In this document: in pieces, positions 1 through 64,000 of the stretch | Layout of the letters: each line of letters opens with the position of its first letter | How positions within the stretch are numbered: position 1 is the first letter of the stretch | Assembly (NCBI RefSeq): GCF_903903185.1 | Contig: NZ_CAIUXT010000150.1 | Location: forward strand, 27,425-91,424 | Reading direction: 5' to 3' | From: an uncultured Rhodoblastus sp. | Lineage (GTDB): Bacteria; Pseudomonadota; Alphaproteobacteria; Rhizobiales; Beijerinckiaceae | Length of the DNA stretch: 64,000 nucleotides | Made by a program: the position numbers and the translations under genes | Notes under the pieces: model-generated | The model's database searches: none | What the model was told of the DNA's origin: nothing | The model's input: only the letters and a program-made list of their open reading frames with translations

Positions 1-2335
1 GCCGCGTTTCCGCCTCCCGCGCGAAAGCCTGCAAGGCGGCGCGGGTTTCCGCCGCCTCGGCGCGGTCGAGCGCGTTTCTGGCGCGAAAGGCGTCGCGCTC
101 ACCCAGCAGGGTCGCCGGTTCGGCGAGTTCGTCTAGCGCCGCTTGCGCTTCGATCAGCCGCTCCCGCGCCTCGTCGGCCAATTCGCCGGTTCTGTTGCGC
201 GCGTCCTGCAAACTGGCGAGACGCGACAGCGCCTGCGCCTGCCGGCGTTCGGCGGCGCCGGCGGCCTCGCGCGCTTCGGTCATGGCCTTTTGCGTCAGCC
301 GCGCCTGCTGGCGGGCGCGCTGGTCGGCCTCGGCCGCTGCCGCCGCCGCCGCCCGCGCCGCCTCCACCCTGGCCTCGACCATTTCGACGGCGGCGCGCGC
401 CTGCCGCGCCTCGATTTCGAGATCGCCGAGCCGGTTCTTTTCGGCAAGACGGCGGGCGCTGGCGGTTGGCGCCTCGGCGCCCTGGGTGAAGCCGTCCCAG
501 CGCCACAGATCGCCTTCGACCGAGACCAGACGCTGGCCGGTCTTCAGATGCTGGCGCAGCGCCGCGCCTTTTTCGCGGGAGACCACGCCGATCTGGGCCA
601 GACGGCGAAAAAGCGCGGGCGGGGCCTCAACCCATTTGGTCAGGGCCTTCGCGCCGCGAGGCAGGGCGGGATCGCCGGCGCTCTGGGTGATGGTCCAATG
701 GACGGGAGCGTTGTCGTCGTCGGAGGCGTCGAGGTCCTCGCCGAGCGCCACGCCCAGCGCCGCCTCATAGCCCTTGGCGACGACGATTTGTTCCAGAACC
801 GCCGGCCATTTGCCGTCGCCGCCCGATTGCAGCAATTTGCGCAGGGTCGCCGCCTCGGTCTCCAGCTTTTGCGCCTTGCGCTCGGCCTCGGCCAGCGGGC
901 CGCGCAAAAAAGCCTCCTCGTCGCGGGCCAGCGCCAGCGCGGTTTCGGCTTCGAGCGCCTGTTCTTCGGCGCTCGCCGCCGCGTCGAGCAAGCGCTCGGC
1001 CTCGGCGAGGCTTTCGCTCAAATCCGCATCCTGTTCGGCGTCGGCGCGAAGCTGTTCGATCTCCGCGTCGAGTCCTGCCCGTTCGGACTGAAAACGCGCA
1101 AACGCCTGTTGCTGGCGCCGCGCCGTCTCGGCGAGGGCGCCGCGCTGCGCCTCGGCATTGGCGCAGGCGTCCTGCGCCTGTTCGAGCGCCCGCTCGGAAT
1201 TTTTGAGTTTTTCCTCGGCCTGCTCGCATTTGAGCCGGGCTTCCTCGGCGAGATCGGCCTCGCCCTCGCCGCTGAAAGCCAGATCTTCGTCTTCCGACTC
1301 CAGCCGCTCCAGCGCCGAGGCGGAATCCTCATAATGGGCGCGTTCGCGCAAAATATCGGCGGAAAGCTGGCTTATGCGGCGCTCAAGCTCGGTTTTGCGC
1401 TCGCCGGCGCGCTTTTCCTCGCCGTCGAGCGCCTCGCGGGCGAGGACCAGCCTTTGCAGGGCGGCGCCGGCCTGCGATTCGGCCTCGCGCAAGCCGGGCA
1501 GGGCATGGGCGGCCAGCGCCTGCGTCCGCGCGGCCTCGGCCTGCAAACGGGTGCGCTCGGCGACATCGAGCAGATTGGCCTCGAACTGGCCTTGCGCCTC
1601 CTCGGCTTCAAGTGTCGCCGCGCGAAAGGCGATCAGCGCGATCAATGCCTCATGGCGGCGGATTTCGGCGGCCAGCGTGCGATAGCGGGCGGCCTGTCGC
1701 GCTTGCCGGCGCAAGCCTTCCGCCTGGGCGCCGATCTGCTGCAACACGTCTTCGAGGCGCACAAGATTGTCCTCGGCGGCCTTCAAGCGCAATTCGGCCT
1801 CGTGGCGGCGCGAATGCAGCCCGCCAATGCCGGCGGCTTCTTCCAGAATGCGGCGGCGCTGCTGCGGTTTGGCGGCGATGATCTCGCCGATCTGGCCCTG
1901 CCTCACCATTGCCGGCGAGCGGGCGCCGGAGGAGGCGTCGGCGAACAGCAATTGCACGTCGCGGGCGCGCACTTCCTTGCCATTGACGCGATAGGTCGAG
2001 CCTTCCTCGCGCTCGATGCGGCGGGTGATTTCGAGAATGTCGGAATCGTTGAAAGCGGCGGGCGCGGCGCGGCGCGAATTATCGAGCACCAGCCCGACTT
2101 CGGCGTGATTGCGCGCCGGACGCGAGCCCGAACCGGAGAAGATGACGTCGTCCATGCCGGCGCCGCGCATCTGCTTGTAGGAACTCTCGCCCATCACCCA
2201 GCGCAGGGCCTCGACGAGATTGGATTTGCCGCAGCCGTTCGGCCCCACCACGCCGGTCAATCCGGGCTGGATGGCGAAATCCGTCGGCTCCACGAAACTC
2301 TTGAAGCCGGTCAATCGCAGTCTGTCGAATTTCAT
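1..2335 (-). CDS. smc: Chromosome segregation protein SMC, N-terminal ~778 codons (3' end lies beyond the left edge)
   Basis: Reverse-strand ATG (CAT at 2333..2335) opens MKFDRLRLTGFKSFVEPTDFAIQPGLTGVVGPNGCGKSNLVEALRWVMGESSYKQMRG (SMC head, Walker A GPNGCGKSN). Long Ala/Glu/Arg/Leu coiled-coil follows. The frame stays open to position 1, so it is absent from the closed-ORF track. ORF 143..2869(+) is its antisense shadow. Confidence 0.9.
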   Translation of the reverse strand, partial: MKFDRLRLTGFKSFVEPTDFAIQPGLTGVVGPNGCGKSNLVEALRWVMGESSYKQMRGAGMDDVIFSGSGSRPARNHAEVGLVLDNSRRAAPAAFNDSDILEITRRIEREEGSTYRVNGKEVRARDVQLLFADASSGARSPAMVRQGQIGEIIAAKPQQRRRILEEAAGIGGLHSRRHEAELRLKAAEDNLVRLEDVLQQIGAQAEGLRRQARQAARYRTLAAEIRRHEALIALIAFRAATLEAEEAQGQFEANLLDVAERTRLQAEAARTQALAAHALPGLREAESQAGAALQRLVLAREALDGEEKRAGERKTELERRISQLSADILRERAHYEDSASALERLESEDEDLAFSGEGEADLAEEARLKCEQAEEKLKNSERALEQAQDACANAEAQRGALAETARRQQQAFARFQSERAGLDAEIEQLRADAEQDADLSESLAEAERLLDAAASAEEQALEAETALALARDEEAFLRGPLAEAERKAQKLETEAATLRKLLQSGGDGKWPAVLEQIVVAKGYEAALGVALGEDLDASDDDNAPVHWTITQSAGDPALPRGAKALTKWVEAPPALFRRLAQIGVVSREKGAALRQHLKTGQRLVSVEGDLWRWDGFTQGAEAPTASARRLAEKNRLGDLEIEARQARAAVEMVEARVEAARAAAAAAAEADQRARQQARLTQKAMTEAREAAGAAERRQAQALSRLASLQDARNRTGELADEARERLIEAQAALDELAEPATLLGERDAFRARNALDRAEAAETRAALQAFAREAETR

Positions 2336-2441
2336 TGCGTCTGGTTCAGCGCCCCCGGTCCAAGATTGAATCAAGGGGGCAAGAGCGCCGCCGAATCAAG
2401 CGAAACCGGCGCGAAAGTTGGGGAAAAGAGCGGGCCTCTTG

Positions 2442-2592
2442 CCTTCTCCCCTTGCGGAAGAAGGTGGAGCGAAGCGCGGGATAAGGGGTTTCCCGACGCA
2501 GACGCAACCTCGCCGGTGAGGTTCGTTTCCGCGCCGACGAACCCCTCATCCGTCTCGCTCCGCGAGCCACCTTCTCCCGCAAGGGGAGAAGG
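2442..2592. repeat. Inverted pair of ~50-bp hairpin repeat units (REP/MITE-like intergenic element)
   Basis: Unit CCTTCTCCCCTTGCGGAAGAAGGTGGAGCGAAGCGCGGGATAAGGGGTT at 2442..2490 and its reverse complement at 2540..2592. Each unit carries the hairpin TTCTCCC-N5-GGGAGAA. The same unit recurs at 3986..4130 and 4551..4598. It generates spurious ORFs reading ...SPLAGEGG... / ...PSPARGEG... Confidence 0.85.
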
Positions 2593-2998
2593 GAAGGGCG
2601 CCTCACGCCTCTGCCGGCTCCGGCGGCCTCCACCGCAGCGCCGGCTTTCGCGCCGCCGCGGCCTTGCCCATGCGGGAAGGCTCGACCGCGGAAAAAATCC
2701 CGAAAACCGTCCATGCCAGCCAACCCAAGCCATTGCCAGAGACTCCGGCCGAATCCAGATCGCGCCGACGCGCAACAAGATTCCGCAGGCTATTCCCCAG
2801 GCGGCGGCGCATAGCCCTCTTGATGATACCTGGAGCTTGTGCGGTAATATGAATGCCAGCGGCGATTAATTCAAACCCAATAGAATCTGGAACGCTTTGT
2901 TTTTGCGAGGTCTCTGCGAAAAGCGGGCGCCCGGTTTCTCACACATTCTTCTATTGTCCATTTAACCATGGTCGCCGGTAAAGCTGCGGGAGTTCAAC

Positions 2999-3499
2999 AT
3001 GAGCTTGAAGAAACCCCTCATCGTCGGCGTTTTGCTCGCGTCCACGTTCGCCGCGTCGTCGGCGTTGGCCGCTGTCTTCCAACTCGGCGTCCTGCCGACG
3101 CCGAACGCCGCCTTGAACCCTCCCTATACCACCAATCCTAATCCTGCTGGCGCCGTATTTGCGCCGAACACCTTCACCTTCACCGAGGGCTCGCCAGCCT
3201 ATCCAATCTATGATTTCAGTCTTTCGAGCTTTATCAAAATCCCGCGTGGAAACATCCTCGACTATTCCAGCGGCCAACTCGAAATTTTCAGCGGCGCGCC
3301 CGGCTCCGGGACCCTGCTCTATTCGGCGTTTTATGAAAAATCCGCCCAGAAGAACTGGGTTGCCGAGATCGTTTCGGTCCCGCTTGCTCCCGGCGACTAT
3401 TACTTCTTGTCCACTCAGAATGGCGGCGCGGGCGCGAAAGATCTCAATTTTGCATATATTCTAGCCAACCAGTCTGCCGTTCCGGAAGCGTCCACCTAG
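2999..3499 (+). CDS. Secreted PEP-CTERM-family protein, truncated by an in-frame TAG inside the PEP-CTERM sorting signal
   Basis: N-terminal signal peptide MSLKKPLIVGVLLASTFAASSALA. The ORF ends ...SAVPEAST-TAG. The same frame continues ALMMVGMAGLGLAGYRRRAAVTA-TAA to 3571, i.e. VPExSTW + hydrophobic helix + RRR with the Trp codon replaced by TAG. Confidence 0.75.
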   Translation: MSLKKPLIVGVLLASTFAASSALAAVFQLGVLPTPNAALNPPYTTNPNPAGAVFAPNTFTFTEGSPAYPIYDFSLSSFIKIPRGNILDYSSGQLEIFSGAPGSGTLLYSAFYEKSAQKNWVAEIVSVPLAPGDYYFLSTQNGGAGAKDLNFAYILANQSAVPEAST

Positions 3500-3596
3500 G
3501 CGCTGATGATGGTCGGAATGGCGGGCCTCGGCCTCGCCGGCTATCGCCGCCGCGCCGCCGTCACCGCGTAATCGGCGACGGAGGTTTTTTGTCGGA

Positions 3597-3965
3597 TTGA
3601 CCGCCTATCTGGCCGATCGCCGCCTTCAACAGCGACGAAACCCGAAGGCGCATCGGGCGCTTGAATCCACTCGGCGAGCCGCCTGTGGGACTGTGGACAA
3701 GGCAAGAGCCTTGACGACAGCCGACGAAGATAGAGCCGCTCACGCGCCCGGCGTCATTTTACCGCCCGCCGATCCAATTGGGACGTTGGACCTGAAAAAA
3801 TCGCGCGATTTTACGGCGGCGGCGGCTTTCAACAAATTGCTGGAAGTCGCGGAGAAGGGTGACAAGGTTGCCAATGGCCTTGCAGGTTGGGGAAAGGTCC
3901 TTCACGAACTGAAAGACCAATCTGCCCCGATTGTCGATTGGCTCTGGCGGCAACTTGGCAATTAG
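3597..3965 (+). CDS. Hypothetical small protein (weak call; only the C-terminal ~60 codons look protein-like)
   Basis: ORF track entry. The C-terminal part reads LDLKKSRDFTAAAAFNKLLEVAEKGDKVANGLAGWGKVLHELKDQSAPIVDWLWRQLGN. The N-terminal part is Arg-rich and unconvincing. It overlaps the read-through tail of the DUF559 ORF on the other strand. Confidence 0.25.
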   Translation: MTAYLADRRLQQRRNPKAHRALESTRRAACGTVDKARALTTADEDRAAHAPGVILPPADPIGTLDLKKSRDFTAAAAFNKLLEVAEKGDKVANGLAGWGKVLHELKDQSAPIVDWLWRQLGN

Positions 3966-4515
3966 ACGAATCTCGCCGCCGCTTCCCTTCTCCCCTTGCG
4001 GGAGAAGGTGGCGCGAAGCGCCGGATGAGGGGTTCTCGCCGCCACGTCAATCCTGCATTTGCTGATGAATTTAAACCCCTTATCCGTCTCGACGCCCTAT
4101 GGGTGAGCCAACTTCTCCCGCAAGGGGAGGACGGAGAGGCCACCCTGCCGCAAAAGTCTCTCCACGGCATTCCGCAGCGAGCCAGTATCGTCTCCTCGAT
4201 CATGCGAGGGGTGGTCAGAATATCGTTGTTCCAGAAACGCAGGACGGTAAAACCGTGAGCGCCGAGAAAGGCGTCGCGCTTTTCGTCGCGGATATTTTCC
4301 GCGTGCTGGGAGCCATCGGCTTCGACGATCAGGCGATGCTCGAAACATACAAAATCGGCAACATAGGGAGGGATTGGCGCCTGCCGCCGAAACTTGAGCA
4401 TGGACAGGCGGCGATTGCGCAAGATGCGCCAAAGCGCGGCCTCGGCTTCGGTCGGCTGGCGCCGCATGGATTTTGCCAGCTCGCGCGTTCGAGGAGGGAT
4501 TTGATGTTGCGGCAT
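3829..4515 (-). CDS. DUF559 (Vsr-like endonuclease fold) domain protein; conserved core about 4150..4515, C-terminus reads through the repeat element
   Basis: CAT at 4513..4515 gives MPQHQIPPRTRELAKSMRRQPTEAEAALWRILRNRRLSMLKFRRQAPIPPYVADFVCFEHRLIVEADGSQHAENIRDEKRDAFLGAHGFTVLRFWNNDIL..., the typical DUF559 pattern. There is no stop until 3829, so the tail is repeat-derived low-complexity sequence. Confidence 0.65.
   Translation of the reverse strand: MPQHQIPPRTRELAKSMRRQPTEAEAALWRILRNRRLSMLKFRRQAPIPPYVADFVCFEHRLIVEADGSQHAENIRDEKRDAFLGAHGFTVLRFWNNDILTTPRMIEETILARCGMPWRDFCGRVASPSSPCGRSWLTHRASRRIRGLNSSANAGLTWRREPLIRRFAPPSPARGEGKRRRDSSNCQVAARANRQSGQIGLSVREGPFPNLQGHWQPCHPSPRLPAIC
3986..4130. repeat. 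Inverted pair of the same ~50-bp hairpin repeat units
   Basis: CCTTCTCCCCTTGCGGGAGAAGGTGGCGCGAAGCGCCGGATGAGGGGTT at 3986..4034 and an inverted, more diverged copy at 4074..4130. Lies immediately 3' of the DUF559 core. Confidence 0.85.
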
Positions 4516-4550
4516 GTTGCCTCCCTCGTCGTCGCGCTCTCGCGGCTGGC

Positions 4551-4598
4551 GACCCCTCATCCGGCCCTTCGGGCCACCTTCTCCCGCAAGGGGAGAAG
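4551..4598. repeat. Single copy of the hairpin repeat unit (reverse orientation)
   Basis: ACCCCTCATCCGGCCCTTCGGGCCACCTTCTCCCGCAAGGGGAGAAGG lies between the gcvPB stop and the DUF559 start. Confidence 0.8.
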
Positions 4599-4610
4599 GG
4601 AGGCCCCGCC

Positions 4611-6161
4611 TCACTCCTCCACCGGCTCCGGCTTCCTCCACCGCAGCACCGGCTTCCTCGCTGCCGCCGTCTCGTCGAGCCGGCGGCGCGGCGCATAGAA
4701 CGGCGCGCCGAGAAAACGCTCCGTCTCGCCGCGCAGCGCCCGCATTGCGAGATCGCGCATTGTGGCCAAAAATAATTCCAGCGAGACGCGGGATTCCGAT
4801 TCGGTCGGCTCGATCAGCATCGCGCCATGCACGACCAGCGGGAAATAAATGGTCATCGGATGAAATCCCTCGTCGATCATCGCCTTGGCGAAATCGAGCG
4901 TGGTCAGGCCGCTGTCCTTGAGCCACGTATCGTCGAACAGAGCTTCATGCATGCACGGACGGTCGCCGAAAGGCGCCGACATCAGGTCGGACAGGCCGAC
5001 GCGCAGGTAATTGGCGGCGAGAACCGCGTCTTCCGAGGCCTTGGCCAGCCCGTCGGCGCCATGGGAGAGAATATAGGCCAGCGCCCGCACGAACATCCCC
5101 ATCTGGCCATGAAAAGCGGTCATGCGCCCAAATGCCTGCGTTCCCGCGACATGTTCGACCAGCCCCAGTTTGTCGCCGTCGCGGCGCAGAAACGGAACCG
5201 GCGCGAAGGCCGCGAGGCGCTCGGACAGCACCACCGGCCCGGCGCCGGGACCGCCGCCGCCATGGGGCGTCGAAAACGTCTTGTGCAGATTGATATGCAT
5301 GGCGTCGATGCCGAGATCGCCGGGCCGCACCTTGCCGACAATGGCGTTGAAATTGGCGCCGTCGCAGTAGAAATAAGCGCCGGCCTCATGGACCAGCCGG
5401 GCGATTTCGACAATGTCGCGCTCGAACAGTCCGCAGGTGTTGGGATTGGTCAGCATGATCGCGGCGACATCGGGGCCAAGCGCCGCCTTGACCGCGTCGG
5501 GATGCACCAGACCGTCCGGCCCGGCGGGAACGGCGCGCACCGAAAAGCCGAGCGCGGCGGCGGTCGCCGGATTGGTGCCATGGGCCGATTCCGGCGCCAG
5601 CACGATTTTTCGCGTCGCCGCCTCGCCCTTGGCGGCAATGGCCGCCTTGATCGCCATCATGCCGCACATTTCGCCATGCGCGCCCGCCTTGGGCGACATG
5701 GCCACGGCCTTCATGTTGGTCAGCGCCAGCAGCCAGCCGGACAGTTCCTCGATCAGCTCCAGCGCGCCCTGCACGGTCGAGACCGGCTGCAACGGATGAA
5801 TGTCGCCAAAGCCCGGCAGCCGCGCCATTTTCTCGTTGAGGCGCGGATTATGTTTCATCGTGCAGGAGCCGAGCGGATAAAGCCCGGCGTCGATGGCGTA
5901 ATTTTTTTGCGACAGGCGCACATAATGGCGCATCGTCTCCGGCTCGCTGAGGCCCGGCAGCCCCAGTTCGCTCTGGCGCTCCAGCCCGCCAAGGCGCGGC
6001 GTGAAAGGGGCCGGCGCGTCGAGATCGACGCCGGTAAAATCCTCGCGCCCGGTCTCGAAAATCAGCGCCTCGTTGATTTGCAGCGCGCGATTGGCGGTAA
6101 AGGTCTCCGGCGCCTCGCGGGTGACGAAATGCGCCTGGGTGGGGCGGCCGAGCTGGTTCAT
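4611..6161 (-). CDS. gcvPB: Glycine dehydrogenase (decarboxylating), subunit 2
   Basis: 516-aa ORF with ...[13 protein letters not shown]... and the PLP-lysine region [25 protein letters not shown] overlap with the upstream subunit-1 gene. Confidence 0.93.
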
Positions 6162-7504
6162 TGCTGCATTCCCCGGTCGAGCGCGGCCAGAAAGGCGGCG
6201 CGGTCCGCGTCGGTGTTGATTTCGCTGGAAGCGACCAGCAGCAGGTCGTCGAGACCGGCGCCGGGCAGCAGCCGCGATACCGGCACGCCGCCCAATACGC
6301 CTTGCGCCGCCATGGCCTCGACCAGCGCCGCCGCGTCGCCTTTCACCCGCAGGGTGAATTCGTTGAAGAAGCTGCGGTTGAGCACTTCGACGTCGCCGCG
6401 TTTTTCCAGAGCCTCGGCCAAAGCCACGGCATGGGCGTGATTGATCAGCGCCAGTTGTTTGAGCCCGGTCGCGCCGAGCATGGATAGGTGGATCGAAAAG
6501 GCCAGGGCGCAGAGGCCGGAATTGGTGCAGATGTTGGAGGTCGCCTTCTCGCGGCGGATATGCTGTTCGCGCGTCGATAAGGTCAGAACGAAGCCGCGCC
6601 TTCCTTCCGCATCGAGGGTCTGGCCGCAGAGCCGGCCCGGCGTCTGGCGCAGGAATTTTTCGCGGGTGGCGAACAGGCCGACATAGGGGCCGCCGAAATT
6701 AAGGCCGTTGCCGATCGACTGGCCCTCGCCGACGACAATATCCGCGCCCATCGCGCCGGGCGATTCAATCAGCCCGAGCGACACGACTTCCGTGACCACG
6801 GCGACGAGCAGGATGCCCTTTTTATGGCACGCCTCGGCGAGCGGGCGCAGGTCGCGCAGATGGCCGAAGAAATCCGGGTTCTGCACCACGAGGCAGGACA
6901 GGCTGTCGTCGAGCGCCCCGATCAGGTCTTCCGCGCCCGAAGGGTCGGGCGGCAGCAGGACAATCTCGTCCTCGGCCATGTCCGACAGGGTCCGCGCGGT
7001 TTCCGCGTAATGCGGGTGCAGCCCCCCGGAAAGCAGCGCCTTGCGGCGCCGGGTCACGCGATGGGCCATCAATATGGCCTCGGCGGTCGCGGTCGAGCCG
7101 TCGTACATCGAGGCGTTGGCGACTTCCATGCCGGTCAGATTGGCGACCTGGGTCTGGAATTCGAACAACACCTGCAGGGTGCCCTGCGAAATTTCCGGCT
7201 GATAAGGCGTGTAGCTGGTCAGGAATTCCGAACGCTGAATCAGGTGATCGACGCTGGCCGGCACATGATGCTTGTAGGCGCCGGCGCCGACGAAAAACGG
7301 TTTGGCGCCCGCCGCGACATTTTTGGCGGAAAGGGCCGACAGGCGGCGCTCGACCTCGATTTCGCTTCGGCGGCGCGGCAGGTCGAGCGGGGTCTTGAGC
7401 AGAACGTCTTGCGGCGCGTCGGCGTAGAGATCGTCAATGGTCTCGACGCCGATGCGCGCCAGCATGTCGGCGCGATCGTCGGAACTGAGCGGCAGATAGC
7501 GCAT
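6158..7504 (-). CDS. gcvPA: Glycine dehydrogenase (decarboxylating), subunit 1
   Basis: 448-aa [30 protein letters not shown]...[41 protein letters not shown]. Typical split P-protein N-terminal subunit, translationally coupled to gcvPB. Confidence 0.93.
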
Positions 7505-7612
7505 CGGCGGTCCTCTTTATCGATGTTCGGTGGCCACGCCGAATCGTGGCCAGCGAGCCCTTGGCGTTCGCCCTCGAAATTCATACGCAGGCAATCGCCT
7601 GCGGGAGCGGAT

Positions 7613-8281
7613 TTATTTGAAATAGGGCGCGAGAACCTCATCGAGCGCTTCCGGCGGAATCTCGCCCGGCTTCTTGTCGCCGTTGATGAAGAAGGTCGGC
7701 GTGGAGTTGATGCCGAATTTCTGCGCCGCCACATCGCGGACCGCATTGACCTTTTCGAACAGCGCCTGATCGTTGAGGCAGGCTTCGAAGGCGGCCGGAC
7801 CCATTCCGGTCTGCTTGATCGTGTCGCGCAGGCCCTCCAGCGGATTATTGACGAAGGCCCAGTTTTTCTGCTGCTGGAACAGAAGCTCGACCATGGCCTC
7901 GCGCTTGTCGCCCGAACAGCGCGCCAGCATGGCGCCGGCGGCGGCGAGCGGATCAAGCGGGAATTCGCGCAGGGCGAAGCGCACCTTGCCGGTGTCGATA
8001 TATTTGGCTTTCAGAGCCGGAAAGGTGCGGACGTTGAAATCGGCGCAATGGCTGCACGTCATCGAGGCATATTCGATGATGGTGACCGGCGCTTTGGGGT
8101 CGCCGAGCCAGACATCGGGCAGGGCGGGCTCGGCCAGCAGCAGGTCGAGCGGCGTCTTTGCGGCGGGCGCGGCCTTCGGCGCGCCCTGCGCCAGCGCCTG
8201 AAAAGAGGCCCCGGCCAGGGCCAGAGCGCCGCCAAACATCAGAAAATTTCGGCGATTGGCGCCGCGGCGGAAGGCAGACAT
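7613..8281 (-). CDS. DsbA-family thiol:disulfide oxidoreductase (periplasmic)
   Basis: Start chosen at MSAFRRGANRRNFLMFGGALALAGASFQALA (RR signal peptide; CAT at 8279..8281). Thioredoxin-fold active site ASMTCSHCADF. The longer 8413 start adds non-protein-like sequence. Confidence 0.85.
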   Translation of the reverse strand: MSAFRRGANRRNFLMFGGALALAGASFQALAQGAPKAAPAAKTPLDLLLAEPALPDVWLGDPKAPVTIIEYASMTCSHCADFNVRTFPALKAKYIDTGKVRFALREFPLDPLAAAGAMLARCSGDKREAMVELLFQQQKNWAFVNNPLEGLRDTIKQTGMGPAAFEACLNDQALFEKVNAVRDVAAQKFGINSTPTFFINGDKKPGEIPPEALDEVLAPYFK

Positions 8282-8473
8282 GGGAGCGATCCTGCGTAAG
8301 GGAGGGTTTTTTCCCTTCTTACACGCTTGTGCGCCGCACCGCAAAACGGGGAGTGGATAAGCCGGGCGCAAAGGCCGGATACCGGAATTCGGTCCCCGAA
8401 TTCCGGCAGTCATTTAACGGCGCCAGCCGCCTTGCGAGAGCCAATTCGCAGGCGAAGCTGGGCCTTGGCCCGA

Positions 8474-8638
8474 TCAAATCCTGCCAAGCACCAACAAGAC
8501 CAACAGCACGATGACGACGAGTCCAAGACCGCCGCCGCCATAGTAGCCGGTACCGTAGAAGCGGCCGCCGCCAATTCCGCTGAAACCGCCCAACAAAGCG
8601 ATTATCAGGATAACCAGAAGAATCGTACCGATCGACAT
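8474..8638 (-). CDS. DUF3309-like small Gly-rich membrane protein
   Basis: MSIGTILLVILIIALLGGFSGIGGGRFYGTGYYGGGGLGLVVIVLLVLLVLGRI: two hydrophobic helices around a Gly/Tyr loop. Start at CAT 8636..8638. Confidence 0.7.
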   Translation of the reverse strand: MSIGTILLVILIIALLGGFSGIGGGRFYGTGYYGGGGLGLVVIVLLVLLVLGRI

Positions 8639-8773
8639 TGCAGAAATCCTTTTTTCGATTGGCCGCAATCGGGCGCTGGCGCGGCAGCCGAAGCTGCGCC
8701 AGAGCCCTTCGCGCGCGGGTCGGCGTTATTCAACGCTAGGGTACCAGGCCGATTCCCGGCTTGATTCCAGCCT

Positions 8774-8950
8774 TCAACTTTCTTTGATCTTGTCTTTCAA
8801 GCCGCCGACGGCGTTTTGAACCTTGCCTTCGGTCTTTTCGGCGAGGCCCTCCGACTCCAGCTTGATATCGCCGAGCGCCTTGCCCGCCGCCTGCTTGACG
8901 GCGCCCTTGATTTCCTTCGCCAGTCCGACGATCCGATCCTTGTCAACCAT
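8774..8950 (-). CDS. csbD: CsbD-family stress-response protein (58 aa, below the ORF-track size cut-off)
   Basis: Hand translation from CAT 8948..8950: MVDKDRIVGLAKEIKGAVKQAAGKALGDIKLESEGLAEKTEGKVQNAVGGLKDKIKES-TGA (stop at 8774..8776). Classic CsbD pattern. AGGAGG lies upstream. Confidence 0.85.
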   Translation of the reverse strand: MVDKDRIVGLAKEIKGAVKQAAGKALGDIKLESEGLAEKTEGKVQNAVGGLKDKIKES

Positions 8951-9131
8951 CCGAGCCTCCTGTTGTTTTCCGCGCCCCTCGTCGGGTTCGGCGGCGCCCC
9001 CGTAACAGGAACATTATCAGGCGTTTCGACAGCCAAGGCAGGCTCGGAAACTACTCAACGCAGGCGCGGTCCGGCATCGGAATGGCGGGTATCGGAAATG
9101 AATTTCGCCCTTTTCTCGGGAGGCGCGCTGG

Positions 9132-9192
9132 CGGAATGCATGGCCATGATCGCGCAATTCGATCCAGTCCCCGAGTTCCTGCCGCTCGCCTT
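9132..9192 (+). repeat. ~60-bp non-coding direct repeat, copy A
   Basis: GGCCATGATCGCGCAATTCGATCCAGTCCCCGAGTTCCTGCCGCTCGCCTTCCACTTGAGGC is near-identical to 12073..12130, apart from a 4-nt indel and one substitution. The 4-nt indel argues against coding conservation. Confidence 0.85.
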
Positions 9193-9300
9193 CCACTTGA
9201 GGCTGCAAATTGCTGCGATCGGGGATTTGGCAAAGTTTCACCCCAACCCGCGAGTTCGCTCCGGACCTTTGCGGAAGAATGTAAGCGCGCGATTCGACGA

Positions 9301-10752
9301 TCACGTTATCAGCAGAATCCAGGGAATTCCGATCGCCAGAAACGCCAACAGGAACACGAAGCCAAAAATCGGGCCAAGGCGCCAATAGTCGTTGGGCGGG
9401 ATATAGCCGCTCCCGTAATAGACCGGGCTCGGTCCGGTCGCGTAAGGCGTGAGAACGCCCATGATGCCGAGCGTCAGGACGAGGGACAGGGTCAGCGCCT
9501 TCATGTTCATGTCGGGATGGGCGGAGCCGAGCGTGAGCATGACGGGCAGCATCGCCGTCGCATGCGCGGTGACCGACGCGAATACGTAATGGCTCAGGTA
9601 AAAAATGACGACCAGACCGACCAGCGCGACATTGGCGGGGACTTTATCGACATGATGCCCGGCGCTCTCCGCGAACCATTCCACAAATCCAACCTTCGTC
9701 AGTCCCCCGGCGAGCGCGACCAGCGTGGCGAACCAGACCAGCGTGCTCCAGGCCTGCTTGTTCGAGAGCACGTCGTCCCAGGTCACGATCCCGGTGAGCA
9801 CAATGGCGCAGAGCACGGCCAGGGCGACCGTCGTGCTGTTGAATTGGGGTTCGCCGAAAATCCAGAATCCAAGCGCCGCCATCACGAGGAAGCCCAGTAA
9901 ATATTCCTTGCGCGTCAGACCGCCGAGTTTGGTCAGTTCGTTTCCTGCCCATTCCACAACTTGCGGGGCCTCCTTGACCTCCGGCGGATAAAGCTTCCAG
10001 GTCAGAAAAGGCACGGCTGCAAGCAGCACGATCCCGACCGGCGCGAAGGCGACGAACCATTCAATCCACGAGATGCTTGTTTTGACGGTCCGCTCGGCCA
10101 GTTCGAGCGCCAAAAGATTGGGCGCAAGGGCGGTCAGGAACATCGAAGACGTCACGCAGGTCGCCGCAAGCGCCGTCCACATGACGTAGCCGCCGATCCG
10201 GCGCGACGACGGGTCATTCGGCAGGCTGTCGTAAAGCGGCGGCAGATTGCGGATGATAGGAAAAATCGTGCCGCCTGAACGCGCGGTGCTCGAAGGCGTG
10301 AAGGGCGCCAGCGCCAGGTCGGCCAGAGCGACGGCATATCCGAGCGTCAAGGTTCTCCGGCCCATCGCCTTTACCAGCAACAAGGCCAGACGCCGGCCGA
10401 GTCCGGATCGATCGTATCCCAGCGCAAACATGAAGGCCGCGAAGATGAGCCAGACGGTTCCATTGCTGAACCCGGATAGCGCCCAGGACAAGGAGGCCGA
10501 GGAAGGATTGAAGCCCGGTTCGGCGAGTTCTTCCGGACTGTAAAGCGCCCATGGGGACAGAAGCGCGATCAGGGTGACCCCGATCATCCCGATCAGCGCA
10601 CCGGGAATGGGCTCGAAGATGAGGGCGACGACCACGCCGGAAAAGATCGCGAAATAGCGCCAGGCGTAGGGGTCCAATCCTTCCGGAGCCGGAATCAGCG
10701 CCAGGACGAGCGCGACCGCCACGGGCGCCAACAGTTTCCAAGAAGCCGGCAT
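9301..10752 (-). CDS. DASS-family (divalent anion:Na+ symporter / dicarboxylate-type) anion transporter
   Basis: 483-aa polytopic membrane ORF MPASWKLLAPVAVALVLALIPAPEGLDPYAWRYFAIFSGVVVALIFEPIPGALIGMIGV..., with two hairpin-loop-like repeats typical of anion permeases of the DASS/2-oxoglutarate-malate translocator type. Confidence 0.8.
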   Translation of the reverse strand: MPASWKLLAPVAVALVLALIPAPEGLDPYAWRYFAIFSGVVVALIFEPIPGALIGMIGVTLIALLSPWALYSPEELAEPGFNPSSASLSWALSGFSNGTVWLIFAAFMFALGYDRSGLGRRLALLLVKAMGRRTLTLGYAVALADLALAPFTPSSTARSGGTIFPIIRNLPPLYDSLPNDPSSRRIGGYVMWTALAATCVTSSMFLTALAPNLLALELAERTVKTSISWIEWFVAFAPVGIVLLAAVPFLTWKLYPPEVKEAPQVVEWAGNELTKLGGLTRKEYLLGFLVMAALGFWIFGEPQFNSTTVALAVLCAIVLTGIVTWDDVLSNKQAWSTLVWFATLVALAGGLTKVGFVEWFAESAGHHVDKVPANVALVGLVVIFYLSHYVFASVTAHATAMLPVMLTLGSAHPDMNMKALTLSLVLTLGIMGVLTPYATGPSPVYYGSGYIPPNDYWRLGPIFGFVFLLAFLAIGIPWILLIT

Positions 10753-11106
10753 ATCTTGCCCCCGCTGGACCCGAACATTTCCGCGCGCCTCACGCCAGAT
10801 CGCGGGCGCCTTCCGGGATCGTTATCGGCAAATTAGCGCCGCCGGGGATTTAGTGAAGCGTCACCTTAACCAAATAGGGGAGAGGAAACGAATTGCGTTC
10901 CGACCGCTGCGTAAATCCTCGAAACGCCGCGCCCGCACAATTCGTTTCCTGCCCCGAGTTCCTGCGCTTCGGGTATGGAAGAGAATGGCTCTGTCCCAAC
11001 AATCCGCGATCCAGAGACCGATAAGCATCCAGATCAAGCGGCGCCTACGCCAAATCCCCCAATTTAGACGCCATGGCCTGTGCCGATGCGGCTCGCGTCC
11101 TTACGG

Positions 11107-11811
11107 TCAAGCCGCGGACGAAACGGACTTGCGCGACCGATATCCAGCAAAGCCGAGGCCCGCAAAGCCGATCAACATCATCGCCCAGGTCGAGGATTCG
11201 GGGACCGATGCAATGGCCAAGCCGCTGACGGCCGCTCCGTAAGAGCCAGCATAGTTGTCGACGGTGATCGTCAGGTGGCCCGAGCCGTCAGCGACAATCG
11301 GCAGGGCGTAATAACCCAGAGATTTGGAACTGCTGCCGATCACGGAGTTGACGATCAATTCTTTGGTTGATGCGTCAATCTGGTAGAAGCTGGTGGTCCC
11401 GGCGCCGGTTATGGTCACGAGTTGATTGGTCGGGTAATTTTGGCGCGTTGCGAACACCCAAACGTCGTAAGTCGCGTTTGCCTTCAGTCCGCTCAGGGCC
11501 GCCGTGAAACTGTTTTCGCCGTAGATGTTGCCGTTGATCCCACCCAGGTTCGGATTGCCGCTCGGTATCGTGGCGGGGTTAACCGAAATGCCGAAAGGGG
11601 CGTACGCCCCGTTCACGCTGGTGGTCAACGAAATGCCCGAACCAGCGCCCGATTCGGAGGGAAGGTTGTTGGTCGTCCCCAGGGCGGTCTCGTTGGTCCA
11701 TTGGGATGCTCCCCCGGAACTATTGAAAGTAACGCCGACGAGAGAGACCGCCGAGGCCTGCCCGGCGCCCAAGAGTAAAAAAGCCAACGTAAACAGACTG
11801 GCGCGTTTCAT
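11107..11811 (-). CDS. PEP-CTERM-sorted secreted protein
   Basis: Signal peptide MKRASLFTLAFLLLGAGQASA. The C-terminus is ...IASVPESSTWAMMLIGFAGLGFAGYRSRKSVSSAA (PEP-CTERM motif + TM helix + basic tail). Confidence 0.85.
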   Translation of the reverse strand: MKRASLFTLAFLLLGAGQASAVSLVGVTFNSSGGASQWTNETALGTTNNLPSESGAGSGISLTTSVNGAYAPFGISVNPATIPSGNPNLGGINGNIYGENSFTAALSGLKANATYDVWVFATRQNYPTNQLVTITGAGTTSFYQIDASTKELIVNSVIGSSSKSLGYYALPIVADGSGHLTITVDNYAGSYGAAVSGLAIASVPESSTWAMMLIGFAGLGFAGYRSRKSVSSAA

Positions 11812-12072
11812 CCCAAAATCCTTTCGTAGCGGAGCCAGAGCCCACCTTTCTTGATAGACGATTCTCGAATTGAGACTTCATCTGAATAAAGGTTCAACCA
11901 ATCTCTGAAAAATGTCAACGAACTGCGGGGATTGACACTTTACTAAATCCCCAATTAGCGCCGTCCTGCCCAAATCCCCAATTGCAACAAATTTCCGAAT
12001 TGCCGCCAACGCCCCGGGAAATCGTGGACAGGGAACGAATGGCGCGGCGATCTCTCGCGAAAGGCTCGAATC

Positions 12073-12130
12073 GGCCATGATCGCGCAATTCGATCCACCG
12101 AGTTCCTGCCGCTCGCCTTGCACTTGAGGC
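12073..12130 (+). repeat. ~60-bp non-coding direct repeat, copy B
   Basis: GGCCATGATCGCGCAATTCGATCCACCGAGTTCCTGCCGCTCGCCTTGCACTTGAGGC, same orientation as copy A at 9132..9192. Confidence 0.85.
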
Positions 12131-12625
12131 GGTCTGCGCTATCGGTCGATCTTCCTCCGGTTCTGTCGTTGCAATCCCCTCGGTTTTCCGAAAAAGTTCA
12201 ACTCATGATTGCAGTCTGGCGCAAAAAACAGAGAAAAAACGTGCGATTTTTGCAATATTCGCGCCATTTTCGTTCAAGAATTGGTCAATTTTCACCTTTT
12301 TCAACCTATAGGGGTATTCGAATCTCCCGCCTCAAGCAGGTCTTCGCACCGAGCCAAACAGCGCGCGCACGCTCGCTTCCGGTTTGCTCTCAACGACGAG
12401 TTTCCTCGCTATAACAATAATTTAGACGAAAACTAGCGGCGAGCCGCGCGCCCATGCCGGCTCGGCGATGCATCGCCGTTGTTTCACGTGAAACAAAACA
12501 AGAACAAAATCCGCGGGTCGAAAGGCGTTTTCACCCCGTCAAATTCATTTTCACCCGTAACGCTTCCGGCGGTCGCCGCATCAAGTCGCGACAATGGACT
12601 TGTCGCATTGCCAAAATCCAGATCC

Positions 12626-13702
12626 CTAAAGCTCCACCTGCCCCGTAAACCGGCCCGCCGCGCGGCATTGGGCGAGAGCGCTCAGCAGCAATTGCCGCAG
12701 CGCCTCCGCCTCGTCGACGACCAGCACGACCGGCAGGGCCTCCGGCAAAGGCAATTTTGGGCGCAGCAGCGGCAGAAAGGCCGACAGCTTGACCATGTCC
12801 TTTTCCGTTGTCACCAGCAGCGCGTCGAGCGCCTCGGCCTGGCGCTGCAGGGCGGCGATCTCGGCCAGACGGTAGGGATGATGATCGGGGAAGGCGTGGC
12901 GGGCGACCAGTCGCGCGCCGCAGGCCTCCAGCGAATCGAAAAACTTTTGCGGACGCCCGATGCCGGCGAAGGCTACGACCTTCGACCCCAGCATACGCAG
13001 GGCGGCGTTGGCGTCCGGCGCCAACCGGCCATGAAACACCGGCTTGCCGGCCTCGGCGACCAACTTGCCGGCTTTTTCGCCAGCCGTTCCCTCGCCGATC
13101 ACCAGTCCGGCGTCGGTATGTTTCAATTGCAGATCGAGCGGCGCGCGCAACGGGCCGGCGGGCAATAGCCTTCCATTGCCGAAGCCGACCGCGCCGTCGA
13201 TCACCGCCAGCGTGAAATCGCGGCGCAGGCTGGGGTTTTGCAATCCGTCGTCCATCACAATCATGCTGGCGCCGCCGGCCAGCGCCAGCATGGCGCCGGT
13301 CGGCCGGTCGCGCGCCACCACGGTATTGGCGACGCGGGCGAGGAGCAGCGGTTCGTCGCCGGCTTCCGCCGCGCAATGGCGGTGGCGGGCGACGAGATGG
13401 GCGCCGCCGTCGGCGGAAAGCGCGCCGCCATAGCCACGCGACAGGAAATAGGGGGTTTCCCCGGCGCGCTTGAGCCATTTGGCGAGGGCCAGCGCCGTTG
13501 GCGTCTTGCCGGCGCCGCCGGCGACGAAATTGCCGACGCAGATCACCGGCGCGCTGACCCTGGAGCCCGTTTGCGCCATCCGGCGCACGACCGCGCGACC
13601 GTACAACGCGGAAAAAGGCGACAGCAAAGCGCTCATCAGCCGGCCGAACAGGCTTGGCTGGGCGGACCACCAGAAATCGGGCGCGCGCATAGCCCCTCGC
13701 AT
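12626..13702 (-). CDS. lpxK: Tetraacyldisaccharide 4'-kinase
   Basis: MRAPDFWW...VICVGNFVAGGAGKTP (P-loop)...FLSRGYGG...DDGLQNP. Downstream of waaA as in many alphaproteobacteria. The start may be the second Met at 13690. Confidence 0.9.
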   Translation of the reverse strand: MRGAMRAPDFWWSAQPSLFGRLMSALLSPFSALYGRAVVRRMAQTGSRVSAPVICVGNFVAGGAGKTPTALALAKWLKRAGETPYFLSRGYGGALSADGGAHLVARHRHCAAEAGDEPLLLARVANTVVARDRPTGAMLALAGGASMIVMDDGLQNPSLRRDFTLAVIDGAVGFGNGRLLPAGPLRAPLDLQLKHTDAGLVIGEGTAGEKAGKLVAEAGKPVFHGRLAPDANAALRMLGSKVVAFAGIGRPQKFFDSLEACGARLVARHAFPDHHPYRLAEIAALQRQAEALDALLVTTEKDMVKLSAFLPLLRPKLPLPEALPVVLVVDEAEALRQLLLSALAQCRAAGRFTGQVEL

Positions 13703-13790
13703 TTTGAGGAAGGATCAGCTTAGTCGCCGCCGCCAGCCGAAGCCAGAAGCTTTTTTTAACGAAAATAAATTGGACCGGCGTCCATGAGTC

Positions 13791-15077
13791 CTAATGCTCG
13801 GATACAATCATGTGGGCGATATAATGTTCGAGCGCCTGCATGATTTTGTCCGAGGCGCCGCCGAGCGCGCCGACGGTTTCGCGCGAGGCCTCCGCCGTGC
13901 GGCGCAACAGGACCGGATCGGTCAGCAGAGCCGTCAGGGTCAGGGCGAGCGCTTCGGCGTCCTTGACTTCGATCGCGCCGCCCTTTTCGTCGAGCGCGGC
14001 ATAGACGTCGAGGAAATTGCCGACATGGGGGCCGTGCAGGATGGCCGACCCCAGTTTCGCCGGCTCGATCGGATTCTGGCCGCCGTGGCCCACCAGCGAC
14101 TTGCCGACGAAAATAACGCTCGACAGGCGATAGAACAGCCCAAGCTCCCCCATCGTGTCGCCGACATAGACCCGCGTCGCGGGCAAAATCGGCTCGTTGG
14201 CCGAGCGCTGCGCGACCTCCATTCCGGCGGCGCGCGCCGCGGCTACGATTTCCGCGCCGCGCTGCGGGTGCCGCGGCGCCAGAACCGTCAGAAGATCGGG
14301 GAAGCGCGCCGCCAATTGCTTGTGCACGCGCAGGGCCAGAAGCTCTTCGCCGGCATGGGTCGAGGCGGCGATCCATACCGGGCGCTGGCCGATCTGTTTC
14401 GCCAGCGCGTCGAGCCTGACCGGGTCGCCGGGCGGCGCATCGACGTCATATTTGAGATTGCCGACCGCATCGACGCGAGGCGCGCCGAGCTGCAAAAGCC
14501 GCGCGGCGTCGTCCTGGCTCTGCGCCAGGCACAGGTCGATCTTGCCGAGCAGCGTCGAGATAAAGCCCGAAAACCGGCGCCAGCGCGCGAAAGAGCGCGG
14601 CGACAGGCGGGCGTTGACCAGGGTGATCGGAATGTTGCGCGCGTGGACGGCGCAGATGGTGTTCGGCCAGATTTCCGATTCCGCCAGCAGGAACAGGTCG
14701 GGTCGCCAATGGTCGAGAAAGCTTTCGATGAAGCGCGGCGCGTCGAGCGGCACATATTGGTGGCTGGACCCGGAGGGCAGCCTCTGCGCGAGGATGCGCG
14801 CCGAAGTCACCGTGCCGGTGGTGACGAGAACATGGAAGCCCTTGGCGATCAGCCGCTCCACCAAAGGCAGCAACGCCAGACCCTCGCCGACGCTCGCGCC
14901 GTGAAGCCAGGCCAGACGGCCTTCCGGGCGGGGCAGGCCGGCGACGCCGCGCCGCTCGCCGAGCCGGTTCTGGTCTTCCTTGCCGCGCCGCGCCCGCCGC
15001 CACAGGAACAGGCCGCTGATGGGCGCAAGCCCGCTGGCGGCGGCGCGATAGACGGGCAAAAATACCTCGGTCTTCAT
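13791..15077 (-). CDS. waaA: 3-deoxy-D-manno-octulosonic acid (Kdo) transferase
   Basis: Start at MKTEVFLPVYRAAASGL (CAT 15075..15077). WLHGASVGEGLALLPLVERL, then a GT-B C-terminal half ...IFVGKSLVGHGGQNPIEPAKLG... Confidence 0.9.
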   Translation of the reverse strand: MKTEVFLPVYRAAASGLAPISGLFLWRRARRGKEDQNRLGERRGVAGLPRPEGRLAWLHGASVGEGLALLPLVERLIAKGFHVLVTTGTVTSARILAQRLPSGSSHQYVPLDAPRFIESFLDHWRPDLFLLAESEIWPNTICAVHARNIPITLVNARLSPRSFARWRRFSGFISTLLGKIDLCLAQSQDDAARLLQLGAPRVDAVGNLKYDVDAPPGDPVRLDALAKQIGQRPVWIAASTHAGEELLALRVHKQLAARFPDLLTVLAPRHPQRGAEIVAAARAAGMEVAQRSANEPILPATRVYVGDTMGELGLFYRLSSVIFVGKSLVGHGGQNPIEPAKLGSAILHGPHVGNFLDVYAALDEKGGAIEVKDAEALALTLTALLTDPVLLRRTAEASRETVGALGGASDKIMQALEHYIAHMIVSEH

Positions 15078-15315
15078 GTGCGGCTGGCTTCTTCCCGTGA
15101 CGCGGGAGTTCCTGACGCGAGGCCATCGAATCAGGGCTTCCATTTCTTCGCTTATTTTCTTCGTTTTATTGATGCGCTCAAGGCGCGCCGCTTTGCGCCA
15201 GGAGCGGGACGGCGATTTCAGACGCGCTTCATGCCCGTCTTTTCAGGCAAAAAGGCGGCGGCGGCGTTCGCGCCGCTGCTTCTGTCCGGGATTTACCCCG
15301 GCAATCGCGATGCCG

Positions 15316-15552
15316 TCAGTCGTCGGAGGGATCGAGCACGCGGTGAAGTTCGACGACGAAATAGCGCATCTGCGCATTGTCCACTGTCGATTGCGCCTTG
15401 GACTTCCAGGCTGAATGGGCGGAGGCGGGATCGGGATAGACGCCGACCAGGTCGATCTCGCTCAGATCCTTGAATTCCGTGGTGGCGAGATTTCGCAATT
15501 CGCCGCCAAAAACCAGGTGCAGCAATTGTTTGGGTTCGACTATGTGGCTCAT
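15316..15552 (-). CDS. DUF4170-like small conserved protein
   Basis: MSHIVEPKQLLHLVFGGELRNLATTEFKDLSEIDLVGVYPDPASAHSAWKSKAQSTVDNAQMRYFVVELHRVLDPSDD. Start at CAT 15550..15552. Its position beside the IMPase-family gene is a recurrent alphaproteobacterial arrangement. Confidence 0.7.
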   Translation of the reverse strand: MSHIVEPKQLLHLVFGGELRNLATTEFKDLSEIDLVGVYPDPASAHSAWKSKAQSTVDNAQMRYFVVELHRVLDPSDD

Positions 15553-15605
15553 ACGCTTCTCCCTTCCAGAATCGGTTGGCGCCCTCCGGGGCGAAAGTCC
15601 ATCCA

Positions 15606-16517
15606 TCAAGCCCTGCGGCCTGTCGCCGCGCCGCCGACCGCAGCTTCGATCAATCGGGCCTGCAGGACCGGCGGTCCCGCCGCGAGGACGGGATGTTCCG
15701 GCCTGGCGCGATTGTAGGACGGCGCGCGTCCCTGCAGATCGGTCAAGACGCCGCCTGCTTCATGCAGGATCAGATCGGCGGCGGCAATATCCCAGTCGCA
15801 GGAATTTTCCCGCGCCAGCACCGCGTCGCACTGGCCTTCGGCAACGCGAAGCAGCCGCATGGCGAGCGAGGGAAGACGGGGCTGGCGCGAATAGGTCAGG
15901 CCGGCGCCGCCCAGAATCCTGTGCAGATTCTCCGGCGCCGCCAGTCGGGCGCCGGAAAGCTCCTGTCGTGTCGAGACGGCGAGCGGCGTTCCGTTGAGCG
16001 TTGCGCCGGCCCCGATGCTGGCCACGAAAGTTTGCGCTAGCGCAGGCGCGTGGACGATCCCGTAAACCGGGCGATCGCCGAACACCAGCGCCAGGCAGAC
16101 GCAGAAACAGGGGTCGCCGGCCATGAAGCCGCGCGTGCCGTCGATGGGATCGGCGATGAACAGCGTCTCATGCGCGAGGCGTTCGGGCGAATCCACGGTT
16201 TCTTCCGACAGCCAGCCGATGCCCGGCGCCAGTTCGGCGAGGCGGGCGTACAAGAGGCGGTCGATGCGCAGATCGGCCTCTGTGACGGGCGAGCCGCCGT
16301 GTTTCAGGCTCACATGCGCCTGCGTCGGCGCGCCATGCCGGAAATATTCCATTGCGATGTCGCCGGCTTCGCGGACAATCGCCTCGACGCGAGGCAGAAT
16401 GGCTGCAAAAGCGGAAAGATCGGGCAAGGGCGAAAGCCTGGGTTCTAGGGCGTTTTCAAGCGAAAGCGAAAATATTTCGCAAAAAGAAAACGCCTGACGC
16501 CAAAACGGAACATCCAT
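15606..16517 (-). CDS. Inositol monophosphatase / 3'(2'),5'-bisphosphate nucleotidase (CysQ-like) family protein; start uncertain
   Basis: ...SPVTEADLRIDRLLYARLAELAPGIGWLSEET...FIADPIDGTRGFMAG...CDWDIAAADLILHEAGG: IMPase metal-binding motifs (EE, DPIDGT, WD). An alternative TTG start near 16427 would give a more typical length. Confidence 0.8.
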   Translation of the reverse strand: MDVPFWRQAFSFCEIFSLSLENALEPRLSPLPDLSAFAAILPRVEAIVREAGDIAMEYFRHGAPTQAHVSLKHGGSPVTEADLRIDRLLYARLAELAPGIGWLSEETVDSPERLAHETLFIADPIDGTRGFMAGDPCFCVCLALVFGDRPVYGIVHAPALAQTFVASIGAGATLNGTPLAVSTRQELSGARLAAPENLHRILGGAGLTYSRQPRLPSLAMRLLRVAEGQCDAVLARENSCDWDIAAADLILHEAGGVLTDLQGRAPSYNRARPEHPVLAAGPPVLQARLIEAAVGGAATGRRA

Positions 16518-16776
16518 CCCGTGTAAACGCCGCTCCGCGCCGGCGCAAGCCATTTCGGCCGCGCGGGGAGCCGGCTCGTCTCGAAAGCGGCCAGCCGAAC
16601 TGTCGACAATTTGAACAATTCTTTTACCGGGATTTTCGCCATGCCCGACGGGAATAGGCGGGCCGGGGAGAGCCATCGCGGATTGCATAAAATGCCGCCT
16701 ATTTTTTTAGCCGGGCGGTGGGCGGTTGCGGCCCAATCTTGTCGCAAGAGCCGAAACCCGCCGACTGGAGCCCAAC

Positions 16777-17301
16777 ATGACGACGCCTCAAGCCAAAGCG
16801 ATCGATCGGATTTTCGCCCGCGACCCCCGCGCCGACGGCGGCCAGCGCCAGATTTCGATCGCCGCCGACGCCATCGCCATCGACCGCCGGGTGGCCGGGG
16901 TGCGGATGCGCCTCGCCCTGCCGATCCGGTCCTTTCGCGGCGTGTCGCTGGCGCTGGTGGAAACCGCGCGCGGCTCGTTTTATCGGGTTGCGCTCGATCA
17001 CCGCGATCCCGATCTGGCGGTGACGCTGGCCGAGGCGAAAAGCGAGCGCGAGATCGCGCTCGAATGGAAAGCCTGGGCGCAATTTTTTCAGTTGCCGCGC
17101 CTGACGCTCGGCTCCGACCTGAAAACCGTCGTCCTCGATTCGAGCCTCGGCGCCCTGGTTCTGGGCGCCGTTCAACCGCGCAAGCGGGGCTGGCCGCTCA
17201 AGCAGAGGCGCTCGAAAATTTCTGGCCTGCGCCAACAGGGGCCGGGCGGCCGCGTCATGGCGGTGTTTCGGGATGAGCGCGAAATCGTCTGCTACGAGTA
17301 A
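16777..17301 (+). CDS. Conserved hypothetical protein (possibly DUF6101 family)
   Basis: MTTPQAKAIDRIFARDPRADGGQRQISIAADAIAIDRRVAGVRMRLALPIRSFRGVSLALVETARGSFYRVALDHRDPDLAVTL... Codon usage is consistent with coding. Family name is from memory only. Confidence 0.6.
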   Translation: MTTPQAKAIDRIFARDPRADGGQRQISIAADAIAIDRRVAGVRMRLALPIRSFRGVSLALVETARGSFYRVALDHRDPDLAVTLAEAKSEREIALEWKAWAQFFQLPRLTLGSDLKTVVLDSSLGALVLGAVQPRKRGWPLKQRRSKISGLRQQGPGGRVMAVFRDEREIVCYE

Positions 17302-17303
17302 AA

Positions 17304-18254
17304 TCAACTCACCAGATAATAAAGCAGGTTCTCCGCGAACAGGCCGGCAAAGAGGATGAAGCCGGCGGGACCGTTCGAGCGGAACAATCGAAGCGCCATC
17401 GCCTCGTCCGCCTTGTCGAGCTTTCGGACCTGCCAGACGAGATGGCAGGCGAAGGTGATCAGGCCGAGTTGCGCCAGAATTCCGGCGCCGGCGCCGGCCA
17501 GCGCCCATTCGGCGCATAGCACGCTTGCCAGATAAAGTAGTGAGACCGCCAACTTCACGTGGTCGCCGAACAGCAGGGCAGTGGACTTGACACCGGCGCT
17601 GACATCGTCCCGGCTGTCTTGCAGGGCGTAGATCGTGTCATAGCCGATCGTCCAGAATACACAGGAGGCGTAAAGCCAAAGGGCCGGCGCTTGCAGATCG
17701 CCGGTGCGCGCCGCCCAGCCCATCAGTGCGCCCCATGAGAAGGAGAGGCCTAGAACGGCCTGCGGCCAGGAGGTGACGCGCTTCATGAAGGGATAGACCG
17801 CAACCGGCAGCAGCGAGCCCATCCCCAGCACAATCGCGAAAGGGTTGAAGCTCAAAAGCACGGCCAGCCCGATCAGCGCCTGCGCCACCATGAACAGGAG
17901 CGCCTTGAACGGACCGACCCGGCCCGAGGCCAGAGGCCGGGCGCGCGTGCGCTCGACCTGCGAGTCGATCTTGCGGTCGATCAGATCGTTGAAGGTCGAT
18001 CCCGCGCCGCGCATGACGACGGCGCCGACGGCAAACAGCGCGAGCTGAGCGAAATCTGGCTTTTGCAGCGTGAAAACGCCGGCAAGGCAGGAGGACGTGA
18101 GACAGGGCGCCAGCAGCAACTGCCAGCCGGTCGGTCGGTCAAGCCGCGCCAGCTGGACATAGGGGATCCAGCTCGCAGGCAGCATCCGCCAAATCCGCGC
18201 GGCGCCGGCGTCGGGCAGGAGGGTGTCGTTCAACTGGCGCGTCGGCGCGCCCAT
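17304..18254 (-). CDS. ubiA: 4-hydroxybenzoate polyprenyltransferase
   Basis: ...WIPYVQLARLDRPTGWQLLL...GAGSTFNDLIDRKIDSQVERTRARPLASGR... (UbiA NDxxDxxxD motif). Polytopic membrane protein. Confidence 0.9.
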   Translation of the reverse strand: MGAPTRQLNDTLLPDAGAARIWRMLPASWIPYVQLARLDRPTGWQLLLAPCLTSSCLAGVFTLQKPDFAQLALFAVGAVVMRGAGSTFNDLIDRKIDSQVERTRARPLASGRVGPFKALLFMVAQALIGLAVLLSFNPFAIVLGMGSLLPVAVYPFMKRVTSWPQAVLGLSFSWGALMGWAARTGDLQAPALWLYASCVFWTIGYDTIYALQDSRDDVSAGVKSTALLFGDHVKLAVSLLYLASVLCAEWALAGAGAGILAQLGLITFACHLVWQVRKLDKADEAMALRLFRSNGPAGFILFAGLFAENLLYYLVS

Positions 18255-18257
18255 TTA

Positions 18258-18713
18258 TCAGAGCGGTCCGGCGGGCAATTTCGGCGGCGGCGGCAAATTC
18301 CCGCCTCCGGCAAGGCCGCCGCCCTGGCCTTGCATCTTCTTGACCTTGGCGGCGAGATCGCAGGCCTGTTTGGCCATGCTCCCGGTTTTTCCGCTATTGG
18401 TCTTGAACCCGTTGATGAAATCGTCAGGAATGTTGCACCATTCCTTGTTCTTGACGAGATAGGCGAGCATTTGCCCCTCGATCGAGCTCATGGTGCGAAA
18501 ATGCGGGCAGGCGGCGATAGGATCGAGCTTGCCGCCATGGGATTTGGAGATGGCGTTTAGCGCCTCGATCTCGGAATTGCGCTTCTTGCCGAAAGCGCCG
18601 AGGTCTTCGTTGCAACTCTGCGCCCGCGCGCCGGAGGCGGCGCAGAGCAAGAGGGCGAGAAAGCCGGCGAGCAGCAGAAATATGCGCGCCGGGGCGAAGA
18701 TAGGCATGGCCAT
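18258..18713 (-). CDS. Hypothetical secreted Cys-containing protein
   Basis: Start at MAMPIFAPARIFLLLAGFLALLLCAASGARA (signal peptide; CAT 18711..18713). Mature part has 4 Cys and a Gly/Pro-rich tail GGGLAGGGNLPPPPKLPAGPL. Confidence 0.6.
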   Translation of the reverse strand: MAMPIFAPARIFLLLAGFLALLLCAASGARAQSCNEDLGAFGKKRNSEIEALNAISKSHGGKLDPIAACPHFRTMSSIEGQMLAYLVKNKEWCNIPDDFINGFKTNSGKTGSMAKQACDLAAKVKKMQGQGGGLAGGGNLPPPPKLPAGPL

Positions 18714-18840
18714 GAACTGTCCGCTCTGTTGCGTCCCCGCCCCGCCGATCCGGAGCCTCGCCGCGTTCTTAGCAAATGCGGCTGGGCGGAAGCAAGTTTT
18801 GCATGTAGGGGCGGTCATCGCCGCAAGCAAGGTCGAGCCT

Positions 18841-19287
18841 TCAGCGAGAGGCGAGAAACGGCGCCATGCCGGCGCGGGCGAGCGCGTCGGCGCGTTCGTT
18901 CCTCTCGTCGCCGGCATGGCCCTTGACCCAGAACCATTCGACCTCATGACGCGCCGCGGCTTCGTCGAGCCTTTTCCAGAGTTCGTCGTTTTTCACCGGC
19001 TTCTTGTCGGCGGTGCGCCAGCCGTTGCGCTTCCAGTTGTGCAGCCAGGAGGTGACGCCCAGCCGGACATATTGTGAATCGGTGTGCAGATCGACGGCGC
19101 AAGGGCGGGTCAAAGCCTCCAGCGCCGAAATGGCGGCCATCAATTCCATGCGATTATTGGTGGTCGCGGCTTCGCCGCCGCAAAATTCCTTCTCGATGCC
19201 GTTGAATGACAGAATGGCGCCCCAGCCGCCGGGGCCGGGATTGCCCGAACAGGCCCCGTCGGTCCAGATTTTCACTCTTTTGGGCAC
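18841..19287 (-). CDS. rnhA: Ribonuclease HI
   Basis: (V)[25 protein letters not shown]...[17 protein letters not shown]...LHTDSQYV...[17 protein letters not shown] (DEDD residues). No in-frame ATG lies nearby, so GTG at 19287 (or 19275) is assumed. The longer ORF to 19647 is repeat-derived. Confidence 0.88.
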
Positions 19288-20339
19288 TGGCCCAAACCGT
19301 TCGCGCCCAGGCCTTCTTCGCCCAGGCCTTCTTCGCCCAAGCCTTCTTCGTCCAAGCCTTCTTCGTCCAAGCCTTCTTCGTCCAAGCCATAGGCGCTGGC
19401 ATGGTCGACGGTCAGGTGGAAGCGCAGCTTGCCGAGATATTCGAGGGGATCCTTCGGCCGGACGAGCGCGCCGGGCGGCACATTGAGCCAGTCGTAGAGC
19501 CGCGTCAGCAGAAAGCGCAGCGCCGCGCCGCGCGCCAGAATCGGCAAGGCCAGCCGCTCTTCCTCGTCGAGGGGGCGCAGACTCCCATAGCCTTTTAGCA
19601 GGGCGCGGCCCTTGGTGGCGTTGAACGCGCCGTCCGGCTCGAAACACCAGGCGTTCAGGCTAATGGCGAGATCGTAGGCGAGGGCGTCGTTGCAGGCGAA
19701 ATAAAAATCGATCACGCCGGAAAGCTTCTCGCCGATGAAGAACACATTGTCGGGGAAAAGGTCGGCATGGATGACGCCCTGCGGCAGGTCGAAGGGCCAT
19801 TGCCGCTGCAAGGCGGAGATCTCCTGGGCGATTTCATCGGCCAGGCCGGGCGCCACTTCTTCGGCGCGGGAGCGGGAGGCTTCGAACAGGGGCGGCCAGT
19901 CCTCCAGCGCCAGCGCGTTGCGCCGCGACAGTTCAAAACCCTGGCCGGCAAGATGCAATTGCGCCAGCGCCCGGCCGGTCTCGAAACAATGCAGGGTGTG
20001 CGGCCGGCGCATGGAGACGCCGTCGAGAAAGGTGACGATGGCGGCGGGGCGCCCTGCCAGTTCGCCGAGCGCCTTGCCGTCGCGCGTCTTGACGGGCAGC
20101 GGGCAGGACAGGCCTTTCGCCGCCAGATGCTCCATCAGGCCGATGAAAAACGGCAGGTCGGCGGGGTTCACCCGTTTCTCGTAAAGCGTCAGGATGAAGC
20201 GGCCGCGCGCGCAATGCAGCAGGAAATTGGAATTTTCGACGCCTTCCGCAATGCCCTTGAAGGCCAGGACGCCGCCGAGATCATAGGCCGCGAGAAAGGC
20301 GAACAGAGCCTCGTCCGTGACATCCGTGTAAACCGCCAT
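19272..20339 (-). CDS. thrB: Homoserine kinase (ThrB, APH-fold type) with repeat-containing C-terminal extension
   Basis: [41 protein letters not shown]...ILTLYEKRV...[14 protein letters not shown]...DFYFACND. Start at CAT 20337..20339. About 35 extra C-terminal residues carry the pentapeptide repeat. Confidence 0.9.
19311..19385. repeat. 15-bp tandem repeat x5 inside the 3' end of thrB
   Basis: GCCTTCTTCG[C/T]CCA[G/A] five times in a row. On the thrB strand it encodes [25 protein letters not shown]. Confidence 0.95.
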
Positions 20340-20480
20340 CGCCCCGGAAACCCATGGCCACCATGGCCGCATTCGTGTTAGCGGCGCGCGGGCCAAGCGT
20401 CAAACGTGCGAGTGGCCAAAAAAAGCGCCGCGCTGCAAAGCCGCGATTGCCCAAACAGGTTCCGCGCGTTATCGAAAGCC

Positions 20481-21806
20481 ATGGTTCAGATAAAGCCCCA
20501 TCCGCCGCTGGCCTTTGTCAATGCGCGCCTGATCGACCCCGAGAAAGGCGTCGAGCGGCGCGGCGGCGTTCTTGTCGAGGATGGCCTGATCCGGGATTTC
20601 GGGCCGCAAGTGACGGTGGGAAACCTGCCGCAAGCTATCGCCGTTTACGATTGCAGCGGCGACGTGCTGTCGCCCGGCCTCATCGATTTGCGCGCCTTCG
20701 TTGGCGAACCCGGCGCGGAATTTCGCGAGACCATCGCCACCGCCACCGCCGCCGCCGCCGCCGGCGGCGTCACCACGCTGATCGCCAGTCCCGAAACCCA
20801 TCCGCCGGTGGACGATCCCGCCGTGGTCGATTTCCTCAAGCGTCGGGCCCGCGATCACGGCCGCGTCCGCGTGCTGCCCGCCGCCGCCGTCAGCAAGCGG
20901 CTCGAAGGCCAGGAAATCGCCGAATTCGGACTATTGCGCGAGGCCGGCGCCGTCGCCTTCACCGACGGGTCGCGCTCGATCCGCAACAGCCAGACCCTGC
21001 GCCGCGCCATGACCTATGCGCGCGATTTCGACGCGCTGATCGTGCATTTTCCGGAAGACCGCGATCTCGCCGGCTCCGGGGTAATGAACGCCGGGGAACT
21101 GGCGACGCGGCTCGGCCTGTCCGGCGTGCCGCGCGAGGCCGAAGCCATCGCGCTCGACCGCGACATCAGACTCGTGCGCATGACCGGCGCACGCTATTGC
21201 GCCGCGCCGATCTCGACCACTCTGGCGCTCGACGTAATTGCCGGGGCCAAGGCGGAAGGGCTCGACGTCTCCTGCGGGGTGACGATCAATCACCTGACCC
21301 TGAACGAAAACGACATCGGCGACTATCGCACCTTTCTCAAGCTCCAGCCGCCGCTGCGGCGCGAGGAGGAAAGGCTGGCGCTGGTCGAAGCGGTCGCCAG
21401 CGGCCTGATCGACATTGTCTTCTCCGATCATAATCCGCAGGACGTCGAAACCAAGCGCCTGCCTTTCGCCGAGGCCGATTTCGGCGCCATCGGGCTGGAA
21501 ACCCTGCTGGCGGCAGGCTTGCGGCTGGTTCACGCCGGCCGGATCTCCTTGCCCGGCCTGTTGCGCGCCATGACCAGCCGACCGGCGGAAATCCTGCGCC
21601 TGCCGCAGGGACGCCTGGCGAAAGGCGCCCCGGCCGACCTGATCTTGTTCGATCCCGACGAGCCTTTCGTGCTGCGAAAAGAACATCTAAAATCGCGTTG
21701 CAAGAATACGCCTTTCGACGAGGCGCGCCTGCAAGGCGTGGTCAAGGCGACGCTGGTCGCCGGCCTGTTCGCCCATGGCGCCCCGGTCCAGATGGAGCGC
21801 GCATGA
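20481..21806 (+). CDS. pyrC: Dihydroorotase-like amidohydrolase lacking the first metal-binding HxH (PyrC'-type, probably non-catalytic)
   Basis: [20 protein letters not shown]...[24 protein letters not shown]...AAAAGGVTT. The position where catalytic DHOases have DxHxH reads DLRAF. ATGA-coupled to plsY. Confidence 0.8.
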
Positions 21807-22408
21807 ATTTCGTTCCGCCTCCGCCCTTGCTGTCTCTCGCGGCTGTCGTCGTCGGCTACCTGCTCGGCTCGATCCCCTTCGGCCTGTTGCTGACGCGGGC
21901 GGCGGGGCTCGGCGACGTGCGCGCCATCGGCTCCGGCAATATCGGCGCGACCAATGTTCTTCGCACCGGGAGGAAGGATATCGCCGCCGCCACCTTGCTG
22001 CTCGACGGGCTCAAGGGAACTGCGGCGGTGCTGATCTTTTCGCAATTTTCGGCGCTCGCCGGGCTTCTTGCGGGCTTTGCCGCCTTTCTCGGCCATATAT
22101 TTCCGGTCTGGCTAAAGTTCAGGGGCGGCAAAGGCGTAGCCACTTTTCTCGGCTGCCTGTTCGGCCTCGCCTGGCCGGCGGGCCTCGCCTTCGCCGCGAT
22201 CTGGCTGGCGACAGCCGGTCTGTCGCGCTTTTCTTCGCTTTCGGCGCTCGTCGCCAGCGCCGCTTCGCCGCTGGTCTTGTGGGCGTTGGGACTTCCCGCC
22301 CAAGCCGGGATCGTCGTGGTCATGGCGGCGATTCTCTGGTGGAAGCACGCCGACAACATTGCCCGCCTGCGCGCGGGAACCGAAGGGCGCATCGGCGAGA
22401 AGAAATGA
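21803..22408 (+). CDS. plsY: Glycerol-3-phosphate acyltransferase PlsY
   Basis: [58 protein letters not shown]...GGKGVAT: PlsY signature. Confidence 0.92.
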
Positions 22409-23652
22409 CGGATTTGCGCCTCTCGACCGAGCAGAAACTGGATTGGCTGCAACTGATCCGCTGCGAAAACGTCGGGCCGCGCACGTTCCGCGCCCTGCTC
22501 AATCGCCATGGCGGCGCCGCGCAGGCGCTGGCGGCGCTGCCGGAACTGATCCGCAGGGGCAAGGGCCGCGCCATCGTCATGGCGACGCGCGAAAGCGTCT
22601 TGCGTGAATGGGAACGCGCGGAACGATTGGGAGCGCGGTTTGTCGCCCTCGGGGAAGGCGAATATCCGCCCGGCCTTCGCGCCATCGAGGCGCCGCCGCC
22701 CTTGCTTTGCCTGAGGGGAAAAGCCGAGATTTTCGAGAAGCCGATGGTCGCGCTGGTCGGTTCGCGCAACGCTTCGGCGGCGGGACTGGCGATGACCGAG
22801 AAACTCGCCCGGGGGCTTGGCGCAGCCGGCTATGCCGTGGTCTCCGGGCTGGCGCGGGGCATCGACGCCTGCGCCCACCGCGCCGCTTTGGCGAGCGGAA
22901 CCATAGGCGTGCTGGCCGGGGGACTCGATCGGCCCTATCCGCCAGAAAACCTCGGGCTCATCGAGCAAATCGCTCAGACCGGCGCGGTGGTCTCGGAAAT
23001 GCCGTTCGGCTACGAGCCGCGCGGACGCGATTTTCCGCGCCGCAACCGTATTGTCTCCGGCCTGACGCTGGCCACCGTGGTCGTCGAAGCGGCGCGGCGC
23101 TCCGGGTCGCTGATCACCGCGCGCTTCGCCCAGGAACAGGGCCGCGAGGTTTTCGCCGTGCCCGGCTCGCCGCTCGACCCGCGGGCGGAAGGCGCCAATG
23201 ATCTGATCCGCGAGGGCGCCTATCTGTGCGGCGGAGCCGACGAAATCATCGACCTGCTGGCGCCCTTGGCGGCGCGCGGCGCGACGCGCTACGATCTGCT
23301 GTTCGAACCCGATCCGGTTCCCTTCGAAGAGCCCTTGTGGGACGAACTGGAAGGCCTTGACTTTCCCGGCGGCTTTCCGGCAGCGCCGCCGCGCGAAAAA
23401 CAACCACAGAACGCGCCCGGCGAATCGCCGGAGGGGGCGCCGGAAGCCCTCCCGGAAGCCTTGCCGCCGCCGCGCCAGCGCGTCGAGGCGCTGTTGGGTC
23501 CGGCGCCGATCGGCATGGACGATCTCGCCCGCGCCAGCGGCAGTTCGATCGGCGAAATCCGCCTGATCCTTCAGGAACTGGAGATCGAGGGCCGCATCGA
23601 ACGCCACGGCGGCGACCGGGTGTCGCTGATCGACCGCGATTGGCGGCAATGA
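22405..23652 (+). CDS. dprA: DNA-processing protein DprA
   Basis: [32 protein letters not shown]...[13 protein letters not shown]...[18 protein letters not shown]...[12 protein letters not shown]...[11 protein letters not shown] 22405 overlaps the plsY stop. Confidence 0.9.
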
Positions 23653-23700
23653 TTTCTTGGGCTTTTCCCGGTTTTAGCGCCCGCTGTAAAGAAAAAAGCC

Positions 23701-23994
23701 CTACAAATCCTCGTCCGGGGCTTCGCTTTGGCGGGACTGCAATTCGGCTTCGACGCGCGCCATGTTCAACAGATAAGTCAAGAGGTCCAGTCGCGCTTCG
23801 CCCGCCATGGCGGCCAGCGCCCCGACCATGTCGGAAATATAGCGCGCGGTCTCCTCGGTCGAACCTTCGCCGGGTTCTTCGTCCTCGTCTTGATCGTAGC
23901 GGAGTTCGGCCTCTTGGCGGGCAAGCTGCTCGCCTCGGTCGCTATCGCCCGGATCGGCCTCTGCGGCCATCGCGTTTTTCGATTTCTTGAACAT
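23701..23994 (-). CDS. Hypothetical acidic protein
   Basis: MFKKSKNAMAAEADPGDSDRGEQLARQEAELRYDQDEDEEPGEGSTEETARYISDMVGALAAMAGEARLDLLTYLLNMARVEAELQ... Convergent with dprA. Function unknown. Confidence 0.5.
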   Translation of the reverse strand: MFKKSKNAMAAEADPGDSDRGEQLARQEAELRYDQDEDEEPGEGSTEETARYISDMVGALAAMAGEARLDLLTYLLNMARVEAELQSRQSEAPDEDL

Positions 23995-24150
23995 GACGCC
24001 TCGATCAATATTCAATTTCGCCTCGCCGGGCTTTTGCCGCCAAAAAATACGGACGCGGCTTCACCGGGGGCTGAAATAGTCTCCACGCCAGGGAGTGTGG
24101 CATTATTTCATTTTCCATAAAAGCTTTAACAGTTCCATTTGCATCGCGGA

Positions 24151-24639
24151 TCAACCGAGTCTTGCGAGGCGGTCCAGCGCGCCCTGCAAAATATAGGCAG
24201 CCGCCATGCGGTCCACGACTTCGGCGCGTTTGGCCCGCGACACGTCTTGCGCGATCAGTTCGCGGGTGACGGCGGCGGTGGAGAGGCGTTCGTCCCAGAA
24301 CACGAAGGGGCGGCGCGCCAGGCCTGAAGTCTGGCGGACAAAGGCGCGGGTCGATTGAGCGCGCGGACCTTCCGAACCATCCATATTGAGCGGCAGGCCG
24401 ATGACGAAAGCGGCGACGCCATGCCTGTCCGCCAGATCGAGCATTTTCCCGACATCGGCGGTATATTTCAGTCTTCTTATGGTCTCCAGCGGCGTGGCCA
24501 GCCGTCGCTCGACGTCCGACAGGGCGAGGCCGATGGTTTTCGTGCCGAGATCGATGCCCATCAGCCTGTCGTTGCGACCCAACAGCCCGGCGATTTCCTC
24601 CAGAGTGGCCATTGCCGGAATTTTTTGCTGTTCGCTCAT
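24151..24639 (-). CDS. ruvX: Holliday-junction resolvase-like nuclease RuvX (YqgF)
   Basis: ...[18 protein letters not shown]...[16 protein letters not shown]...DERLST... YqgF family motifs. Confidence 0.88.
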
Positions 24640-24666
24640 GTTTTGGGCCTGGAACGGGGGCGGGCG

Positions 24667-25446
24667 TCAATCGCGCAGATCGATTCGAATCGGCACATGG
24701 TCGGAGGGCTTTTCGCGGGCCCGCATGTCCCGGTCGATGGCTACCGAAGCGAGGCGGTCGGCGGCCTGGGGCGACAACAGCAGATGGTCGATGCGCAAGC
24801 CATGGTCGCGCGGCCAAGCGCCGGCCTGATAATCCCAGAACGTATAGTTTTTGGCCGCGTCGGTGGCGGCGCGCAGCGCGTCGATAAAACCCAGCGCCAG
24901 CAATTGCCGGAACTTTTCGCGCGTTCCCGGCGCGAACAAGGCGTCGTCGATCCAGCCGGCGGGGTCGTAAACATCGCGCGCGTCGGGAATGACATTGTAA
25001 TCGCCGCACAGGACCAGGATTTCCTCAAAGGCCAGAAGTTTTCGGGCATGAGCGATGAGCCGGTCCATCCAGGCGAGTTTGTAGGTGTATTTTTCGCTCT
25101 CGATGGGGTTGCCGTTCGGTAGATAAAGACAGCCGACCCGCACAACCGTCCGGCCGCGGGGAATGACGGCCTCGATATAGCGCGATTGTTCATCGCTTTC
25201 GTCGCCGGGCAGGCCGAGGGAGGTCTCGAACGGCGTTTTCGACAGGATGGCGACGCCATTATAGCTTTTCTGGCCGTGGATGGCGACGTTATAGCCGGCC
25301 GATTCGATTTCGAGGCGCGGAAAAGCCGCTTCCTGGCATTTCAATTCCTGCAGGCACAAGACATCCGGCTGAACCTCCTGCAAATAGGCGAGCAAGGCTT
25401 CGGTTCTCTGGCGGACCGAATTGACGTTCCAGGTGGCGATGCGCAT
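24667..25446 (-). CDS. xthA: Exodeoxyribonuclease III
   Basis: MRIATWNVNSVRQRTEALLAYLQEVQPDVLCLQELK...GDYNVIPD...SDHVPIRIDL. Start at CAT 25444..25446. Confidence 0.92.
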   Translation of the reverse strand: MRIATWNVNSVRQRTEALLAYLQEVQPDVLCLQELKCQEAAFPRLEIESAGYNVAIHGQKSYNGVAILSKTPFETSLGLPGDESDEQSRYIEAVIPRGRTVVRVGCLYLPNGNPIESEKYTYKLAWMDRLIAHARKLLAFEEILVLCGDYNVIPDARDVYDPAGWIDDALFAPGTREKFRQLLALGFIDALRAATDAAKNYTFWDYQAGAWPRDHGLRIDHLLLSPQAADRLASVAIDRDMRAREKPSDHVPIRIDLRD

Positions 25447-25596
25447 CGAAAAATTCCCGGCGGCGAACGGCGGCGGATGGCTGCCGCGAGCGATTCCTTG
25501 TCCGCCCAAGCCCGCATCATGGAGCTTATGCCGCTGAAGCGCAAAAAAAGAGACCGCCATGCGGCGGCCTCTCCTGGTTCGATCGGTTGCTTTTGC

Positions 25597-26502
25597 TCAG
25601 GCCGCGACCGAAGCCTTCGCCCGTCGGCGTCCCGCAAAGCCGAGAACGCCTAAACCCAAAAGCATCATCGCCCAGGTCGAGGGCTCCGGCACGGCGGCGC
25701 CCACGCTCACAAAGTCGAGATTGGAATTCCAGCGTCCGCGCCTGTTGTCGTTGGGGAACACGAGGCGCGCGACGCCATTGGCCGGGAAGTCGGTGTTCGT
25801 CGCCGCATAGGCCAGCAGGTCGTTGGGATTGCCGCCGAGCGACGGGTCGAGTTCAGCCAGCGACAAGGTCACGACATAACCGTCGGTCGCCGTGGTCACG
25901 ACAATCTGGCCGGTAATATCGGAGGTTCGGCTTGCGTTGACGAAATTGAAAAAGGAAACGCCCGCATAGGTAACGCCGCTCCAAGTCGTCTGCGCGGGCG
26001 CAAAATCGTTCTTCAGGTCGCTCAATGTGTAAGCGCCGGGATTAATGACGTTGCCCGAGAGATTGACTTTGGCCGACTGGCCGCCGCCCGTGCCTTTGGA
26101 GGCCGGGGCGGCGATCACCTGCAGGCTTTTCAGATTGCCGATGTCGCGTCCCGAGGCGCCGGGATTGGGGTCGATCAGCGTGTAAACGCCGCCGCTGACC
26201 GCAATATAGGGCGCGCCATTCGTCCCGCCAAAGAACGGGTCGATCTCGCCAAGCGAGAAGGTTGTATGCGCGCCGGTCGTGCTCGTCGCCACGATATAGT
26301 TGCGCAGGATGGCGTTTTTGGCGTTGTAACCGGCGGTCGTGCTGGTCTGGACCCCGCCGACCAGCGACCACAAGGTCTCTCCATCGGTCACCGGGACTTT
26401 GCCGCCGATGCCATTGCCGATGATGAGCAGATTGGCGTTGCCGGATGCAGTCATCATGACCGTCAGGGCGCCGGCCATCATGGCCGGTCGAAGTGCTTTC
26501 AT
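25597..26502 (-). CDS. PEP-CTERM-sorted secreted protein with internal duplication
   Basis: Signal peptide MKALRPAMMAGALTVMMTASGNA. Two related halves (...TFSLGEIDPFFGG... / ...TLSLAELDPSLGG...). The C-terminus is GAAVPEPSTWAMMLLGLGVLGFAGRRRAKASVAA. Confidence 0.85.
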   Translation of the reverse strand: MKALRPAMMAGALTVMMTASGNANLLIIGNGIGGKVPVTDGETLWSLVGGVQTSTTAGYNAKNAILRNYIVATSTTGAHTTFSLGEIDPFFGGTNGAPYIAVSGGVYTLIDPNPGASGRDIGNLKSLQVIAAPASKGTGGGQSAKVNLSGNVINPGAYTLSDLKNDFAPAQTTWSGVTYAGVSFFNFVNASRTSDITGQIVVTTATDGYVVTLSLAELDPSLGGNPNDLLAYAATNTDFPANGVARLVFPNDNRRGRWNSNLDFVSVGAAVPEPSTWAMMLLGLGVLGFAGRRRAKASVAA

Positions 26503-26634
26503 CGTTCGTACCCCTCTTTATGTAATTCACTTACATAAAGTAGCAGAACGAAAGGTCATGTCAAAGGGCGAGCGAGGCCCGGCTTTCGTTCAGTCCGACG
26601 CTGGGGAGCGGCGCGCCGGCTGCCGCGCGAAGCG

Positions 26635-27918
26635 CTAAAACTTTTGCGCCACCTGAACCCTGGTCCTGCGCAGGGGCGGGCGCGCGCGCATCAGCTTCGG
26701 CGTCGACCCATGCGGCGTCACGCCCTCACGCATCAGGGCGCGCCGCAAGGGGCCGATGGCGGCGAAGAAATTAAGCGCGGCGGCTCGGGCGAAATCCACC
26801 GGTAGGGCATGGACCAGCAGCGAGCGGTTCAAAATATCGACGCCATTGACGCGCAGGCCGATGTCGCGCGCGCGATGCCGCTCGTAATCCTCGAGCGCGC
26901 GGGTGATCCGGTCGGTCTCGTCGAGATCGACGCCTTCGAGGCAATCGACGAGATTGGCGATGTCGCGCAGGGTCAGGTTCAACCCTTGCGCGCCGATCGG
27001 CGGAAAAAGATGCGCCGATTCGCCGATCAGCGCCATGCGCAGTCCGGTGACGCGGGAGGTTTTCAGCCCGCCCATCGGAAAGGAGCCGAGCGGCCCGTCG
27101 ATGGCGATGGCGCCGAGCAGTCCATGGGATTCGTCCTCGATCTCGGCCGCGAGCATTTCTGCCGACTCCGCTTGCAGGCGCAGGGCGTCGCGCGGCGTCA
27201 CCAGCCAGACTAGGCTGGAACGATGCGGCGCGCCCTCGCGTCCGCGCAGCGGAACGAAGGTGAAGGGACCGGAACGCTTGTGGAATTCGGTCGAAATATT
27301 GTAATGCGGCTTCTCATGAGCCAGCAGCACGGTCAAGGCGACCTGCGGGTAGGTCCAGGTCTTGACCGTGATGCCGGCGATCTGCCGGGCCTGGGAATTG
27401 CGGCCTTCGCCGGCGACGACGAATTTGGCCTCGATATAACCGCCCGAGGCGAGCCGCGCCCTCGCGCCCAGATAGTTCAATTCGAAGGAATCGATCAGAT
27501 CCTCGATCAAGGTGATGTCGGGGTTTTTCCGCGCCGCTGCGGCCAGTTCCGCGACCAGCGCATTATTCTCGATATTCTCGCCGAATGCGTCGAGGTCGAT
27601 TTCGCGCGAGCGGAATTCCCTCGGCGTCGAGGGGAAGATCGAGCCGGTGTCGTCAATCATGCGAATGCCCTCCATCGGGTTCGCATGAACGGCGCAAGCC
27701 TGCCAAAGGTCGAGAGCCCGGAAGAAACGGAGCGAACCCTCGAACAGGGCGACGGTGCGGCCCGCCGCATGGGTCTCGATCTTGCCGACGATCACCACCT
27801 TGCGGCCCTGAGTTGCGAAGGCATGGGCGGCAGAAAGCCCGGCCGCGCCGGCCCCGGCGACCAGAACGTCGCAAGAAATAGGGGTTTGGTCCGCCGAAAT
27901 CGCGTCCGTTTGGCTCAT
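26635..27918 (-). CDS. UbiH/UbiF/VisC/COQ6-family FAD-dependent hydroxylase
   Basis: CDVLVAGAGAAGLSAAHAFATQGRKVVIVGK (GxGxxG)...ALIGESAHLFPPIGAQGLNLTLRD (FAD/DG fingerprint). Confidence 0.85.
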   Translation of the reverse strand: MSQTDAISADQTPISCDVLVAGAGAAGLSAAHAFATQGRKVVIVGKIETHAAGRTVALFEGSLRFFRALDLWQACAVHANPMEGIRMIDDTGSIFPSTPREFRSREIDLDAFGENIENNALVAELAAAARKNPDITLIEDLIDSFELNYLGARARLASGGYIEAKFVVAGEGRNSQARQIAGITVKTWTYPQVALTVLLAHEKPHYNISTEFHKRSGPFTFVPLRGREGAPHRSSLVWLVTPRDALRLQAESAEMLAAEIEDESHGLLGAIAIDGPLGSFPMGGLKTSRVTGLRMALIGESAHLFPPIGAQGLNLTLRDIANLVDCLEGVDLDETDRITRALEDYERHRARDIGLRVNGVDILNRSLLVHALPVDFARAAALNFFAAIGPLRRALMREGVTPHGSTPKLMRARPPLRRTRVQVAQKF

Positions 27919-28040
27919 GGCGTATTCACTCCGATGCGCAAGGCTCTAAAGTTGCGAAACCAGGAACGGTAAAACGCATTTGAAGATAGGACGTTTCAAC
28001 GATCCCGCCTGTTATCTTACGCGGGAAGCGGCAAAAAATA

Positions 28041-28715
28041 TCAGTCGGTGCGGGAGGCGATGGCGATGCGCGGAGGATTGCCGAGCCGCTTGTCGAGATA
28101 TACTCCGACCTTGGCAATCAACTCGTCGACGCGGTCCTCGAAGAAATGATTGGCGCCTTCGACCGCTACGTGTTCGATCTGGATACCCTTCTGTGTCTTG
28201 AGTTTTTCGATCACGGCGGTGACTTCCTTGATCGGCGCGACGCGGTCCTGGTCGCCATGGACGAACAGGCCGGAAGAAGGGCAGGGGGCGAGAAACGTAA
28301 AATCGAAACGGTTGGCCGGCGGCGCGATACAGATGAAGCCTTCGATTTCCGGGCGGCGCATCAGCAATTGCATGCCGATCCAGGAACCGAACGAAACGCC
28401 GGCTATCCAGCAGGAGCGCGCTTCCGGGCTGATCGACTGCGCCCAGTCGAGGGCCGAAGCCGCGTCGGACAATTCGCCCTGGCCATGGTCGAACGCGCCC
28501 TGCGATCGCCCGACGCCGCGAAAATTGAAGCGCAGCACCGAAAAACCGCGCTCGGCGAAGGCATAATAAAGATGATAGACGATTTGATTGTTCATCGTGC
28601 CGCCAAATTGCGGATGTGGATGCAAAATGATCGCGATCGGCGCGCCGCGCTGTTTGGACTGGTGGAAACGTCCTTCGAGACGGCCGGCGGGTCCGTTGAA
28701 AATCACCTCGGGCAT
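28041..28715 (-). CDS. Alpha/beta-fold hydrolase
   Basis: MPEVIFNGPAGRLEGRFHQSKQRGAPIAIILHPHPQFGGTMNN...FNFRGVGRSQG...IAGVSFGSW (GxSxG nucleophile elbow). Confidence 0.8.
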   Translation of the reverse strand: MPEVIFNGPAGRLEGRFHQSKQRGAPIAIILHPHPQFGGTMNNQIVYHLYYAFAERGFSVLRFNFRGVGRSQGAFDHGQGELSDAASALDWAQSISPEARSCWIAGVSFGSWIGMQLLMRRPEIEGFICIAPPANRFDFTFLAPCPSSGLFVHGDQDRVAPIKEVTAVIEKLKTQKGIQIEHVAVEGANHFFEDRVDELIAKVGVYLDKRLGNPPRIAIASRTD

Positions 28716-28809
28716 GGATTGGGTCTCGATTCAAGATAAGGTAAGGTCTTCTTAACGAAGCGCGTGGCGAAGAAGCAAACTTTTTCGTCAATTTTTCGCG
28801 GAGAATGTC

Positions 28810-29133
28810 GTGCTGTTGGTTGTGCGCGTTTTTTCATTGATCATTTTTGCAACCGTCGCACATTTCGGCGATGGCCTCGCTTTTCCGGCTCTGGTTGCGG
28901 CGGCGCTGATCGGCTGGCGCGGCATTGGCTTTTACTGGCTCGCCGCGCCGATCCTGGCCCTGGCCTTCGCCGCCAACTATATGTATTCGGGCGTCCACAG
29001 CACGGCGAAAGAGTTCGCCGCGCTGGGCAATATTCCGTTCGAACTGATGGTTTTCAGCTTTCTGTCAATGGTCGGCTATTTGCTCGGCTGGCTTTTCCGA
29101 CGGCGCGGATCGTTTTTCGCGCCGCGCGAATAG
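28810..29133 (+). CDS. Hypothetical small integral membrane protein
   Basis: 107-aa ORF with three or four hydrophobic helices (LLVVRVFSLIIFATVAHF..., ALVAAALIGWRGIGFYWLAAPILALAFAANY..., FELMVFSFLSMVGYLLGWLF). Confidence 0.5.
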   Translation: MLLVVRVFSLIIFATVAHFGDGLAFPALVAAALIGWRGIGFYWLAAPILALAFAANYMYSGVHSTAKEFAALGNIPFELMVFSFLSMVGYLLGWLFRRRGSFFAPRE

Positions 29134-29136
29134 AAC

Positions 29137-29529
29137 TCAATGCCGCGAAAACAGGTCGCGCAATTTGCAAAGGCTGGTGGTGATGTCGAAGCGCTGGTCC
29201 GGCAGGGTTTCGCCGGAGGCGATGCGGGTCAGGGCGGTCGCTGGGTCGGTCTCGCCGGTCAGCAGCACTTCGGCGCCGCGTTTGCGCAGGTGCCGGATGA
29301 AGCCGTCGCCGGCGCTGCCCGCCACGGCGATCTCGATTCCATCGAGAGGGTGGGGGCCTTTGTCGTCGAAATAATGGAACAATTGCTCCTTGGTCAATTC
29401 GACCCGGGTCGGCGGCGGCAAGGGCTCGCCGGGGCGATATTGCGCGAGATCGTATAGCAGCCAGCAGGTCGCCTTTCCGGCGTGACCGCTGACCGCAAGC
29501 CAGTCTTTCGTGGCGACTCCGATCTTCAT
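29137..29529 (-). CDS. NifB/NifX-family (dinitrogenase FeMo-cofactor-binding-like) domain protein
   Basis: MKIGVATKDWLAVSGHAGKATCWLLYDL...IEIAVAGSAGDGFIRHLRKRGAEVLLTGETDP: pattern of the small NifX/NifB-C/DUF-type cluster-binding fold. No other nif genes are nearby. Confidence 0.6.
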   Translation of the reverse strand: MKIGVATKDWLAVSGHAGKATCWLLYDLAQYRPGEPLPPPTRVELTKEQLFHYFDDKGPHPLDGIEIAVAGSAGDGFIRHLRKRGAEVLLTGETDPATALTRIASGETLPDQRFDITTSLCKLRDLFSRH

Positions 29530-29568
29530 CGTCCCTCTTCCGGTGTCATTGGAGATGGACGATTCCTA

Positions 29569-30438
29569 TCACGCCAGCGCCTTTAGCGAAACGCCCGCGG
29601 GCACAGGGGTGTCGTCGGGAACGAAAAAATCCGGCGCCAGCGGCGAAGTCGGATCGACGCGATAGGCGTCGAAATCGGTCACCCCGTTCTCGCTGAGGAA
29701 AACGTCGTCGATCAAAAAACGCCCGGTAAATGCGCGGCTGGCTTTCAGGAAAAGCGCGTAAGCCGCGTCGGCCATGATTTCGGGTTTGCGCGAGGCGCGC
29801 ATCAGTTTTTCGCCGCCCAGCAGATTATTGATCGCCGCCGTGGCGATCGTGGTGCGCGGCCACAGGGCGTTGACGGCGACGCCCGCAGGCCGCAATTCGC
29901 CGGCAAGGCCGAGAACGGCGAGGCTCATGCCGAACTTGGCCATCGAATAGGCGGTATGGGCCGCGAACCATTTTTCCTTCATGTCGAGCGGCGGCGCCAG
30001 CATCAGCACATGCGGATTGGAAGATCGCACAAGGTAGGGAACGGCGAGTTTGGTCGTCATGTAGGAGCCGCGCGCATTGACCTGTTGCATCAAGTCGAAC
30101 CGTTTCATGTCGACGTGCTGGCTGTTTCCGAGCGCAATGGCGCTGGCGTTGTTGACGATGATGTCGACGCCGCCGAATTTTTCCGCCGTTTGCGCCAGCG
30201 CTTGCGCGACCTGCGCCTCCTCGCGCACGTCGACCGTCAGCGCCAGCGCTCTGCCTCCGGCGGCCTCGACTTCCTTCGCCGCCGTGAAAATCGTGCCCGT
30301 CAGTTTGGGATGCGGCTCCGCCGTCTTGGCGGCGATGGCGACATTGGCCCCGTCGCGCGCGGCGCGCAAAGCGATGGCGAGGCCGATGCCCCGCGACGCC
30401 CCGGTGATGAACAAGGTTTTGCCTGCGAGGTCCGCCAT
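29569..30438 (-). CDS. Short-chain dehydrogenase/reductase (SDR) family oxidoreductase
   Basis: MADLAGKTLFITGASRGIGLAIALRAARDGANVAIAAKT (TGxxxGIG)...NNASAI...YSMAKFG (YxxxK). Confidence 0.85.
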   Translation of the reverse strand: MADLAGKTLFITGASRGIGLAIALRAARDGANVAIAAKTAEPHPKLTGTIFTAAKEVEAAGGRALALTVDVREEAQVAQALAQTAEKFGGVDIIVNNASAIALGNSQHVDMKRFDLMQQVNARGSYMTTKLAVPYLVRSSNPHVLMLAPPLDMKEKWFAAHTAYSMAKFGMSLAVLGLAGELRPAGVAVNALWPRTTIATAAINNLLGGEKLMRASRKPEIMADAAYALFLKASRAFTGRFLIDDVFLSENGVTDFDAYRVDPTSPLAPDFFVPDDTPVPAGVSLKALA

Positions 30439-30450
30439 TTTGCTCTCCCT

Positions 30451-31194
30451 TTATTTGCTTTTGTTCAGGAACGCGGCGAGCGCGGCCTGCGCTTCAGGTG
30501 TTTTCAGCGCCGCTCCGAAAGCCGCCAGTTCGGCCTCGATCCGCGCGGAAACCTCGTCGGTGTCGCCGCGCAAGAAGGCGCGGGCCTGCAACAGGGCGGC
30601 GCGCGGCTTGGCGGCCAGCGCGGCGGCTTTGCCGCGCGCGAATTCGACCAGCGAATCGTTGGCGACAACGGCGTTGACCAGTCCCGCCGACAAAGCCTCG
30701 CCGGCGTCGAAGCTTTCCGCCAGCAAAAGCAAGGCGCTGGCCCGCGCCATTCCGACGCGGCGCGGCAGCAGCAGCGACGAGCCGGCTTCCGGCAGCAGGC
30801 CGAGATTGACGAAAGGCAGCGAAAACCGGGCGTCGGGCGCAACATAGATCAGGTCGCAATGCAGCAGCAAGGTGACGCCGACGCCGACCGCAATGCCCTC
30901 GACACAGGCGACCATCGGCTTGGAAAAGCGGGCAATTTTTCGCACGAAGGCGACCGCCGCCTGGGCCTCGCCGCCCTGCGCGGCGCGGACGAAATCGGCG
31001 ATATCGTTGCCGGCGGTGAAAACCCCGCCCTCGGCCTTGATCAAAACGGCGCCGATCGAGGCGTCGCTTTCGGCCTCCTCCAACCCGGCCGCCAATTGGC
31101 GATACATGTCGCTGGTCAGGGCGTTCTTTTTCGCCGGCCGGTTCAACGTCAGTTCCAGAACCGCGCCCGAGCGGGAAATTTCTATTTCGGCCAT
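30451..31194 (-). CDS. Enoyl-CoA hydratase/isomerase family protein
   Basis: MAEIEISRSGAVLELTLNRPAKKNALTSDMYRQLAAGLEEAESDASIGAVLIKAEGGVFTAGNDIADF... Start at CAT 31192..31194. Confidence 0.85.
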   Translation of the reverse strand: MAEIEISRSGAVLELTLNRPAKKNALTSDMYRQLAAGLEEAESDASIGAVLIKAEGGVFTAGNDIADFVRAAQGGEAQAAVAFVRKIARFSKPMVACVEGIAVGVGVTLLLHCDLIYVAPDARFSLPFVNLGLLPEAGSSLLLPRRVGMARASALLLLAESFDAGEALSAGLVNAVVANDSLVEFARGKAAALAAKPRAALLQARAFLRGDTDEVSARIEAELAAFGAALKTPEAQAALAAFLNKSK

Positions 31195-31351
31195 GGTCGA
31201 AACCTTTATCTGCGCAGCGCTTTCGCGGTTGGGCGAGCGAATGTAGATTGCATTTCGCCTTCTGTCGCCGACGCCAAAAGGTTCATATATGAACCATAGG
31301 GGCCTGACGAAGTCAATTGAGGGTTTTGGACGGGATTCGGGACTGCGCTTG

Positions 31352-32332
31352 ATGAGCGAGAAAAATACGCGCACGACGCGCCTGCTGGCCGCCGACGCCG
31401 AGGGGCTGGCGGCGGCAAGCGAAATGTTGCGCGAAAACCGTCTCGTCGCCTTCCCCACCGAGACGGTCTATGGCCTGGGCGCGGACGCGACCAACGCGCG
31501 CGCGGTGGCCGAAATCTATCGCGCCAAGGGCCGCCCGAGCTTCAATCCGCTGATCGCCCATGTTGCGGACATCGCCATGGCGCGGCGCGAGGGGATTTTC
31601 GACGTCCGGGCAGAAAAACTTGCCGAGGCTTTCTGGCCGGGGCCGCTGACTCTCGTGTTGCCGCAGGCGACAGGCGCCAGCGTCTGCGACCTGGCCAGGG
31701 CCGGGCTTCGCAGCGTCGGCCTGCGCGTGCCCGATCATCCGGTCGCGCTTGCTTTGCTGGCGGCGGCGGGCCGGCCCATCGCCGCGCCTTCGGCCAATTT
31801 ATCCGGCCATGTCAGCCCGACCGCGCCGGCGCATGTGCTGGCCGATCTCGGCGGGCGGATCGACGCGGTCATCGACGGCGGGCCATGTGGGATCGGCGTC
31901 GAATCGACGATTGTCGCTTTGCTCGACGGCAAGGCGGCCCTGCTGCGCCCCGGCGGCCTTTCCCGCGCAGCTTTGGAGGCGGTTCTGGGCGGCGCGTTCG
32001 CTGTGGCCTTTGACGAGGGCGAGCGACCACTTTCGCCGGGGCTTCTGGCCTCGCATTACGCGCCGCGGGGGTCGTTGCGGCTCGAAGCGGAAAATTTGCG
32101 CGAGGGCGAGGCGGGTCTGGATTTCGGCGGGCGTTTCGCGGGCGCCGCGGGAAACGTGCTCGATCTGTCGCCGCGCGAAGTTCTGGCCGAGGCGGCGGCC
32201 CATCTGTTCACCTTTTTGCGGGCTCTGGACGAAAGCGGCGCGATGCATATCGCCGTGGCGCCGATCCCCTGCGTCGATCTCGGCGAAGCGATCAACGACC
32301 GGTTGCGGCGGGCCGCCGCGCCGCGCGGCTAA
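31352..32332 (+). CDS. tsaC: L-threonylcarbamoyladenylate synthase (YrdC + Sua5 two-domain type)
   Basis: ...RLVAFPTETVYGLGADATNARAVAEIYRAKGRPSFNPLIAHV...PGPLTLVL...RVPDHP...APSANLSGHVSPT. Followed by a Sua5-type C-terminal domain. Confidence 0.88.
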   Translation: MSEKNTRTTRLLAADAEGLAAASEMLRENRLVAFPTETVYGLGADATNARAVAEIYRAKGRPSFNPLIAHVADIAMARREGIFDVRAEKLAEAFWPGPLTLVLPQATGASVCDLARAGLRSVGLRVPDHPVALALLAAAGRPIAAPSANLSGHVSPTAPAHVLADLGGRIDAVIDGGPCGIGVESTIVALLDGKAALLRPGGLSRAALEAVLGGAFAVAFDEGERPLSPGLLASHYAPRGSLRLEAENLREGEAGLDFGGRFAGAAGNVLDLSPREVLAEAAAHLFTFLRALDESGAMHIAVAPIPCVDLGEAINDRLRRAAAPRG

Positions 32333-32482
32333 AGCCTGTTCCCGAAAAGTTGCAGACTTTTCGGAAAAGCATTGGCGGTTAAATAGAAAGTTGCAGCATT
32401 TTCATGTTTCCACGAAACATTGAAAATGTTGAAAGTTCCGGCCTGACTTGAACTTGGTTACGATTTGCCCCATTTTTGGGCG

Positions 32483-33412
32483 ATGAATCAGATCAGTTGG
32501 GACGATTTTCGCCTTGTGCGCGGTATTGCCGAATCCGGTTCGCTGGTCGGCGCGGCGGCTGCGCTCAATCTCAATCACTCGACGGTGTTTCGCCGCCTCG
32601 GCGCGTTGGAGGCGATGATCGGTGCGAAATTGTTCGAACGTTCGCGCAACGGCTATGCCGCCACCGCCGCAGGGCAGGAAATGGTGGCGCTGGCTGAGCG
32701 CATGGGCCGCGACGTCACCGATTTCGAGCGGCGGATCGCCGGGCGGGACGACAAGCCGTCCGGCCTGTTGCGGGTGACGACCAATGACGCGCTTTTCAAT
32801 TATGTGCTCAGTCCGGTTCTTGCGAGTTTCCGCAAGAGTTTTCCGGACATCCAGCTCGACGTGCTGGTGGTCAACCAGCCTCTGAACTTGTCGCGGCGCG
32901 ACGCGGACATCGCCGTGCGCTCGACCTATGCGCCGCCGGAGACTCTGGTCGGGCGGCGGATCGGCTCCTCGGTCTGGGGACGCTATGTGGCTCGCGCGAT
33001 TTACGAGTCCGGTTTCGATCCGGCCGACGAGCGCCATCCCTATATCGCCTTCAACGAACATTTCGGCGGCGTCGAGGTGTTCGACTGGATCGAGAAGGAA
33101 ATTCCGCCCCATCGCATCGCCATGCGCTGCAACACCACGGTCGGCCTCGCTAAATGTATCGCCGAGGGCATGGGGGTGGGCTTCCTGCCACGCTTCATCG
33201 GCGACCAGCATCCCGAACTGGTCTGCACCGACGAGCCCATGGCGGGAAAGGGCGCCGATCTGTGGCTGCTGACCCATCCCGACCTGCGCCACGCCGCGCG
33301 GGTGCGCGCCTTCATGGATCACGCCGGCGCGCAATTGAGCAAGAGGCGCGGCGTGCTTGCCGGCGAACGTATTGGCGCGGAAGCCAACGGAGCTACGAAG
33401 CAAAGCTTTTGA
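32483..33412 (+). CDS. LysR-family transcriptional regulator
   Basis: MNQISWDDFRLVRGIAESGSLVGAAAALNLNHSTVFRRLGALEAMIGAKLFERSRNGYAATAAG: LysR wHTH followed by a substrate-binding domain. Confidence 0.88.
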   Translation: MNQISWDDFRLVRGIAESGSLVGAAAALNLNHSTVFRRLGALEAMIGAKLFERSRNGYAATAAGQEMVALAERMGRDVTDFERRIAGRDDKPSGLLRVTTNDALFNYVLSPVLASFRKSFPDIQLDVLVVNQPLNLSRRDADIAVRSTYAPPETLVGRRIGSSVWGRYVARAIYESGFDPADERHPYIAFNEHFGGVEVFDWIEKEIPPHRIAMRCNTTVGLAKCIAEGMGVGFLPRFIGDQHPELVCTDEPMAGKGADLWLLTHPDLRHAARVRAFMDHAGAQLSKRRGVLAGERIGAEANGATKQSF

Positions 33413-33536
33413 TCTTTACAAGATTCGAAGTCTAAATCCGTTTTATTTCATTTTTAATATTGCGTATTCCGGCTATTTCGCTTTTGTAATCAAAAAATAA
33501 ATAGGCCGCTGAAAATTTTATGATTCGGGATGAACG

Positions 33537-34148
33537 ATGCGCTTTGACAAAGTTATCAGTTTGGGATTGGCGTGTGGCGCCGCCTATCAGATCAGACGGC
33601 GCTTCGATCAGACCGAAACTTACCCATTCGACTGGCTTGTCACGCAGATGAATGGTCTGCTTCAACTGCTGGACGGCGATTTCAAGGGATTTCTGTGTAA
33701 AGATAACATGGTAGAGCATGAAACTTATGTCGAAGATACAGCGTTTTGCATAAAATTTTTTCACGATTTTCCAGAAAACAAATGCAACGATGCGTCGATG
33801 GAAGAGGTGAGAGAAAAATATCAGCGAAGAATCACCAGATGGCGCGGAACAATAAAACAAGTAAGTTCTGTTCTTTTTGTCCGTTCCATGGCCTTCAATC
33901 TGGCGGATGAAGTCATGGATTGGGAGCAGTGCGAGCGTCTCGGCGCACACCTTGATAATTTGCGTTCGGGAATGAACTGGCGTCTGCTCGTTTCCAACCC
34001 ATCGTCTTCTGGGATAGCTCCCAGGAGCTCCAAACACATCGCACTGCGTCGTCTGGATTTCCCGATGACGCCCTTTGTCTGGAGTGGGGATGACCAAGCC
34101 TGGTCCGATTTGTTTGACTCGGTTCTGAGGGATTTCGATACGAGCTGA
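33537..34148 (+). CDS. DUF1796-family protein (putative papain-like cysteine peptidase fold) in a low-GC islet
   Basis: MRFDKVISLGLACGAAYQIRRRFDQTETYPFDWLVTQMNGLLQLLDGDFKGFL... matches the remembered DUF1796 N-terminal pattern (ISLG..C......R......YPFDW). The gene and its flanks are conspicuously AT-rich compared with their neighbours. Confidence 0.7.
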   Translation: MRFDKVISLGLACGAAYQIRRRFDQTETYPFDWLVTQMNGLLQLLDGDFKGFLCKDNMVEHETYVEDTAFCIKFFHDFPENKCNDASMEEVREKYQRRITRWRGTIKQVSSVLFVRSMAFNLADEVMDWEQCERLGAHLDNLRSGMNWRLLVSNPSSSGIAPRSSKHIALRRLDFPMTPFVWSGDDQAWSDLFDSVLRDFDTS

Positions 34149-34188
34149 ATTGACCGCCGCAAGCCTGTCCCGAACCCGGCAATATTCC

Positions 34189-35172
34189 TCACCCGATCTC
34201 GACAATCACCCGACCGCGCACCTTGCCTTCGAGGATTTCCTTCGCCGTGTCGATGATCTCGCCATAGCCGATCGTCGTGCTGATCTGGCCGAGTTTGTCC
34301 CGGTCGAGATCGCGCGCCAGCCGGTCCCAGGCGATGAGGCGCGGGGCTTTGGGTTTCATCACGCTGTCGATCCCGAGCAGCGAAACGCCGCGTAAAATGA
34401 AGGGCGCGACTGAGGTCGGCAGATCCATGCCCTGCGCGAGGCCGCAGGCGGCGACCGCGCCTTCGAAAGACGTCTGCGCCAGCACATTGGCCAAAGTATG
34501 CGAACCGACGCAATCGACCGCCGCCGCCCAGCGCTCCTTGCCGAGCGGTCTGCCGGGGTTTGAGAACTCGGCGCGGTCGATGATGTCGGCGGCGCCGAGT
34601 TTTTTGAGGAAATCCGCTTCTTCCGGCCTGCCGGTCGAGGCGATGACGCGCCAGCCCGCCGTGGCGAGCAGGGAAACCGCCACCGAACCGACGCCGCCGG
34701 CCGCTCCGGTGACGAGGACCGGGCCGCGATCCGGCGTCAGGCCGGCTTTTTCGAGCGCCAGCACTGCGAGCATGGCGGTAAATCCGGCGGTGCCGATGGC
34801 CATGGCCTGCGCGGCGGTCAGTCCGGGCGGCAAGGGGACGAGCCAGTCGCCCTTGACCCGCGCTTTTTCGGCATAGCCGCCCAAATGGGTTTCGCCGACG
34901 CCCCAGCCGGTCAGCACCACGGCGTCGCCGGGCTTGAAATCCTTGTGCGAGGAGGTTTCGACCAAGCCAGCGAAATCAATGCCCGGAATCATCGGAAAGC
35001 GCCGCACCACCGGGGATTTGCCTGTGATCGCCAGCCCGTCCTTGTAATTGACTGTCGAATGGCTGACGCGGACGGTGACGTCGCCGTCCATCAGCTCCGT
35101 TTCGTCGAATTCGGAATAGGAGGCGGCGTAGGCGGGCTCCTTGACGATGCGGATCGCTTTGAATCTGGACAT
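34189..35172 (-). CDS. yhdH: YhdH/AcuI-type MDR oxidoreductase (acrylyl-CoA reductase / quinone oxidoreductase family)
   Basis: MSRFKAIRIVKE...GDVTVRVSHSTVNYKDGLAITGKSPVVRRFPMIPGIDFAG...VLVTGAAGGVGSVAV. Start at CAT 35170..35172. Confidence 0.8.
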   Translation of the reverse strand: MSRFKAIRIVKEPAYAASYSEFDETELMDGDVTVRVSHSTVNYKDGLAITGKSPVVRRFPMIPGIDFAGLVETSSHKDFKPGDAVVLTGWGVGETHLGGYAEKARVKGDWLVPLPPGLTAAQAMAIGTAGFTAMLAVLALEKAGLTPDRGPVLVTGAAGGVGSVAVSLLATAGWRVIASTGRPEEADFLKKLGAADIIDRAEFSNPGRPLGKERWAAAVDCVGSHTLANVLAQTSFEGAVAACGLAQGMDLPTSVAPFILRGVSLLGIDSVMKPKAPRLIAWDRLARDLDRDKLGQISTTIGYGEIIDTAKEILEGKVRGRVIVEIG

Positions 35173-35254
35173 GCGGCCCTCCCCAAATTTAGGGGCCAAT
35201 CTGACGATGTGTTTGCGCTAACGTCAAGCGCGCCAAAAGCCTGTGAAGACGAGC

Positions 35255-35794
35255 TTAGCCGCTTTCGTTGAAAGCGGCGATTACGGTTTCGATGGGTAGA
35301 AACAGGGTGCGGCTGTCCGCCGGATATTCCGTGAACTCGGCGCAGCCGAGGTAAAAGCGCTTCGCGCTTTCGTCCTTGGCGTGGACGAGCACGGCGCCTA
35401 TGCCAATGGTTTGGGAGGCGACAGCGACACGACGAAGCGCATCGGACAATAAGTCGGCGCCCAAACCACAGCCGGCATAGTCGCGGCTGACCGCCAGACG
35501 ACCGATGATCGAAACCGGGATAGCTTCGGGCGCATTGCGCCGCAACTTTCCCGGAGCCATCGAGCGTTCGACCGAGCCGGCGGAAATGCAGAAATAGGCG
35601 ACGACCTTTTTGCCTTCGCAGACGACATAGGTGCGGGAAAACCGGCTCTCGTTCTTCAGAGCGCGGTTTTTAAGCCAATCGTCAAGAACCGGCTCGCCGC
35701 AGTCGAATTCGCCGGTATCATGATCCGGCGTCAAGGGAGCCGGCGCCGATAGGGTTGTCGGTCGGCTTCGCGGATCGGACTTCACGCCTTCCAT
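35255..35794 (-). CDS. tacT: GNAT-family acetyltransferase toxin (TacT/KacT-like)
   Basis: ...LTPDHDTGEFDCGEPVLDDWLKNRALKNESRFSRTYVVCEGKKVVAYFCISAGSVE...IGRLAVSRDYAGCGLGADLL...GAVLVHAKDESAKRFY. Overlaps by 13 nt the stop of an upstream DUF1778 gene. Confidence 0.85.
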   Translation of the reverse strand: MEGVKSDPRSRPTTLSAPAPLTPDHDTGEFDCGEPVLDDWLKNRALKNESRFSRTYVVCEGKKVVAYFCISAGSVERSMAPGKLRRNAPEAIPVSIIGRLAVSRDYAGCGLGADLLSDALRRVAVASQTIGIGAVLVHAKDESAKRFYLGCAEFTEYPADSRTLFLPIETVIAAFNESG

Positions 35795-36120
35795 GCCGGC
35801 TTTCGGCTTAACAAGGAACGCAGCTTTGGCCCTGGCGCAGGCGGATTGTCCAGCGCATGAACAAAAGCGTCGTAGCGTTCCGGATCGAGCACGAACAGGC
35901 GCAGGTCCAGCAGCGTGTCGATCGCAGCCTTGCGGGCGCTTTCGATCATGAATTCGGTTCGCGTCTTTCCAAGTACGGCTGCGGCGTCGTCAATCAGCTG
36001 GCGGGTTTGGGCCTCGATGCGTAGATTGATGCTGCCCTTCGCATCTGGCGATGGCCGCCCCGCGACCACCCTGGTCTCGGAACCGGAATTGTTTGATGAA
36101 AATGTGCCGACCTTTGTCAT
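35782..36120 (-). CDS. tacA: DUF1778-family (RHH) antitoxin (TacA-like)
   Basis: MTKVGTFSSNNSGSETRVVAGRPSPDAKGSINLRIEAQTRQLIDDAAAVLGKTRTEFMIESARKAAIDTLLDLRLFVLDPERYDAFVHALDNPP. Start at CAT 36118..36120. The remainder of ORF 35782..36615 is upstream non-coding read-through. Confidence 0.85.
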   Translation of the reverse strand: MTKVGTFSSNNSGSETRVVAGRPSPDAKGSINLRIEAQTRQLIDDAAAVLGKTRTEFMIESARKAAIDTLLDLRLFVLDPERYDAFVHALDNPPAPGPKLRSLLSRKPAWKA

Positions 36121-36185
36121 AGGCAAAATATGAGCTTGCGTATCTACATTGTCAATACGTCTGAGCCCATGGCGTTGAAATAGGG

Positions 36186-37604
36186 TTACAGCACCTTCCC
36201 CGGATTGAGCGTATTCTTCGGGTCGAGCGCGGTCTTGAACCGCCGCATCACCTCCATCGCCACCTTGTCCTTGACCGCCGGCAGAAGGTCGCGCTTGAGG
36301 ACGCCAATGCCATGTTCGGCGGAAATGGAGCCGTGATATTTCGCCACCACTTCGTGGACCTTGGCGTTCAGCTCTTCCCAGCGGCCAAGATAGGCTTGCT
36401 TGTCGGCGCCGATAGGTTGGCTGACGTTGAAGTGGATATTGCCGTCGCCCATATGGCCGAAGGGCACCGGCCGCGCGCCGGGAATGGTCGCCTCGACCAC
36501 CGGAAGGGCGTCGGCGAGAAAGGCCGGGACCTGCGCCACCGGCACGCAAATGTCGTGCTTGATCGAGCCGCCCTCGAATTTCTGCATTTCCGACAGATTT
36601 TCGCGCAAAGCCCAAAAGGCCTTGCGCTGGTCGAGCGAGGCCGCCACCGCCGCGTCCTCGACGATTTCCTTTTCAAACGCCGCTTCGAGCAGGCTCATCA
36701 TCACGTCGTTGAGGCCGGTCTCGGATTGCGAGGCCAGTTCCAGCAGCACATACCATTGATGCGCGGCTTCGAGCGGTTCGCGGGTGCCGGTCGAATGCCG
36801 GACCACGATCTCGACGCCGAAACGCGACATGAATTCGAAGGTCTTCAGGTCCGGCCCGGCCATGCTCTGGGCCAGACCCAGGAGATCGAGGCAGGCTTGC
36901 GCGCTGGCGAGGCCGATCAGCGCGGTCTCGACGCCGCGCGGACGCGGATAAAGCTTGAGCACCGCCGCCGTGATCACGCCGAGCGTGCCTTCCGAGCCCA
37001 TGAACACATGTTTGACGTCATAGCCGGTATTGTCCTTGCGCAGCTTCGACAGATTGTCGAGCACCTGCCCGTCGGCCAGCACGACTTCCAGCCCGGTGAC
37101 GAGGTCGCGGGCGTTGCCATAGGCGAGCACGGCGGTGCCGCCGGCGTTCGACGCCAGATTGCCGCCGATGGTGCAGGAGCCCTCCGAGGCCAGCGACAGC
37201 GGAAACAGCCGGTCGACGCTTTCCGCCGTTTCCTGCACTCTTTGCAAAGTGACGCCGGCTTCGACGATCATGGTGTTGGATTCGGGGTCGATCTCGCGAA
37301 TCTTGTCGAGCCGGGCCAGCGACAGCAGGATTTCCCGCCCCGAGCCGTCGGGGGTCTGGCCGCCGACAAGGCCGGTATTGCCGCCCTGCGGCACGATTTT
37401 CAGGCCGTGCGTGTCGGCGAAGGCCAGAATTTGCGCCACTTCCCCGGTCGAGCCGGGGCGCACGACGCAGGCCGCCGCGCCATGCCAGAGATCGCGCGGT
37501 TCGCTCAAAAAGGCTTCCATGTCGGCGGGCGCGGTCAGCACATATTTGTCGCCGACGATCGAAGCCAATTGCTTCGCGGCCTCGGCGGGGGACAATTCGG
37601 TCAT
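36186..37604 (-). CDS. FAD-linked oxidase (GlcD / D-2-hydroxyacid dehydrogenase family)
   Basis: ...VVRPGSTGEVAQILAFADTHGLKIVPQGGNTGLVGGQ... (FAD_binding_4) and a C-terminal FAD-oxidase domain ...HGSISAEHGIGVLKRD... Start at CAT 37602..37604. Confidence 0.85.
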   Translation of the reverse strand: MTELSPAEAAKQLASIVGDKYVLTAPADMEAFLSEPRDLWHGAAACVVRPGSTGEVAQILAFADTHGLKIVPQGGNTGLVGGQTPDGSGREILLSLARLDKIREIDPESNTMIVEAGVTLQRVQETAESVDRLFPLSLASEGSCTIGGNLASNAGGTAVLAYGNARDLVTGLEVVLADGQVLDNLSKLRKDNTGYDVKHVFMGSEGTLGVITAAVLKLYPRPRGVETALIGLASAQACLDLLGLAQSMAGPDLKTFEFMSRFGVEIVVRHSTGTREPLEAAHQWYVLLELASQSETGLNDVMMSLLEAAFEKEIVEDAAVAASLDQRKAFWALRENLSEMQKFEGGSIKHDICVPVAQVPAFLADALPVVEATIPGARPVPFGHMGDGNIHFNVSQPIGADKQAYLGRWEELNAKVHEVVAKYHGSISAEHGIGVLKRDLLPAVKDKVAMEVMRRFKTALDPKNTLNPGKVL

Positions 37605-37666
37605 TTCGTTTCCGTCAAAAGAGGTTTCGCCTGCTTTGCCCCATGAGTTGGATTGCTGCAAGAGTT

Positions 37667-38941
37667 TCAGCCGAGCAACCGGCGTTTGCGCCCCTTGGCC
37701 GCCGCCTTCTTGAATACGCCAACCAATTCGACATGCGGCGAATAGAGAAATTGGTCCACCGGCGTCACCCCTGCAAGATCATAGCCGCCGGAAATCAGGA
37801 TTTTGGCGTCGCGGGCGAAAGTCTGGGCGTTGCAGGAGACGCCGACGACGGTCGGTACGAGGCTTTTCGCCAGTTCATGCGCCTGGGCCTCGGCGCCGGC
37901 GCGCGGCGGATCGAACACCACGGCGTCGAAGACCGCCAATTCGCCGGCCAGCAGCGGGCGAATGAAAAGATCGCGCGCCTCTCCCTTGATCGTGCGCAGA
38001 CCCGCCGTGGCGCGCCCCGCGCGCAGGCTGGCGGCGAGCGCCTCCAGATCGCTTTCGACACAGGTGACCTCGGCCTTTTCGGCCAGCCGCAGCGCGAAGG
38101 TTCCGACGCCGCAAAACAGATCGGCGGCCTTTTTCGCCGCGCCGACCGCCTCGATGACCAAATGCGCCAGCATTTTCTCGCCGGCTTCCGTCGCCTGAAG
38201 GAAACAGCCGGGCGGCGGATTGACCGTGGCGAGTCCGATCCGGATGGAGGGCGGGCGGCGCTCGACCAGAATGGCGCCATGATTGGCGATGCGGGCAAGA
38301 TCGCAGGCGCTCGCCGCCGCGATCAAGGCCTGCTCGACGGCGAAATCGAGGTTTCCGCAGCCGCGAATGTCGATGTCGAGACCGCTGCGCGTGGCGGTAA
38401 CGACGAAATCGAGCGGCTTGTCCAGAGGCGCCAGAATTCCGGCGATCTTGCGTAAAACCGGCATCGCCGGCGAAAATTCCGGCGCGAGGATCGGGCAGGC
38501 GTCGATTTCGACGATGCGATGGGCGCGCGCCTGCATGAAGCCGACATGCGGTTGGTCGCGCTGGTCGTTGCGCGCGTGGAAAGTGGCGCGCCGCCGGCCA
38601 TCGCCCCAGGCCTCGCGCAGGCCCGAGACTTCCGCCTCCACCCCGGCGTTGCGCAGGGCCTCGACGACGAGGTTGCGTTTCCAACCGGCATAGGCCGGAG
38701 GCTTGAGCGTCTGCACGGCGCAGCCGCCGCACAGGCCGAAATGGGGGCAGGGCGCGGGGATGCGGTCAAGCGAGGGTTTTACGATTTCCACCAGCTTGCC
38801 GCGCTCGCCGTCAACCTCGGCGAGGATGTCGTCGCCGGGCAGGGCGTAGGGCGTGAACACCAGCCCCCCGCCGACATGCGAAACGCCCTCGCCGCGCGCG
38901 CCAAGGCGCTCGATATGCAAATGGGCGTTCAGATCGATCAT
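37667..38941 (-). CDS. Class I SAM-dependent RNA (uracil-5)-methyltransferase, RumA/TrmA family
   Basis: MIDLNAHLHIERLGARGEGV (TRAM-like)...CPHFGLCGGCAVQ (Fe-S Cys cluster)...DLFCGVGTFALRLA...DPPRAG. ATGA overlap with the tlyA stop. Confidence 0.85.
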   Translation of the reverse strand: MIDLNAHLHIERLGARGEGVSHVGGGLVFTPYALPGDDILAEVDGERGKLVEIVKPSLDRIPAPCPHFGLCGGCAVQTLKPPAYAGWKRNLVVEALRNAGVEAEVSGLREAWGDGRRRATFHARNDQRDQPHVGFMQARAHRIVEIDACPILAPEFSPAMPVLRKIAGILAPLDKPLDFVVTATRSGLDIDIRGCGNLDFAVEQALIAAASACDLARIANHGAILVERRPPSIRIGLATVNPPPGCFLQATEAGEKMLAHLVIEAVGAAKKAADLFCGVGTFALRLAEKAEVTCVESDLEALAASLRAGRATAGLRTIKGEARDLFIRPLLAGELAVFDAVVFDPPRAGAEAQAHELAKSLVPTVVGVSCNAQTFARDAKILISGGYDLAGVTPVDQFLYSPHVELVGVFKKAAAKGRKRRLLG

Positions 38942-39666
38942 GGGCGCCGCGCTCCGAGCAGAAACTCGCGATTGCCGTCGCCGCCCTGAATGGGCGAGTC
39001 GATCGGGCCAAAAATCTCCCAGCCGAGGCTTTTCACCAGCCCGGCGATTTTTTCGCAAGCCGCCTGCCGCACGCCTGCGTCGCGGACCAGCCCCTTTTTG
39101 ACGTTTTCCGGCCCGGCCTCGAATTGCGGCTTGATCAGCAGCACGGCTTCGGCTTGTGCCGCCGCCAGCGCCAGAACGCCGGGCAGGACCAGCGTCAGAG
39201 AAATGAAGCTCACGTCGCAGACGATCAATTGCGGCGCCGGCGCGAGGTCTTCGGCGCGAAGAGCGCGGGCGTCGCATTTTTCCCGCGCATTTACGCGGAA
39301 GTCGCTGGCTATAAGCGGGTGCAACTGGCCGTGGCCGACATCGACGCAGGTGACGTGGGCCGCGCCACGAGAAAGCAGGACATGGGTGAAGCCGCCGGTC
39401 GAGGCGCCGACGTCGAGCGCCTGTTTGCCCGCTGGATCGAAGCCGAAAGCGTCAAGCGCCGCCGCCAGTTTGACGCCGCCACGCGATACCCAGGGGTAAG
39501 GGGCCAGAGCGTCGAGTTTCGCTTCCGAAGCCACGGGTTCGGACGGCTTTGCCACCTGTCGTCCGTCGAGCGTGACCAGTCCGGCTTCGATGGCCTCGCG
39601 CGCCTTGGCGCGGCTGGCGAAAAACCCGCGCTCCACCAAGGCGATATCGGCGCGTCGGGCGCTCAT
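38938..39666 (-). CDS. tlyA: TlyA-family rRNA (cytidine-2'-O)-methyltransferase
   Basis: MSARRADIALVERGFFASRAKAREAIEAGLVTLDGR (S4 domain)...VSRGGVKL...ALDVGASTGGFTHVLL...DVSFISL. Confidence 0.9.
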   Translation of the reverse strand: MSARRADIALVERGFFASRAKAREAIEAGLVTLDGRQVAKPSEPVASEAKLDALAPYPWVSRGGVKLAAALDAFGFDPAGKQALDVGASTGGFTHVLLSRGAAHVTCVDVGHGQLHPLIASDFRVNAREKCDARALRAEDLAPAPQLIVCDVSFISLTLVLPGVLALAAAQAEAVLLIKPQFEAGPENVKKGLVRDAGVRQAACEKIAGLVKSLGWEIFGPIDSPIQGGDGNREFLLGARRP

Positions 39667-39707
39667 GGCTTCGCCTTTCGATTGCGACGTTCCAAAGCGT
39701 TTTCCAG

Positions 39708-39796
39708 CGAAGTGGACCCGGCTCGCGTTAAGAAAACGCGTAAAAACAAACAACTAGAGCCCAGATCCGATTCGATCGGATCGGACAAGGCTCTAG
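39708..39796 (+). repeat. ~90-bp intergenic repeat, copy 1
   Basis: GCGAAGTGGACCCGGCTCGCGTTAAGAAAACGCGTAAAAAC...GATCCGATTCGATCGGATCGGAC...CTCTAG. The reverse complement recurs at 46018..46099. Contains the internal inverted repeat CTAGAGCC...GGCTCTAG. Confidence 0.8.
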
Positions 39797-39810
39797 CGGC
39801 CGCGACGCGC

Positions 39811-41790
39811 TCAGGCGGTTTTGGCTTCCGACACCGGGCGTCCGAGCGCCTGGAACACCTTGGCGACAATGCCTTTCGCGTCGAGGCCGGCGCGGGCGTA
39901 AAGCAGTTCCGGCTTGTCCTGTTCGAGAAACACGTCGGGCAGCACCATGCTGCGCATGCGCAAGCCCTTGTCGAGAAAGCCGTCCTCGGCCAATTGCTGC
40001 ATCACGAAGGAGCCAAAGCCGCCGACCGAGCCCTCCTCGATGGTGATCAGCACTTCGTGGTTGGAAGCGAGCGAGTGAAGCAGTTCGATATCGAGCGGCT
40101 TGGCGAAACGCGCGTCGGCCACAGTCGCCGAGATCCCCTGCGCGGCGAGCAGATCGGCGGCTTCGAGGGCTTCCGCCAGACGGCAGCCGAGCGACAAAAT
40201 CGCCACCTTGTCGCCTTGGCGCATCACGCGGCCCTTGCCGATTTCGAGCGGGACGCCCTCCTGCGGCATTTCCAGGCCCACGCCGTCGCCGCGCGGATAG
40301 CGCAGCGCAATGGGTCCGGAATCGTGCGCAGCGGCGGTGGCGACCATATGGACCAGTTCGACCTCGTCGGCGGCGGCCATGATCACGAAATTGGGCAAAA
40401 TCCCGAGATAGGCGACATCGAAGGAGCCGGCATGGGTTGCGCCGTCGGCGCCGACAAGACCTGCGCGGTCGAGGGCGAAGCGCACGGGAAGATTCTGGAT
40501 CGCCACATCGTGGACAACCTGATCGTAGCCGCGCTGCAGGAAGGTCGAATAGATCGCGCAGAATGGCTTGTACCCTTCCGCCGCGAGGCCGGCGGCGAAA
40601 GTCACGGCATGTTGTTCGGCGATGCCGACGTCGAAGGAGCGCTTCGGAAAGGCCTTCTGGAAGTAGTCGATCCCGGTGCCGCTTGGCATGGCGGCGGTGA
40701 TGGCGACGATCTTGTCGTCCTTCTCACCTTCCTTGACCAAAGCCTGGCCGAAAACCTTGGTATAGGACGGGGCGTTGGCCTTGGGCTTGACCTGGGCGCC
40801 GGTGATCACGTCGAATTTGTTGACGCCGTGATATTTGTCGGCCGCGGCTTCCGCCGGCGCATAGCCCTTGCCCTTCTTGGTCACGACATGGATCAGCACG
40901 GGATCGCCGACATGGGCGTCCCGGACGTTTTTCAGCACCGGGAGCAGATGGTCGAGATTATGCCCGTCGATCGGGCCGACATAATAGAATCCCATTTCCT
41001 CGAACAGGGTGCCGCCGGTGACGAAGGTGCGGGCATGCTCCACCACGCGGGTGAGGGCGCGATCCACGCCTTTCGGCAGATGGCGGACGATCGACTTGCC
41101 GGCGTCGCGCAATTTCAGGAAGGTGCGGCCCGACGACAGCCGGGCGAGATAGGCCGACATGGCCCCGACCGGAGGGGCGATGGACATGTCGTTGTCGTTG
41201 AGGATGACGATCAGGCGCGAATGAATGGCTCCGGCGTTGTTCATCGCTTCGTAGGCCATGCCCGCGGACATCGAACCGTCGCCGATCACCGCGATGACGT
41301 TATTGTCGGCGCCCGACAGATCCCGCGCCACAGCCATTCCGAGGCCCGCCGAAATCGAGGTCGAGGAATGGGCGGCGCCGAAAGGGTCGTATTCGCTTTC
41401 CGCCCTTTTGGTAAAGCCTGAAAGACCGCCGCCCTGACGCAAGGTCTTGATGCGGTCGCGCCGGCCGGTGACGATCTTGTGCGGATAGGCCTGGTGGCCG
41501 ACATCCCAGATGATGCGGTCTTTCGGCGTATCAAAGATATAATGCAACGCCACCGTCAGTTCGACCACGCCAAGGCTTGAGCCCAAATGGCCCCCGGTTA
41601 CCGACACGGCGTCGATGGTCGCACGGCGGACTTCCTCGGAGAAAGCGGCCAAGTCACTTTCCGGCAGGAGGCGGAGATCGGCGGGAAATTGCACCTTGTC
41701 GAGCAAGGGAGTTGTCGATTTTCTGTTCACGGCATACTCGATCGCGGATCCGCCCTTTGTGGCGCGGACCAGACGCTGCTTTACACGCAA
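39811..41790 (-). CDS. dxs: 1-deoxy-D-xylulose-5-phosphate synthase
   Basis: ...[14 protein letters not shown]...[44 protein letters not shown]...[15 protein letters not shown]. The true start is probably the GTG at 41730 ([13 protein letters not shown]). Confidence 0.93.
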
Positions 41791-41944
41791 CGGGCGGCAG
41801 GGGCAATCAGAGGCGTGAATTTAGTTTAATGGCGCGGCGACGGCGATCAGCGCGCGCGAGGCTTGACGCGGCGGATGGCTGCGGCTTTGATCGACCCCGA
41901 AATAGCTCAAGGCCGGGCTTTTTCAGGCGGAGCGCGAGGCGGGA

Positions 41945-42514
41945 ATGAGCAGGACTCCAAGAGATTTCGAAGGGCCGCATTCGCTCGGGCGGGCGGTCGA
42001 AAAGCTCAGATCGAGATGGGGCTGGCTGGTCGCCTATGGCGCGCTCTGCGTGTTGTTCGGCGTGCTGGCCCTGGGACTGGTCGAGGCCTCGTCGCTGGCC
42101 GTGGTGTTTTTGATCGCGCTTATGCTGGTCGTCGCCGGCGGAGCGGAAATCCTGCTTGGTTTCAATTCGCGCGACTGGCCGTCGTTTTTTCTCTGGTTGA
42201 TCAGTGGCCTCTTCTATTTGGTGTTTGGCGCTTTTGCCCTGGCCCGCCCGGAAGTCGCGGCCGCGGTCCTGACTGCTGTGGTCGGCGTTGGCTTCCTCGT
42301 CGCCGGCCTCGCGCGGATCTGGCTTGGCTTCATGCTTCCGGCCGGCCCCAAGGCCTTTGTCGTGCTGGCCGGCGCGGTCACGACCCTGCTCGGCGTATTG
42401 ATCCTGGCCGGATGGCCGGGCAATACGATGATCATTCTTGGAACCCTGTTCGGCGTCGATCTGGTGTTTTACGGGTCGAGTTGGATCGCGCTCGGTCTCC
42501 GGTTGCGGCGTTGA
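41945..42514 (+). CDS. hdeD: HdeD-family (DUF308) acid-resistance-type membrane protein
   Basis: 189-aa ORF with six regularly spaced helices and repeated ...G.L.L..G...I..G... pattern (WGWLVAYGALCVLFGVLALG..., LLGVLILAGWPG...). Confidence 0.75.
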   Translation: MSRTPRDFEGPHSLGRAVEKLRSRWGWLVAYGALCVLFGVLALGLVEASSLAVVFLIALMLVVAGGAEILLGFNSRDWPSFFLWLISGLFYLVFGAFALARPEVAAAVLTAVVGVGFLVAGLARIWLGFMLPAGPKAFVVLAGAVTTLLGVLILAGWPGNTMIILGTLFGVDLVFYGSSWIALGLRLRR

Positions 42515-42765
42515 CTCCGGCGACAGCCGCCGCGCCGCGACGTTTGGACGTTAAACAATTAGGATTACTTACCCGGAAATCGCCCTGTTTGCCGCTGCGC
42601 CCGCCATTGCCTCGGACCTTGGCGGTTGATAAAATGCTCTGTAGGCTCAATCAAACACTCAATCCAAATCAAGCCTCCAATTCAATCCGCAGCACGGATC
42701 AATCCTCCCCGTCAGAATTCTGGCGGAATCAAGCAGGCCATCGCAGGTCGCAAAGGAAATAAAAA

Positions 42766-45444
42766 ATGGCGAAATGGGTCTATTCATTTGGCGACGGAAA
42801 GGCTGAAGGCGCCAGCGCTATGAAGAACCTCCTTGGCGGCAAGGGGGCCAATCTGGCGGAAATGGCCAATCTCGGCCTTCCAGTGCCTCCCGGTTTCACC
42901 ATTTCGACGGAAGTCTGCACCTATTATTACGAGAATGGCCAAACCTTCCCGCCCGACCTCAAGGAGCAGGTCGAAGCGGCGCTGGACCATGTCGGCGCTC
43001 TGGCCGGCCATGTGTTCGCCGATCCGGCGAACCCGCTGCTGGTGTCGGTCCGTTCGGGCGCCCGCGCCTCGATGCCGGGCATGATGGACACGGTGCTCAA
43101 TCTCGGCCTCAACGACGTGACGGTCGAGGCCGTGGCCAAATCGTCCGGCGACGAAAGATTCGCCTGGGATTCCTACCGCCGCTTCATTCAGATGTATTCC
43201 AACGTGGTGCTCGGCGTCGAGCATCATAATTTCGAGGAAATTCTCGAGGTCTACAAAGATCATAAGGGTTATTTCCAGGACACGGACCTGACGGCGGGCG
43301 ACTGGCGCAATATCGTCGCCAGCTACAAGGAGGCGGTGGAACGCGAGACGGAAAAGCCCTTCCCGCTCGATCCGCGCGAACAGCTCTGGGGCGCGATCGG
43401 CGCCGTGTTCTCCTCCTGGATGAACCAGCGCGCCATCACCTATCGCCGCCTCCACGATATTCCCGCAAGCTGGGGTACGGCGGTTAATGTCCAGGCCATG
43501 GTGTTCGGCAACATGGGCGACACCTCGGCAACCGGCGTCGCCTTCACCCGCAGTCCCGCGACCGGCGAAAACGCGCTTTACGGCGAATTCCTGGTCAACG
43601 CCCAGGGTGAGGACGTGGTCGCCGGCATTCGCACGCCGCAAAACATCACCGAAGTCGCGCGAATCGCCGCCAATTCGGACAAGCCGTCGATGGAGACCGT
43701 GATGCCCACGGTTTTCAACGAATTCATCCGCGCGACCAAGCTTCTGGAACTCCATTACCGCGACATGCAGGATATGGAGTTCACCGTCGAGCGCGGCAAA
43801 TTCTGGATGCTGCAGACCCGCAACGGCAAGCGCACCGGCCGCGCCGCCCTGCGCATCGCGGTTGAAATGGCTGCTTCGGGCCTGATCACCCGCGAAGAGG
43901 CGATTTCCCGCATCGAACCGGCTTCGCTCGACCAATTGCTGCATCCGACCCTCGATCCGAAAGCCGAGCGCAAGATCATCGCCACCGGCCTGCCGGCCTC
44001 GCCCGGCGCCGCCTGCGGCGAGATCGTGTTCTCCTCCGAGGAGGCGGAAACGCAGAAGGCGGCAGGGCGCAAAGTCATTCTGGTGCGCGTCGAAACCTCG
44101 CCGGAGGATATTGCGGGCATGCATGCGGCCGAAGGCATTCTGACGACGCGCGGCGGCATGACCTCCCACGCGGCCGTGGTGGCGCGCGGCATGGGCAAGC
44201 CTTGCGTTTCCGGCGCCGGATCGGTGCGCGTCGATTATGCGACGCAGACCCTGAACTCGCAGGGCCGCACCTTCAACAAGGGCGACATCATCACCGTCGA
44301 CGGAACCACCGGCCAGGTGCTGGAAGGCGCCGTGCCCATGCTGCAGCCCGAGCTTTCCGGCGAATTCGCGGAGTTGATGGGATGGGCCGACAAGGCGCGT
44401 CGCCTGAAGGTTCGCGCCAACGCCGACACGCCCGCCGACGCCCGCATCGCGCGGCAATTCGGCGCCGAGGGCATCGGCCTGTGCCGGACCGAACATATGT
44501 TCTTCGACAGTGACCGCATTATCGCGGTGCGCGAAATGATTTTGGCCGAAGACGAGGAAGGCCGCCGGGCCGCCCTGGCCAAGATCCTGCCGATGCAGAG
44601 GTCTGATTTCGCCTCGCTGTTCGAGATCATGCATGGATTGCCGGTGACCATCCGCCTGCTCGATCCGCCTCTGCATGAATTTCTGCCCCACACGGGGGCG
44701 GAAATCGCCGAAGTCGCCGCCGCCATAGGGACGACGCCGGAAAAGCTGAAGCGCCGCGCCGACGAATTGCATGAATTCAACCCCATGCTGGGCTTCCGGG
44801 GCGTGCGCCTTGCCATCGCCTTTCCGGAAATCGCCGAAATGCAGGCCCGCGCCATTTTTGAAGGCGCAGTCGAGGCGCAGGCAAAGACCGGGGAGCCGGT
44901 CATTGCCGAAATCATGGTGCCGCTTGTGCTTTCGAAGCGGGAACTCGATCTGGTCAAGGCGCGCATCGACGCCATGGCGGTGGCCGTGGCCAAGGAAAAG
45001 GGCGTCACCATTCCCTATCATGTCGGCACGATGATCGAACTGCCGCGCGCCGCCTTGCGCGCCCACGAGATCGCCGAGACGGCGGAATTCTTCTCTTTCG
45101 GCACCAACGATCTGACCCAGACGACGCTGGGCATTTCGCGCGACGACGCCGGCTCCTTCCTGGGAACCTACGTCGCGAAGGGCATTCTTCCGCTGGACCC
45201 GTTTGTCTCGATCGACGTCGATGGCGTTGGCGAGTTGGTGGCGCTGGCGGCAGAACGCGGCCGCAAGACGCGCGACGGAATCAAACTCGGTATTTGCGGC
45301 GAACATGGCGGCGATCCGGCCTCGATCGCTTTCTGCGAAAAGACCCGGCTGGATTATGTCTCCTGCTCGCCCTATCGCGTTCCGATTGCGCGCCTCGCCG
45401 CGGCGCAGGCGGCGCTCGGCAAGGCCGCCTCATCGACGGCGTGA
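42766..45444 (+). CDS. ppdK: Pyruvate, phosphate dikinase
   Basis: MAKWVYSFGDGKAEGASAMKNLLGGKGANLAEMANLGLPVPPGFTIST...TRGGMTSHAAVVARGMGKPCV (phospho-His)...GICGEHGGDPASI. Confidence 0.95.
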   Translation: MAKWVYSFGDGKAEGASAMKNLLGGKGANLAEMANLGLPVPPGFTISTEVCTYYYENGQTFPPDLKEQVEAALDHVGALAGHVFADPANPLLVSVRSGARASMPGMMDTVLNLGLNDVTVEAVAKSSGDERFAWDSYRRFIQMYSNVVLGVEHHNFEEILEVYKDHKGYFQDTDLTAGDWRNIVASYKEAVERETEKPFPLDPREQLWGAIGAVFSSWMNQRAITYRRLHDIPASWGTAVNVQAMVFGNMGDTSATGVAFTRSPATGENALYGEFLVNAQGEDVVAGIRTPQNITEVARIAANSDKPSMETVMPTVFNEFIRATKLLELHYRDMQDMEFTVERGKFWMLQTRNGKRTGRAALRIAVEMAASGLITREEAISRIEPASLDQLLHPTLDPKAERKIIATGLPASPGAACGEIVFSSEEAETQKAAGRKVILVRVETSPEDIAGMHAAEGILTTRGGMTSHAAVVARGMGKPCVSGAGSVRVDYATQTLNSQGRTFNKGDIITVDGTTGQVLEGAVPMLQPELSGEFAELMGWADKARRLKVRANADTPADARIARQFGAEGIGLCRTEHMFFDSDRIIAVREMILAEDEEGRRAALAKILPMQRSDFASLFEIMHGLPVTIRLLDPPLHEFLPHTGAEIAEVAAAIGTTPEKLKRRADELHEFNPMLGFRGVRLAIAFPEIAEMQARAIFEGAVEAQAKTGEPVIAEIMVPLVLSKRELDLVKARIDAMAVAVAKEKGVTIPYHVGTMIELPRAALRAHEIAETAEFFSFGTNDLTQTTLGISRDDAGSFLGTYVAKGILPLDPFVSIDVDGVGELVALAAERGRKTRDGIKLGICGEHGGDPASIAFCEKTRLDYVSCSPYRVPIARLAAAQAALGKAASSTA

Positions 45445-45525
45445 TCCGTCGGATTTGGGCACAGGACGCGGGCGCTTCCCTTTTCCCGTCGCGGGACCAG
45501 GGGAGCGCCGCGATGTTGGAGCGCC

Positions 45526-45945
45526 ATGCGCCATTTGCAGCATAAGCTCGCGGTGACGACAAGCGGACGCGGATTCCATGAATTTACCGGGGATGCGACG
45601 AGGTTCGTTCGCGCCAGCGGGCTGGCTCTCGGCCAGATCACCGTCTTCTGCCGCCACACTTCGGCGTCCTTGCTGATTCAGGAAAACGCCGATCCGACCG
45701 TTCTCGACGATCTGGAGGCGTTTTTCGAAAAACTCGCGCCGGAAGGGCGCGGGCTGTATCGGCATGAGAACGAGGGGCCGGACGACATGCCGGCGCATTT
45801 GCGCGCCGCCCTAACGCAGAGCAGCCTTACCATCCCCTTCGCCGAAGGCGCGTTGCTGCTGGGGACGTGGCAGGGGATTTATCTGTTCGAACACCGCCGG
45901 ACGCCGCACAGGCGTGAAATCATTCTTCATGCCATGGGCGAATAG
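45526..45945 (+). CDS. yjbQ: YjbQ/UPF0047-family protein (secondary thiamine-phosphate synthase)
   Basis: ...GFHEFTGDATRFVRASGLALGQITVFCRHTSASLLIQENADPTV..DL..FF..L.P......H..EGPDDMPAH....L...SLTIP...G.L.LGTWQGIYLFEHR. Confidence 0.85.
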   Translation: MRHLQHKLAVTTSGRGFHEFTGDATRFVRASGLALGQITVFCRHTSASLLIQENADPTVLDDLEAFFEKLAPEGRGLYRHENEGPDDMPAHLRAALTQSSLTIPFAEGALLLGTWQGIYLFEHRRTPHRREIILHAMGE

Positions 45946-46017
45946 CGAAATATCCAGGTCGCGCGCGGGCGTCGTTTCCGGCGGCCGCTCTTGCCAGAAC
46001 GGGCGCTTCTCACCCGA

Positions 46018-46099
46018 GTCCCGATCCGATAGATTCAGATCGGGATCCTGGATCCCCGTTTTTACGCGTTTTCTTAAAGCGATCCGGGTTCCGCTTCGC
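46018..46099 (-). repeat. ~90-bp intergenic repeat, copy 2 (inverted relative to copy 1)
   Basis: The reverse complement reads GCGAAGCGGAACCCGGATCGCTTTAAGAAAACGCGTAAAAAC...GATCTGAATCTATCGGATCGGGAC, aligning with 39708..39796. Confidence 0.8.
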
Positions 46100-46143
46100 C
46101 TGAGGATACTCCGGGACGCTGCCGGCCAAGCACGGAGAGCCAA

Positions 46144-47082
46144 TTGAGCGCGCCTTTTCCCGATCTCGCTTCCATCGCAGCCGGCGGCAAGCGCGGGCTA
46201 TCGCGCGCGCTGGCGCTGATCGAGACTCACGAGGGAAGCGCGGAACTGGCGCGCCTGCTTGACGCCGCGCTGGCGCAAACGCGCGCCCATGCGGCGGGGC
46301 TTACCGGCCCGCCCGGCGTCGGCAAATCGACGCTCACCAACGCCTTGTTGCGCGACTGGCGGGCGCGCGGCGAGACGGTGGGAGTGATCGCGGTCGATCC
46401 GTCTTCGCGGCGCACCGGCGGCGCCCTTTTGGGCGACCGCGCGCGGATGGCGACCGACCCGGACGACCAGGGCGTATTCGTCCGCTCGATGGCGGCGCGC
46501 GACCGGCTCGGCGGCCTGTCCGACCAGACCATCGCCGCTGCGGCCCTCATGCGCGCCCTGTTCGACCGCGTATTGATCGAAAGCGTCGGTATCGGCCAGT
46601 CGGAGGCCGATATTTCCTTCGCCGTCGACAGCGTCATTCTCTGCGTCCAGCCTGGTTCGGGCGACAGTCTGCAATTCATGAAGGCCGGCGTGATGGAATT
46701 GCCGGACATCGTCGTCGTCACCAAGGCGGATATGGGGGATGCGGCGCGGCGCGCCAAAAGCGAGGTCGAGGGCGCGCTGACCCTGTTCGAACGCGACGAC
46801 GACTGGCGCGTGCCGGTGATTCTGGCTTCGGCCACGACCGGCGTCGGGGTCGGCGAGCTTCACGAGGCCTTGGCGGAGCATCGCCTTTGGGCGGAAGGTT
46901 CGGGCGCGCTGTCGCGTCGCCGCGCCGCACAGCAAAAGGCATGGATCGAAGAATCCATCCGCGCCCGTTTTGGTTCGCAAGGACTTTTCTGTGCAAGCCA
47001 AATGCGGGTCGCCGCCGAAGGTCCTTTCGCGGAGGAACTGGCGATGGCGCAGGAATTGGCGCGGAGGCTGAGCCGGGGCTAA
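46144..47082 (+). CDS. meaB: Methylmalonyl-CoA mutase-associated G-protein chaperone MeaB/ArgK (TTG start per ORF track)
   Basis: ...RALALIE.....A..LL........HAAGLTGPPGVGKSTL...GVIAVDPSSRRTGGALLGDRARM...ESVGIGQSE...VVVTKAD. Confidence 0.88.
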   Translation: MSAPFPDLASIAAGGKRGLSRALALIETHEGSAELARLLDAALAQTRAHAAGLTGPPGVGKSTLTNALLRDWRARGETVGVIAVDPSSRRTGGALLGDRARMATDPDDQGVFVRSMAARDRLGGLSDQTIAAAALMRALFDRVLIESVGIGQSEADISFAVDSVILCVQPGSGDSLQFMKAGVMELPDIVVVTKADMGDAARRAKSEVEGALTLFERDDDWRVPVILASATTGVGVGELHEALAEHRLWAEGSGALSRRRAAQQKAWIEESIRARFGSQGLFCASQMRVAAEGPFAEELAMAQELARRLSRG

Positions 47083-47098
47083 GGCTAACTCGTTCGGT

Positions 47099-47818
47099 TC
47101 ATAGGCCCGATTTCAATGACGCTTCGTGAGGTGAAATCATCCGGTAATGCCGCGCCAGGGCGTTCAGGCCGCGGCGCAGGATGAACAGGGCCACGGCGCC
47201 AGCCATCTTGGCGTCGCGATAGGCGCCGACTTCGCGCCCGATCTCGACCGGCTCGCGGTCGTTGAGCACGATGGCCGCCAAGGGTTCGCGAAAATCATCC
47301 GGTATCGCCTCGCGCGCGGCGCGAAATTTCTGCAGCGCCTCGATCTGGCTCTCGCAGCGCCAAAGGCCGTTGGGCGAATAGGCGGCGGCGACTTCCTGCG
47401 ACGGATCGAGCGCGCGCAGCGGATCGAGCCCGGCGCGAAAAAAATCATGGCGGTATTTTTCGCCCGCCTGCGCCATCGCAAGATTTTTCGCGCGGTCGTC
47501 GCGGTCGAGTTGGTTGCGGTCGCGCAGCCGGGCCAATGGCCCGTCGTCCATGCGCATGCGCACGAAATCGACAGTGACGGCTTCGAACTTGTCGCCCTGC
47601 GCGACCTCGACGATTTCTGAAAAAGTTTCGACTTTCGCGCCCTCGCCAGCCCTGAGAAGGCGTTCGACGCTCGGCCCTTCCGGCTTGCGATAGCCGGTGT
47701 TGCGAAAAGTCTCCAGCATCCGCCGCGCCTGTCTATCAGTGGACGGCGGCTCCGTGCAGGCGAGTTTCGCCAAGGAAATTCTGGTCTTGCGCCGCTTGTG
47801 CATGGCGTATTTCCCCAT
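47099..47818 (-). CDS. Phage-region hypothetical protein (second gene of the leftward operon)
   Basis: 239-aa ORF with good high-GC third-position codon usage: ...DDGPLARLRDRNQLDRDDRAKNLAMAQAGEKYRHDFFRAGLDP...REVGAYRDAKMAGAVALFILRRGLNALARHY (C-terminal HTH-like segment). Family not recognised with certainty. Confidence 0.55.
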   Translation of the reverse strand: MGKYAMHKRRKTRISLAKLACTEPPSTDRQARRMLETFRNTGYRKPEGPSVERLLRAGEGAKVETFSEIVEVAQGDKFEAVTVDFVRMRMDDGPLARLRDRNQLDRDDRAKNLAMAQAGEKYRHDFFRAGLDPLRALDPSQEVAAAYSPNGLWRCESQIEALQKFRAAREAIPDDFREPLAAIVLNDREPVEIGREVGAYRDAKMAGAVALFILRRGLNALARHYRMISPHEASLKSGL

Positions 47819-47833
47819 TTTTCAAAAAAAGTG

Positions 47834-48409
47834 TCAGAGCGCGGAAAAATCGCTCAGCGTGAGCGTCAATTCGCCGCCGGGATTGCCGCCGTAGCAGGCG
47901 ACGAATTTATCCGGACTAAGGCCGCGTCGGATAATGCGACAGCGCGCCAGCAATTCGACCAGCGGCCGCTCCATCGCCCCGAACTGCCGCGTGCGCGCAT
48001 TGCGCGGCGCCATGATTTCGAGGGCATAGGTCGCGGCGATGCGCCCGGGCCTTTGCTGGCTGAGACGTTTCTGCGCCATATCCAGCCAGTCCTCATAGGC
48101 TTCCGAAGGCGCGAGGCCCTGCGCCGTCCGCACATAGAGCAGGGAGGGGGGGGGCGGCGGCGGCGCGTGCAGGGTAATTTTTTGCGCCGGCTGGCGCGGC
48201 TCGGCGCTGAGACCGAATTGCCCGGTTTTGGGGGTCGCCGCGCGCGGTCGGGCCATTTCGACCCGCAAGGGGCGAGCGCCAGCGCGTGGAACGATTACTT
48301 TGGTGGAGGAAAAAGGCGAGATTACGCAAAACGGAGCGAGGAGGGTCATGACGCCGCCATGGGGGAGAGGGGAAGAGGTCTTGCCGTTTTGGGACGGCAA
48401 AAAGAACAT
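47834..48409 (-). CDS. Phage-region hypothetical protein (first gene of the leftward operon), start uncertain, contains a C9 tract
   Basis: ORF-track entry. Codon bias is convincing only from about MARPRAATP... onwards. The candidate leftward promoter -10 overlaps the first ATG, so a downstream start is likely. Poly-Pro PPPPPP is encoded by CCG CCG CCG CCC CCC CCC. Confidence 0.45.
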   Translation of the reverse strand: MFFLPSQNGKTSSPLPHGGVMTLLAPFCVISPFSSTKVIVPRAGARPLRVEMARPRAATPKTGQFGLSAEPRQPAQKITLHAPPPPPPSLLYVRTAQGLAPSEAYEDWLDMAQKRLSQQRPGRIAATYALEIMAPRNARTRQFGAMERPLVELLARCRIIRRGLSPDKFVACYGGNPGGELTLTLSDFSAL

Positions 48410-48434
48410 AAGATGAACAATCTGATCGTGTCAA
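48406..48434 (-). promoter_or_regulatory. Candidate sigma70-type leftward promoter of the phage early operon
   Basis: Reverse strand reads TTGACA (48434..48429) - 17 nt - TTATGT (48411..48406). The -35 abuts operator 48435..48448. Confidence 0.4.
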
Positions 48435-48448
48435 TGGGAAAAATCCCA
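48435..48448. promoter_or_regulatory. Putative repressor operator O1 (TGGGAAAAATCCCA)
   Basis: Palindrome TGGGA-N4-TCCCA in the divergent intergenic region. An identical 14-mer occurs at 49287..49300. Confidence 0.6.
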
Positions 48449-48469
48449 CTGGACGGCGGGGTGAAAATA

Positions 48470-48483
48470 TGGGAAATATCCCA
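48470..48483. promoter_or_regulatory. Putative repressor operator O2 (TGGGAAATATCCCA)
   Basis: Same TGGGA-N4-TCCCA palindrome, ending 2 nt before the repressor ATG (48486). Confidence 0.6.
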
Positions 48484-48485
48484 TC

Positions 48486-49238
48486 ATGGATGAGGCGATC
48501 AAAAACCGCGTTCGGGCCGAAATGGATCGGCAGGGCCTCGACATGAAGGGCCTGTCGAAACTGGCTGGCCTTGGCGAGACCTATGTGCGCGACGCGCTCA
48601 AGCGCGGGCGCGGCGGTTCGCTGCCGGCCTTGCACAAGCTGGCTTCGGCGCTTGGGCGCTCGCTCGACTGGCTGATTACCGGCGCCGAGGAGGCGGGCGG
48701 CGAATTCGCCCCCGACAAGCCGCCGCGCCGGCGCCTCGACACCAGCGTCGATCTCAAGATGGTGGACAGCGCCTCGACCGACGCCGCCTCGACCATTTTC
48801 GAAGTGGATGTGCGCGCTGGCGCGGGCGGTGGCGGCGTGCCGGTCGAGGCCTTCGTCCATGACGAGAGCGGCAATGTCTATGCCGCCGAAGCGATAGCCG
48901 CCGAATGGAGCCTGCCTCCAGCGATCATGCAGGGGGTTTTGCACGCCAGCGCCCGTCATGTCCGGGTGTTCGAGGTGATCGGCGATTCGATGGAACCGCG
49001 CCTGTTCGAAGGCGACCGGGTGTTCATCGACCTGCGCTACACCATTCCGAGTCCCGAAGGCATTTTCGCGCTCTGGGACGGTTATGGCCTGGTGATCAAG
49101 AGGTTGCAGATGGTCATGGGTTCGGACCCGATGCGTATCCGCGTCATTTCCGCGAATCCGAGCTACACCCCCTATGAGGCGGCGGCGGACGATGTGAAAA
49201 TCGTCGGACGTTTCGCCGGACGTTTCACCGTCAACTGA
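48486..49238 (+). CDS. CI/LexA-type phage repressor (XRE HTH + S24 self-cleaving peptidase domain)
   Basis: N-terminal HTH ...GLDMKGLSKLAGLGETYVRDALKRGRGGSLPALHKLASALGRSLDWLI. C-terminal S24 domain with Ser in VIGDSMEP and Lys in GLVIKRL. Confidence 0.85.
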   Translation: MDEAIKNRVRAEMDRQGLDMKGLSKLAGLGETYVRDALKRGRGGSLPALHKLASALGRSLDWLITGAEEAGGEFAPDKPPRRRLDTSVDLKMVDSASTDAASTIFEVDVRAGAGGGGVPVEAFVHDESGNVYAAEAIAAEWSLPPAIMQGVLHASARHVRVFEVIGDSMEPRLFEGDRVFIDLRYTIPSPEGIFALWDGYGLVIKRLQMVMGSDPMRIRVISANPSYTPYEAAADDVKIVGRFAGRFTVN

Positions 49239-49286
49239 GTTCGCGTGATCCCATCGACGCAGCCATCATGCCCATTTAGGCCGAAA

Positions 49287-49300
49287 TGGGAAAAATCCCA
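49287..49300. promoter_or_regulatory. Putative repressor operator O3 (TGGGAAAAATCCCA) upstream of the structural operon
   Basis: Exact copy of O1, 29 nt upstream of a TTGACG -35. Extra half-sites AATCCCA / GCCCATT lie between it and the -35. Confidence 0.6.
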
Positions 49301-49328
49301 AAAATTTCAAAAATCCCATTAAAGCCCA

Positions 49329-49357
49329 TTGACGGGTCGACCGACTTTCGCTATAAC
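49329..49357 (+). promoter_or_regulatory. Candidate sigma70-type promoter of the packaging/structural operon
   Basis: TTGACG (49329..49334) - 17 nt - TATAAC (49352..49357), the best -35/-10 match noticed in the phage region. Confidence 0.55.
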
Positions 49358-49378
49358 TATCCATGTTGAAGATTTCCG

Positions 49379-49411
49379 CCCGGCGCTCTCGCACAGAGCC
49401 GCCGGGTTTTT
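49379..49411 (+). terminator. Promoter-proximal intrinsic terminator-like hairpin + T5
   Basis: CCCGGCGCTCT-cgcac-AGAGCCGCCGGG (11 bp stem, one bulge) followed by TTTTT. It starts about 22 nt after the -10 and lies about 95 nt before the TerS-like start. Confidence 0.6.
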
Positions 49412-49504
49412 GTTATCCGCTGGCGTTCCCGGACCCGGATGGCGCCGCGACGCCGCGGGTCATTGCGAAATCGCGCGAGGCGGCCAATCGGACATGGATG
49501 GAAC

Positions 49505-50071
49505 ATGGCGTCGGACCCGCGCGAGATGATAACAAGAAAACGCAGCAGCCGGCTCGCCGAGGTCGGCAATATTCCAGCCGATCAGCCGGCGAATGCAGTC
49601 CCGGCGGCTTCGCGAAAAGCCCAGAGCCGCGAGACCGCGCTCGACCGCGTCAATCGCGATCTGGCGATCCTGAACATGCGCCTGCATGGGCTGACGTTTC
49701 ATGAGATCGCCCGCAAATTGCCGGAGGCGGGGTTTGGCCGCGTTTCGGTGAGCCGCATTTACGCCATCGTCACGAAAAACCTGCGCTCCTGCCGCGAGCC
49801 GCCGGCGCGCGAGTTGCGCCAGCTCGAATTGCTGCGTCTCGATCAATTGCAGGCGGCGCATTACCCGGCGGCGATGGGCGGCGATTCCGCCGCAGCATCC
49901 CGGGTTCTTTCCATCATGGATCGGCGCGCCAAGCTGCTCGGTCTCGACGCCGGCGCCGAGGCGGCCAGTTCGCTCGACGAGGCGCGCAAGTCGCTGCTCA
50001 AGAAGCTCGATTCGCTGGCGCGCGGACAAGCGGCGCCGGACAGGGGTCCCGAAGCTGAAGCGAAGAATTAA
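49505..50071 (+). CDS. Putative small terminase subunit / HTH DNA-binding protein
   Basis: MASDPREMITRKRSSRLAEVGNIP...LHGLTFHEIARKLPEAGFGRVSVSRIYAIVTKNL (HTH) followed by a coiled-coil-like tail. Sits immediately upstream of TerL. Alternative start at 49439. Confidence 0.45.
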   Translation: MASDPREMITRKRSSRLAEVGNIPADQPANAVPAASRKAQSRETALDRVNRDLAILNMRLHGLTFHEIARKLPEAGFGRVSVSRIYAIVTKNLRSCREPPARELRQLELLRLDQLQAAHYPAAMGGDSAAASRVLSIMDRRAKLLGLDAGAEAASSLDEARKSLLKKLDSLARGQAAPDRGPEAEAKN

Positions 50072-50079
50072 TCGCCTCG

Positions 50080-51429
50080 ATGGGAAAGGACCCGACCCAT
50101 GCCTACGCCCTGGCGCGGCTCGGCGCCCGCGAGCGCGCCGCTTTTTTCGCCAAACTCGACGCCGATGAACTGGAATCGCTTAAAACCCTGTGGCCGTTCT
50201 GGGCGCGTCCGGAACAATTGATTCCGCCGGGCGACTGGGTGTTCTGGCTGCCTCTCGCCGGGCGCGGCTGGGGCAAGACCCGCACCGGTGCGGAAACGGT
50301 GCGCCAATGGGCGCGCAGTTTTCCCATGGTCAACCTGATCGGCGCGACCGCCGATGATGTGCGCGACGTAATGGTTGAAGGCGAATCCGGCGTGCTGGCA
50401 ATTTGTCCGCGCGACGAGCGCCCTCGCTACGTCGCGCACAAGCGGCGTCTGGAATGGCCGAATGGGGCGAAAAGCCTGCTGTTTTCCGCCGAGGAACCCG
50501 AAAGGTTGCGCGGCAAGCAGCATATGAAATTTTGGGCCGATGAACTCGCCGCCTGGCGCTATCCCGACGCCTGGGACCAGGCGGTGTTCGGCCTGCGTTT
50601 GGGCGCGAAACCTCAGGCCATCGTCACCACGACGCCGCGGCCGACCAAATTCTTCCGTGATCTTTTGGCCGACCCTTTGACCTTTTCGACGCAGCATTCG
50701 ACGTTCGAGAACATGGGCAATCTGGCGGAAAATTTTCTCGACCGTGTCGTGCGCAAATATGAAGGCACTCGGTTGGGGCGGCAGGAATTGCATGCCCATC
50801 TGCTGCTCGACGCGCCGGGCGCCCTGTGGACGCGCGAAGTCATCGAAGCGGCGCTGGCCGACGGCAAGGAGCGGTCAAAACTCGGGCGCATCGTCGTCGC
50901 CGTGGATCCGCCCGCCACTTCCGGCGACAACGCCGACGAATGCGGCATGATCGTCGCCGGCCTCGCGCCCGACCGGGTTGTCCATGTCCTGGCCGATCTG
51001 TCGCGTCAGGGCGAGACGCCGCTCGGCTGGGCGTCGCGCGCCGTGCAGGCTTTTCGGGAGTTTTCCGCCGATTGCATCGTCGCCGAAGTCAATAATGGCG
51101 GCGAGATGATCGAGACACTGATTCGCCAGATCGACGCCAATGTGCCCTATCGCGCGGTGCGCGCCGCCCGCGGCAAATTCGCCCGCGCCGAGCCGGTGGC
51201 GGCGCTTTACGAGCAGGGCAGGGTGCGCCATTGCGGCGTCTTCGCCAAGCTTGAAGACCAGATGTGCCTGATGACGCCGGATTTCGACCGCTCCCGCGCC
51301 GGCTATTCGCCGGACCGCGTCGATGCTCTGGTCTGGGCGGTGTCGTCGCTGCTGTTCGAACAGGGCGACGGCGCGGCGGTGTTTGAATTTTACCGCGCGC
51401 AGGCCGACGGGCTGAATCGGCAGGGCTGA
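50080..51429 (+). CDS. terL: Terminase large subunit (RcGTA g2-like family)
   Basis: ...WPFWARPEQLIPPGDWVFWLPLAGRGWGKTRTGAETVRQW (Walker A)...FWADELAAW (Walker B)...VAVDPPATSGDNADECGMIVAG...AEVNNGGEMI (RNase H-like nuclease). Confidence 0.9.
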   Translation: MGKDPTHAYALARLGARERAAFFAKLDADELESLKTLWPFWARPEQLIPPGDWVFWLPLAGRGWGKTRTGAETVRQWARSFPMVNLIGATADDVRDVMVEGESGVLAICPRDERPRYVAHKRRLEWPNGAKSLLFSAEEPERLRGKQHMKFWADELAAWRYPDAWDQAVFGLRLGAKPQAIVTTTPRPTKFFRDLLADPLTFSTQHSTFENMGNLAENFLDRVVRKYEGTRLGRQELHAHLLLDAPGALWTREVIEAALADGKERSKLGRIVVAVDPPATSGDNADECGMIVAGLAPDRVVHVLADLSRQGETPLGWASRAVQAFREFSADCIVAEVNNGGEMIETLIRQIDANVPYRAVRAARGKFARAEPVAALYEQGRVRHCGVFAKLEDQMCLMTPDFDRSRAGYSPDRVDALVWAVSSLLFEQGDGAAVFEFYRAQADGLNRQG

Positions 51430-51472
51430 CTTTTCTGCTGATGCAGAAAAACTCGAATCACTGGAGTCAAAC

Positions 51473-52828
51473 ATGACCGAACGCGGCGCGGGTCTTCCTC
51501 GCTGGTCCCTTTCGCCTGTCGAGGTCGCCGCCCGCCTCCGTGACAATGTCAACGGCGCCGCCGACTGGTTCGGCCCCTCGGACCCGCAGGCGCCGGGGGC
51601 GCCTGACGATGTCGCCGGCCGGCAATGGGATTTTCCCGCCGGCTATAATCTGAATATCCGCACGCGCTCCTATGAGGCGATTTCCTTCGCCGACCTGCGC
51701 GCGCTGGCCGACGCCTACGATCTGTTGCGGCTGGTCATCGAGACGCGAAAGGACCAGATCGAGCGGATGAACTGGAGCATTCGCGTCAGATCCGGCGCGA
51801 GCGCTGCGCCTGCGCAAATCGCCAAAGTTGAAAAGTTTTTCTTTTCCCCCGATGGCGCCCATGACTGGGCCGCCTGGATGCGCGTGGTGCTCGAAGACCT
51901 GTTCGTCATCGACGCGCCGGCGCTGTGGTGCGAGCGCGACCGCTCCGGCGCTTTGCTCGCCCTGCATCCCCTCGACGGCGCGACGATCAAGCCGGTGCTC
52001 GACGCCTGGGGACGCACGCCGCGTCCCTTCGCGCGCAACGGCGCGCTGGTCTATCCCGTCGCCTATCAGCAGATATTGAAGGGCATGCCGGCGGTCGATT
52101 ATTCCGCGCGCGACATCATCTATCGTCCGCGCAATGTTCGCTCGCATCGCGCCTATGGCTATTCGCCGGTCGAACAGGTGATCGCCACGGTCAATATCGG
52201 AATGAAGCGGCAATTGAGCCAGCTCAGCTATTACAGCGAAGGCAATATTCCCGAGAGTCTGATCGGCGTGCCGGACGCCTGGACGCCGGACCAGATCAAG
52301 AACTTTCAGGATTATTGGGATCTCTATTTCACTGGCGATCTGGCGCGGCGCAGACGCGCGAAATTCGTGCCCGGCGGCGTCGCCCGCACTTTTATTCAGA
52401 CGAAGGAGCCGGAGCTCAAGAACGCTTTCGACGAATGGATCGCCCGCGTCGTCTGCTTCGCCTTTTCGATCTCGCCGCAGCCTTTCGTCAACCAGATGAA
52501 TCGCGCGACGGGCGAAACGCAGAAGAACATGGCCGACGAGGAAGGATTGCTGCCGATCCTCGCCTGGATCAAGCGGCTCTGCGATCATGTCATCCATCTG
52601 CTCGGCGCGGAGAATCTGGAATTTGTATGGGGCCATGAGAGCATTATTGACCCGACCGTCCAGCGCGAAAATCTCGTCGCCTATGTCGGGGCCGGCATGA
52701 TGACGCGCCGCCGCGCGGCGGAAATTCTGGGCGAGACGCTGCCCGACGATCCGATGGCCGATGTGCTCACGGTGACGACGGGGCGGGGGGTGGTGCGGCT
52801 GGGAAGCAATTCGCTGACGCACAAATAG
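51473..52828 (+). CDS. Phage portal protein
   Basis: 451-aa ORF directly after TerL: ...ISFADLRALADAYDLLRLVIETRKDQIERMNWSIRVR...YSPVEQVIATVNIGMKRQ... Position and size are typical of a portal. Family not assigned. Confidence 0.7.
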   Translation: MTERGAGLPRWSLSPVEVAARLRDNVNGAADWFGPSDPQAPGAPDDVAGRQWDFPAGYNLNIRTRSYEAISFADLRALADAYDLLRLVIETRKDQIERMNWSIRVRSGASAAPAQIAKVEKFFFSPDGAHDWAAWMRVVLEDLFVIDAPALWCERDRSGALLALHPLDGATIKPVLDAWGRTPRPFARNGALVYPVAYQQILKGMPAVDYSARDIIYRPRNVRSHRAYGYSPVEQVIATVNIGMKRQLSQLSYYSEGNIPESLIGVPDAWTPDQIKNFQDYWDLYFTGDLARRRRAKFVPGGVARTFIQTKEPELKNAFDEWIARVVCFAFSISPQPFVNQMNRATGETQKNMADEEGLLPILAWIKRLCDHVIHLLGAENLEFVWGHESIIDPTVQRENLVAYVGAGMMTRRRAAEILGETLPDDPMADVLTVTTGRGVVRLGSNSLTHK

Positions 52829-52886
52829 TCCGGATTTCAAGGCGACGGTAGATTTCACCTTCGAAAAACGGGAGTGGTGGCGAGCC

Positions 52887-53945
52887 TTACTTTAAAATAT
52901 CTTTCAGCGCCGCAAAGAGTTTTTCCGACTGCTCCGCCGTCCCCACGGTGATGCGAAGATAATCGTCGATGCGGGGCAGATTGAAATGGCGCACCAGCAC
53001 GGCGCGGTTGCGCAGGGCTTGCGCCAGCTCGCCGCCTCTGGCGCCTGGATGGCGGGCGAAGATGAAATTGGCGCTCGACGGCAGCACCGAAAAACCCAAG
53101 TCCCGCAATTGCGCGCTCATGTTCTCGCGCTCCGCGACGATGGTCTTCAGGCTCGCCTGAAAATAGGCCTCGTCCTCGACCGACGCGATGGCGCCGGCCT
53201 GGGCGATGCGGCCGAGCGGATAGGAATTGAAACAGTTTTTGACGCGCGACAAAGCCTCGATCAGCGAGGCCGCGCCGAGCGCATAGCCGACCCGCAGGCC
53301 CGCCAGCGCGCGCGATTTGGAAAAAGTGCGCACCACCAGCAGATTGGGATGATCTGCGATCAGCGGAACGGCGGTTTCGCCGCCGAAATCGACATAGGCC
53401 TCGTCCACCACGACGGGAATGTCGGCGTTTTCCGCCACTAGCCGCGCGATGGCGTCGCGTCCCAGCGCGACGCCGGTCGGCGCATTGGGATTGGCGATGA
53501 TGATGGCGCCGGCCGAATTGCGGCGATAGTCGCCGGTGACGACGCGCAGGTCGTCGTCGAGCGCGACCGTCTCGGTGCGAATATCGTGAAGATTCGCCCA
53601 TACCGGATAAAAACTATAGGTCACGTCGGGAAACAGCAGCGGCTCGTCGTGTTTGAGCAGCGCCGGAAATATATGCGCCAGAACCTCGTCGGAACTATTT
53701 CCGACGAAAATATTCTCGACGCCGAGACCATGATAGGCGGCCAGCACTTTTCGCAAGGCGACCGATTCCGGATCTGGATAGAGCCGCAATGAATCGTCGA
53801 CGGCGTCGTGCATGGCCGCAAGGGCGCGCGGCGACGGCGGCAGCGGCGATTCATTGGTGTTGAGTTTGACCAGGCCCTCGATGCGCGGCTGTTCGCCGGG
53901 CGTATAGGGGCTCAGTCGCCGCGCAACCGCGCTCCAATACTGCAT
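52887..53945 (-). CDS. hisC: Histidinol-phosphate aminotransferase-type class-II PLP aminotransferase, antisense insert in the head module
   Basis: ...LSPYTPGEQP....VKLNTNESPL.PSP...LYPDP....LR..LA......ENIFVGNSSDEVL...IIANPNAPTG...VVVDEAYVDFGG...VVRTFSKSRALAGLRVGY (PLP Lys). Full length, no frameshift. Confidence 0.9.
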   Translation of the reverse strand: MQYWSAVARRLSPYTPGEQPRIEGLVKLNTNESPLPPSPRALAAMHDAVDDSLRLYPDPESVALRKVLAAYHGLGVENIFVGNSSDEVLAHIFPALLKHDEPLLFPDVTYSFYPVWANLHDIRTETVALDDDLRVVTGDYRRNSAGAIIIANPNAPTGVALGRDAIARLVAENADIPVVVDEAYVDFGGETAVPLIADHPNLLVVRTFSKSRALAGLRVGYALGAASLIEALSRVKNCFNSYPLGRIAQAGAIASVEDEAYFQASLKTIVAERENMSAQLRDLGFSVLPSSANFIFARHPGARGGELAQALRNRAVLVRHFNLPRIDDYLRITVGTAEQSEKLFAALKDILK

Positions 53946-54005
53946 TTTGGCTCCGTGCCATTGTTGCGCGTCGTCAGCAATAAATAGAAGCGCGCACTTT
54001 CTTTT

Positions 54006-55112
54006 ATGAAATTTCGTCGAAAAAGCCAGTCCCGTAATTACACGGAGCTGGCGCAGCCCTTCAAGGAGCGCCGCGTGCCCGAACTTTTAAACCTCTTCAT
54101 CCCCCTTCACAAGGCGGACGCCGACCAGCGGCTTGTCTATGGCTACGCCACGGCCGAACGGCCTGACCGGGCAGGGGAAATCTGCGATTACGTCACGACC
54201 AAACCCTTCTACGAACAATGGACGGCGGATTTCGCCAAGGCGTCCGGCGGCAAGAGCCTAGGCAATCTGCGCTCGATGCATGGCAAGGTGGCGGCGGGCA
54301 AAATCGCCGCCATCGCTTTCAACGACGATGAGAAGCGCATCGAAATCGCTGCGAAAATCATCGACGACGAGGAATGGCGCAAGATCGAGGAGGGGGTTTA
54401 CACGGGCTTCAGCCAGGGCGGCGCCTATGTGAAGCGCTGGACTGATCCGGGAAATCCGGATTTCATCCGTTATACGGCCCGCCCGAACGAAATCTCGCTG
54501 GTCGATCTGCCATGTCTTCCGGAGGCCACTTTCGAACTGGTGAAAGCCGACGGCGTCCGCGAGCAGCGCTCCTTCGCCGGAGCAATAAGCAAGAAGGCGC
54601 AAGTCGCCGCCAAGCTTGCGTCAGCCGGAATTGGTCCTTTCCTGCGCGAATGGCTGACGGGCAATGTCGAAAGCGAGGCCGGCGCCGCCGAGACTATTTC
54701 GGATTTTTTCGCGGCGATCGAAGCCGATCTCAACGCCGAGCCCATCCATACGGAAGCTTTGTCGAGCCTGCTGGAGCGACTGAAATCCCATTGCGTCGCC
54801 GTGGTGCAGCCGCGTGCGGCGCAGAAGTCGTCCGACAATGAGGCGCGGCTGGAAAAACTGGCTGACGATACCGAGGCGGCGCGAACAATGGCAGCGGATC
54901 TGGCCCCCCGATTGGCGGAGCTCGCCGAGCGGGTCGCCGCGCTGGAGCACAGCCCCGCGCCGCCGCCGCTGATTCCGGGGTTCGCTCCGGTATCCAAATC
55001 GGCGGACCCGGGCATCGAAGATCTCGCCGCCGCACTGGCGCGGCTTTCACCCGAGAAAGCCTCGCTCGTGCTTATCAAGGCGGCCCAGACGCAGCCGAAG
55101 AGGTTCGGCTGA
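54006..55112 (+). CDS. Putative prohead protease / scaffold fusion protein
   Basis: The N-terminal ~170 aa (FIPLHKADADQRLVYGYATAERPDRAGEICDY...LRSMHGKVAAGK...EISLVDLPCLPEATFE) resemble XkdF/prohead-protease-like domains. The C-terminal half is Ala/Glu/Leu-rich and helical (scaffold-like). Lies immediately upstream of the capsid gene. Confidence 0.5.
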   Translation: MKFRRKSQSRNYTELAQPFKERRVPELLNLFIPLHKADADQRLVYGYATAERPDRAGEICDYVTTKPFYEQWTADFAKASGGKSLGNLRSMHGKVAAGKIAAIAFNDDEKRIEIAAKIIDDEEWRKIEEGVYTGFSQGGAYVKRWTDPGNPDFIRYTARPNEISLVDLPCLPEATFELVKADGVREQRSFAGAISKKAQVAAKLASAGIGPFLREWLTGNVESEAGAAETISDFFAAIEADLNAEPIHTEALSSLLERLKSHCVAVVQPRAAQKSSDNEARLEKLADDTEAARTMAADLAPRLAELAERVAALEHSPAPPPLIPGFAPVSKSADPGIEDLAAALARLSPEKASLVLIKAAQTQPKRFG

Positions 55113-55191
55113 GCCGCCATCGCTTAATTTTTAACCGCATATGCCCGCCCGGAAGGTGATCCGCCTTTCGGCGATATGCCCTGCTGAAAGC

Positions 55192-56712
55192 ATGTCCATG
55201 AACGCACAACACAACGCGCTGGAATTGAATCAGGCGATCCGCAAGGCGCAATCCGCGCCCTTGTTCGATCCGCGATTCGCCAGCCTGGAGAAATCCACCT
55301 TTTCGCAGAGCGCTTCCGCCGCCTCGGGTCTCACCTATTACGACCTCGAGACCGGCGCCAAGCTGCTCTTTCCGGTGCTGACGCCGCTGCGCAACTCCAT
55401 CCCCCGCGTCTCAGGAAAGGGCGGCATTCAGGCCGCCTGGCGTGCAATCACCGCGATCAACAACACGGGTCTGAGGGTTGGCGTATCGGGCGGCAATCGC
55501 GGCGGCGTCGCCGCTATTCAGACCAAGGATTATATTGCGACCTACAAGGGCATCGGCATCGAGACCAGCGTCGATTTCGAAGCGCAATACGCCGGACAGA
55601 ATTTCGACGACATTCGCGCGCTCGCCGCCCAGGCCGGGCTGGAGGCGCTGATGATCGGCGAAGAGGCGCTGATCCTCGGCGGGAATACTTCGCTTGCCCT
55701 CGGCGTCACCAATACGCCGACGCTCGCCGCCTCGAACTCGGGCGGCGCTCTGGCGACCGGAACCCTGTCGGTGATCGTCGTGGCGCTGACGCTCGATGCC
55801 CTGATCAATTCCACGGTCGCTTCTCCTTCGGGCGTACAGGCTTCGATTGTCCGCACCAACGCCGACCTCTCCTCCGACACATTCGGCGGCGGCGCGGCGC
55901 AGAAATCCGCCAACGCCACAATCGCCGTCACCGGCCCGGCGGGCAGCGTCACGGCCTCGGTAGCGGCCACGCGCGGGGCTTTCGGCTATGCCTGGTATTG
56001 GGGCGCCGTCGGCTCCGAAACGCTCGGCGCGATCACGACCATCAACAGCATCTCGATCGTCGCCAACGCGACGGGAACGCAGACCGCAGCTTTGCTGCCG
56101 AACGCCGACAATTCCTCGAACGCCCTGGTTTTCGACGGCCTGCTGACCCAGGCTTTGCAGCCAGGTTCCGGCGCCATTGTCAATGTCCAGCCGACCGGCG
56201 CCGCCGGCGTTGGGACGCCCTTGACGGCGGACGGCGCCGGCGGCGTGGTGGAGATCGAAGCCATCCTCAAGGCCAATTGGGATTTGTATCGCCTCTCGCC
56301 CGACGAAGTCTGGGTCTCGTCGCAGGAAGCGAACAATATTTCGAAGAAGATTCTCGCCGGAGGCGCCAACAGCGCCCAGCGATTCATCTTCGACGCCCAG
56401 CAGGACGCGATTGGCGGCGGCGTGATGGTCACCACCTACAAGAACAAATACTCGCTGGCGGGCGCCAAATCGATCGACGTCAAGATTCATCCCAATATGC
56501 CGCCCGGAACCATGCTGTTCCTGACCCGGAAATTGCCCTATCCGCTCGCCAATGTCGGCAATGTCGTGCAGATCCGCACGCGTCAGGACTATTACCAGAT
56601 CGAATGGCCGCTGCGCGCGCGCCGTTACGAATATGGCGTCTATGCCGACCAGGCGCTTCAGCACTTTTTCCCGCCCAGCATGTCCGTCATCACCAATATC
56701 GGCAATGGCTGA
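55192..56712 (+). CDS. Putative major capsid protein
   Basis: 506-aa ORF after the protease/scaffold gene: MSMNAQHNALELNQAIRKAQSAPLFDP...LTYYDLETGAKLLFPVLTPLRNSIPRV... Followed by a strong hairpin. Assignment is by position and composition only. Confidence 0.6.
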   Translation: MSMNAQHNALELNQAIRKAQSAPLFDPRFASLEKSTFSQSASAASGLTYYDLETGAKLLFPVLTPLRNSIPRVSGKGGIQAAWRAITAINNTGLRVGVSGGNRGGVAAIQTKDYIATYKGIGIETSVDFEAQYAGQNFDDIRALAAQAGLEALMIGEEALILGGNTSLALGVTNTPTLAASNSGGALATGTLSVIVVALTLDALINSTVASPSGVQASIVRTNADLSSDTFGGGAAQKSANATIAVTGPAGSVTASVAATRGAFGYAWYWGAVGSETLGAITTINSISIVANATGTQTAALLPNADNSSNALVFDGLLTQALQPGSGAIVNVQPTGAAGVGTPLTADGAGGVVEIEAILKANWDLYRLSPDEVWVSSQEANNISKKILAGGANSAQRFIFDAQQDAIGGGVMVTTYKNKYSLAGAKSIDVKIHPNMPPGTMLFLTRKLPYPLANVGNVVQIRTRQDYYQIEWPLRARRYEYGVYADQALQHFFPPSMSVITNIGNG

Positions 56713-56729
56713 CCGGCTCTGTTGAAGGC

Positions 56730-56755
56730 GACCGTCCCGATTTTTCGGGGCGGTC
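56730..56755 (+). terminator. Stem-loop immediately after the capsid gene (attenuator/terminator candidate, no U-tail)
   Basis: GACCGTCCCGA-tttt-TCGGGGCGGTC, 11-bp stem with one mismatch, 18 nt after the capsid stop. Confidence 0.35.
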
Positions 56756-56852
56756 CGCCGCTGACGACGGGAATTGGAATTCTGCGAAGATCGCAAGCGA
56801 TCTCGAAACGATTTTGGTCGGCGCGACCTCTTCCTCACAACAGGATCGAGAT

Positions 56853-57068
56853 ATGAAATTTCAGGCTCCAGTAGGCTTGACCGCTGTTACTTGTGCGGGC
56901 GAGGCTTTCGCGCCGGATGACAATGGCGGCTTTGAAGCCGCCGAAGGTCTGGCCGCGGAACTTGCGGCGCATGGATGCTTTCCCGCGGGCGCCGCAGAAT
57001 CGACGGCGGCGGAAAAAGCCAGCGATTCCTGTCCGCGCGCCCGCGTTCGCTCGGAAAAGGCGCCGTGA
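56853..57068 (+). CDS. Phage hypothetical protein (71 aa)
   Basis: ATG 56853 preceded by AGGATCGAG: MKFQAPVGLTAVTCAGEAFAPDDNGGFEAAEGLAAELAAHGCFPAGAAE... Its stop overlaps the next gene's GTG (GTGA). Confidence 0.4.
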   Translation: MKFQAPVGLTAVTCAGEAFAPDDNGGFEAAEGLAAELAAHGCFPAGAAESTAAEKASDSCPRARVRSEKAP

Positions 57069-57070
57069 GC

Positions 57071-58270
57071 ATGGCGCGGGGCGATCTCGTTTCCCTGGCG
57101 CAACTCAAGGCGCATCTCGGCGTCCAGTCGAGCGCCGACGACATTCTGCTCGCCAGTATGATCGGTCAGATCAGCCGTGCGATTTGCACCTATATCAACC
57201 GGCCTTTTGTCTGGGCGCCGCACGGACCCGCGACCCAATGGAAGCCGCAGTCGAAACCGATCGTCTTCGTCGAATATGGCTTCGCCAGCGTCGATCGCTG
57301 CACCAACCAGCCAAACGTTTTTTTCGATGCGAAATCGACGGAAAGCGGCACACCTTTCTGGTCCCTCTGGCAGGGCCCTGATGGCGGCGTCTGGATGCCG
57401 AAGCGCGATGACCTGCTCGCCGACATGGCGTTGCAGGCAGTGCATGATTATTGGAGCGCGCAAGCCAATATCGAGACCTCCAGTTCTGGCGTTCCGATGA
57501 TTTTCGCGCCGTTTTGTTGCGCATGGAACTGGGATGCGCGACCGTTTCCGACTTTTCCTCTCCAAGCCGGCGTCTGGGGCGACGGCGGGAATTGGCCAAC
57601 CGGCAACTGGATTTGCGGCAAGGGGCCGGCGATCGATCCGCCAGCGGTCGAAACGCCGCCGGGCCCAGGGACCTTTGCCGTTTTTCCGGTGCTGATGGGA
57701 CAAGGCTGGGGCGTCAAATATGCGCCGCGCTTTTCGACCGGCGTCCTTGCCCATGTTTCGGGGCGCGAAGCGCGAACGGCCCGGATCGTCAGTCCGCTTT
57801 ATGATATCGAATTGAACTTCGAACTCTTGCGCGACAATGCAAGTCAATTGGAATTACAGCAGGTTATTGGCTTCATTGGCGCTCATGCGGGCCGGACGAA
57901 GCCTTTCCTGTTCGCGCCTCCAGCCGGTTTAAGCATCTGTCGCGGCGAATCGCTGGGGATGGGAGACGGCTTGGCCCGGTCGTTCCTGTTGCGGCGGATG
58001 ATTGGCGGCTACGCGGAGAGCGTTCAGGCGGTCACTGGCGCTGCGACGGTGTATCTGAACGGATTAGCTCTGTCCTCAGACGCCTATGAAGTCTCGATCC
58101 TTCCGGCGAGTGTGACTTTCACGGTTGCGCCGCCCTCCGGCGCCTTGCTGACCGTGGATTTCAATGCCGCGCATCTCGTCCGCTTTGCCGAAGACAGCGT
58201 CGATCTGGAGCATTTCATGAGCGACTTTTGGGCCTCGAAATCTCTCATGCTTGAAACGGTGCGCGCTTGA
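57071..58270 (+). CDS. Chimeric tail/connector protein: gp6-like head-tail connector N-terminus + GTA TIM-barrel C-terminal fragment + DUF2460-like distal-tail domain
   Basis: N-terminus MARGDLVSLAQLKAHLGVQSSADDILLASMIGQISRAICTYINRPF. Middle KPIVFVEYGFASVDRCTNQPNVFFDAKSTES...WNWDARPFPTFPLQAGVWGDGGNWPTGNW. C-terminus FPVLMGQGWGVKYAPRFSTGVLAHVSGREARTA...VRFAEDSVDLEHFMSDFWASKSLMLETVRA. Confidence 0.6.
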   Translation: MARGDLVSLAQLKAHLGVQSSADDILLASMIGQISRAICTYINRPFVWAPHGPATQWKPQSKPIVFVEYGFASVDRCTNQPNVFFDAKSTESGTPFWSLWQGPDGGVWMPKRDDLLADMALQAVHDYWSAQANIETSSSGVPMIFAPFCCAWNWDARPFPTFPLQAGVWGDGGNWPTGNWICGKGPAIDPPAVETPPGPGTFAVFPVLMGQGWGVKYAPRFSTGVLAHVSGREARTARIVSPLYDIELNFELLRDNASQLELQQVIGFIGAHAGRTKPFLFAPPAGLSICRGESLGMGDGLARSFLLRRMIGGYAESVQAVTGAATVYLNGLALSSDAYEVSILPASVTFTVAPPSGALLTVDFNAAHLVRFAEDSVDLEHFMSDFWASKSLMLETVRA

Positions 58271-58869
58271 GTCCCCCGCTCTTTCCGACCCTGCCGGGAC
58301 AAGGCTGGAGCGTCGTTAAAACGCCGACGTTTTCGACGCGCGTGGCCTCGCATTCCTCGGGCCGTGAAGCACGAACCGGACTTTACGCCCATGCGCTCTA
58401 TGCGTTCGAATTGACCTTCGATGGTCTCGATTCAGCCGCCGCCAACGCCGGCCTGCAAGCAAACTCGCTCCAGTCCCTGATGGGCTTCTGGCTTTCCTGC
58501 GGCGGCCAACTCGGAACCTTCCTTTACGCCGACCCGACCGACAACACCGCTGTCAATCAGGTCATCGCTGTTGGCGACGGATCGACCACGACGTTCACTT
58601 TCGGTCGCGCCATCGGCGGCTATTTCGAGCCTGTTTCCTATGTAACGTCGGTATCGGGCGTCACGATCAATGGCGTCTCCACGACTGCCTATTCATGGAG
58701 CGCGCCGAACACGATCGCCTTCTCCACCGCGCCGATCGGCGGGGCGCGCATCGCCGCCAGTTTTGCTTTTGCCTTCCAGTGCCGCTTTCTCGACGACCAG
58801 GCGGAATTCGAGAATTTCATGTCCGGCATCTGGCGGGTCAAAAGCCTCAAATTCCGCCAGGTGCGTTGA
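58267..58869 (+). CDS. DUF2460-family distal tail protein (RcGTA g12-like)
   Basis: (TTG) SPPLFPTLPGQGWSVVKTPTFSTRVASHSSGREARTG...GFWLSCGGQLGTFLYADPTDN...IAVGDGSTTTFTF...CRFLDDQAEFENFMSGIWRVKSLKFRQVR. Paralogous to the C-terminus of the preceding ORF. Confidence 0.75.
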   Translation: MSPPLFPTLPGQGWSVVKTPTFSTRVASHSSGREARTGLYAHALYAFELTFDGLDSAAANAGLQANSLQSLMGFWLSCGGQLGTFLYADPTDNTAVNQVIAVGDGSTTTFTFGRAIGGYFEPVSYVTSVSGVTINGVSTTAYSWSAPNTIAFSTAPIGGARIAASFAFAFQCRFLDDQAEFENFMSGIWRVKSLKFRQVR

Positions 58870-59781
58870 ATGAAGTCCGCTCCTCCAGCTCTTGTCGCTT
58901 TTCTCAACACGCTGCGCTCGACTTCCGACGCGCCTTTGCTGACGGCGGATTGTTATACCATCTTGCTCGCCAATGGCGCCGTGCTGACGTACACCGATCT
59001 CGACATTCCGTTTGCGCTCAACGGTTTCGCTTACCTGGCGAATTCGGTCTTGATCTCGGGTTTGAAATATCGCGCGTCCTGCGGTGTCAATGTCGATAGC
59101 CAGCAGGTGACGATTTGCGCGCGCACGACCGACACGATTGGCGGAGTTCCATTTCTACAGGCCTTGCGGCAGGGGCTTTTCGACGGCGCTGAAATTCGGC
59201 GCGAAAAGGCTTTCTTCTCCGCCTGGGGGACGCCGCCGATCGGTTCAATCGTAATGTTCAAGGGGCGCGTCGCACAGATCGATTCAATCGGCCGCGCCAG
59301 CGCGCAGGTCACTGTCGCGTCCGATCTCGTGCTGCTCGACATCGACATGCCGCGCAACTGCTATCAGGCCAATTGCCAGCATGTCCTTTATGACGCCAAT
59401 TGCACCGTCGTCGCAGGAACCTATTCGACGACCGGAAGCGTCGGCGCAGGCTCGACGCAGACGCAGATATACTGGCCGGGGGCGATTCCCCCCTTTCAGC
59501 AGGGGACTATTACCTTCACCTCAGGCGGCAATACCGGTGCGGTCGCGACGATCAAATCGGCTGGAAGCGGCTGGCTGCAGCTTGCCTATCCCTTGCTCTA
59601 TTCGCCCGCCGCCGGCGATGCCTTTTCGGCTTCCTATGGCTGCGACCACACGATGGCGACATGCCAGAGTCGCTTCAACAACCTAAGCCAGTTTCGCGGT
59701 TTTCCGTTTGTGCCGCCGCCGCAGATCATGACGGGGCCGCTTTCTTCGGTGGTCTCCAACAGCGCCAAGGGCGGAAAATAG
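58870..59781 (+). CDS. DUF2163 + BR0599-type tail hub protein (RcGTA g13-like)
   Basis: MKSAPPALVAFLNTLRSTSDAPLLTADCYTILLANGAVLTYTDLDIPF...GFAYL...SASYGCDHTMATCQSRFNNLSQFRGFPFVP (C-terminal Cys motif typical of BR0599 domain). Confidence 0.75.
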   Translation: MKSAPPALVAFLNTLRSTSDAPLLTADCYTILLANGAVLTYTDLDIPFALNGFAYLANSVLISGLKYRASCGVNVDSQQVTICARTTDTIGGVPFLQALRQGLFDGAEIRREKAFFSAWGTPPIGSIVMFKGRVAQIDSIGRASAQVTVASDLVLLDIDMPRNCYQANCQHVLYDANCTVVAGTYSTTGSVGAGSTQTQIYWPGAIPPFQQGTITFTSGGNTGAVATIKSAGSGWLQLAYPLLYSPAAGDAFSASYGCDHTMATCQSRFNNLSQFRGFPFVPPPQIMTGPLSSVVSNSAKGGK

Positions 59782-59790
59782 GAGTTGGCC

Positions 59791-60264
59791 ATGACCGAAG
59801 TCGAACGGCGCCAACTGGAGGACAGAAACCGCGTGGTCTCGGAAGCGCGCAAATGGATTCTGACCCCCTATCATAATGGCGCCGATATCCTCGGCGCCGG
59901 CGTGGATTGCGGCATGCTGATCGTGCGGGTATTCGTCGATCTGGGCCTGGTCCCGGCTTTCGATCCGCGGCCCTATGATCCCGACTGGATGCTTCATCGC
60001 GACGATGAAAAATATCTTTCGTTTTTTTCACAACGCTGCGCGCGGGTCATCAAGCCGCAACCCGGCGATCTGGCGCTGTTTCGCTATGGCCGCTGTTATT
60101 CGCATGGGGGCATTGTAACTGGCGCCGATCCCGTTGCTATTGTTCACGCCTATCATGACGCCGGTTGCGTCGTCGAGGAAGCGCTCGCGCAAAATCCTGC
60201 GCTCACCGACCCCAGGCGCAAGCTGGCCTTTTTTTCCATCTGGGCTGAAAAGACGAGGGCATAA
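59791..60264 (+). CDS. NlpC/P60-family cell-wall peptidase (RcGTA g14-like)
   Basis: AGGAG-N6-ATG: MTEVERRQLEDRNRVVSEARKWILTPYHNGADILGAGVDCGMLIVRVF (catalytic Cys)...GDLALFRYGRCYSHGGIV (His). The ORF track's TTG start at 59785 is less likely. Confidence 0.8.
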   Translation: MTEVERRQLEDRNRVVSEARKWILTPYHNGADILGAGVDCGMLIVRVFVDLGLVPAFDPRPYDPDWMLHRDDEKYLSFFSQRCARVIKPQPGDLALFRYGRCYSHGGIVTGADPVAIVHAYHDAGCVVEEALAQNPALTDPRRKLAFFSIWAEKTRA

Positions 60265-62396
60265 TGGGCTTCTTGCGCGCAGGAAACAGCAATACCCAGA
60301 TCACCAAATATTCCGGACTCCAGGTCCAGACGACATCGAGCAGCGTTCCGGTGCCGATCATCTATGGCGCCAATATCCTCGCGCCGAATTGTTTCTGGTA
60401 CCAGAACTTTAAGGCGCATCCGCAACATGCCGGCGGAAAGGGTGGGGGCAAGGGCGGTGGGAGAGGCGGGGGCGGTTCGACCACGAGCTATACCTATAGC
60501 TGCTCCATCATGATGGGGATCGGCGAAGGGCCAATCGCCGGCATCGGCAAAATCTGGCAAACTTCGACCATGGTCGTCGATCTCGCAGCCTTGGGCCTTA
60601 GCCTTTTCGCTGGATATTCGCCGCAGAGCGTCTGGCCCTACCTGTCCGGAGCATTTCCGGCGCAAGCGCTGACCTATCCGGGCGTAGCCTATGTCAGCAA
60701 TTCGAACTACGACCTCGGCGCCTCGGCCAGCGTCGGCGACAATAATTTCGAGGTGTTCGGTATTCTTTACGGCGCCGGCGTCAACGGCCAGGATGCGGAT
60801 CCGGCGCTGGTGATCTCGGACTTCCTGACCAACCCGCAATATGGCGTCGGCTTTCCCGCCGCTTCCATCGACGCAACATCGCTTTTCGCCAATTCCGGCG
60901 ATTCCTCTTACCAGACCTATTGCTGGGCCAATTACCTGGCGATCAGTCCGGTCCTGAACATGCAGGAAACTGCCTCCTCGATCTTGACGCGCTGGCTGCA
61001 GCTTACCAACGCCACCGCGGTATGGTCCGGCGGGCTGTTGAAAATCATACCCTATGGCGACGGCGAAGTGACCGGCGGCTCGGCTTCCTTTCAGAAAACG
61101 TGGACGCCAAATCTAACGACGGCATATGACCTTACCGATGAGGATTATTTGCATACGGATGGCGAAGATCCGGTCAGGATCATGCGTTCCGATCCCTATT
61201 TGGCCCATAACCAGCAAGCGATCGAAATTCAGGCGCGCTCGGATTCCTATAATACCGGACCGATCGTAGCTTTTGACCAAGCGGCGATCAACAGCTACGG
61301 CTTGCGCATTGGTTCCACGATCACGGCGCATGAAATTTGTGATTTACAGGTGGCGCAGACGTCTGTGCAATTAATTCTGCAACGCGGCCTCTACATTCGC
61401 AACACCTTCATCTTCAAGCTGTCGATGGAATTCTGTCTGCTCGATCCGATGGATCTGGTTACGCTGACCGATCCGGCGCTTGGTTTGAACAAGACAATCG
61501 TGCGGATCGTTGAGATCGAGGAAGATTCCGATGGCGCGATCACCGTGACAGCGGAAGAATTTCCTCAGGGCGTGGCGACGGCGGCGCTTTATCCGACCCA
61601 GATAAAATCGAACGGCGTTCCGGACAGTTCCATCGCGCCGCAGCCGGTCAATACGCCGATCATCCTCGAACCGCCGCCTTTGCTGACAGGCAATGTCCCG
61701 CAATTATGGCTTGGCGCCAGCGGCCGGAACGGCGATCCAAATTGGGGCGGCTGCGTGGTCTGGGCCTCGCTTGACGGCAATTCCTATGCGGAAATCGCGC
61801 GTATCGGGTCGTCGGCGCGCCAGGGCATTGCTTCCTCAACTCTTCCGGCCAACTCGGGCGCCAATCCCGATTCTTTCGACACGCTGGCGGTGGACCTGAC
61901 CGCGAGTGGAGGCGCACTGTCTTCGACCTCGCCGGCGAGCGCGGCGGCGGGAGTCACGCTTTGCTATGTGGATGGCGAATATTCAAGCTACACGACAGCG
62001 ACGCTCACAGCGGCAAACAAATATTCTCTGACGGGTCTTTATCGCGGTCTCGCCGGATCCGGGGCTTCGGCCCATGCGGCCGGCGCTACATTCTGTTTGC
62101 TCGATTCAGCCATTCTGAAATATGACGTCGCGGCCTCGCAAATTGGTCGAACGATCTATCTCAAATTTCAGAGTTTCAACATTTTCGGCAGCGGCGTTCA
62201 GGACCTTTCGACTTGCGCCGCTTACCCTTACACGATCCAGGGGACGGGGGCGAACGGTCCGGTAGCGGCGGCTTTGGCCGTTGGCGCGTCAATGGACTAC
62301 GGCCTCGTCAATGCGTCTGTCGCCGAAGCCGACGATTTCGGCGGGTTGTCATCTCCCGTGACGGTCATCATCGACCTCGGAACGACGGCAAGCTGA
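60264..62396 (+). CDS. Host-specificity / central tail protein (Phage-tail_3 type, RcGTA g15 C-terminal-like, lacking a TIM-barrel domain)
   Basis: MGFLRAGNSNTQITKYSGLQVQTTSSSVPVPIIYGANILAPNCFWYQNF...GGKGGGKGGGRGGGGSTTSYTYSCSIMMGIGEGPIAGIGKIW...FEVFGILYG: the lambda J / GTA g15-like pattern. Confidence 0.75.
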   Translation: MGFLRAGNSNTQITKYSGLQVQTTSSSVPVPIIYGANILAPNCFWYQNFKAHPQHAGGKGGGKGGGRGGGGSTTSYTYSCSIMMGIGEGPIAGIGKIWQTSTMVVDLAALGLSLFAGYSPQSVWPYLSGAFPAQALTYPGVAYVSNSNYDLGASASVGDNNFEVFGILYGAGVNGQDADPALVISDFLTNPQYGVGFPAASIDATSLFANSGDSSYQTYCWANYLAISPVLNMQETASSILTRWLQLTNATAVWSGGLLKIIPYGDGEVTGGSASFQKTWTPNLTTAYDLTDEDYLHTDGEDPVRIMRSDPYLAHNQQAIEIQARSDSYNTGPIVAFDQAAINSYGLRIGSTITAHEICDLQVAQTSVQLILQRGLYIRNTFIFKLSMEFCLLDPMDLVTLTDPALGLNKTIVRIVEIEEDSDGAITVTAEEFPQGVATAALYPTQIKSNGVPDSSIAPQPVNTPIILEPPPLLTGNVPQLWLGASGRNGDPNWGGCVVWASLDGNSYAEIARIGSSARQGIASSTLPANSGANPDSFDTLAVDLTASGGALSSTSPASAAAGVTLCYVDGEYSSYTTATLTAANKYSLTGLYRGLAGSGASAHAAGATFCLLDSAILKYDVAASQIGRTIYLKFQSFNIFGSGVQDLSTCAAYPYTIQGTGANGPVAAALAVGASMDYGLVNASVAEADDFGGLSSPVTVIIDLGTTAS

Positions 62397-62607
62397 ATGA
62401 TCATTCTACTTTGACGCAGCTCCGTCCAGACGCGGGTGCCAGAATCGATTGCGTTTGGTGGAACCGAAATCGACTCTAGATTCCGCAGTTCTTGCAATAT
62501 TTTTGGCAAAAATATTCGGCATCCATTTTTTTGCGCATTGCTCCAGCCGCATCGGCGCCGGGTTCGTCGTCTTTCTGTGGCCGAGGCGCGAGACAAAAAG
62601 GAAATCC

Positions 62608-64000
62608 ATGTCCGTTCAAGTCAAACGTCGCCGTGACACGGCGGCCAACGTCGCAGTCTATGCCGGCGCGCAGGGCGAACTAATCGTCGACACGACCAAC
62701 AACCGGGTCACCGTTCATGATGGCGTCACGCCGGGCGGCTTCGCGGCCGCGAAATTGTCCGAGGTGCTAACAGCCGCGCGTACGGCGGTGATGGATGCGA
62801 ATTACGCCGTGCTCGTCTCCGATCGCACGATCGCTTTCACCGCGATCACCGTTGCTCGCGCGGTGGCTTTGCCGGCGGCGTCGTCATATCCGACTGGAGT
62901 TTCCTTGAGGGTTGTCGACGAGAGCGGAAACGCCTCCTCGTCCAAGATGATCGCTTTCACGCCTAATGGTTCGGACTTGATCGACGGCCTGTCGAGCGCG
63001 GCGATTTCGTCGCCCTATGGCTACCTCGTACTGCAAAGTAACGGCGCGGTCAGCCCCAACGGAAAATGGACCATCGTCGATCAGGCGACTTCCGGGCTTC
63101 CCTTCGTCGGCATCGGAACAGCGGCGGACCCGGGCAACCCACTTTCAGTTTTTGGCGCCTCGGCCTTGTTCAATGGGACGAATTTCAACTTCACCCTTAA
63201 CAAGTCGGCGGTTGGCAATACCGCGTCGATCCTTTTCCAGGATGGATTTTCAGGCCGCGCCCAAGTCGGACTTACAGGCGACGATAATTTCCATTTCAAG
63301 GTATCGCCGAACGGATCGAGTTGGCTCGATGCGCTCGACTTCAACGCGAATACCGGGCAAGCCTCGATTAATTACGGAATTGCGTCCGGCGAAGCCCTGA
63401 GTTGGCGCAACCGTCTCCGCAATGCCTCATTCGCCGTCAACCAGCGCAATGTTTCGGGCGCGGTGACGCTGTCGGCGGGCGCGTACGGACACGATGGCGT
63501 CAAGGGCGGCGCGAGCGGCGCGACCTACACTTTCGCAACTTCGGGCGCTGACACAACGTTGATAATTACCTCGGGGTCGTTGATCCTGCCGATCGAATCC
63601 TCGCTGATCGAAGGCGGGGCCTATACGGTCCAAAACGCAGGAACGGCCCAGGCGCGCGTTTGGCAGGGAACAGGATACAGCGGTTCGGGCGCCTATGCTT
63701 CGGCGGCGGTGAGCCCGACTGCGGCGCCGCTGACCTTCGCCAGCCTCACGGCGGCAACGCAGACCAACGTGGAGTTTTCAACAGGCACGGTGCTGCGCCC
63801 GCAGTTCGAGTTCGGATATGTGGCGACTGCTTTCGAGCGGCGGCCTCCCGGCGTCGAACTTTTTCTATGCCATAGATATTATTTCAGGATTGCAGCCACG
63901 GGTTCCTATTCTCCCTTCGGCCTGGGGTCCGGCGTCAGCCCGACGGACATCCGCGTCGAACTTGACTCGCCCGCACCGATGCGAGGCGCGCCGACGCTGA
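62608..64000 (+). CDS. Tail-fibre-like protein, 5' part (open at the right edge of the window)
   Basis: ATG 62608 preceded by AAAGGAAA: MSVQVKRRRDTAANVAVYAGAQGELIVDTTNNRVTVHDGVTPGGFAAAKL. This resembles the conserved N-terminal module of phage fibres (hyaluronidase / Mtd N-terminal type). The frame stays open to 64000, so it is absent from the ORF track. Confidence 0.55.
   Translation, partial: MSVQVKRRRDTAANVAVYAGAQGELIVDTTNNRVTVHDGVTPGGFAAAKLSEVLTAARTAVMDANYAVLVSDRTIAFTAITVARAVALPAASSYPTGVSLRVVDESGNASSSKMIAFTPNGSDLIDGLSSAAISSPYGYLVLQSNGAVSPNGKWTIVDQATSGLPFVGIGTAADPGNPLSVFGASALFNGTNFNFTLNKSAVGNTASILFQDGFSGRAQVGLTGDDNFHFKVSPNGSSWLDALDFNANTGQASINYGIASGEALSWRNRLRNASFAVNQRNVSGAVTLSAGAYGHDGVKGGASGATYTFATSGADTTLIITSGSLILPIESSLIEGGAYTVQNAGTAQARVWQGTGYSGSGAYASAAVSPTAAPLTFASLTAATQTNVEFSTGTVLRPQFEFGYVATAFERRPPGVELFLCHRYYFRIAATGSYSPFGLGSGVSPTDIRVELDSPAPMRGAPTL

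Follow-up and report, generated by a model that had tools for sequence, protein, structure and literature searches.

The 64,000-nt stretch of DNA analysed here (the window) carries phage-type head and tail genes directly beside the host gene meaB, and the question is what kind of element they belong to. An earlier note, made from the sequence alone, had offered three possibilities: (i) the left part of a short-tailed temperate phage with its integrase to the right, (ii) a decayed prophage, or (iii) a domesticated, GTA-like element whose head genes differ from those of the Rhodobacter capsulatus gene transfer agent (RcGTA). What lies here is the left two-thirds of a prophage-like element of siphovirus type with head, tail and lysis genes, and comparison with 59 related loci, mainly from Rhodoblastus, leads us to favor the reading that a resident GTA/PBSX-like element was recently crippled in this copy.

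Gene content beside meaB

The genes at the left border and in the structural cluster are as follows.

46144–47082, forward: meaB, host gene at the left border (PF03308, E=9e-73)
49439–50071, forward: small-terminase (TerS) candidate, 210 aa, by position only
50080–51429, forward: large terminase TerL (Terminase_6N E=1.4e-21; Terminase_6C E=8e-20)
51473–52828, forward: portal protein (PF04860 E=2.9e-12; phrog_2662 E=5.7e-70)
52887–53945, reverse: hisC, histidinol-phosphate transaminase (PF00155 E=1.7e-55)
54006–55112, forward: prohead protease/scaffold candidate (Peptidase_S78_2 E=1.9e-4, below the Pfam cutoff)
55141–56712, forward: major capsid protein (phrog_13692, E=2e-138)
57071–58270, forward: deletion-fusion ORF of 399 aa, in a frame that is open from 56975 onward
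58267–58869, forward: distal tail protein, DUF2460, RcGTA g12-like (PF09343, E=2.1e-38)
58870–59781, forward: baseplate hub, RcGTA g13-like (PF09931 E=3.6e-33; PF09356 E=1.5e-23)
59785–60264, forward: NlpC/P60-like peptidase in the RcGTA g14 position (PF00877 E=3e-3, weak)
60264–62396, forward: tip/host-specificity protein (Phage-tail_3 E=5e-30; Rcc01698_C E=2e-15)
62608–64000, forward: tail fibre with Mtd_N domain, running off the window (PF18454 E=8.9e-12; phrog_4492)

Most genes listed in the earlier note proved real, the exceptions being an overlooked hisC and a first "DUF2460" gene that is a deletion scar. The switch in content lies where it had been placed, with a 16-bp gap between the meaB stop and the next, convergent gene, and the identical junction type was found in L167, L169, L178, L253, L255/L256 and L258. 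The TerL, portal and capsid assignments were all borne out by family matches. TerL is at most 50% identical to that of any cultured phage, and the capsid protein is 58% identical to an unannotated capsid-position ORF of the Brevundimonas phages Polewnik and Strzyga and 26–29% identical to annotated major capsid proteins of Arthrobacter phages. The TerS-like call holds by position, directly upstream of TerL in all relatives (60–82% identity), but phrog_645 was its only family match and no match was found among cultured phages. Likewise, the protease/scaffold-like gene is present, but its protease match is weak (PHROG head maturation protease, E=3.9e-6; phrog_21715, E=1.3e-15). The gene overlooked between portal and protease, hisC, lies in antisense orientation inside the head operon and matches the TIGR01141 equivalog with 304 bits (cutoff 276.55; best PDB match HisC 3hdo, E=2.7e-61). 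This gene is kept at the same position in Rhodoblastus-clade relatives with 72–82% identity and a dN/dS of 0.12–0.20, and the element family seems to have acquired it within the operon.

The distal-tail block follows the RcGTA g12–g15 order and ends in a fibre, as the earlier note had described. The hub scored 108 bits against TIGR02218 (cutoff 80.5), the NlpC/P60-like gene is kept in the same position in all relatives, and the tip protein is the equivalent of the C-terminal part of the RcGTA megatron (g15), matching positions 830–1170 of NF048004 (GTA_megatron) below the equivalog cutoff. An independent ENA contig, L001, is identical to the window over 8,652 nt (window 55349–64000), and on it the fibre gene (L001 7260–8834) ends at window-equivalent 64182.

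Within the window, ORFs matched no integrase, replication, tail-tube, tape-measure or lysis family, no tRNA gene or att-like repeat was detected, and Rfam searches gave 0 matches, all in keeping with the absences reported before. For lysis, that absence is confined to the window: the cassette starts 8 kb to its right, with Amidase_2 at L001 16818 (window coordinate ~72.2 kb), and the sequence of this genome's element runs out within the amidase gene, 8.4 kb past the window's right edge. The extension that the earlier note had proposed, for integrase, att, lysis and replication genes, thus recovered lysis genes, and the right ends of relatives lack an integrase; that none lies further right in this genome is suggested only by analogy with those relatives. 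One downstream gene encodes a 188-aa protein that weakly resembles a podophage fibre-tail adaptor (PF23148, E=1.6e-5, below cutoff). Several large proteins matched no family, and an uncharacterised 641-aa protein folds as a tailspike-type beta-helix.

The fusion ORF and the missing tail module

Pfam, the relatives and blastn together revealed that the ORF at 56975/57071–58270, formerly taken as a DUF2460 gene, joins a connector N-terminus to the C-terminus of another protein. About 48 N-terminal connector codons are fused in frame to codons 477–826 of an 826-aa GTA_TIM+DUF2460 (megatron-N/Dit-like) gene, of which the C-terminal 350 residues are kept. The domain order is accordingly a Phage_connect_1 fragment, positions 194–299 only of GTA_TIM (one third of that domain) and DUF2460. 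Left homology stops at 57218 and right homology begins at 57211/57212, so that the blastn breakpoints overlap by 7–8 nt and the junction (57211–57218) falls at a CTGG..CGC microhomology (window TCTGGGCGCCGC; left parent TCTGGCCGCGCG; right parent GCTGGGCGCCGC). Over 20 loci in IMG/VR and over 35 in genomes keep the two halves of the fusion ~6 kb apart, and the distance from the capsid gene to the homologue of nt 57212 is 500 nt in the window versus 5,818–9,051 nt in 59/59 relatives, including intact ones 79–90% identical in flanking genes. Their interval holds the connector, a neck gene (phrog_5), a probable tube gene, chaperone-position ORFs, a tape measure (phrog_12798 and others) and the 826-aa GTA_TIM+DUF2460 protein with a full GTA_TIM domain (E=2e-92); phrog_8150 and phrog_8234 are also among its families.

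We are highly confident that ~6 kb was lost by deletion between short microhomologies in the element of this genome, and that what was lost almost certainly comprises the rest of the connector, the neck/tail-completion gene, the probable tube, two chaperone-position ORFs and the tape measure. An assembly artefact joining an intact tail module out of existence is very unlikely. Both the window and L001 were assembled from metagenomes, possibly from the same reads, and neither the JGI metagenome nor the IMG/VR collections contain the exact 23-mer at the junction; however, the 4–7 nt of junction microhomology is far below what an assembler would collapse, the join is clean and in frame, and two separately recorded contigs are identical across it.

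The deletion, and not a short tail, thus explains why tail-tube and tape-measure genes are missing. That the element is natively short-tailed (podovirus-like), with an RcGTA-type baseplate set directly on the connector, would agree with their absence from the window and with the PF23148 match of the 188-aa protein, but is scarcely credible: the neck, probable tube, chaperone-position and tape-measure module lies exactly at the breakpoint in 59/59 relatives where the window has 500 nt, which refutes the short-tail idea, and the fused ORF retains only part of GTA_TIM. Possibility (i) is likewise not supported, since all 59 relatives carry this tail module and none shows an integrase at its right end. 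The window copy cannot build tails and would make at best DNA-filled heads without them. Its other structural genes are full length, comparison with the closest relatives gives pairwise dN/dS values of 0.10–0.18 for Dit, hub, P60 and tip, and a three-taxon estimate gave 0.11–0.17 for the tail genes on the window branch, so the deletion is recent. Possibility (ii), decay, is right for this copy in the narrow sense of a single ~6 kb internal loss; the genes left behind are complete in length and still show purifying selection.

Position and descent of the related elements

Intact relatives measure 33–35 kb. At their left ends, host genes (meaB; LuxR/PCuAC; ETF-QO; glcE/F-like; EgtB-like) are followed by the S24 repressor and terminase genes, and at their right ends Amidase_2, Phage_lysozyme2 and small membrane proteins give way to host imuA-imuB-dnaE2 or other host genes. 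Neither end of the relatives examined carries integrase or replication genes, and none occurs anywhere in a fully covered 33.3 kb provirus (L086+L011+L249). The element directly follows meaB in eight genomes, and the site is empty in three outgroups: L259 and L260, with MeaB 73–76% identical, and L263, whose basal placement depends on short branches. MeaB and the element proteins show the same three subclades. Pairwise dS of the repressor, TerL and DUF6456 genes tracks that of meaB (for L167–L255, 0.36–0.39 vs 0.40), with Spearman coefficients of 0.6–0.7 for the repressor and TerL and 0.47 for DUF6456. The 12 genes tested all had dN/dS values of 0.1–0.46, with none above 0.30 among the head, tail, packaging and hisC genes. 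The retained position in eight genomes and the purifying selection are what the earlier note had named as signs of domestication downstream of meaB. We infer that the element was already beside meaB in the ancestor shared by a Rhodoblastus clade and that the two have diverged together since then.

Family members also occupy other chromosomal sites in other genera, and some R. acidophilus strains have a LuxR or PCuAC gene, not meaB, at the border of the element, which indicates past mobility or local rearrangement. In relatives, the fibre region is hypervariable, cargo insertions pile up between TerL, portal and hisC, and tail modules are also found with other head modules (L017), a pattern of typical phage mosaicism.

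The window could instead hold a deletion-crippled copy of an ordinary, still mobile temperate siphophage that inserts at a specific site beside meaB and whose integrase, excisionase and replication functions lie further right or in unrecognised genes. This account is possible though doubtful. It would fit the CI-like S24 repressor and lysis cassette, the mosaicism just described, the different loci in other genera, the large proteins without family match, and the end of this contig's sequence short of the element's right end. However, no relative examined has an integrase or replication gene at either end, nor does the 33.3 kb provirus; convergent genes overlap meaB by 4 nt in relatives, leaving no room for an intergenic att; synonymous divergence matches that of meaB pair by pair; a housekeeping-type hisC sits within the head operon; and identity to cultured phages does not exceed 58% in the capsid or 50% in TerL. 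The lack of integrase and replication genes, the position by meaB, the co-divergence and the purifying selection argue instead for a fixed family, one that was plausibly domesticated and appears to be inherited vertically rather than being a mobile temperate phage.

Control region and comparison with known systems

The regulatory genes and sites between meaB and the terminase genes are as follows.

47099–47818, reverse: DUF6456 (GafA-family C-terminal domain) protein (Pfam DUF6456, E=7.4e-6)
47834–48409, reverse: upstream partner gene of no family, conserved in relatives
48434–48405, leftward: promoter-like site (promoter scan)
48435–48483: divergent control region with predicted operators, 14-bp palindromes TGGGAAAAATCCCA (48435–48448) and TGGGAAATATCCCA (48470–48483)
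48486–49238, forward: CI/LexA-type repressor, HTH_3 + Peptidase_S24 (PF00717 E=2.3e-13; HTH_3 E=1.2e-3)
49287–49415, forward: late-operon control region with third predicted operator (49287–49300), promoter-like site and hairpin

The two leftward hypothetical genes and the rightward HTH+S24 repressor of the earlier note are all present, and its remark that the repressor lies directly against the packaging genes is correct, this layout being kept throughout the related elements. The DUF6456 protein scored 26.5 bits, alone at threshold (Pfam cutoff 26.3), and the match was found in 4/4 orthologues (concatenated, 61 bits); the dN/dS of its gene is 0.19–0.36. GafA homologues carry the DUF6456 annotation (PMC9638019, PMC9765227), and the product is a candidate GafZ-like activator/antiterminator. 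Its partner, whose true start is likely at 48349 (Met21), has 8 orthologues with a mean column identity of 71%, gave no match in Pfam, NCBIfam, PHROG or PDB, and has no detectable DnaA-like domain. By positional analogy, it may occupy the place of the small gene that precedes gafA in Hyphomicrobiales (PMC9638019). A single-sequence AlphaFold model was unusable (pLDDT 38).

The repressor also matched phrog_4 (transcriptional repressor, E=2e-31) and is 75–91% identical to the relatives' copies. Three copies of the predicted operator motif TGGGA-N4-TCCCA surround its gene; these are the 3 matches in the window, against 0.13 expected and a count reached in 0/100 shuffles, and in 12 relatives the motif precedes the start codon of the repressor by 15 nt. 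The late-operon region contains a promoter-like TTGACG-N17-TATAAC (49329–49357) and a GC-rich hairpin (49378–49407) followed by TTTTTGTT, ~25 nt before the TerS start, which together read as a leader terminator. The full 66-nt leader folds at -26.8 kcal/mol (z=-2.6) and the hairpin alone at -21 kcal/mol; hairpin and T-run are kept with altered stem sequences in L253, L255, L258, L167, L178, L168, L083, L166 and L163.

RcGTA shares with the element the order and families of the distal tail (DUF2460 g12, TIGR02218 hub g13, NlpC/P60 g14), the megatron domains GTA_TIM, Phage-tail_3 and Rcc01698_C (g15), the Pfam families of TerL and portal, a GafA-family (DUF6456) regulator, and apparent chromosomal inheritance, the relatives showing no integrase or replication genes. 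In contrast to RcGTA, the element's capsid (phrog_13692) and protease match no RcGTA-type families; its megatron is split, the N part preceding g12 with an extra Dit-like domain attached and the C part following g14; the locus also includes fibres and lysis genes, with an S24 repressor at the cluster; intact relatives span 33–35 kb versus ~15 kb; and the window copy lacks the tail module. The closest cultured relatives in head genes, the Brevundimonas siphophages vB_BpoS-Polewnik and Strzyga (ON529863, ON529867; capsid 58%, TerL 47%), have the same late order of TerL, portal, capsid, connector, tail, tape measure, endopeptidase and tip protein, but their 62 kb virulent-type genomes encode helicase, ribonucleotide reductase and thymidylate synthase, with no S24 repressor by the terminase, no hisC and no DUF6456 gene.

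The Caulobacter crescentus GTA circuit comprises the repressor RogA, GafY/GafZ and anti-termination at terGTA (PMC9632790, PMC11150451). The element would resemble it in a repressor acting on the promoter of a two-gene activator operon, in a second operon product homologous to the GafA C-terminus, and in a predicted intrinsic terminator near the start of the structural cluster, which fits anti-termination control. It differs in that the repressor is of CI/LexA type (HTH+S24), with an extra predicted operator at the late promoter; the regulators adjoin the cluster, whereas those of Caulobacter are encoded at other chromosomal sites; no GafY/DnaA-like domain could be detected in the upstream partner; and the predicted terminator precedes the first structural gene instead of following it.

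From these parts a control circuit can be proposed. The S24 repressor would bind the three operators, one before the late promoter and two in the divergent region that its gene shares with the leftward pair of genes. Both promoters would be released when the repressor cleaves itself under RecA stimulation. The DUF6456 (GafA/GafZ-like) protein, acting with its partner, might then switch on the late promoter and let RNA polymerase read through the leader terminator upstream of TerS. This would turn on the packaging, head, tail and lysis genes, much as RogA/GafYZ do for the Caulobacter GTA and Xre/Xpf for PBSX.

PBSX of Bacillus subtilis is a defective prophage with a contractile, myovirus-type tail, and its positive late factor is the sigma-like protein Xpf. 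The element is like PBSX in its contiguous locus of repressor, candidate positive late regulator, TerS/TerL, head, tail and lysis genes, in its apparent lack of integration and replication functions, in probably being chromosomally fixed, and in a predicted SOS-type trigger; its lineage and tail type are unrelated.

At the family level, possibility (iii), a domesticated GTA-like element with a non-RcGTA head, is supported by the GafA-family gene, the repressor operators, the leader terminator, the position by and co-divergence with meaB, and the absence of integrase and replication genes, but this copy cannot make tailed particles. The intact relatives seem to be long-standing residents that are passed on with the chromosome and lack an integrase, and in this they can be compared with gene transfer agents.

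Gene content of the element and loss of its tail module

Family searches of the window genes bore out the phage-type content that the earlier note had placed right after meaB. Most of its gene list stood, except that a minus-strand hisC had been missed and the supposed first DUF2460 gene proved to be an ORF of mixed domains. The features are as follows.

46144-47082: meaB, with its stop 16 bp before the convergent gene
47099-47818, leftward: DUF6456 gene, 239 aa
47834-48409, leftward: conserved partner gene, 171-191 aa, of no known family
48486-49238, rightward: HTH_3 + Peptidase_S24 repressor
after the repressor: TerS-position ORF, TerL (Terminase_6N/6C), portal, weakly protease-like scaffold and capsid, in this order
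52887-53945, minus strand: hisC (TIGR01141 equivalog, above cutoff), antisense between portal and protease
57071-58270: fusion ORF, 399 aa, joining in frame pieces of a connector gene and of the gene for an 826-aa protein
right part of the window: baseplate block in RcGTA g12-g15 order, then an Mtd_N fibre running past the window end

The reported lack of a tRNA and of a border repeat also held, as family, tRNA and repeat searches of the window revealed no integrase, tRNA, border repeat or att-like direct repeat, and no Rfam family. The TerS candidate had no match among cultured phages, and the capsid had no Pfam match. The TerL-portal and portal-hisC gaps in the window are 43 nt and 58 nt, respectively. 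At this position hisC is present in all Rhodoblastus-clade relatives, and more distant relatives do not have it; the idea that hisC marks a host/prophage boundary between two separate remnants was ruled out by the portal-hisC-protease order kept throughout the clade.

The fusion ORF comprises a gp6-like connector fragment, positions 194-299 only of GTA_TIM, and DUF2460 (Pfam). Relatives were collected as fusion-ORF homologues from IMG/VR and as capsid homologues from one genome per species. In every relative covering the region, the capsid gene is followed by a connector (~270 aa), a neck/tail completion protein (phrog_5), a 152-aa phrog_8150 protein and a 254-aa phrog_8234 protein, which is probably the tube; then come two small chaperone-position ORFs, a tape measure of 385-425 aa that matches several tape-measure PHROGs, the 826-aa protein with complete GTA_TIM (E=2e-92) and DUF2460, and finally Dit, hub, P60 and tip protein. 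Alignment of the window ORF was confined to the start of the connector (that of the relative L011 being read in the frame common to the window ORF and to 3828-4640 of the relative L007) and to residues 477-826 of the 826-aa protein. At the DNA level, the match to connector genes stops at 57218, and that to the 826-aa genes begins at 57211/57212. Comparison of the window junction, TCTGGGCGCCGC, with the left parents, TCTGGCCGCGCG, and the right parents, GCTGGGCGCCGC, placed the join in a CTGG..CGC microhomology. Six relatives put the absent stretch at 5.87-6.03 kb, and all of the 59 relatives compared have 5,818-9,051 nt between capsid stop and breakpoint, where the window has 500 nt. The window and the ENA metagenome contig L001 show no differences over 8,652 nt, junction included; elsewhere, the exact deletion junction (23-mer) had no match in JGI metagenomes or IMG/VR.

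The absence of the tail module is almost certainly due to a recent deletion of ~6 kb. Tube and tape-measure genes are indeed absent from the window, as had been noticed, and went with this deletion; the window copy is without most of the connector, the neck, the probable tube, the chaperone-position ORFs, the tape measure and half of the megatron-N/Dit gene, and does not hold the complete particle gene set of an RcGTA-type GTA. Judged by its sequence, it is a copy that has lost tail-assembly genes. The suggestion of a short-tailed, podovirus-like phage is therefore refuted, since all 59 relatives have an intact neck-to-tape-measure module and the junction in the window is the scar of a deletion, and the alternative of a decayed prophage proved apt in that the anomaly of the window is ordinary decay. 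Heads and baseplate without tube or tape measure represent ordinary gene loss here, not a new tail design.

Measured against relatives, none of the remaining structural genes is shortened. For Dit, hub, P60 and tip, pairwise dN/dS between the window and its closest relatives was 0.10-0.18, and a three-taxon decomposition of the pairwise values gave ~0.11-0.17 for the window's own branch; the tail genes thus stayed under selection along most of this branch, and the deletion is recent.

Position beside meaB, inheritance and right end

We located occupied and empty sites using MeaB homologues as probes. The module of DUF6456 gene and partner (both leftward), repressor (rightward), TerS and TerL is kept in relatives, and eight genomes have the element next to meaB. 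In two R. acidophilus assemblies and at the loci L255/L256, L167, L169 and L178, the element comes directly after meaB; at L257, two genes lie between them. Three outgroups lack the element at this site: in genomes with MeaB 73-76% identical, meaB is followed by UDG, Zn-peptidase and other host genes, and L263, which in MeaB and PPDK trees diverges before the occupied clade (with short branches), shares the upstream synteny and carries Kup and HrpB after meaB. Some R. acidophilus strains showed a LuxR or PCuAC/HTH flank; these flanks were not accepted as proof of transposition, since only 1-2 kb of left flank is visible and L257 shows that insertions between meaB and the element are possible. 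Methylocapsa and Methylocella relatives lie at other sites, with host genes leading into S24 repressor and terminase.

MeaB and element proteins yielded the same three subclades, and synonymous divergence of element genes was close to that of meaB in the following pairs of loci.

Table. Synonymous divergence (dS) of element genes (repressor, TerL, DUF6456) and of meaB
Pair; element genes; meaB
L167-L255; 0.36-0.39; 0.40
L167-L253; 0.47-0.61; 0.61
L253-L255; 0.43-0.60; 0.52

For deeper pairs, dS was ~0.6-1.3 for element genes versus 0.6-0.9 for meaB, and the Spearman correlation between element-gene and meaB dS was 0.6-0.7 for the repressor and TerL and 0.47 for DUF6456. All twelve tested genes had dN/dS of 0.1-0.46, with values of at most 0.30 for head, tail, packaging and hisC genes. 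The comparison of the locus after meaB that the earlier note had proposed thus revealed both a conserved position and purifying selection, and vertical inheritance at a fixed locus under such selection is a property of RcGTA-type GTAs. From these comparisons the element is best read as resident and vertically inherited, because it is intact under selection at this depth, beside the same neighbour gene, and without integration or replication genes. The antisense hisC embedded clade-wide in the head operon fits long residence. Several phage-like traits speak against this reading: hypervariability of the fibre region, swaps of modules with other heads, cargo between TerL, portal and hisC in relatives (with a transposase and a Tle1-like lipase among it), and the presence of relatives at other loci in other genera.

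In relatives, the TerL-portal and portal-hisC gaps are hot spots for such cargo (L253, 17040-18242; L255/L256, 16541-17699; L258, 13245-16589; L083, 3506-7977). Besides genes for a Transposase_mut protein and a T6SS_Tle1-like lipase, it comprises series of small ORFs of unknown family that extend over as much as 4.4 kb. Partial-gene repeats were also seen. At L197 (11000-21491), 6-7 tandem units of ~1.5 kb lie downstream of the capsid gene, each with a diverged copy of the capsid 3' end (aa ~491-523) followed by a diverged ORF, and in many relatives similar repeated pieces of the portal gene, from its interior or its 3' end, lie between portal and hisC. Such repeats occur, besides L197, in L200, L091, L163, L166, L167, L170-L172 and L175, with none in the window, and look like serial cassette insertion duplicating part of the target gene.

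The window copy can be followed rightward for 8.4 kb on L001, through the remainder of the fibre, proteins of 543, 900, 188 and 641 aa and two small ORFs, to the start of an Amidase_2 gene. Searches with the exact 641-aa protein, with the amidase fragment (relatives only) and in JGI metagenomes (1-4 kb contigs) gave no continuation past the amidase. The 641-aa protein is predicted with modest confidence, from an 8-sequence alignment, to be a beta-helix matching tailspikes and polysaccharide lyases. At L261 (7960-18220), its homologue belongs to a stand-alone cluster with Amidase_2, an Mtd_N fibre, several unknown proteins and a Beta_helix protein, between glycosyltransferase genes and housekeeping genes and with no head or tail genes nearby; by analogy, this cluster resembles accessory fibre/lysis loci of GTAs.

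Lysis genes, which the earlier note had not seen in the window, exist just to its right, where the Amidase_2 gene lies; relatives add Phage_lysozyme2 and small membrane proteins to this cassette. In the closest relative, the fibres are followed by Amidase_2, Phage_lysozyme2, small membrane proteins and a conserved 90-aa TM/coiled-coil protein, beyond which come host imuA-imuB-dnaE2 and then dnaJ. Five IMG/VR provirus predictions stop exactly at the 90-aa gene, one further relative passes straight from the element into host genes, and none of these right ends has an integrase. Integrase, excision and replication genes were likewise found neither in the window and the 8.4 kb to its right nor at the visible ends of relatives. 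The last, 90-aa gene (L248, 12080-12352; ends of L245, L247 and L249-L251) is 80-83% identical versus 60-72% for the adjacent lysis genes. In the metagenome relative L244 (14150-20189), P2-like contractile-tail genes (Phage_GPD, tail sheath) in opposite orientation form a second, adjoining phage-derived element, which begins ~1 kb past the last ORF downstream of the lysis cassette (12852-13163).

Putative control region

As in a temperate prophage, a CI-like S24 repressor (HTH_3 + Peptidase_S24) is accompanied by cognate putative operators. Three copies of the 14-bp palindrome TGGGA-N4-TCCCA lie in the window, all of them beside the repressor gene (48435, 48470 and 49287), against 0.13 expected, and a count of three was reached in none of 100 shuffles. 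It lies 15 nt upstream of the repressor start codon in twelve relatives, and again between repressor and TerS in eight. An extra operator-like palindrome, TGGGATAGCTCCCA (34010-34023), whose central N4 is not A/T, lies between two convergent host genes and is probably a chance match.

A leftward promoter-like site adjoins the first operator, and a rightward one, TTGACG-N17-TATAAC, was found at 49329-49357. It is followed at 49378-49415, ~25 nt upstream of TerS, by a GC-rich hairpin with a T-run (66-nt leader, -26.8 kcal/mol, z=-2.6; hairpin alone, -21 kcal/mol), which is kept in nine relatives with differing stem sequences.

The window protein matched DUF6456 at 26.5 bits versus a gathering threshold of 26.3, and four of four orthologues matched as well. 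GafA homologues are annotated as DUF6456, and those of Hyphomicrobiales are 22-32 kDa with a small gene in front (PMC9638019, PMC9765227). In the element, the conserved partner gene stands in front of the DUF6456 gene. In Caulobacter, gafYZ is repressed by RogA, and GafZ takes RNA polymerase through the terminator of the GTA cluster (PMC9632790, PMC11150451). Single-sequence and profile searches gave no meaningful PDB match for the DUF6456 protein or its partner, domain and profile searches detected no GafY-like domain in the partner gene, and a single-sequence structure model had a pLDDT of 38. We infer a control model in which cleavage of the S24 repressor would derepress the leftward gene pair and the late promoter, and the putatively GafZ-like (DUF6456) protein would then allow read-through of the predicted leader terminator.

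Relationship to known systems and meaning for the family

The element has homologues of RcGTA g12-g15 and a TerL and portal of the RcGTA Pfam families; its capsid and protease match no RcGTA-type family. The RcGTA megatron (NF048004) is split over two element genes, which score 139 and 433 bits, far short of the equivalog cutoff of 800. Megatron positions 213-755, with an extra DUF2460/Dit-like domain, form the 826-aa protein upstream of the normal Dit (L011, 8573-11053), and positions 830-1170 are found in the 710-aa tip protein after NlpC/P60 (window 60264-62396). The link to RcGTA-type GTAs runs through baseplate and candidate regulator, not through capsid and protease, and fibres, lysis genes and a CI-type repressor share one locus with the head-tail genes. 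The fragments of host DNA that an RcGTA-type GTA packages are random and shorter than the GTA element itself; filing the present element as one was rejected, since its head genes fall outside those families.

Unlike in a lambdoid prophage, the repressor stop (49238) and the TerS start (49439) are 200 nt apart, the same in all relatives, and neither the window nor any relative has a replication or early module between repressor and late genes. An ordinary lambdoid prophage was rejected, since neither integrase nor early region was found (the window copy being seen to the amidase start). The closest cultured heads are those of Brevundimonas siphophages (capsid 58%, TerL 47% identity). PBSX is the nearest analogue in overall layout, the likeness being one of architecture only: a fixed locus with repressor, positive late regulator, terminase, head, tail and lysis genes and without integration or replication genes. 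Among PBSX-related families, only a below-cutoff match to Peptidase_S78_2 (XkdF-type protease) was seen. In PBSX-like prophages, SOS induction releases particles with host DNA inside or with killing activity against sensitive cells.

The GTA-like option is plausible for the family and not for the window copy, whose tail-assembly genes are lost; gene content and inheritance tilt us modestly towards a GTA-like reading of the family. More tentatively, and with the odds slightly against us, the intact relatives could be an undescribed GTA-like lineage of Rhodoblastus, and possibly of other Beijerinckiaceae: a 33-35 kb single-locus particle factory with a non-RcGTA head and an RcGTA-type split-megatron baseplate, inherited vertically beside meaB with hisC embedded and governed by an SOS-cleavable CI-type repressor over a GafZ-like antiterminator pair and leader terminator, of which the window would be a natural tail-less knock-out allele.

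The family is of more interest than the window copy, as candidate GTA-type regulators and an RcGTA-type baseplate are found in it together with another kind of head module, lysis and fibre genes of its own and a phage CI-type repressor, and as its sequences bear signs of long vertical residence. It is a credible candidate for a new, experimentally tractable GTA/PBSX-like variant: intact copies are present in cultured Rhodoblastus acidophilus strains such as DSM 137 and DSM 142, and the deletion allele would serve as a natural control. If the particles of intact relatives package host DNA, the family would represent an independent route to GTA-like domestication, one in which SOS induction is linked to GafZ-type anti-termination.

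Follow-up and report, generated by a model that had tools for sequence, protein, structure and literature searches.

An antisense hisC gene at the portal-protease junction of a phage-derived cluster in Rhodoblastus

Gene content of the locus

In the window (i.e., the whole 64,000-nucleotide stretch of Rhodoblastus DNA analysed here), a cluster of phage genes on the forward strand opens with the gene of a CI/LexA-like S24 repressor (48486..49238; Peptidase_S24, phrog_4), which lies directly upstream of the terminase genes and is syntenic in all relatives. The small terminase (TerS, 49439-50071) and the large terminase (TerL, 50080-51429) were recognized as a pair from matches to Terminase_6N/Terminase_6C and to PHROG terminase families, and are followed by the portal gene (51473..52828), whose 451-aa product matches PF04860 and phrog_2662 (E = 5.7e-70). 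This portal is a short form that ends 21 aa past the conserved core and carries no C-terminal toxin extension of the kind found in many relatives. Next comes an intact open reading frame on the reverse strand, hisC for histidinol-phosphate aminotransferase (52887..53945; 352 aa, ATG start), and beyond it the forward strand resumes with a gene for a head-maturation protease/scaffold-like protein (54075..55112). The latter encodes 345 aa from a GTG start, as also given by an independent gene call, in a longest ORF that begins at 54006, and its product shows weak matches to Peptidase_S78_2 (XkdF-type protease) and to PHROG head-maturation proteases. The major capsid protein (MCP) is then encoded at 55198..56712 (504 aa as called, longest ORF from 55141; phrog_13692, E = 2e-138). 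The first-pass annotation had named portal and protease/scaffold genes as the neighbours of hisC, and both names hold: the portal by PF04860 and phrog_2662, and the protease by the weak profile matches together with 49% identity to the corresponding gene of the Brevundimonas phage Polewnik.

Downstream of the MCP gene is an in-frame fusion ORF (56975..58270, forward strand) derived from a deletion of ~6.0 kb. Pfam domains and tblastn against relatives assign its parts to the N-terminus of a head-tail connector (~aa 18-79) and the C-terminal third of a GTA_TIM/DUF2460 baseplate protein. The blastn breakpoints against relatives L169 and L091 put the deletion junction at 57212-57218 with a 7-bp overlap, so that the deleted span reaches from the connector C-terminus through the tape measure to the N-terminus of the baseplate protein; contig L330, from another metagenome assembly of the same organism, has the same fused structure. 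The virion gene set is hence incomplete in the window but complete in several relatives. With the ~6 kb from connector to tape measure gone, the element in the window cannot build tailed particles, and a coupling between hisC and particle production is moot in this genome.

The remaining tail genes, all on the forward strand, encode a g12-like DUF2460 protein (58267-58869), a g13-like Gp84_N/BR0599 protein (58870-59781), a g14-like NlpC/P60 protein (59785-60264), a g15-like, megatron-like host-specificity protein (60264-62396), and an Mtd_N tail fibre (62608..64000) whose gene runs beyond the end of the window. The source contig continues past the window with more fibre-like genes and an Amidase_2 gene, and the ~10 kb right of g15 contain fibres, amidase, and lysozyme; a 50% homologue of a downstream protein sits in an unrelated context. 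On the left, the cluster is flanked by yjbQ (45526-45945, forward), meaB (46144-47082, forward), a DUF6456 gene (47099-47818, reverse), and a gene for a 191-aa protein (47834-48409, reverse), in an order that Rhodoblastus acidophilus and relatives known from metagenomes have kept. TerS comes directly after the repressor gene, and no replication module separates the two. No integrase was found in the 46 kb to the left nor, short of the element's right end, in the ~10 kb that follow g15, and the window has no tRNA.

The hisC gene and its spacers

The hisC product matches Pfam Aminotran_1_2 (E = 1.7e-55) and, over residues 9-350 of its 352, the NCBIfam hisC equivalog TIGR01141 at 304.1 bits, where the equivalog cut-off is 276.55 bits; for the other NCBIfam models it scores far under each model's own cut-off. 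Its top solved structure is 3HDO, the histidinol-phosphate aminotransferase of Geobacter metallireducens (E = 2.7e-61). Alignment shows that all PLP and substrate residues of E. coli HisC are kept, the residues here being Y56, Y110, N154, D181, Y184, S209, K210, R218, Y242, R319, and R331, which correspond to active-site and phosphate-binding residues in the E. coli HisC structures. The motifs reported at first pass (NPNAPTG, VVVDEAYVDF, and RTFSKSRALAGLRVGY) are all present in the translation, and the call of a HisC-type aminotransferase is borne out by the agreement of TIGR01141, Pfam, 3HDO, and the catalytic residues. Also, the ORF and the families of the flanking genes confirm that hisC is full length and antisense within one co-linear head module. 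The gene shows a dN/dS of 0.16-0.26. Because the HisC family also holds aromatic aminotransferases, the substrate specificity is a prediction; the gene is probably a working histidinol-phosphate aminotransferase gene of the alphaproteobacterial type, and its product would act as such in vivo.

Base composition does not set hisC apart, its GC3 of 0.75 falling within the 0.64-0.80 of the neighbouring genes. Relative synonymous codon usage (RSCU) of the phage genes and the host genes in the window is correlated at 0.97, and that of hisC is indistinguishable; the codon usage of the element is fully ameliorated. The host-like codon usage previously noted for hisC is therefore true but uninformative, as all genes in the window look host-like and codon usage cannot discriminate a host from a phage origin.

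The convergent spacer from the portal stop to the hisC stop (52829..52886) has 58 bp and no convincing terminator: no terminator-like site was found in it, and it folds no better than shuffled sequence. In relatives this spacer grows to accommodate variable cargo, the portal-to-hisC gap ranging from 52 bp to 4.4 kb inside the Rhodoblastus clade. On the other side, hisC is separated by 60 bp (53946-54005) from the first ATG of the next ORF, but the protease start conserved in an alignment of 17 relatives is the GTG at 54075, with an AAGGAG Shine-Dalgarno sequence at 54063-54068. The true divergent intergenic region, from the hisC ATG to the protease GTG (53946..54074), is thus 129 bp; of the spacer lengths first given, 58 and 60 bp, both are correct as read, and the second needs this extension. 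Two hairpins in the 129-bp spacer are positionally conserved among 17 aligned loci (~53966-53995 and 54025-54052), the second with three covarying pairs, and the hisC-to-protease spacing is likewise conserved among the aligned relatives. The 129-bp spacer has neither a sigma-70 consensus nor an Rfam match. No promoter or terminator consensus for hisC was found in the two spacers, neither of which folds better than shuffled sequence, and an independent transcription of hisC is accordingly putative.

Relatives, inheritance, and cargo

The Brevundimonas phages vB_BpoS-Polewnik and vB_BpoS-Strzyga (ON529863, ON529867) share with the window the gene order TerL, portal, protease/scaffold, MCP, and connector, followed further on by the tape measure and the g13/g14/g15-like genes. 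Identities to the contiguous Polewnik genes are 47% for TerL, 50% for the portal, 49% for the protease, and 61% for the MCP (gp44), and the distal tail genes are 38-45% identical to those of Polewnik (45% for the g15-like gene). The RcGTA frame in which the head module had been placed at first pass does not fit: the terminase is of the T4 type, and the portal and MCP families are closest to those of Brevundimonas siphophages. Homology to g12-g15 is confined to the distal tail genes, which Polewnik has as well.

It had also been supposed that the portal-protease junction is normally tight. In 60 relatives without hisC, however, the distance between the two genes ranges from 36 to 7684 bp, with 20 of them below 500 bp; the cargo of the gap includes domains of toxins and of immunity proteins as well as a LysR gene in antisense. 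Gln_amidase, CdiA_C, and Tox-REase-5 are among the toxin domains in this slot, small ORFs resembling immunity genes (Imm35) and orphan C-terminal fragments come after them, and the fusion of portal and toxin runs through a conserved linker (...TVTTGQGV.RLG / QPRDxxGRW). This layout of carrier, variable toxin, and immunity gene, typical of polymorphic toxins, is present in L008, L105, and L102 and absent from the portal in the window. Like a moron, hisC separates two genes that are direct neighbours in related phages, and those relatives lack it. The portal of Polewnik, with 774 aa, has a C-terminal extension that is missing in the window and in the whole Rhodoblastus clade, which raised the idea that hisC had taken the place of a MuF-like domain at the portal C-terminus; this was rejected, as the Polewnik C-terminus has left no remnant in any locus of the clade and occurs in just a few of the relatives without hisC.

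Among the loci showing both portal and protease, the antisense hisC occupies the junction in all 15 with an MCP identity of at least 76% (Rhodoblastus) and in none of the 60 relatives at 71% or less; the comparison of related elements proposed at first pass thus gives a clear division. The same arrangement is seen in R. acidophilus genomes, among the best 80 loci of a genome scan, and in further contigs, and MCP homologues of at least 74% identity all come from named Rhodoblastus where a name is given. A phylogeny, likewise proposed before, groups the hisC copies of the elements in a single clade, whose sister is ordinary chromosomal hisC of the Phenylobacterium/Reyranella/Stellaceae type. Pairwise distances of hisC furthermore track those of MCP, portal, protease, and TerL (r = 0.88-0.96). 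In the phage collection, hisC-like genes reach 49% identity at most, the best being short or unannotated records, and no match comes from a phage related to the Rhodoblastus element. The rest of the window was also searched for an ancestral hisC locus next to genes similar to those around the Phenylobacterium copy, without any synteny being found.

The yjbQ-meaB flank is shared by the window and L004, L006, L008, and L169. In the genomes L097, L100, and L101 from IMG, a LuxR-type gene stands in place of meaB in the available 1.1 kb of left flank, so that a shared locus is unconfirmed for this subclade. Synonymous divergence (dS) was compared with host genes for three genome pairs only; in these, it is 0.35-0.50 against L004 for host and phage genes alike, and 0.66-0.87 against L169/L006 (meaB, 0.82/0.87). 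dN/dS is 0.12-0.26 in the phage genes and 0.13-0.22 in meaB and yjbQ, a few cells above 1 having been disregarded as artefacts caused by gaps in the tblastn segments. Several copies of the cluster are broken, and hisC is nonetheless intact: in L327, where TerL has 238 aa and MCP 443 aa, in L104, where 27.5 kb are inserted in the connector gene, and in the window despite the 6-kb deletion. A search of the literature for Rhodoblastus GTAs or for hisC in prophage head modules found nothing relevant.

Interpretation and comparison with known systems

The presence of hisC throughout the clade, its monophyly, the tracking of distances, the parity of dS, and the lack of integrase and replication genes point to a single capture in a vertically inherited cluster; an arrangement common to all sampled Rhodoblastus relatives has the appearance of a single old capture that was passed on with the chromosome. 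We thus favour, with a probability of roughly 0.6, the reading that hisC was captured once in a vertically inherited phage-derived cluster at a cargo-prone boundary and is, in the window, a chromosomal gene within the remains of a prophage. In this scenario, hisC would have entered a Polewnik-like siphophage-derived element in reverse orientation where the packaging genes (TerS-TerL-portal) give way to the head genes (protease-MCP), possibly by cassette-type recombination at a boundary that appears recombination-prone and holds portal-fused toxins, immunity genes, and regulators. The capture would date to the ancestor of the sampled Rhodoblastus lineages or earlier, and from then on the element would have stayed beside meaB and passed down with the chromosome, with purifying selection acting on its structural genes. 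hisC is most likely transcribed alone, from a putative promoter of its own in the 129-bp divergent spacer, and its product most likely serves histidine synthesis of the host. Selection, presumably independent of the element, would keep hisC even amid decaying phage genes, and in the window, where the fusion of connector and baseplate genes leaves the element defective, hisC would simply be a chromosomal gene in a remnant. Of the two options offered at first pass, namely a moron or auxiliary metabolic gene (AMG) of a phage and a chromosomal gene trapped in a domesticated element, the latter is the better fitting, given the clade-wide sharing, the co-divergence with the chromosomal flank, and the absence of an integrase and a replication module.

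A more far-reaching reading, of clearly lower probability, is that the Rhodoblastus element is an undescribed domesticated phage-particle system, either GTA-like or toxin-delivering, with head genes unrelated to those of RcGTA, and that hisC at its centre is the required histidinol-phosphate aminotransferase of the host and anchors the locus. Three features would fit such a system: the element has remained at a single chromosomal site for as long as the genus has existed, its control probably lies with the CI/LexA-like repressor, and polymorphic toxin domains are fused to the portal in many strains. If it is true, hisC would make the locus hard to lose and couple an essential metabolic gene to a virus-derived machine.

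It is doubtful, furthermore, that late transcription of the packaging operon proceeds antisense through hisC to the protease and capsid genes and so ties the expression of hisC to particles. The 58-bp portal-hisC spacer has no recognisable terminator, which makes antisense read-through into hisC possible, and the conservation of the hisC-protease spacing and of the two hairpins would be in line with such coupling. A canonical terminator, made up of a hairpin and a T-run, is, however, found 20-40 nt before the protease start in 13 of 78 loci (0 of 78 in shuffled sequences), including the nearest relatives without hisC. By this evidence the junction resembles a border between two operons; a promoter of its own may serve the head operon, which would be separate, or dependent on antitermination, regardless of hisC. 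A head-on passage of late transcription through hisC, earlier stated to be necessary, is thus not shown. Also, the conserved Shine-Dalgarno sequence and the spacer before it could hold a dedicated promoter, and no complete particle is possible in the window.

We consider it unlikely that hisC is an AMG of an active temperate phage which boosts histidine for virions and spreads among Rhodoblastus by site-specific integration beside meaB. Such a phage would account for the absence of hisC from distant relatives, for its position at the cargo site of the family, and for the retention of a CI-like repressor; IMG/VR classes these regions as proviruses, and L277, an apparently complete relative with replication genes, comes from the same kind of sample. 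But neither an integrase nor a replication module is seen in the ~33-kb elements, phage genes and flanking host genes have equal dS in all three comparisons, and hisC is intact where TerL, MCP, or tail genes are broken. The phage collection, with its distant hisC-like genes and none from a related phage, also argues against an AMG in circulation.

Slightly less probable still is that the gene is a HisC-family paralogue with another role, as an aromatic-amino-acid aminotransferase, a CobD/CobC-like protein, or a function of the element tied to its toxin and immunity cargo. The family does contain such paralogues, which appear as second-rank NCBIfam and PDB matches, hisC is outside a his operon, and toxin and immunity cassettes adjoin it in relatives; against this, the equivalog cut-off is passed for hisC alone, the phosphate-binding arginines and the tyrosines of E. 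coli HisC are conserved, and the genes of the sister group have ordinary chromosomal surroundings. Finally, that hisC is ordinary chromosome between two separate, unrelated prophage remnants, the scenario named at first pass as refuting an insertion, is suggested by the visible degradation of the element but is already refuted by shared synteny, with TerL-portal and protease-MCP matching contiguous genes of single phages such as Polewnik and of ~75 related loci, their order being kept and their identities comparable, and with portal and protease close together in a third of the relatives without hisC.

Cargo genes are common in prophages. What is uncommon here is that every relative sampled across the genus has a core amino-acid biosynthesis gene in antisense at the centre of its head-assembly module. 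That selection has long kept the phage genes is argued by their co-divergence with the chromosomal flank, by the purifying selection seen for a dozen structural genes, and by the lack of integrase and replication genes. The system allows one to ask if an embedded host gene stabilises phage-derived elements, and the availability of R. acidophilus strains with intact clusters makes it a concrete, culturable test case for prophage fixation. The junction is a natural setting for cargo exchange. In terms of annotation, hisC at this position should not be masked as viral, and provirus predictors can be expected to flag a region that contains a probable housekeeping gene.

Among known systems, E. coli HisC (1FG3 family) shares with the hisC product its length, fold family, and PLP lysine (K210 here), and its residues Y55, N157, D184, Y187, S213, R222, R322, R335, Y110, and Y243 have equivalents, although identity is only 29%; unlike the genes for E. 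coli HisC and 3HDO of G. metallireducens, the copy here is outside any his operon and embedded in phage DNA. Polewnik and Strzyga are complete 62-kb phages with genes for replication and nucleotide metabolism and without hisC, and in Polewnik the protease gene starts 58 bp after the portal. With the GTAs of the RcGTA type, the Rhodoblastus element has in common a chromosomal, apparently vertically inherited cluster of structural genes only under purifying selection, as well as a distal tail homologous to g12-g15 (DUF2460, BR0599, NlpC/P60, and GTA_TIM/megatron). It differs in its head and packaging families (Terminase_6, phrog_2662 portal, and phrog_13692 MCP) and in forming a ~32-kb cluster with a CI-like repressor, contiguous fibre and lysis genes, an embedded hisC, and portal-fused toxin domains; it differs also in that several of its copies are broken.

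As in MuF polymorphic toxins (Jamet et al. 2017, PMC5576092), toxin domains that vary at the C-terminus occupy the slot behind the portal core in the relatives; these toxins are, however, fused to the portal itself with no MuF domain between, and portal-fused toxins would thus extend the MuF-toxin concept. hisC, in turn, resembles phage morons and AMGs as an extra gene that is inserted in opposite orientation where two conserved late genes meet and that relatives lack; it may also have expression signals of its own.

To our knowledge, hisC is not an established phage AMG. In contrast to morons and AMGs, it belongs to core amino-acid biosynthesis, does not differ in base composition from its surroundings, is fixed in all sampled loci of the Rhodoblastus clade, and is kept as the phage genes around it decay.

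The hisC gene and its phage-derived surroundings

Between the portal and protease/scaffold genes of the window, a full-length ORF of 352 aa is present in the antisense orientation (52887..53945, −), as the first-pass annotation had reported, and all three motifs quoted there were found in its translation. Pfam Aminotran_1_2 matches this ORF (E = 1.7e-55); furthermore, the NCBIfam hisC equivalog model TIGR01141 gives 304.1 bits against a cut-off of 276.55, and the scores of the remaining NCBIfam aminotransferase models are far under each model's own cut-off. The closest solved structure is a histidinol-phosphate aminotransferase, 3HDO (E = 2.7e-61). Also, every key residue is kept in an alignment with E. 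coli HisC: namely, the Schiff-base lysine (K210), the PLP ligands, both arginines that bind phosphate, and the substrate tyrosines, with roles as known from the E. coli structures. Every sequence feature examined places the gene in the HisC family.

To the left of the element are chromosomal genes (those for glycine-cleavage P protein, LpxK, KdtA, DXP synthase, and PPDK, then yjbQ and meaB), followed by two genes of uncertain affiliation, a DUF6456 gene (47099-47818, −) and one encoding 191 aa (47834-48409, −). The phage-like genes begin at 48486 with a CI/LexA-type S24 repressor and continue in the order of small terminase (TerS), T4-type large terminase (TerL), portal, antisense hisC, protease/scaffold protein, major capsid protein (MCP), a chimeric ORF, and distal tail genes similar to g12, g13, g14, and g15 of RcGTA. 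After the g15-like gene, an Mtd_N (major tropism determinant N-terminal) tail-fibre gene (62608-64000, +) exits the window and continues at 7260-8834 of L330, a metagenome-derived contig of the same organism. The ~10 kb right of g15 hold fibres, an amidase, and a lysozyme, and no integrase or replication module was found there, left of the element, or between the repressor and TerS. The size of the element is ~32 kb, with its right end beyond the region examined.

The nearest cultured relatives of this element are the Brevundimonas siphophages Polewnik and Strzyga. The scenario in which hisC is ordinary chromosome flanked by two unrelated phage remnants is excluded, since TerL, portal, protease, and MCP match adjacent genes of Polewnik (47%, 50%, 49%, and 61% identity, respectively); the tail genes also match this phage. 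Another relative, L277 (IMGVR_UViG_3300045806_000179, 64.9 kb), came from the same sample type as the close relatives of the window and has a g15-like protein at 67% identity as well as SNF2 helicase, AEP primase, UvrD helicase, and Pam3 gp33/34-like genes. L277 is apparently the whole genome of a phage from this tail lineage.

Elsewhere in the window, we noticed a local dip in GC content at 33001-34148 (0.518 vs ~0.63), where a 203-aa ORF (33537-34148, +) has a GC3 of only 0.53, unlike all other window genes, and may be a recently acquired gene. Two long ORFs with coding-like GC3, of 908 aa (143-2869, +) and 597 aa (21856-23649, −), hit no Pfam family at E ≤ 1e-5.

Broken copies of the cluster

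The chimeric ORF (431 aa; 56975-58270, +) is an in-frame fusion of the first ~80 codons of the head-tail connector with the final third of an 837-aa GTA_TIM/DUF2460 baseplate protein. Its junction (57212-57218) is a 7-bp overlap/microhomology, and ~6.0 kb is absent in blastn comparison with intact relatives. Judging from synteny with Polewnik and relatives, the deletion removed the remainder of the connector, genes for head completion, the tail tube, the chaperones, and the tape measure, and the N-terminus of the baseplate protein. The same fusion is present in L330, and particle production is not expected in the window's genome.

Three other copies are broken in different ways: TerL and MCP are truncated in the related locus L327; an IS lies beside the portal gene in one R. 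acidophilus assembly; and a 27.5-kb integrative element, carrying a tyrosine integrase with an Arm-binding domain, an AAA_25 protein, a ResIII helicase, and a D5-type primase, interrupts the connector gene of a hisC-bearing cluster in IMG genome 2929327430 (L104 ~11969 to L276 ~1324). This insertion point is just ~35 bp from the start of the window deletion, and the shared position may be either a hotspot or the scar of an imprecise excision. In all four broken copies hisC is intact, which argues for its selection for its own sake.

The portal-protease slot and transcription

The junction between portal and protease had been described as normally tight, but this does not apply to this phage family: in relatives without hisC, 36-7684 bp lie between the portal core and the start of the protease (median, 1.75 kb; less than 500 bp in 20/60). 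Within the clade of Rhodoblastus loci that have hisC, 52 bp to 4.4 kb separate the portal from the 3′ end of hisC, and the spacing between the hisC 5′ end and the protease is constant. The window portal (51473-52828) is a short form without a toxin extension; we compared it with L008 (11865-13823, −), L105 (2188-7492), and L102 (7083-7802). After a conserved core end (...TVTTGQGV.RLG) and a linker motif (K(Y/F)SxxQPRDxxGRW), portals of this element family carry variable C-terminal extensions that include toxin domains (Gln_amidase for R. acidophilus DSM 137; DUF6883/DUF4926, CdiA_C, and Tox-REase-5 for L105), and these are followed in the variable stretch by orphan fragments of portal C-termini and an Imm35 immunity-type ORF. 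The extensions and the immunity-type ORF look like a polymorphic toxin system borne by the portal itself. A similar position is occupied by the MuF polymorphic toxins of temperate phages, whose genes directly follow the portal gene (PMC5576092), but here the portal itself would be the carrier. Other junction cargo in relatives without hisC includes an antisense LysR-family regulator (L197 6189-7277, −) and a DUF3280 protein (L120 7167-7784).

In the nearest relatives without hisC, furthermore, a conserved, canonical GC-rich hairpin with a T-run (e.g., GCCCGCCTCGCGCGGGC CTTTTC) is located 20-40 nt before the protease start. Such a structure was detected upstream of the protease in 13/78 distinct loci, including L105, L107, L117, L187, L189, L190, and L196, vs 0/78 shuffles, and suggests a terminator or an antitermination point between packaging and head operons. 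Given this hairpin, the hisC site is probably an operon boundary; hisC would thus have entered a cargo slot that is prone to recombination and separates two transcription units, which is less disruptive than the first-pass annotation had assumed.

The spacers of 58 bp and 60 bp reported on the two sides of hisC are correct, but the start of the downstream gene is not: the protease gene starts at a conserved GTG (54075) preceded by an AAGGAG box, and the divergent spacer is hence 129 bp. This spacer has two hairpins (53966-53995 and 54025-54052), the position of which is conserved across the clade and the second of which has three covarying base pairs; a conserved TTTAG(N)AAAAT motif sits between them, and the hairpins have no match in Rfam. 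Coupling of hisC to late transcription that crosses it head-on to reach the capsid genes is possible, because the 58-bp portal-hisC spacer contains no recognisable terminator. The claim that such transcription must run through hisC is, however, weakened by the location of hisC between two transcription units, and coupling to particle production would be moot in the window's genome, in which no particles are expected.

Distribution, inheritance, and comparison with known systems

Scans with MCP gave 160 loci; among those showing both portal and protease, antisense hisC was present in 15/15 with MCP identity of at least 76% vs 0/60 at 71% or less. Where MCP homologues have names, those at 74% or more all come from Rhodoblastus, and those at 71% or less are from Bradyrhizobium, Methylocystis, Methylocapsa, Methylovirgula, and Methylobacterium. 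Another contig has an identical hisC protein in the same context, and homologues at 87% and 75% (the latter in R. acidophilus) likewise separate a portal from a protease gene and share the window's yjbQ-meaB-DUF6456-repressor flank. On the short flank of L097 (1-1101), L100, and L101, from IMG genomes, the place of meaB, left of the DUF6456 gene, is taken by a 366-aa LuxR/GerE-type regulator; this subclade has either gained an insertion or carries the cluster at another locus. Among the best 80 loci in a scan of species-level genomes, hisC adjoined phage genes only in R. acidophilus, and the next-best genes were ordinary chromosomal ones (69% in an alphaproteobacterial MAG, 61-64% in Bradyrhizobium, and 54-60% in beta-/gammaproteobacteria). 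In the phage collection, hisC-like genes were hit only at 49% identity or less, none from a phage related to the element, the best being short or unannotated records; in the literature on Rhodoblastus GTAs and on hisC in prophage head modules, we found no paper describing the antisense arrangement.

Phylogenetically, the in-element copies make up a single clade within alphaproteobacterial hisC, and there is a correlation (r = 0.88-0.96; 55-153 pairs) between the pairwise distances of hisC and those of each of MCP, portal, protease, and TerL. dS is equal for host and phage genes in three genome pairs: against L004, it is 0.37 for meaB and 0.35-0.48 for TerL, portal, hisC, and MCP; against L169 and L006, it is 0.82 and 0.87 for meaB and 0.66-0.87 for phage genes. 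The dN/dS ratios are 0.16-0.26 for hisC, 0.12-0.26 for phage genes, and 0.13-0.22 for meaB and yjbQ, and phage and host genes cannot be told apart by their codon usage. Taken together with the lack of an integrase or replication module in the regions searched, these sequence comparisons describe a putative structural-and-lysis-only cluster of phage origin, which has been inherited with the chromosome under purifying selection and in which hisC is a fixed passenger. The best explanation, with a probability of roughly 0.6, would be that a hisC gene predicted to be functional was captured once, anciently, at a cargo hotspot of a phage-derived cluster, which is now fixed in the chromosome and defective in the window's genome. 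The initial observation is confirmed, and the interpretation given with it is only partly supported.

In comparison with known systems, hisC, viewed as a phage feature, has the behaviour of a moron or of cargo, although it lacks a signature in its composition and is fixed in the genus as sampled. Because the head genes of the element come from other families, it is not a cluster of the RcGTA type. The evolutionary hallmarks of domesticated elements are, nonetheless, also seen in the Rhodoblastus element.
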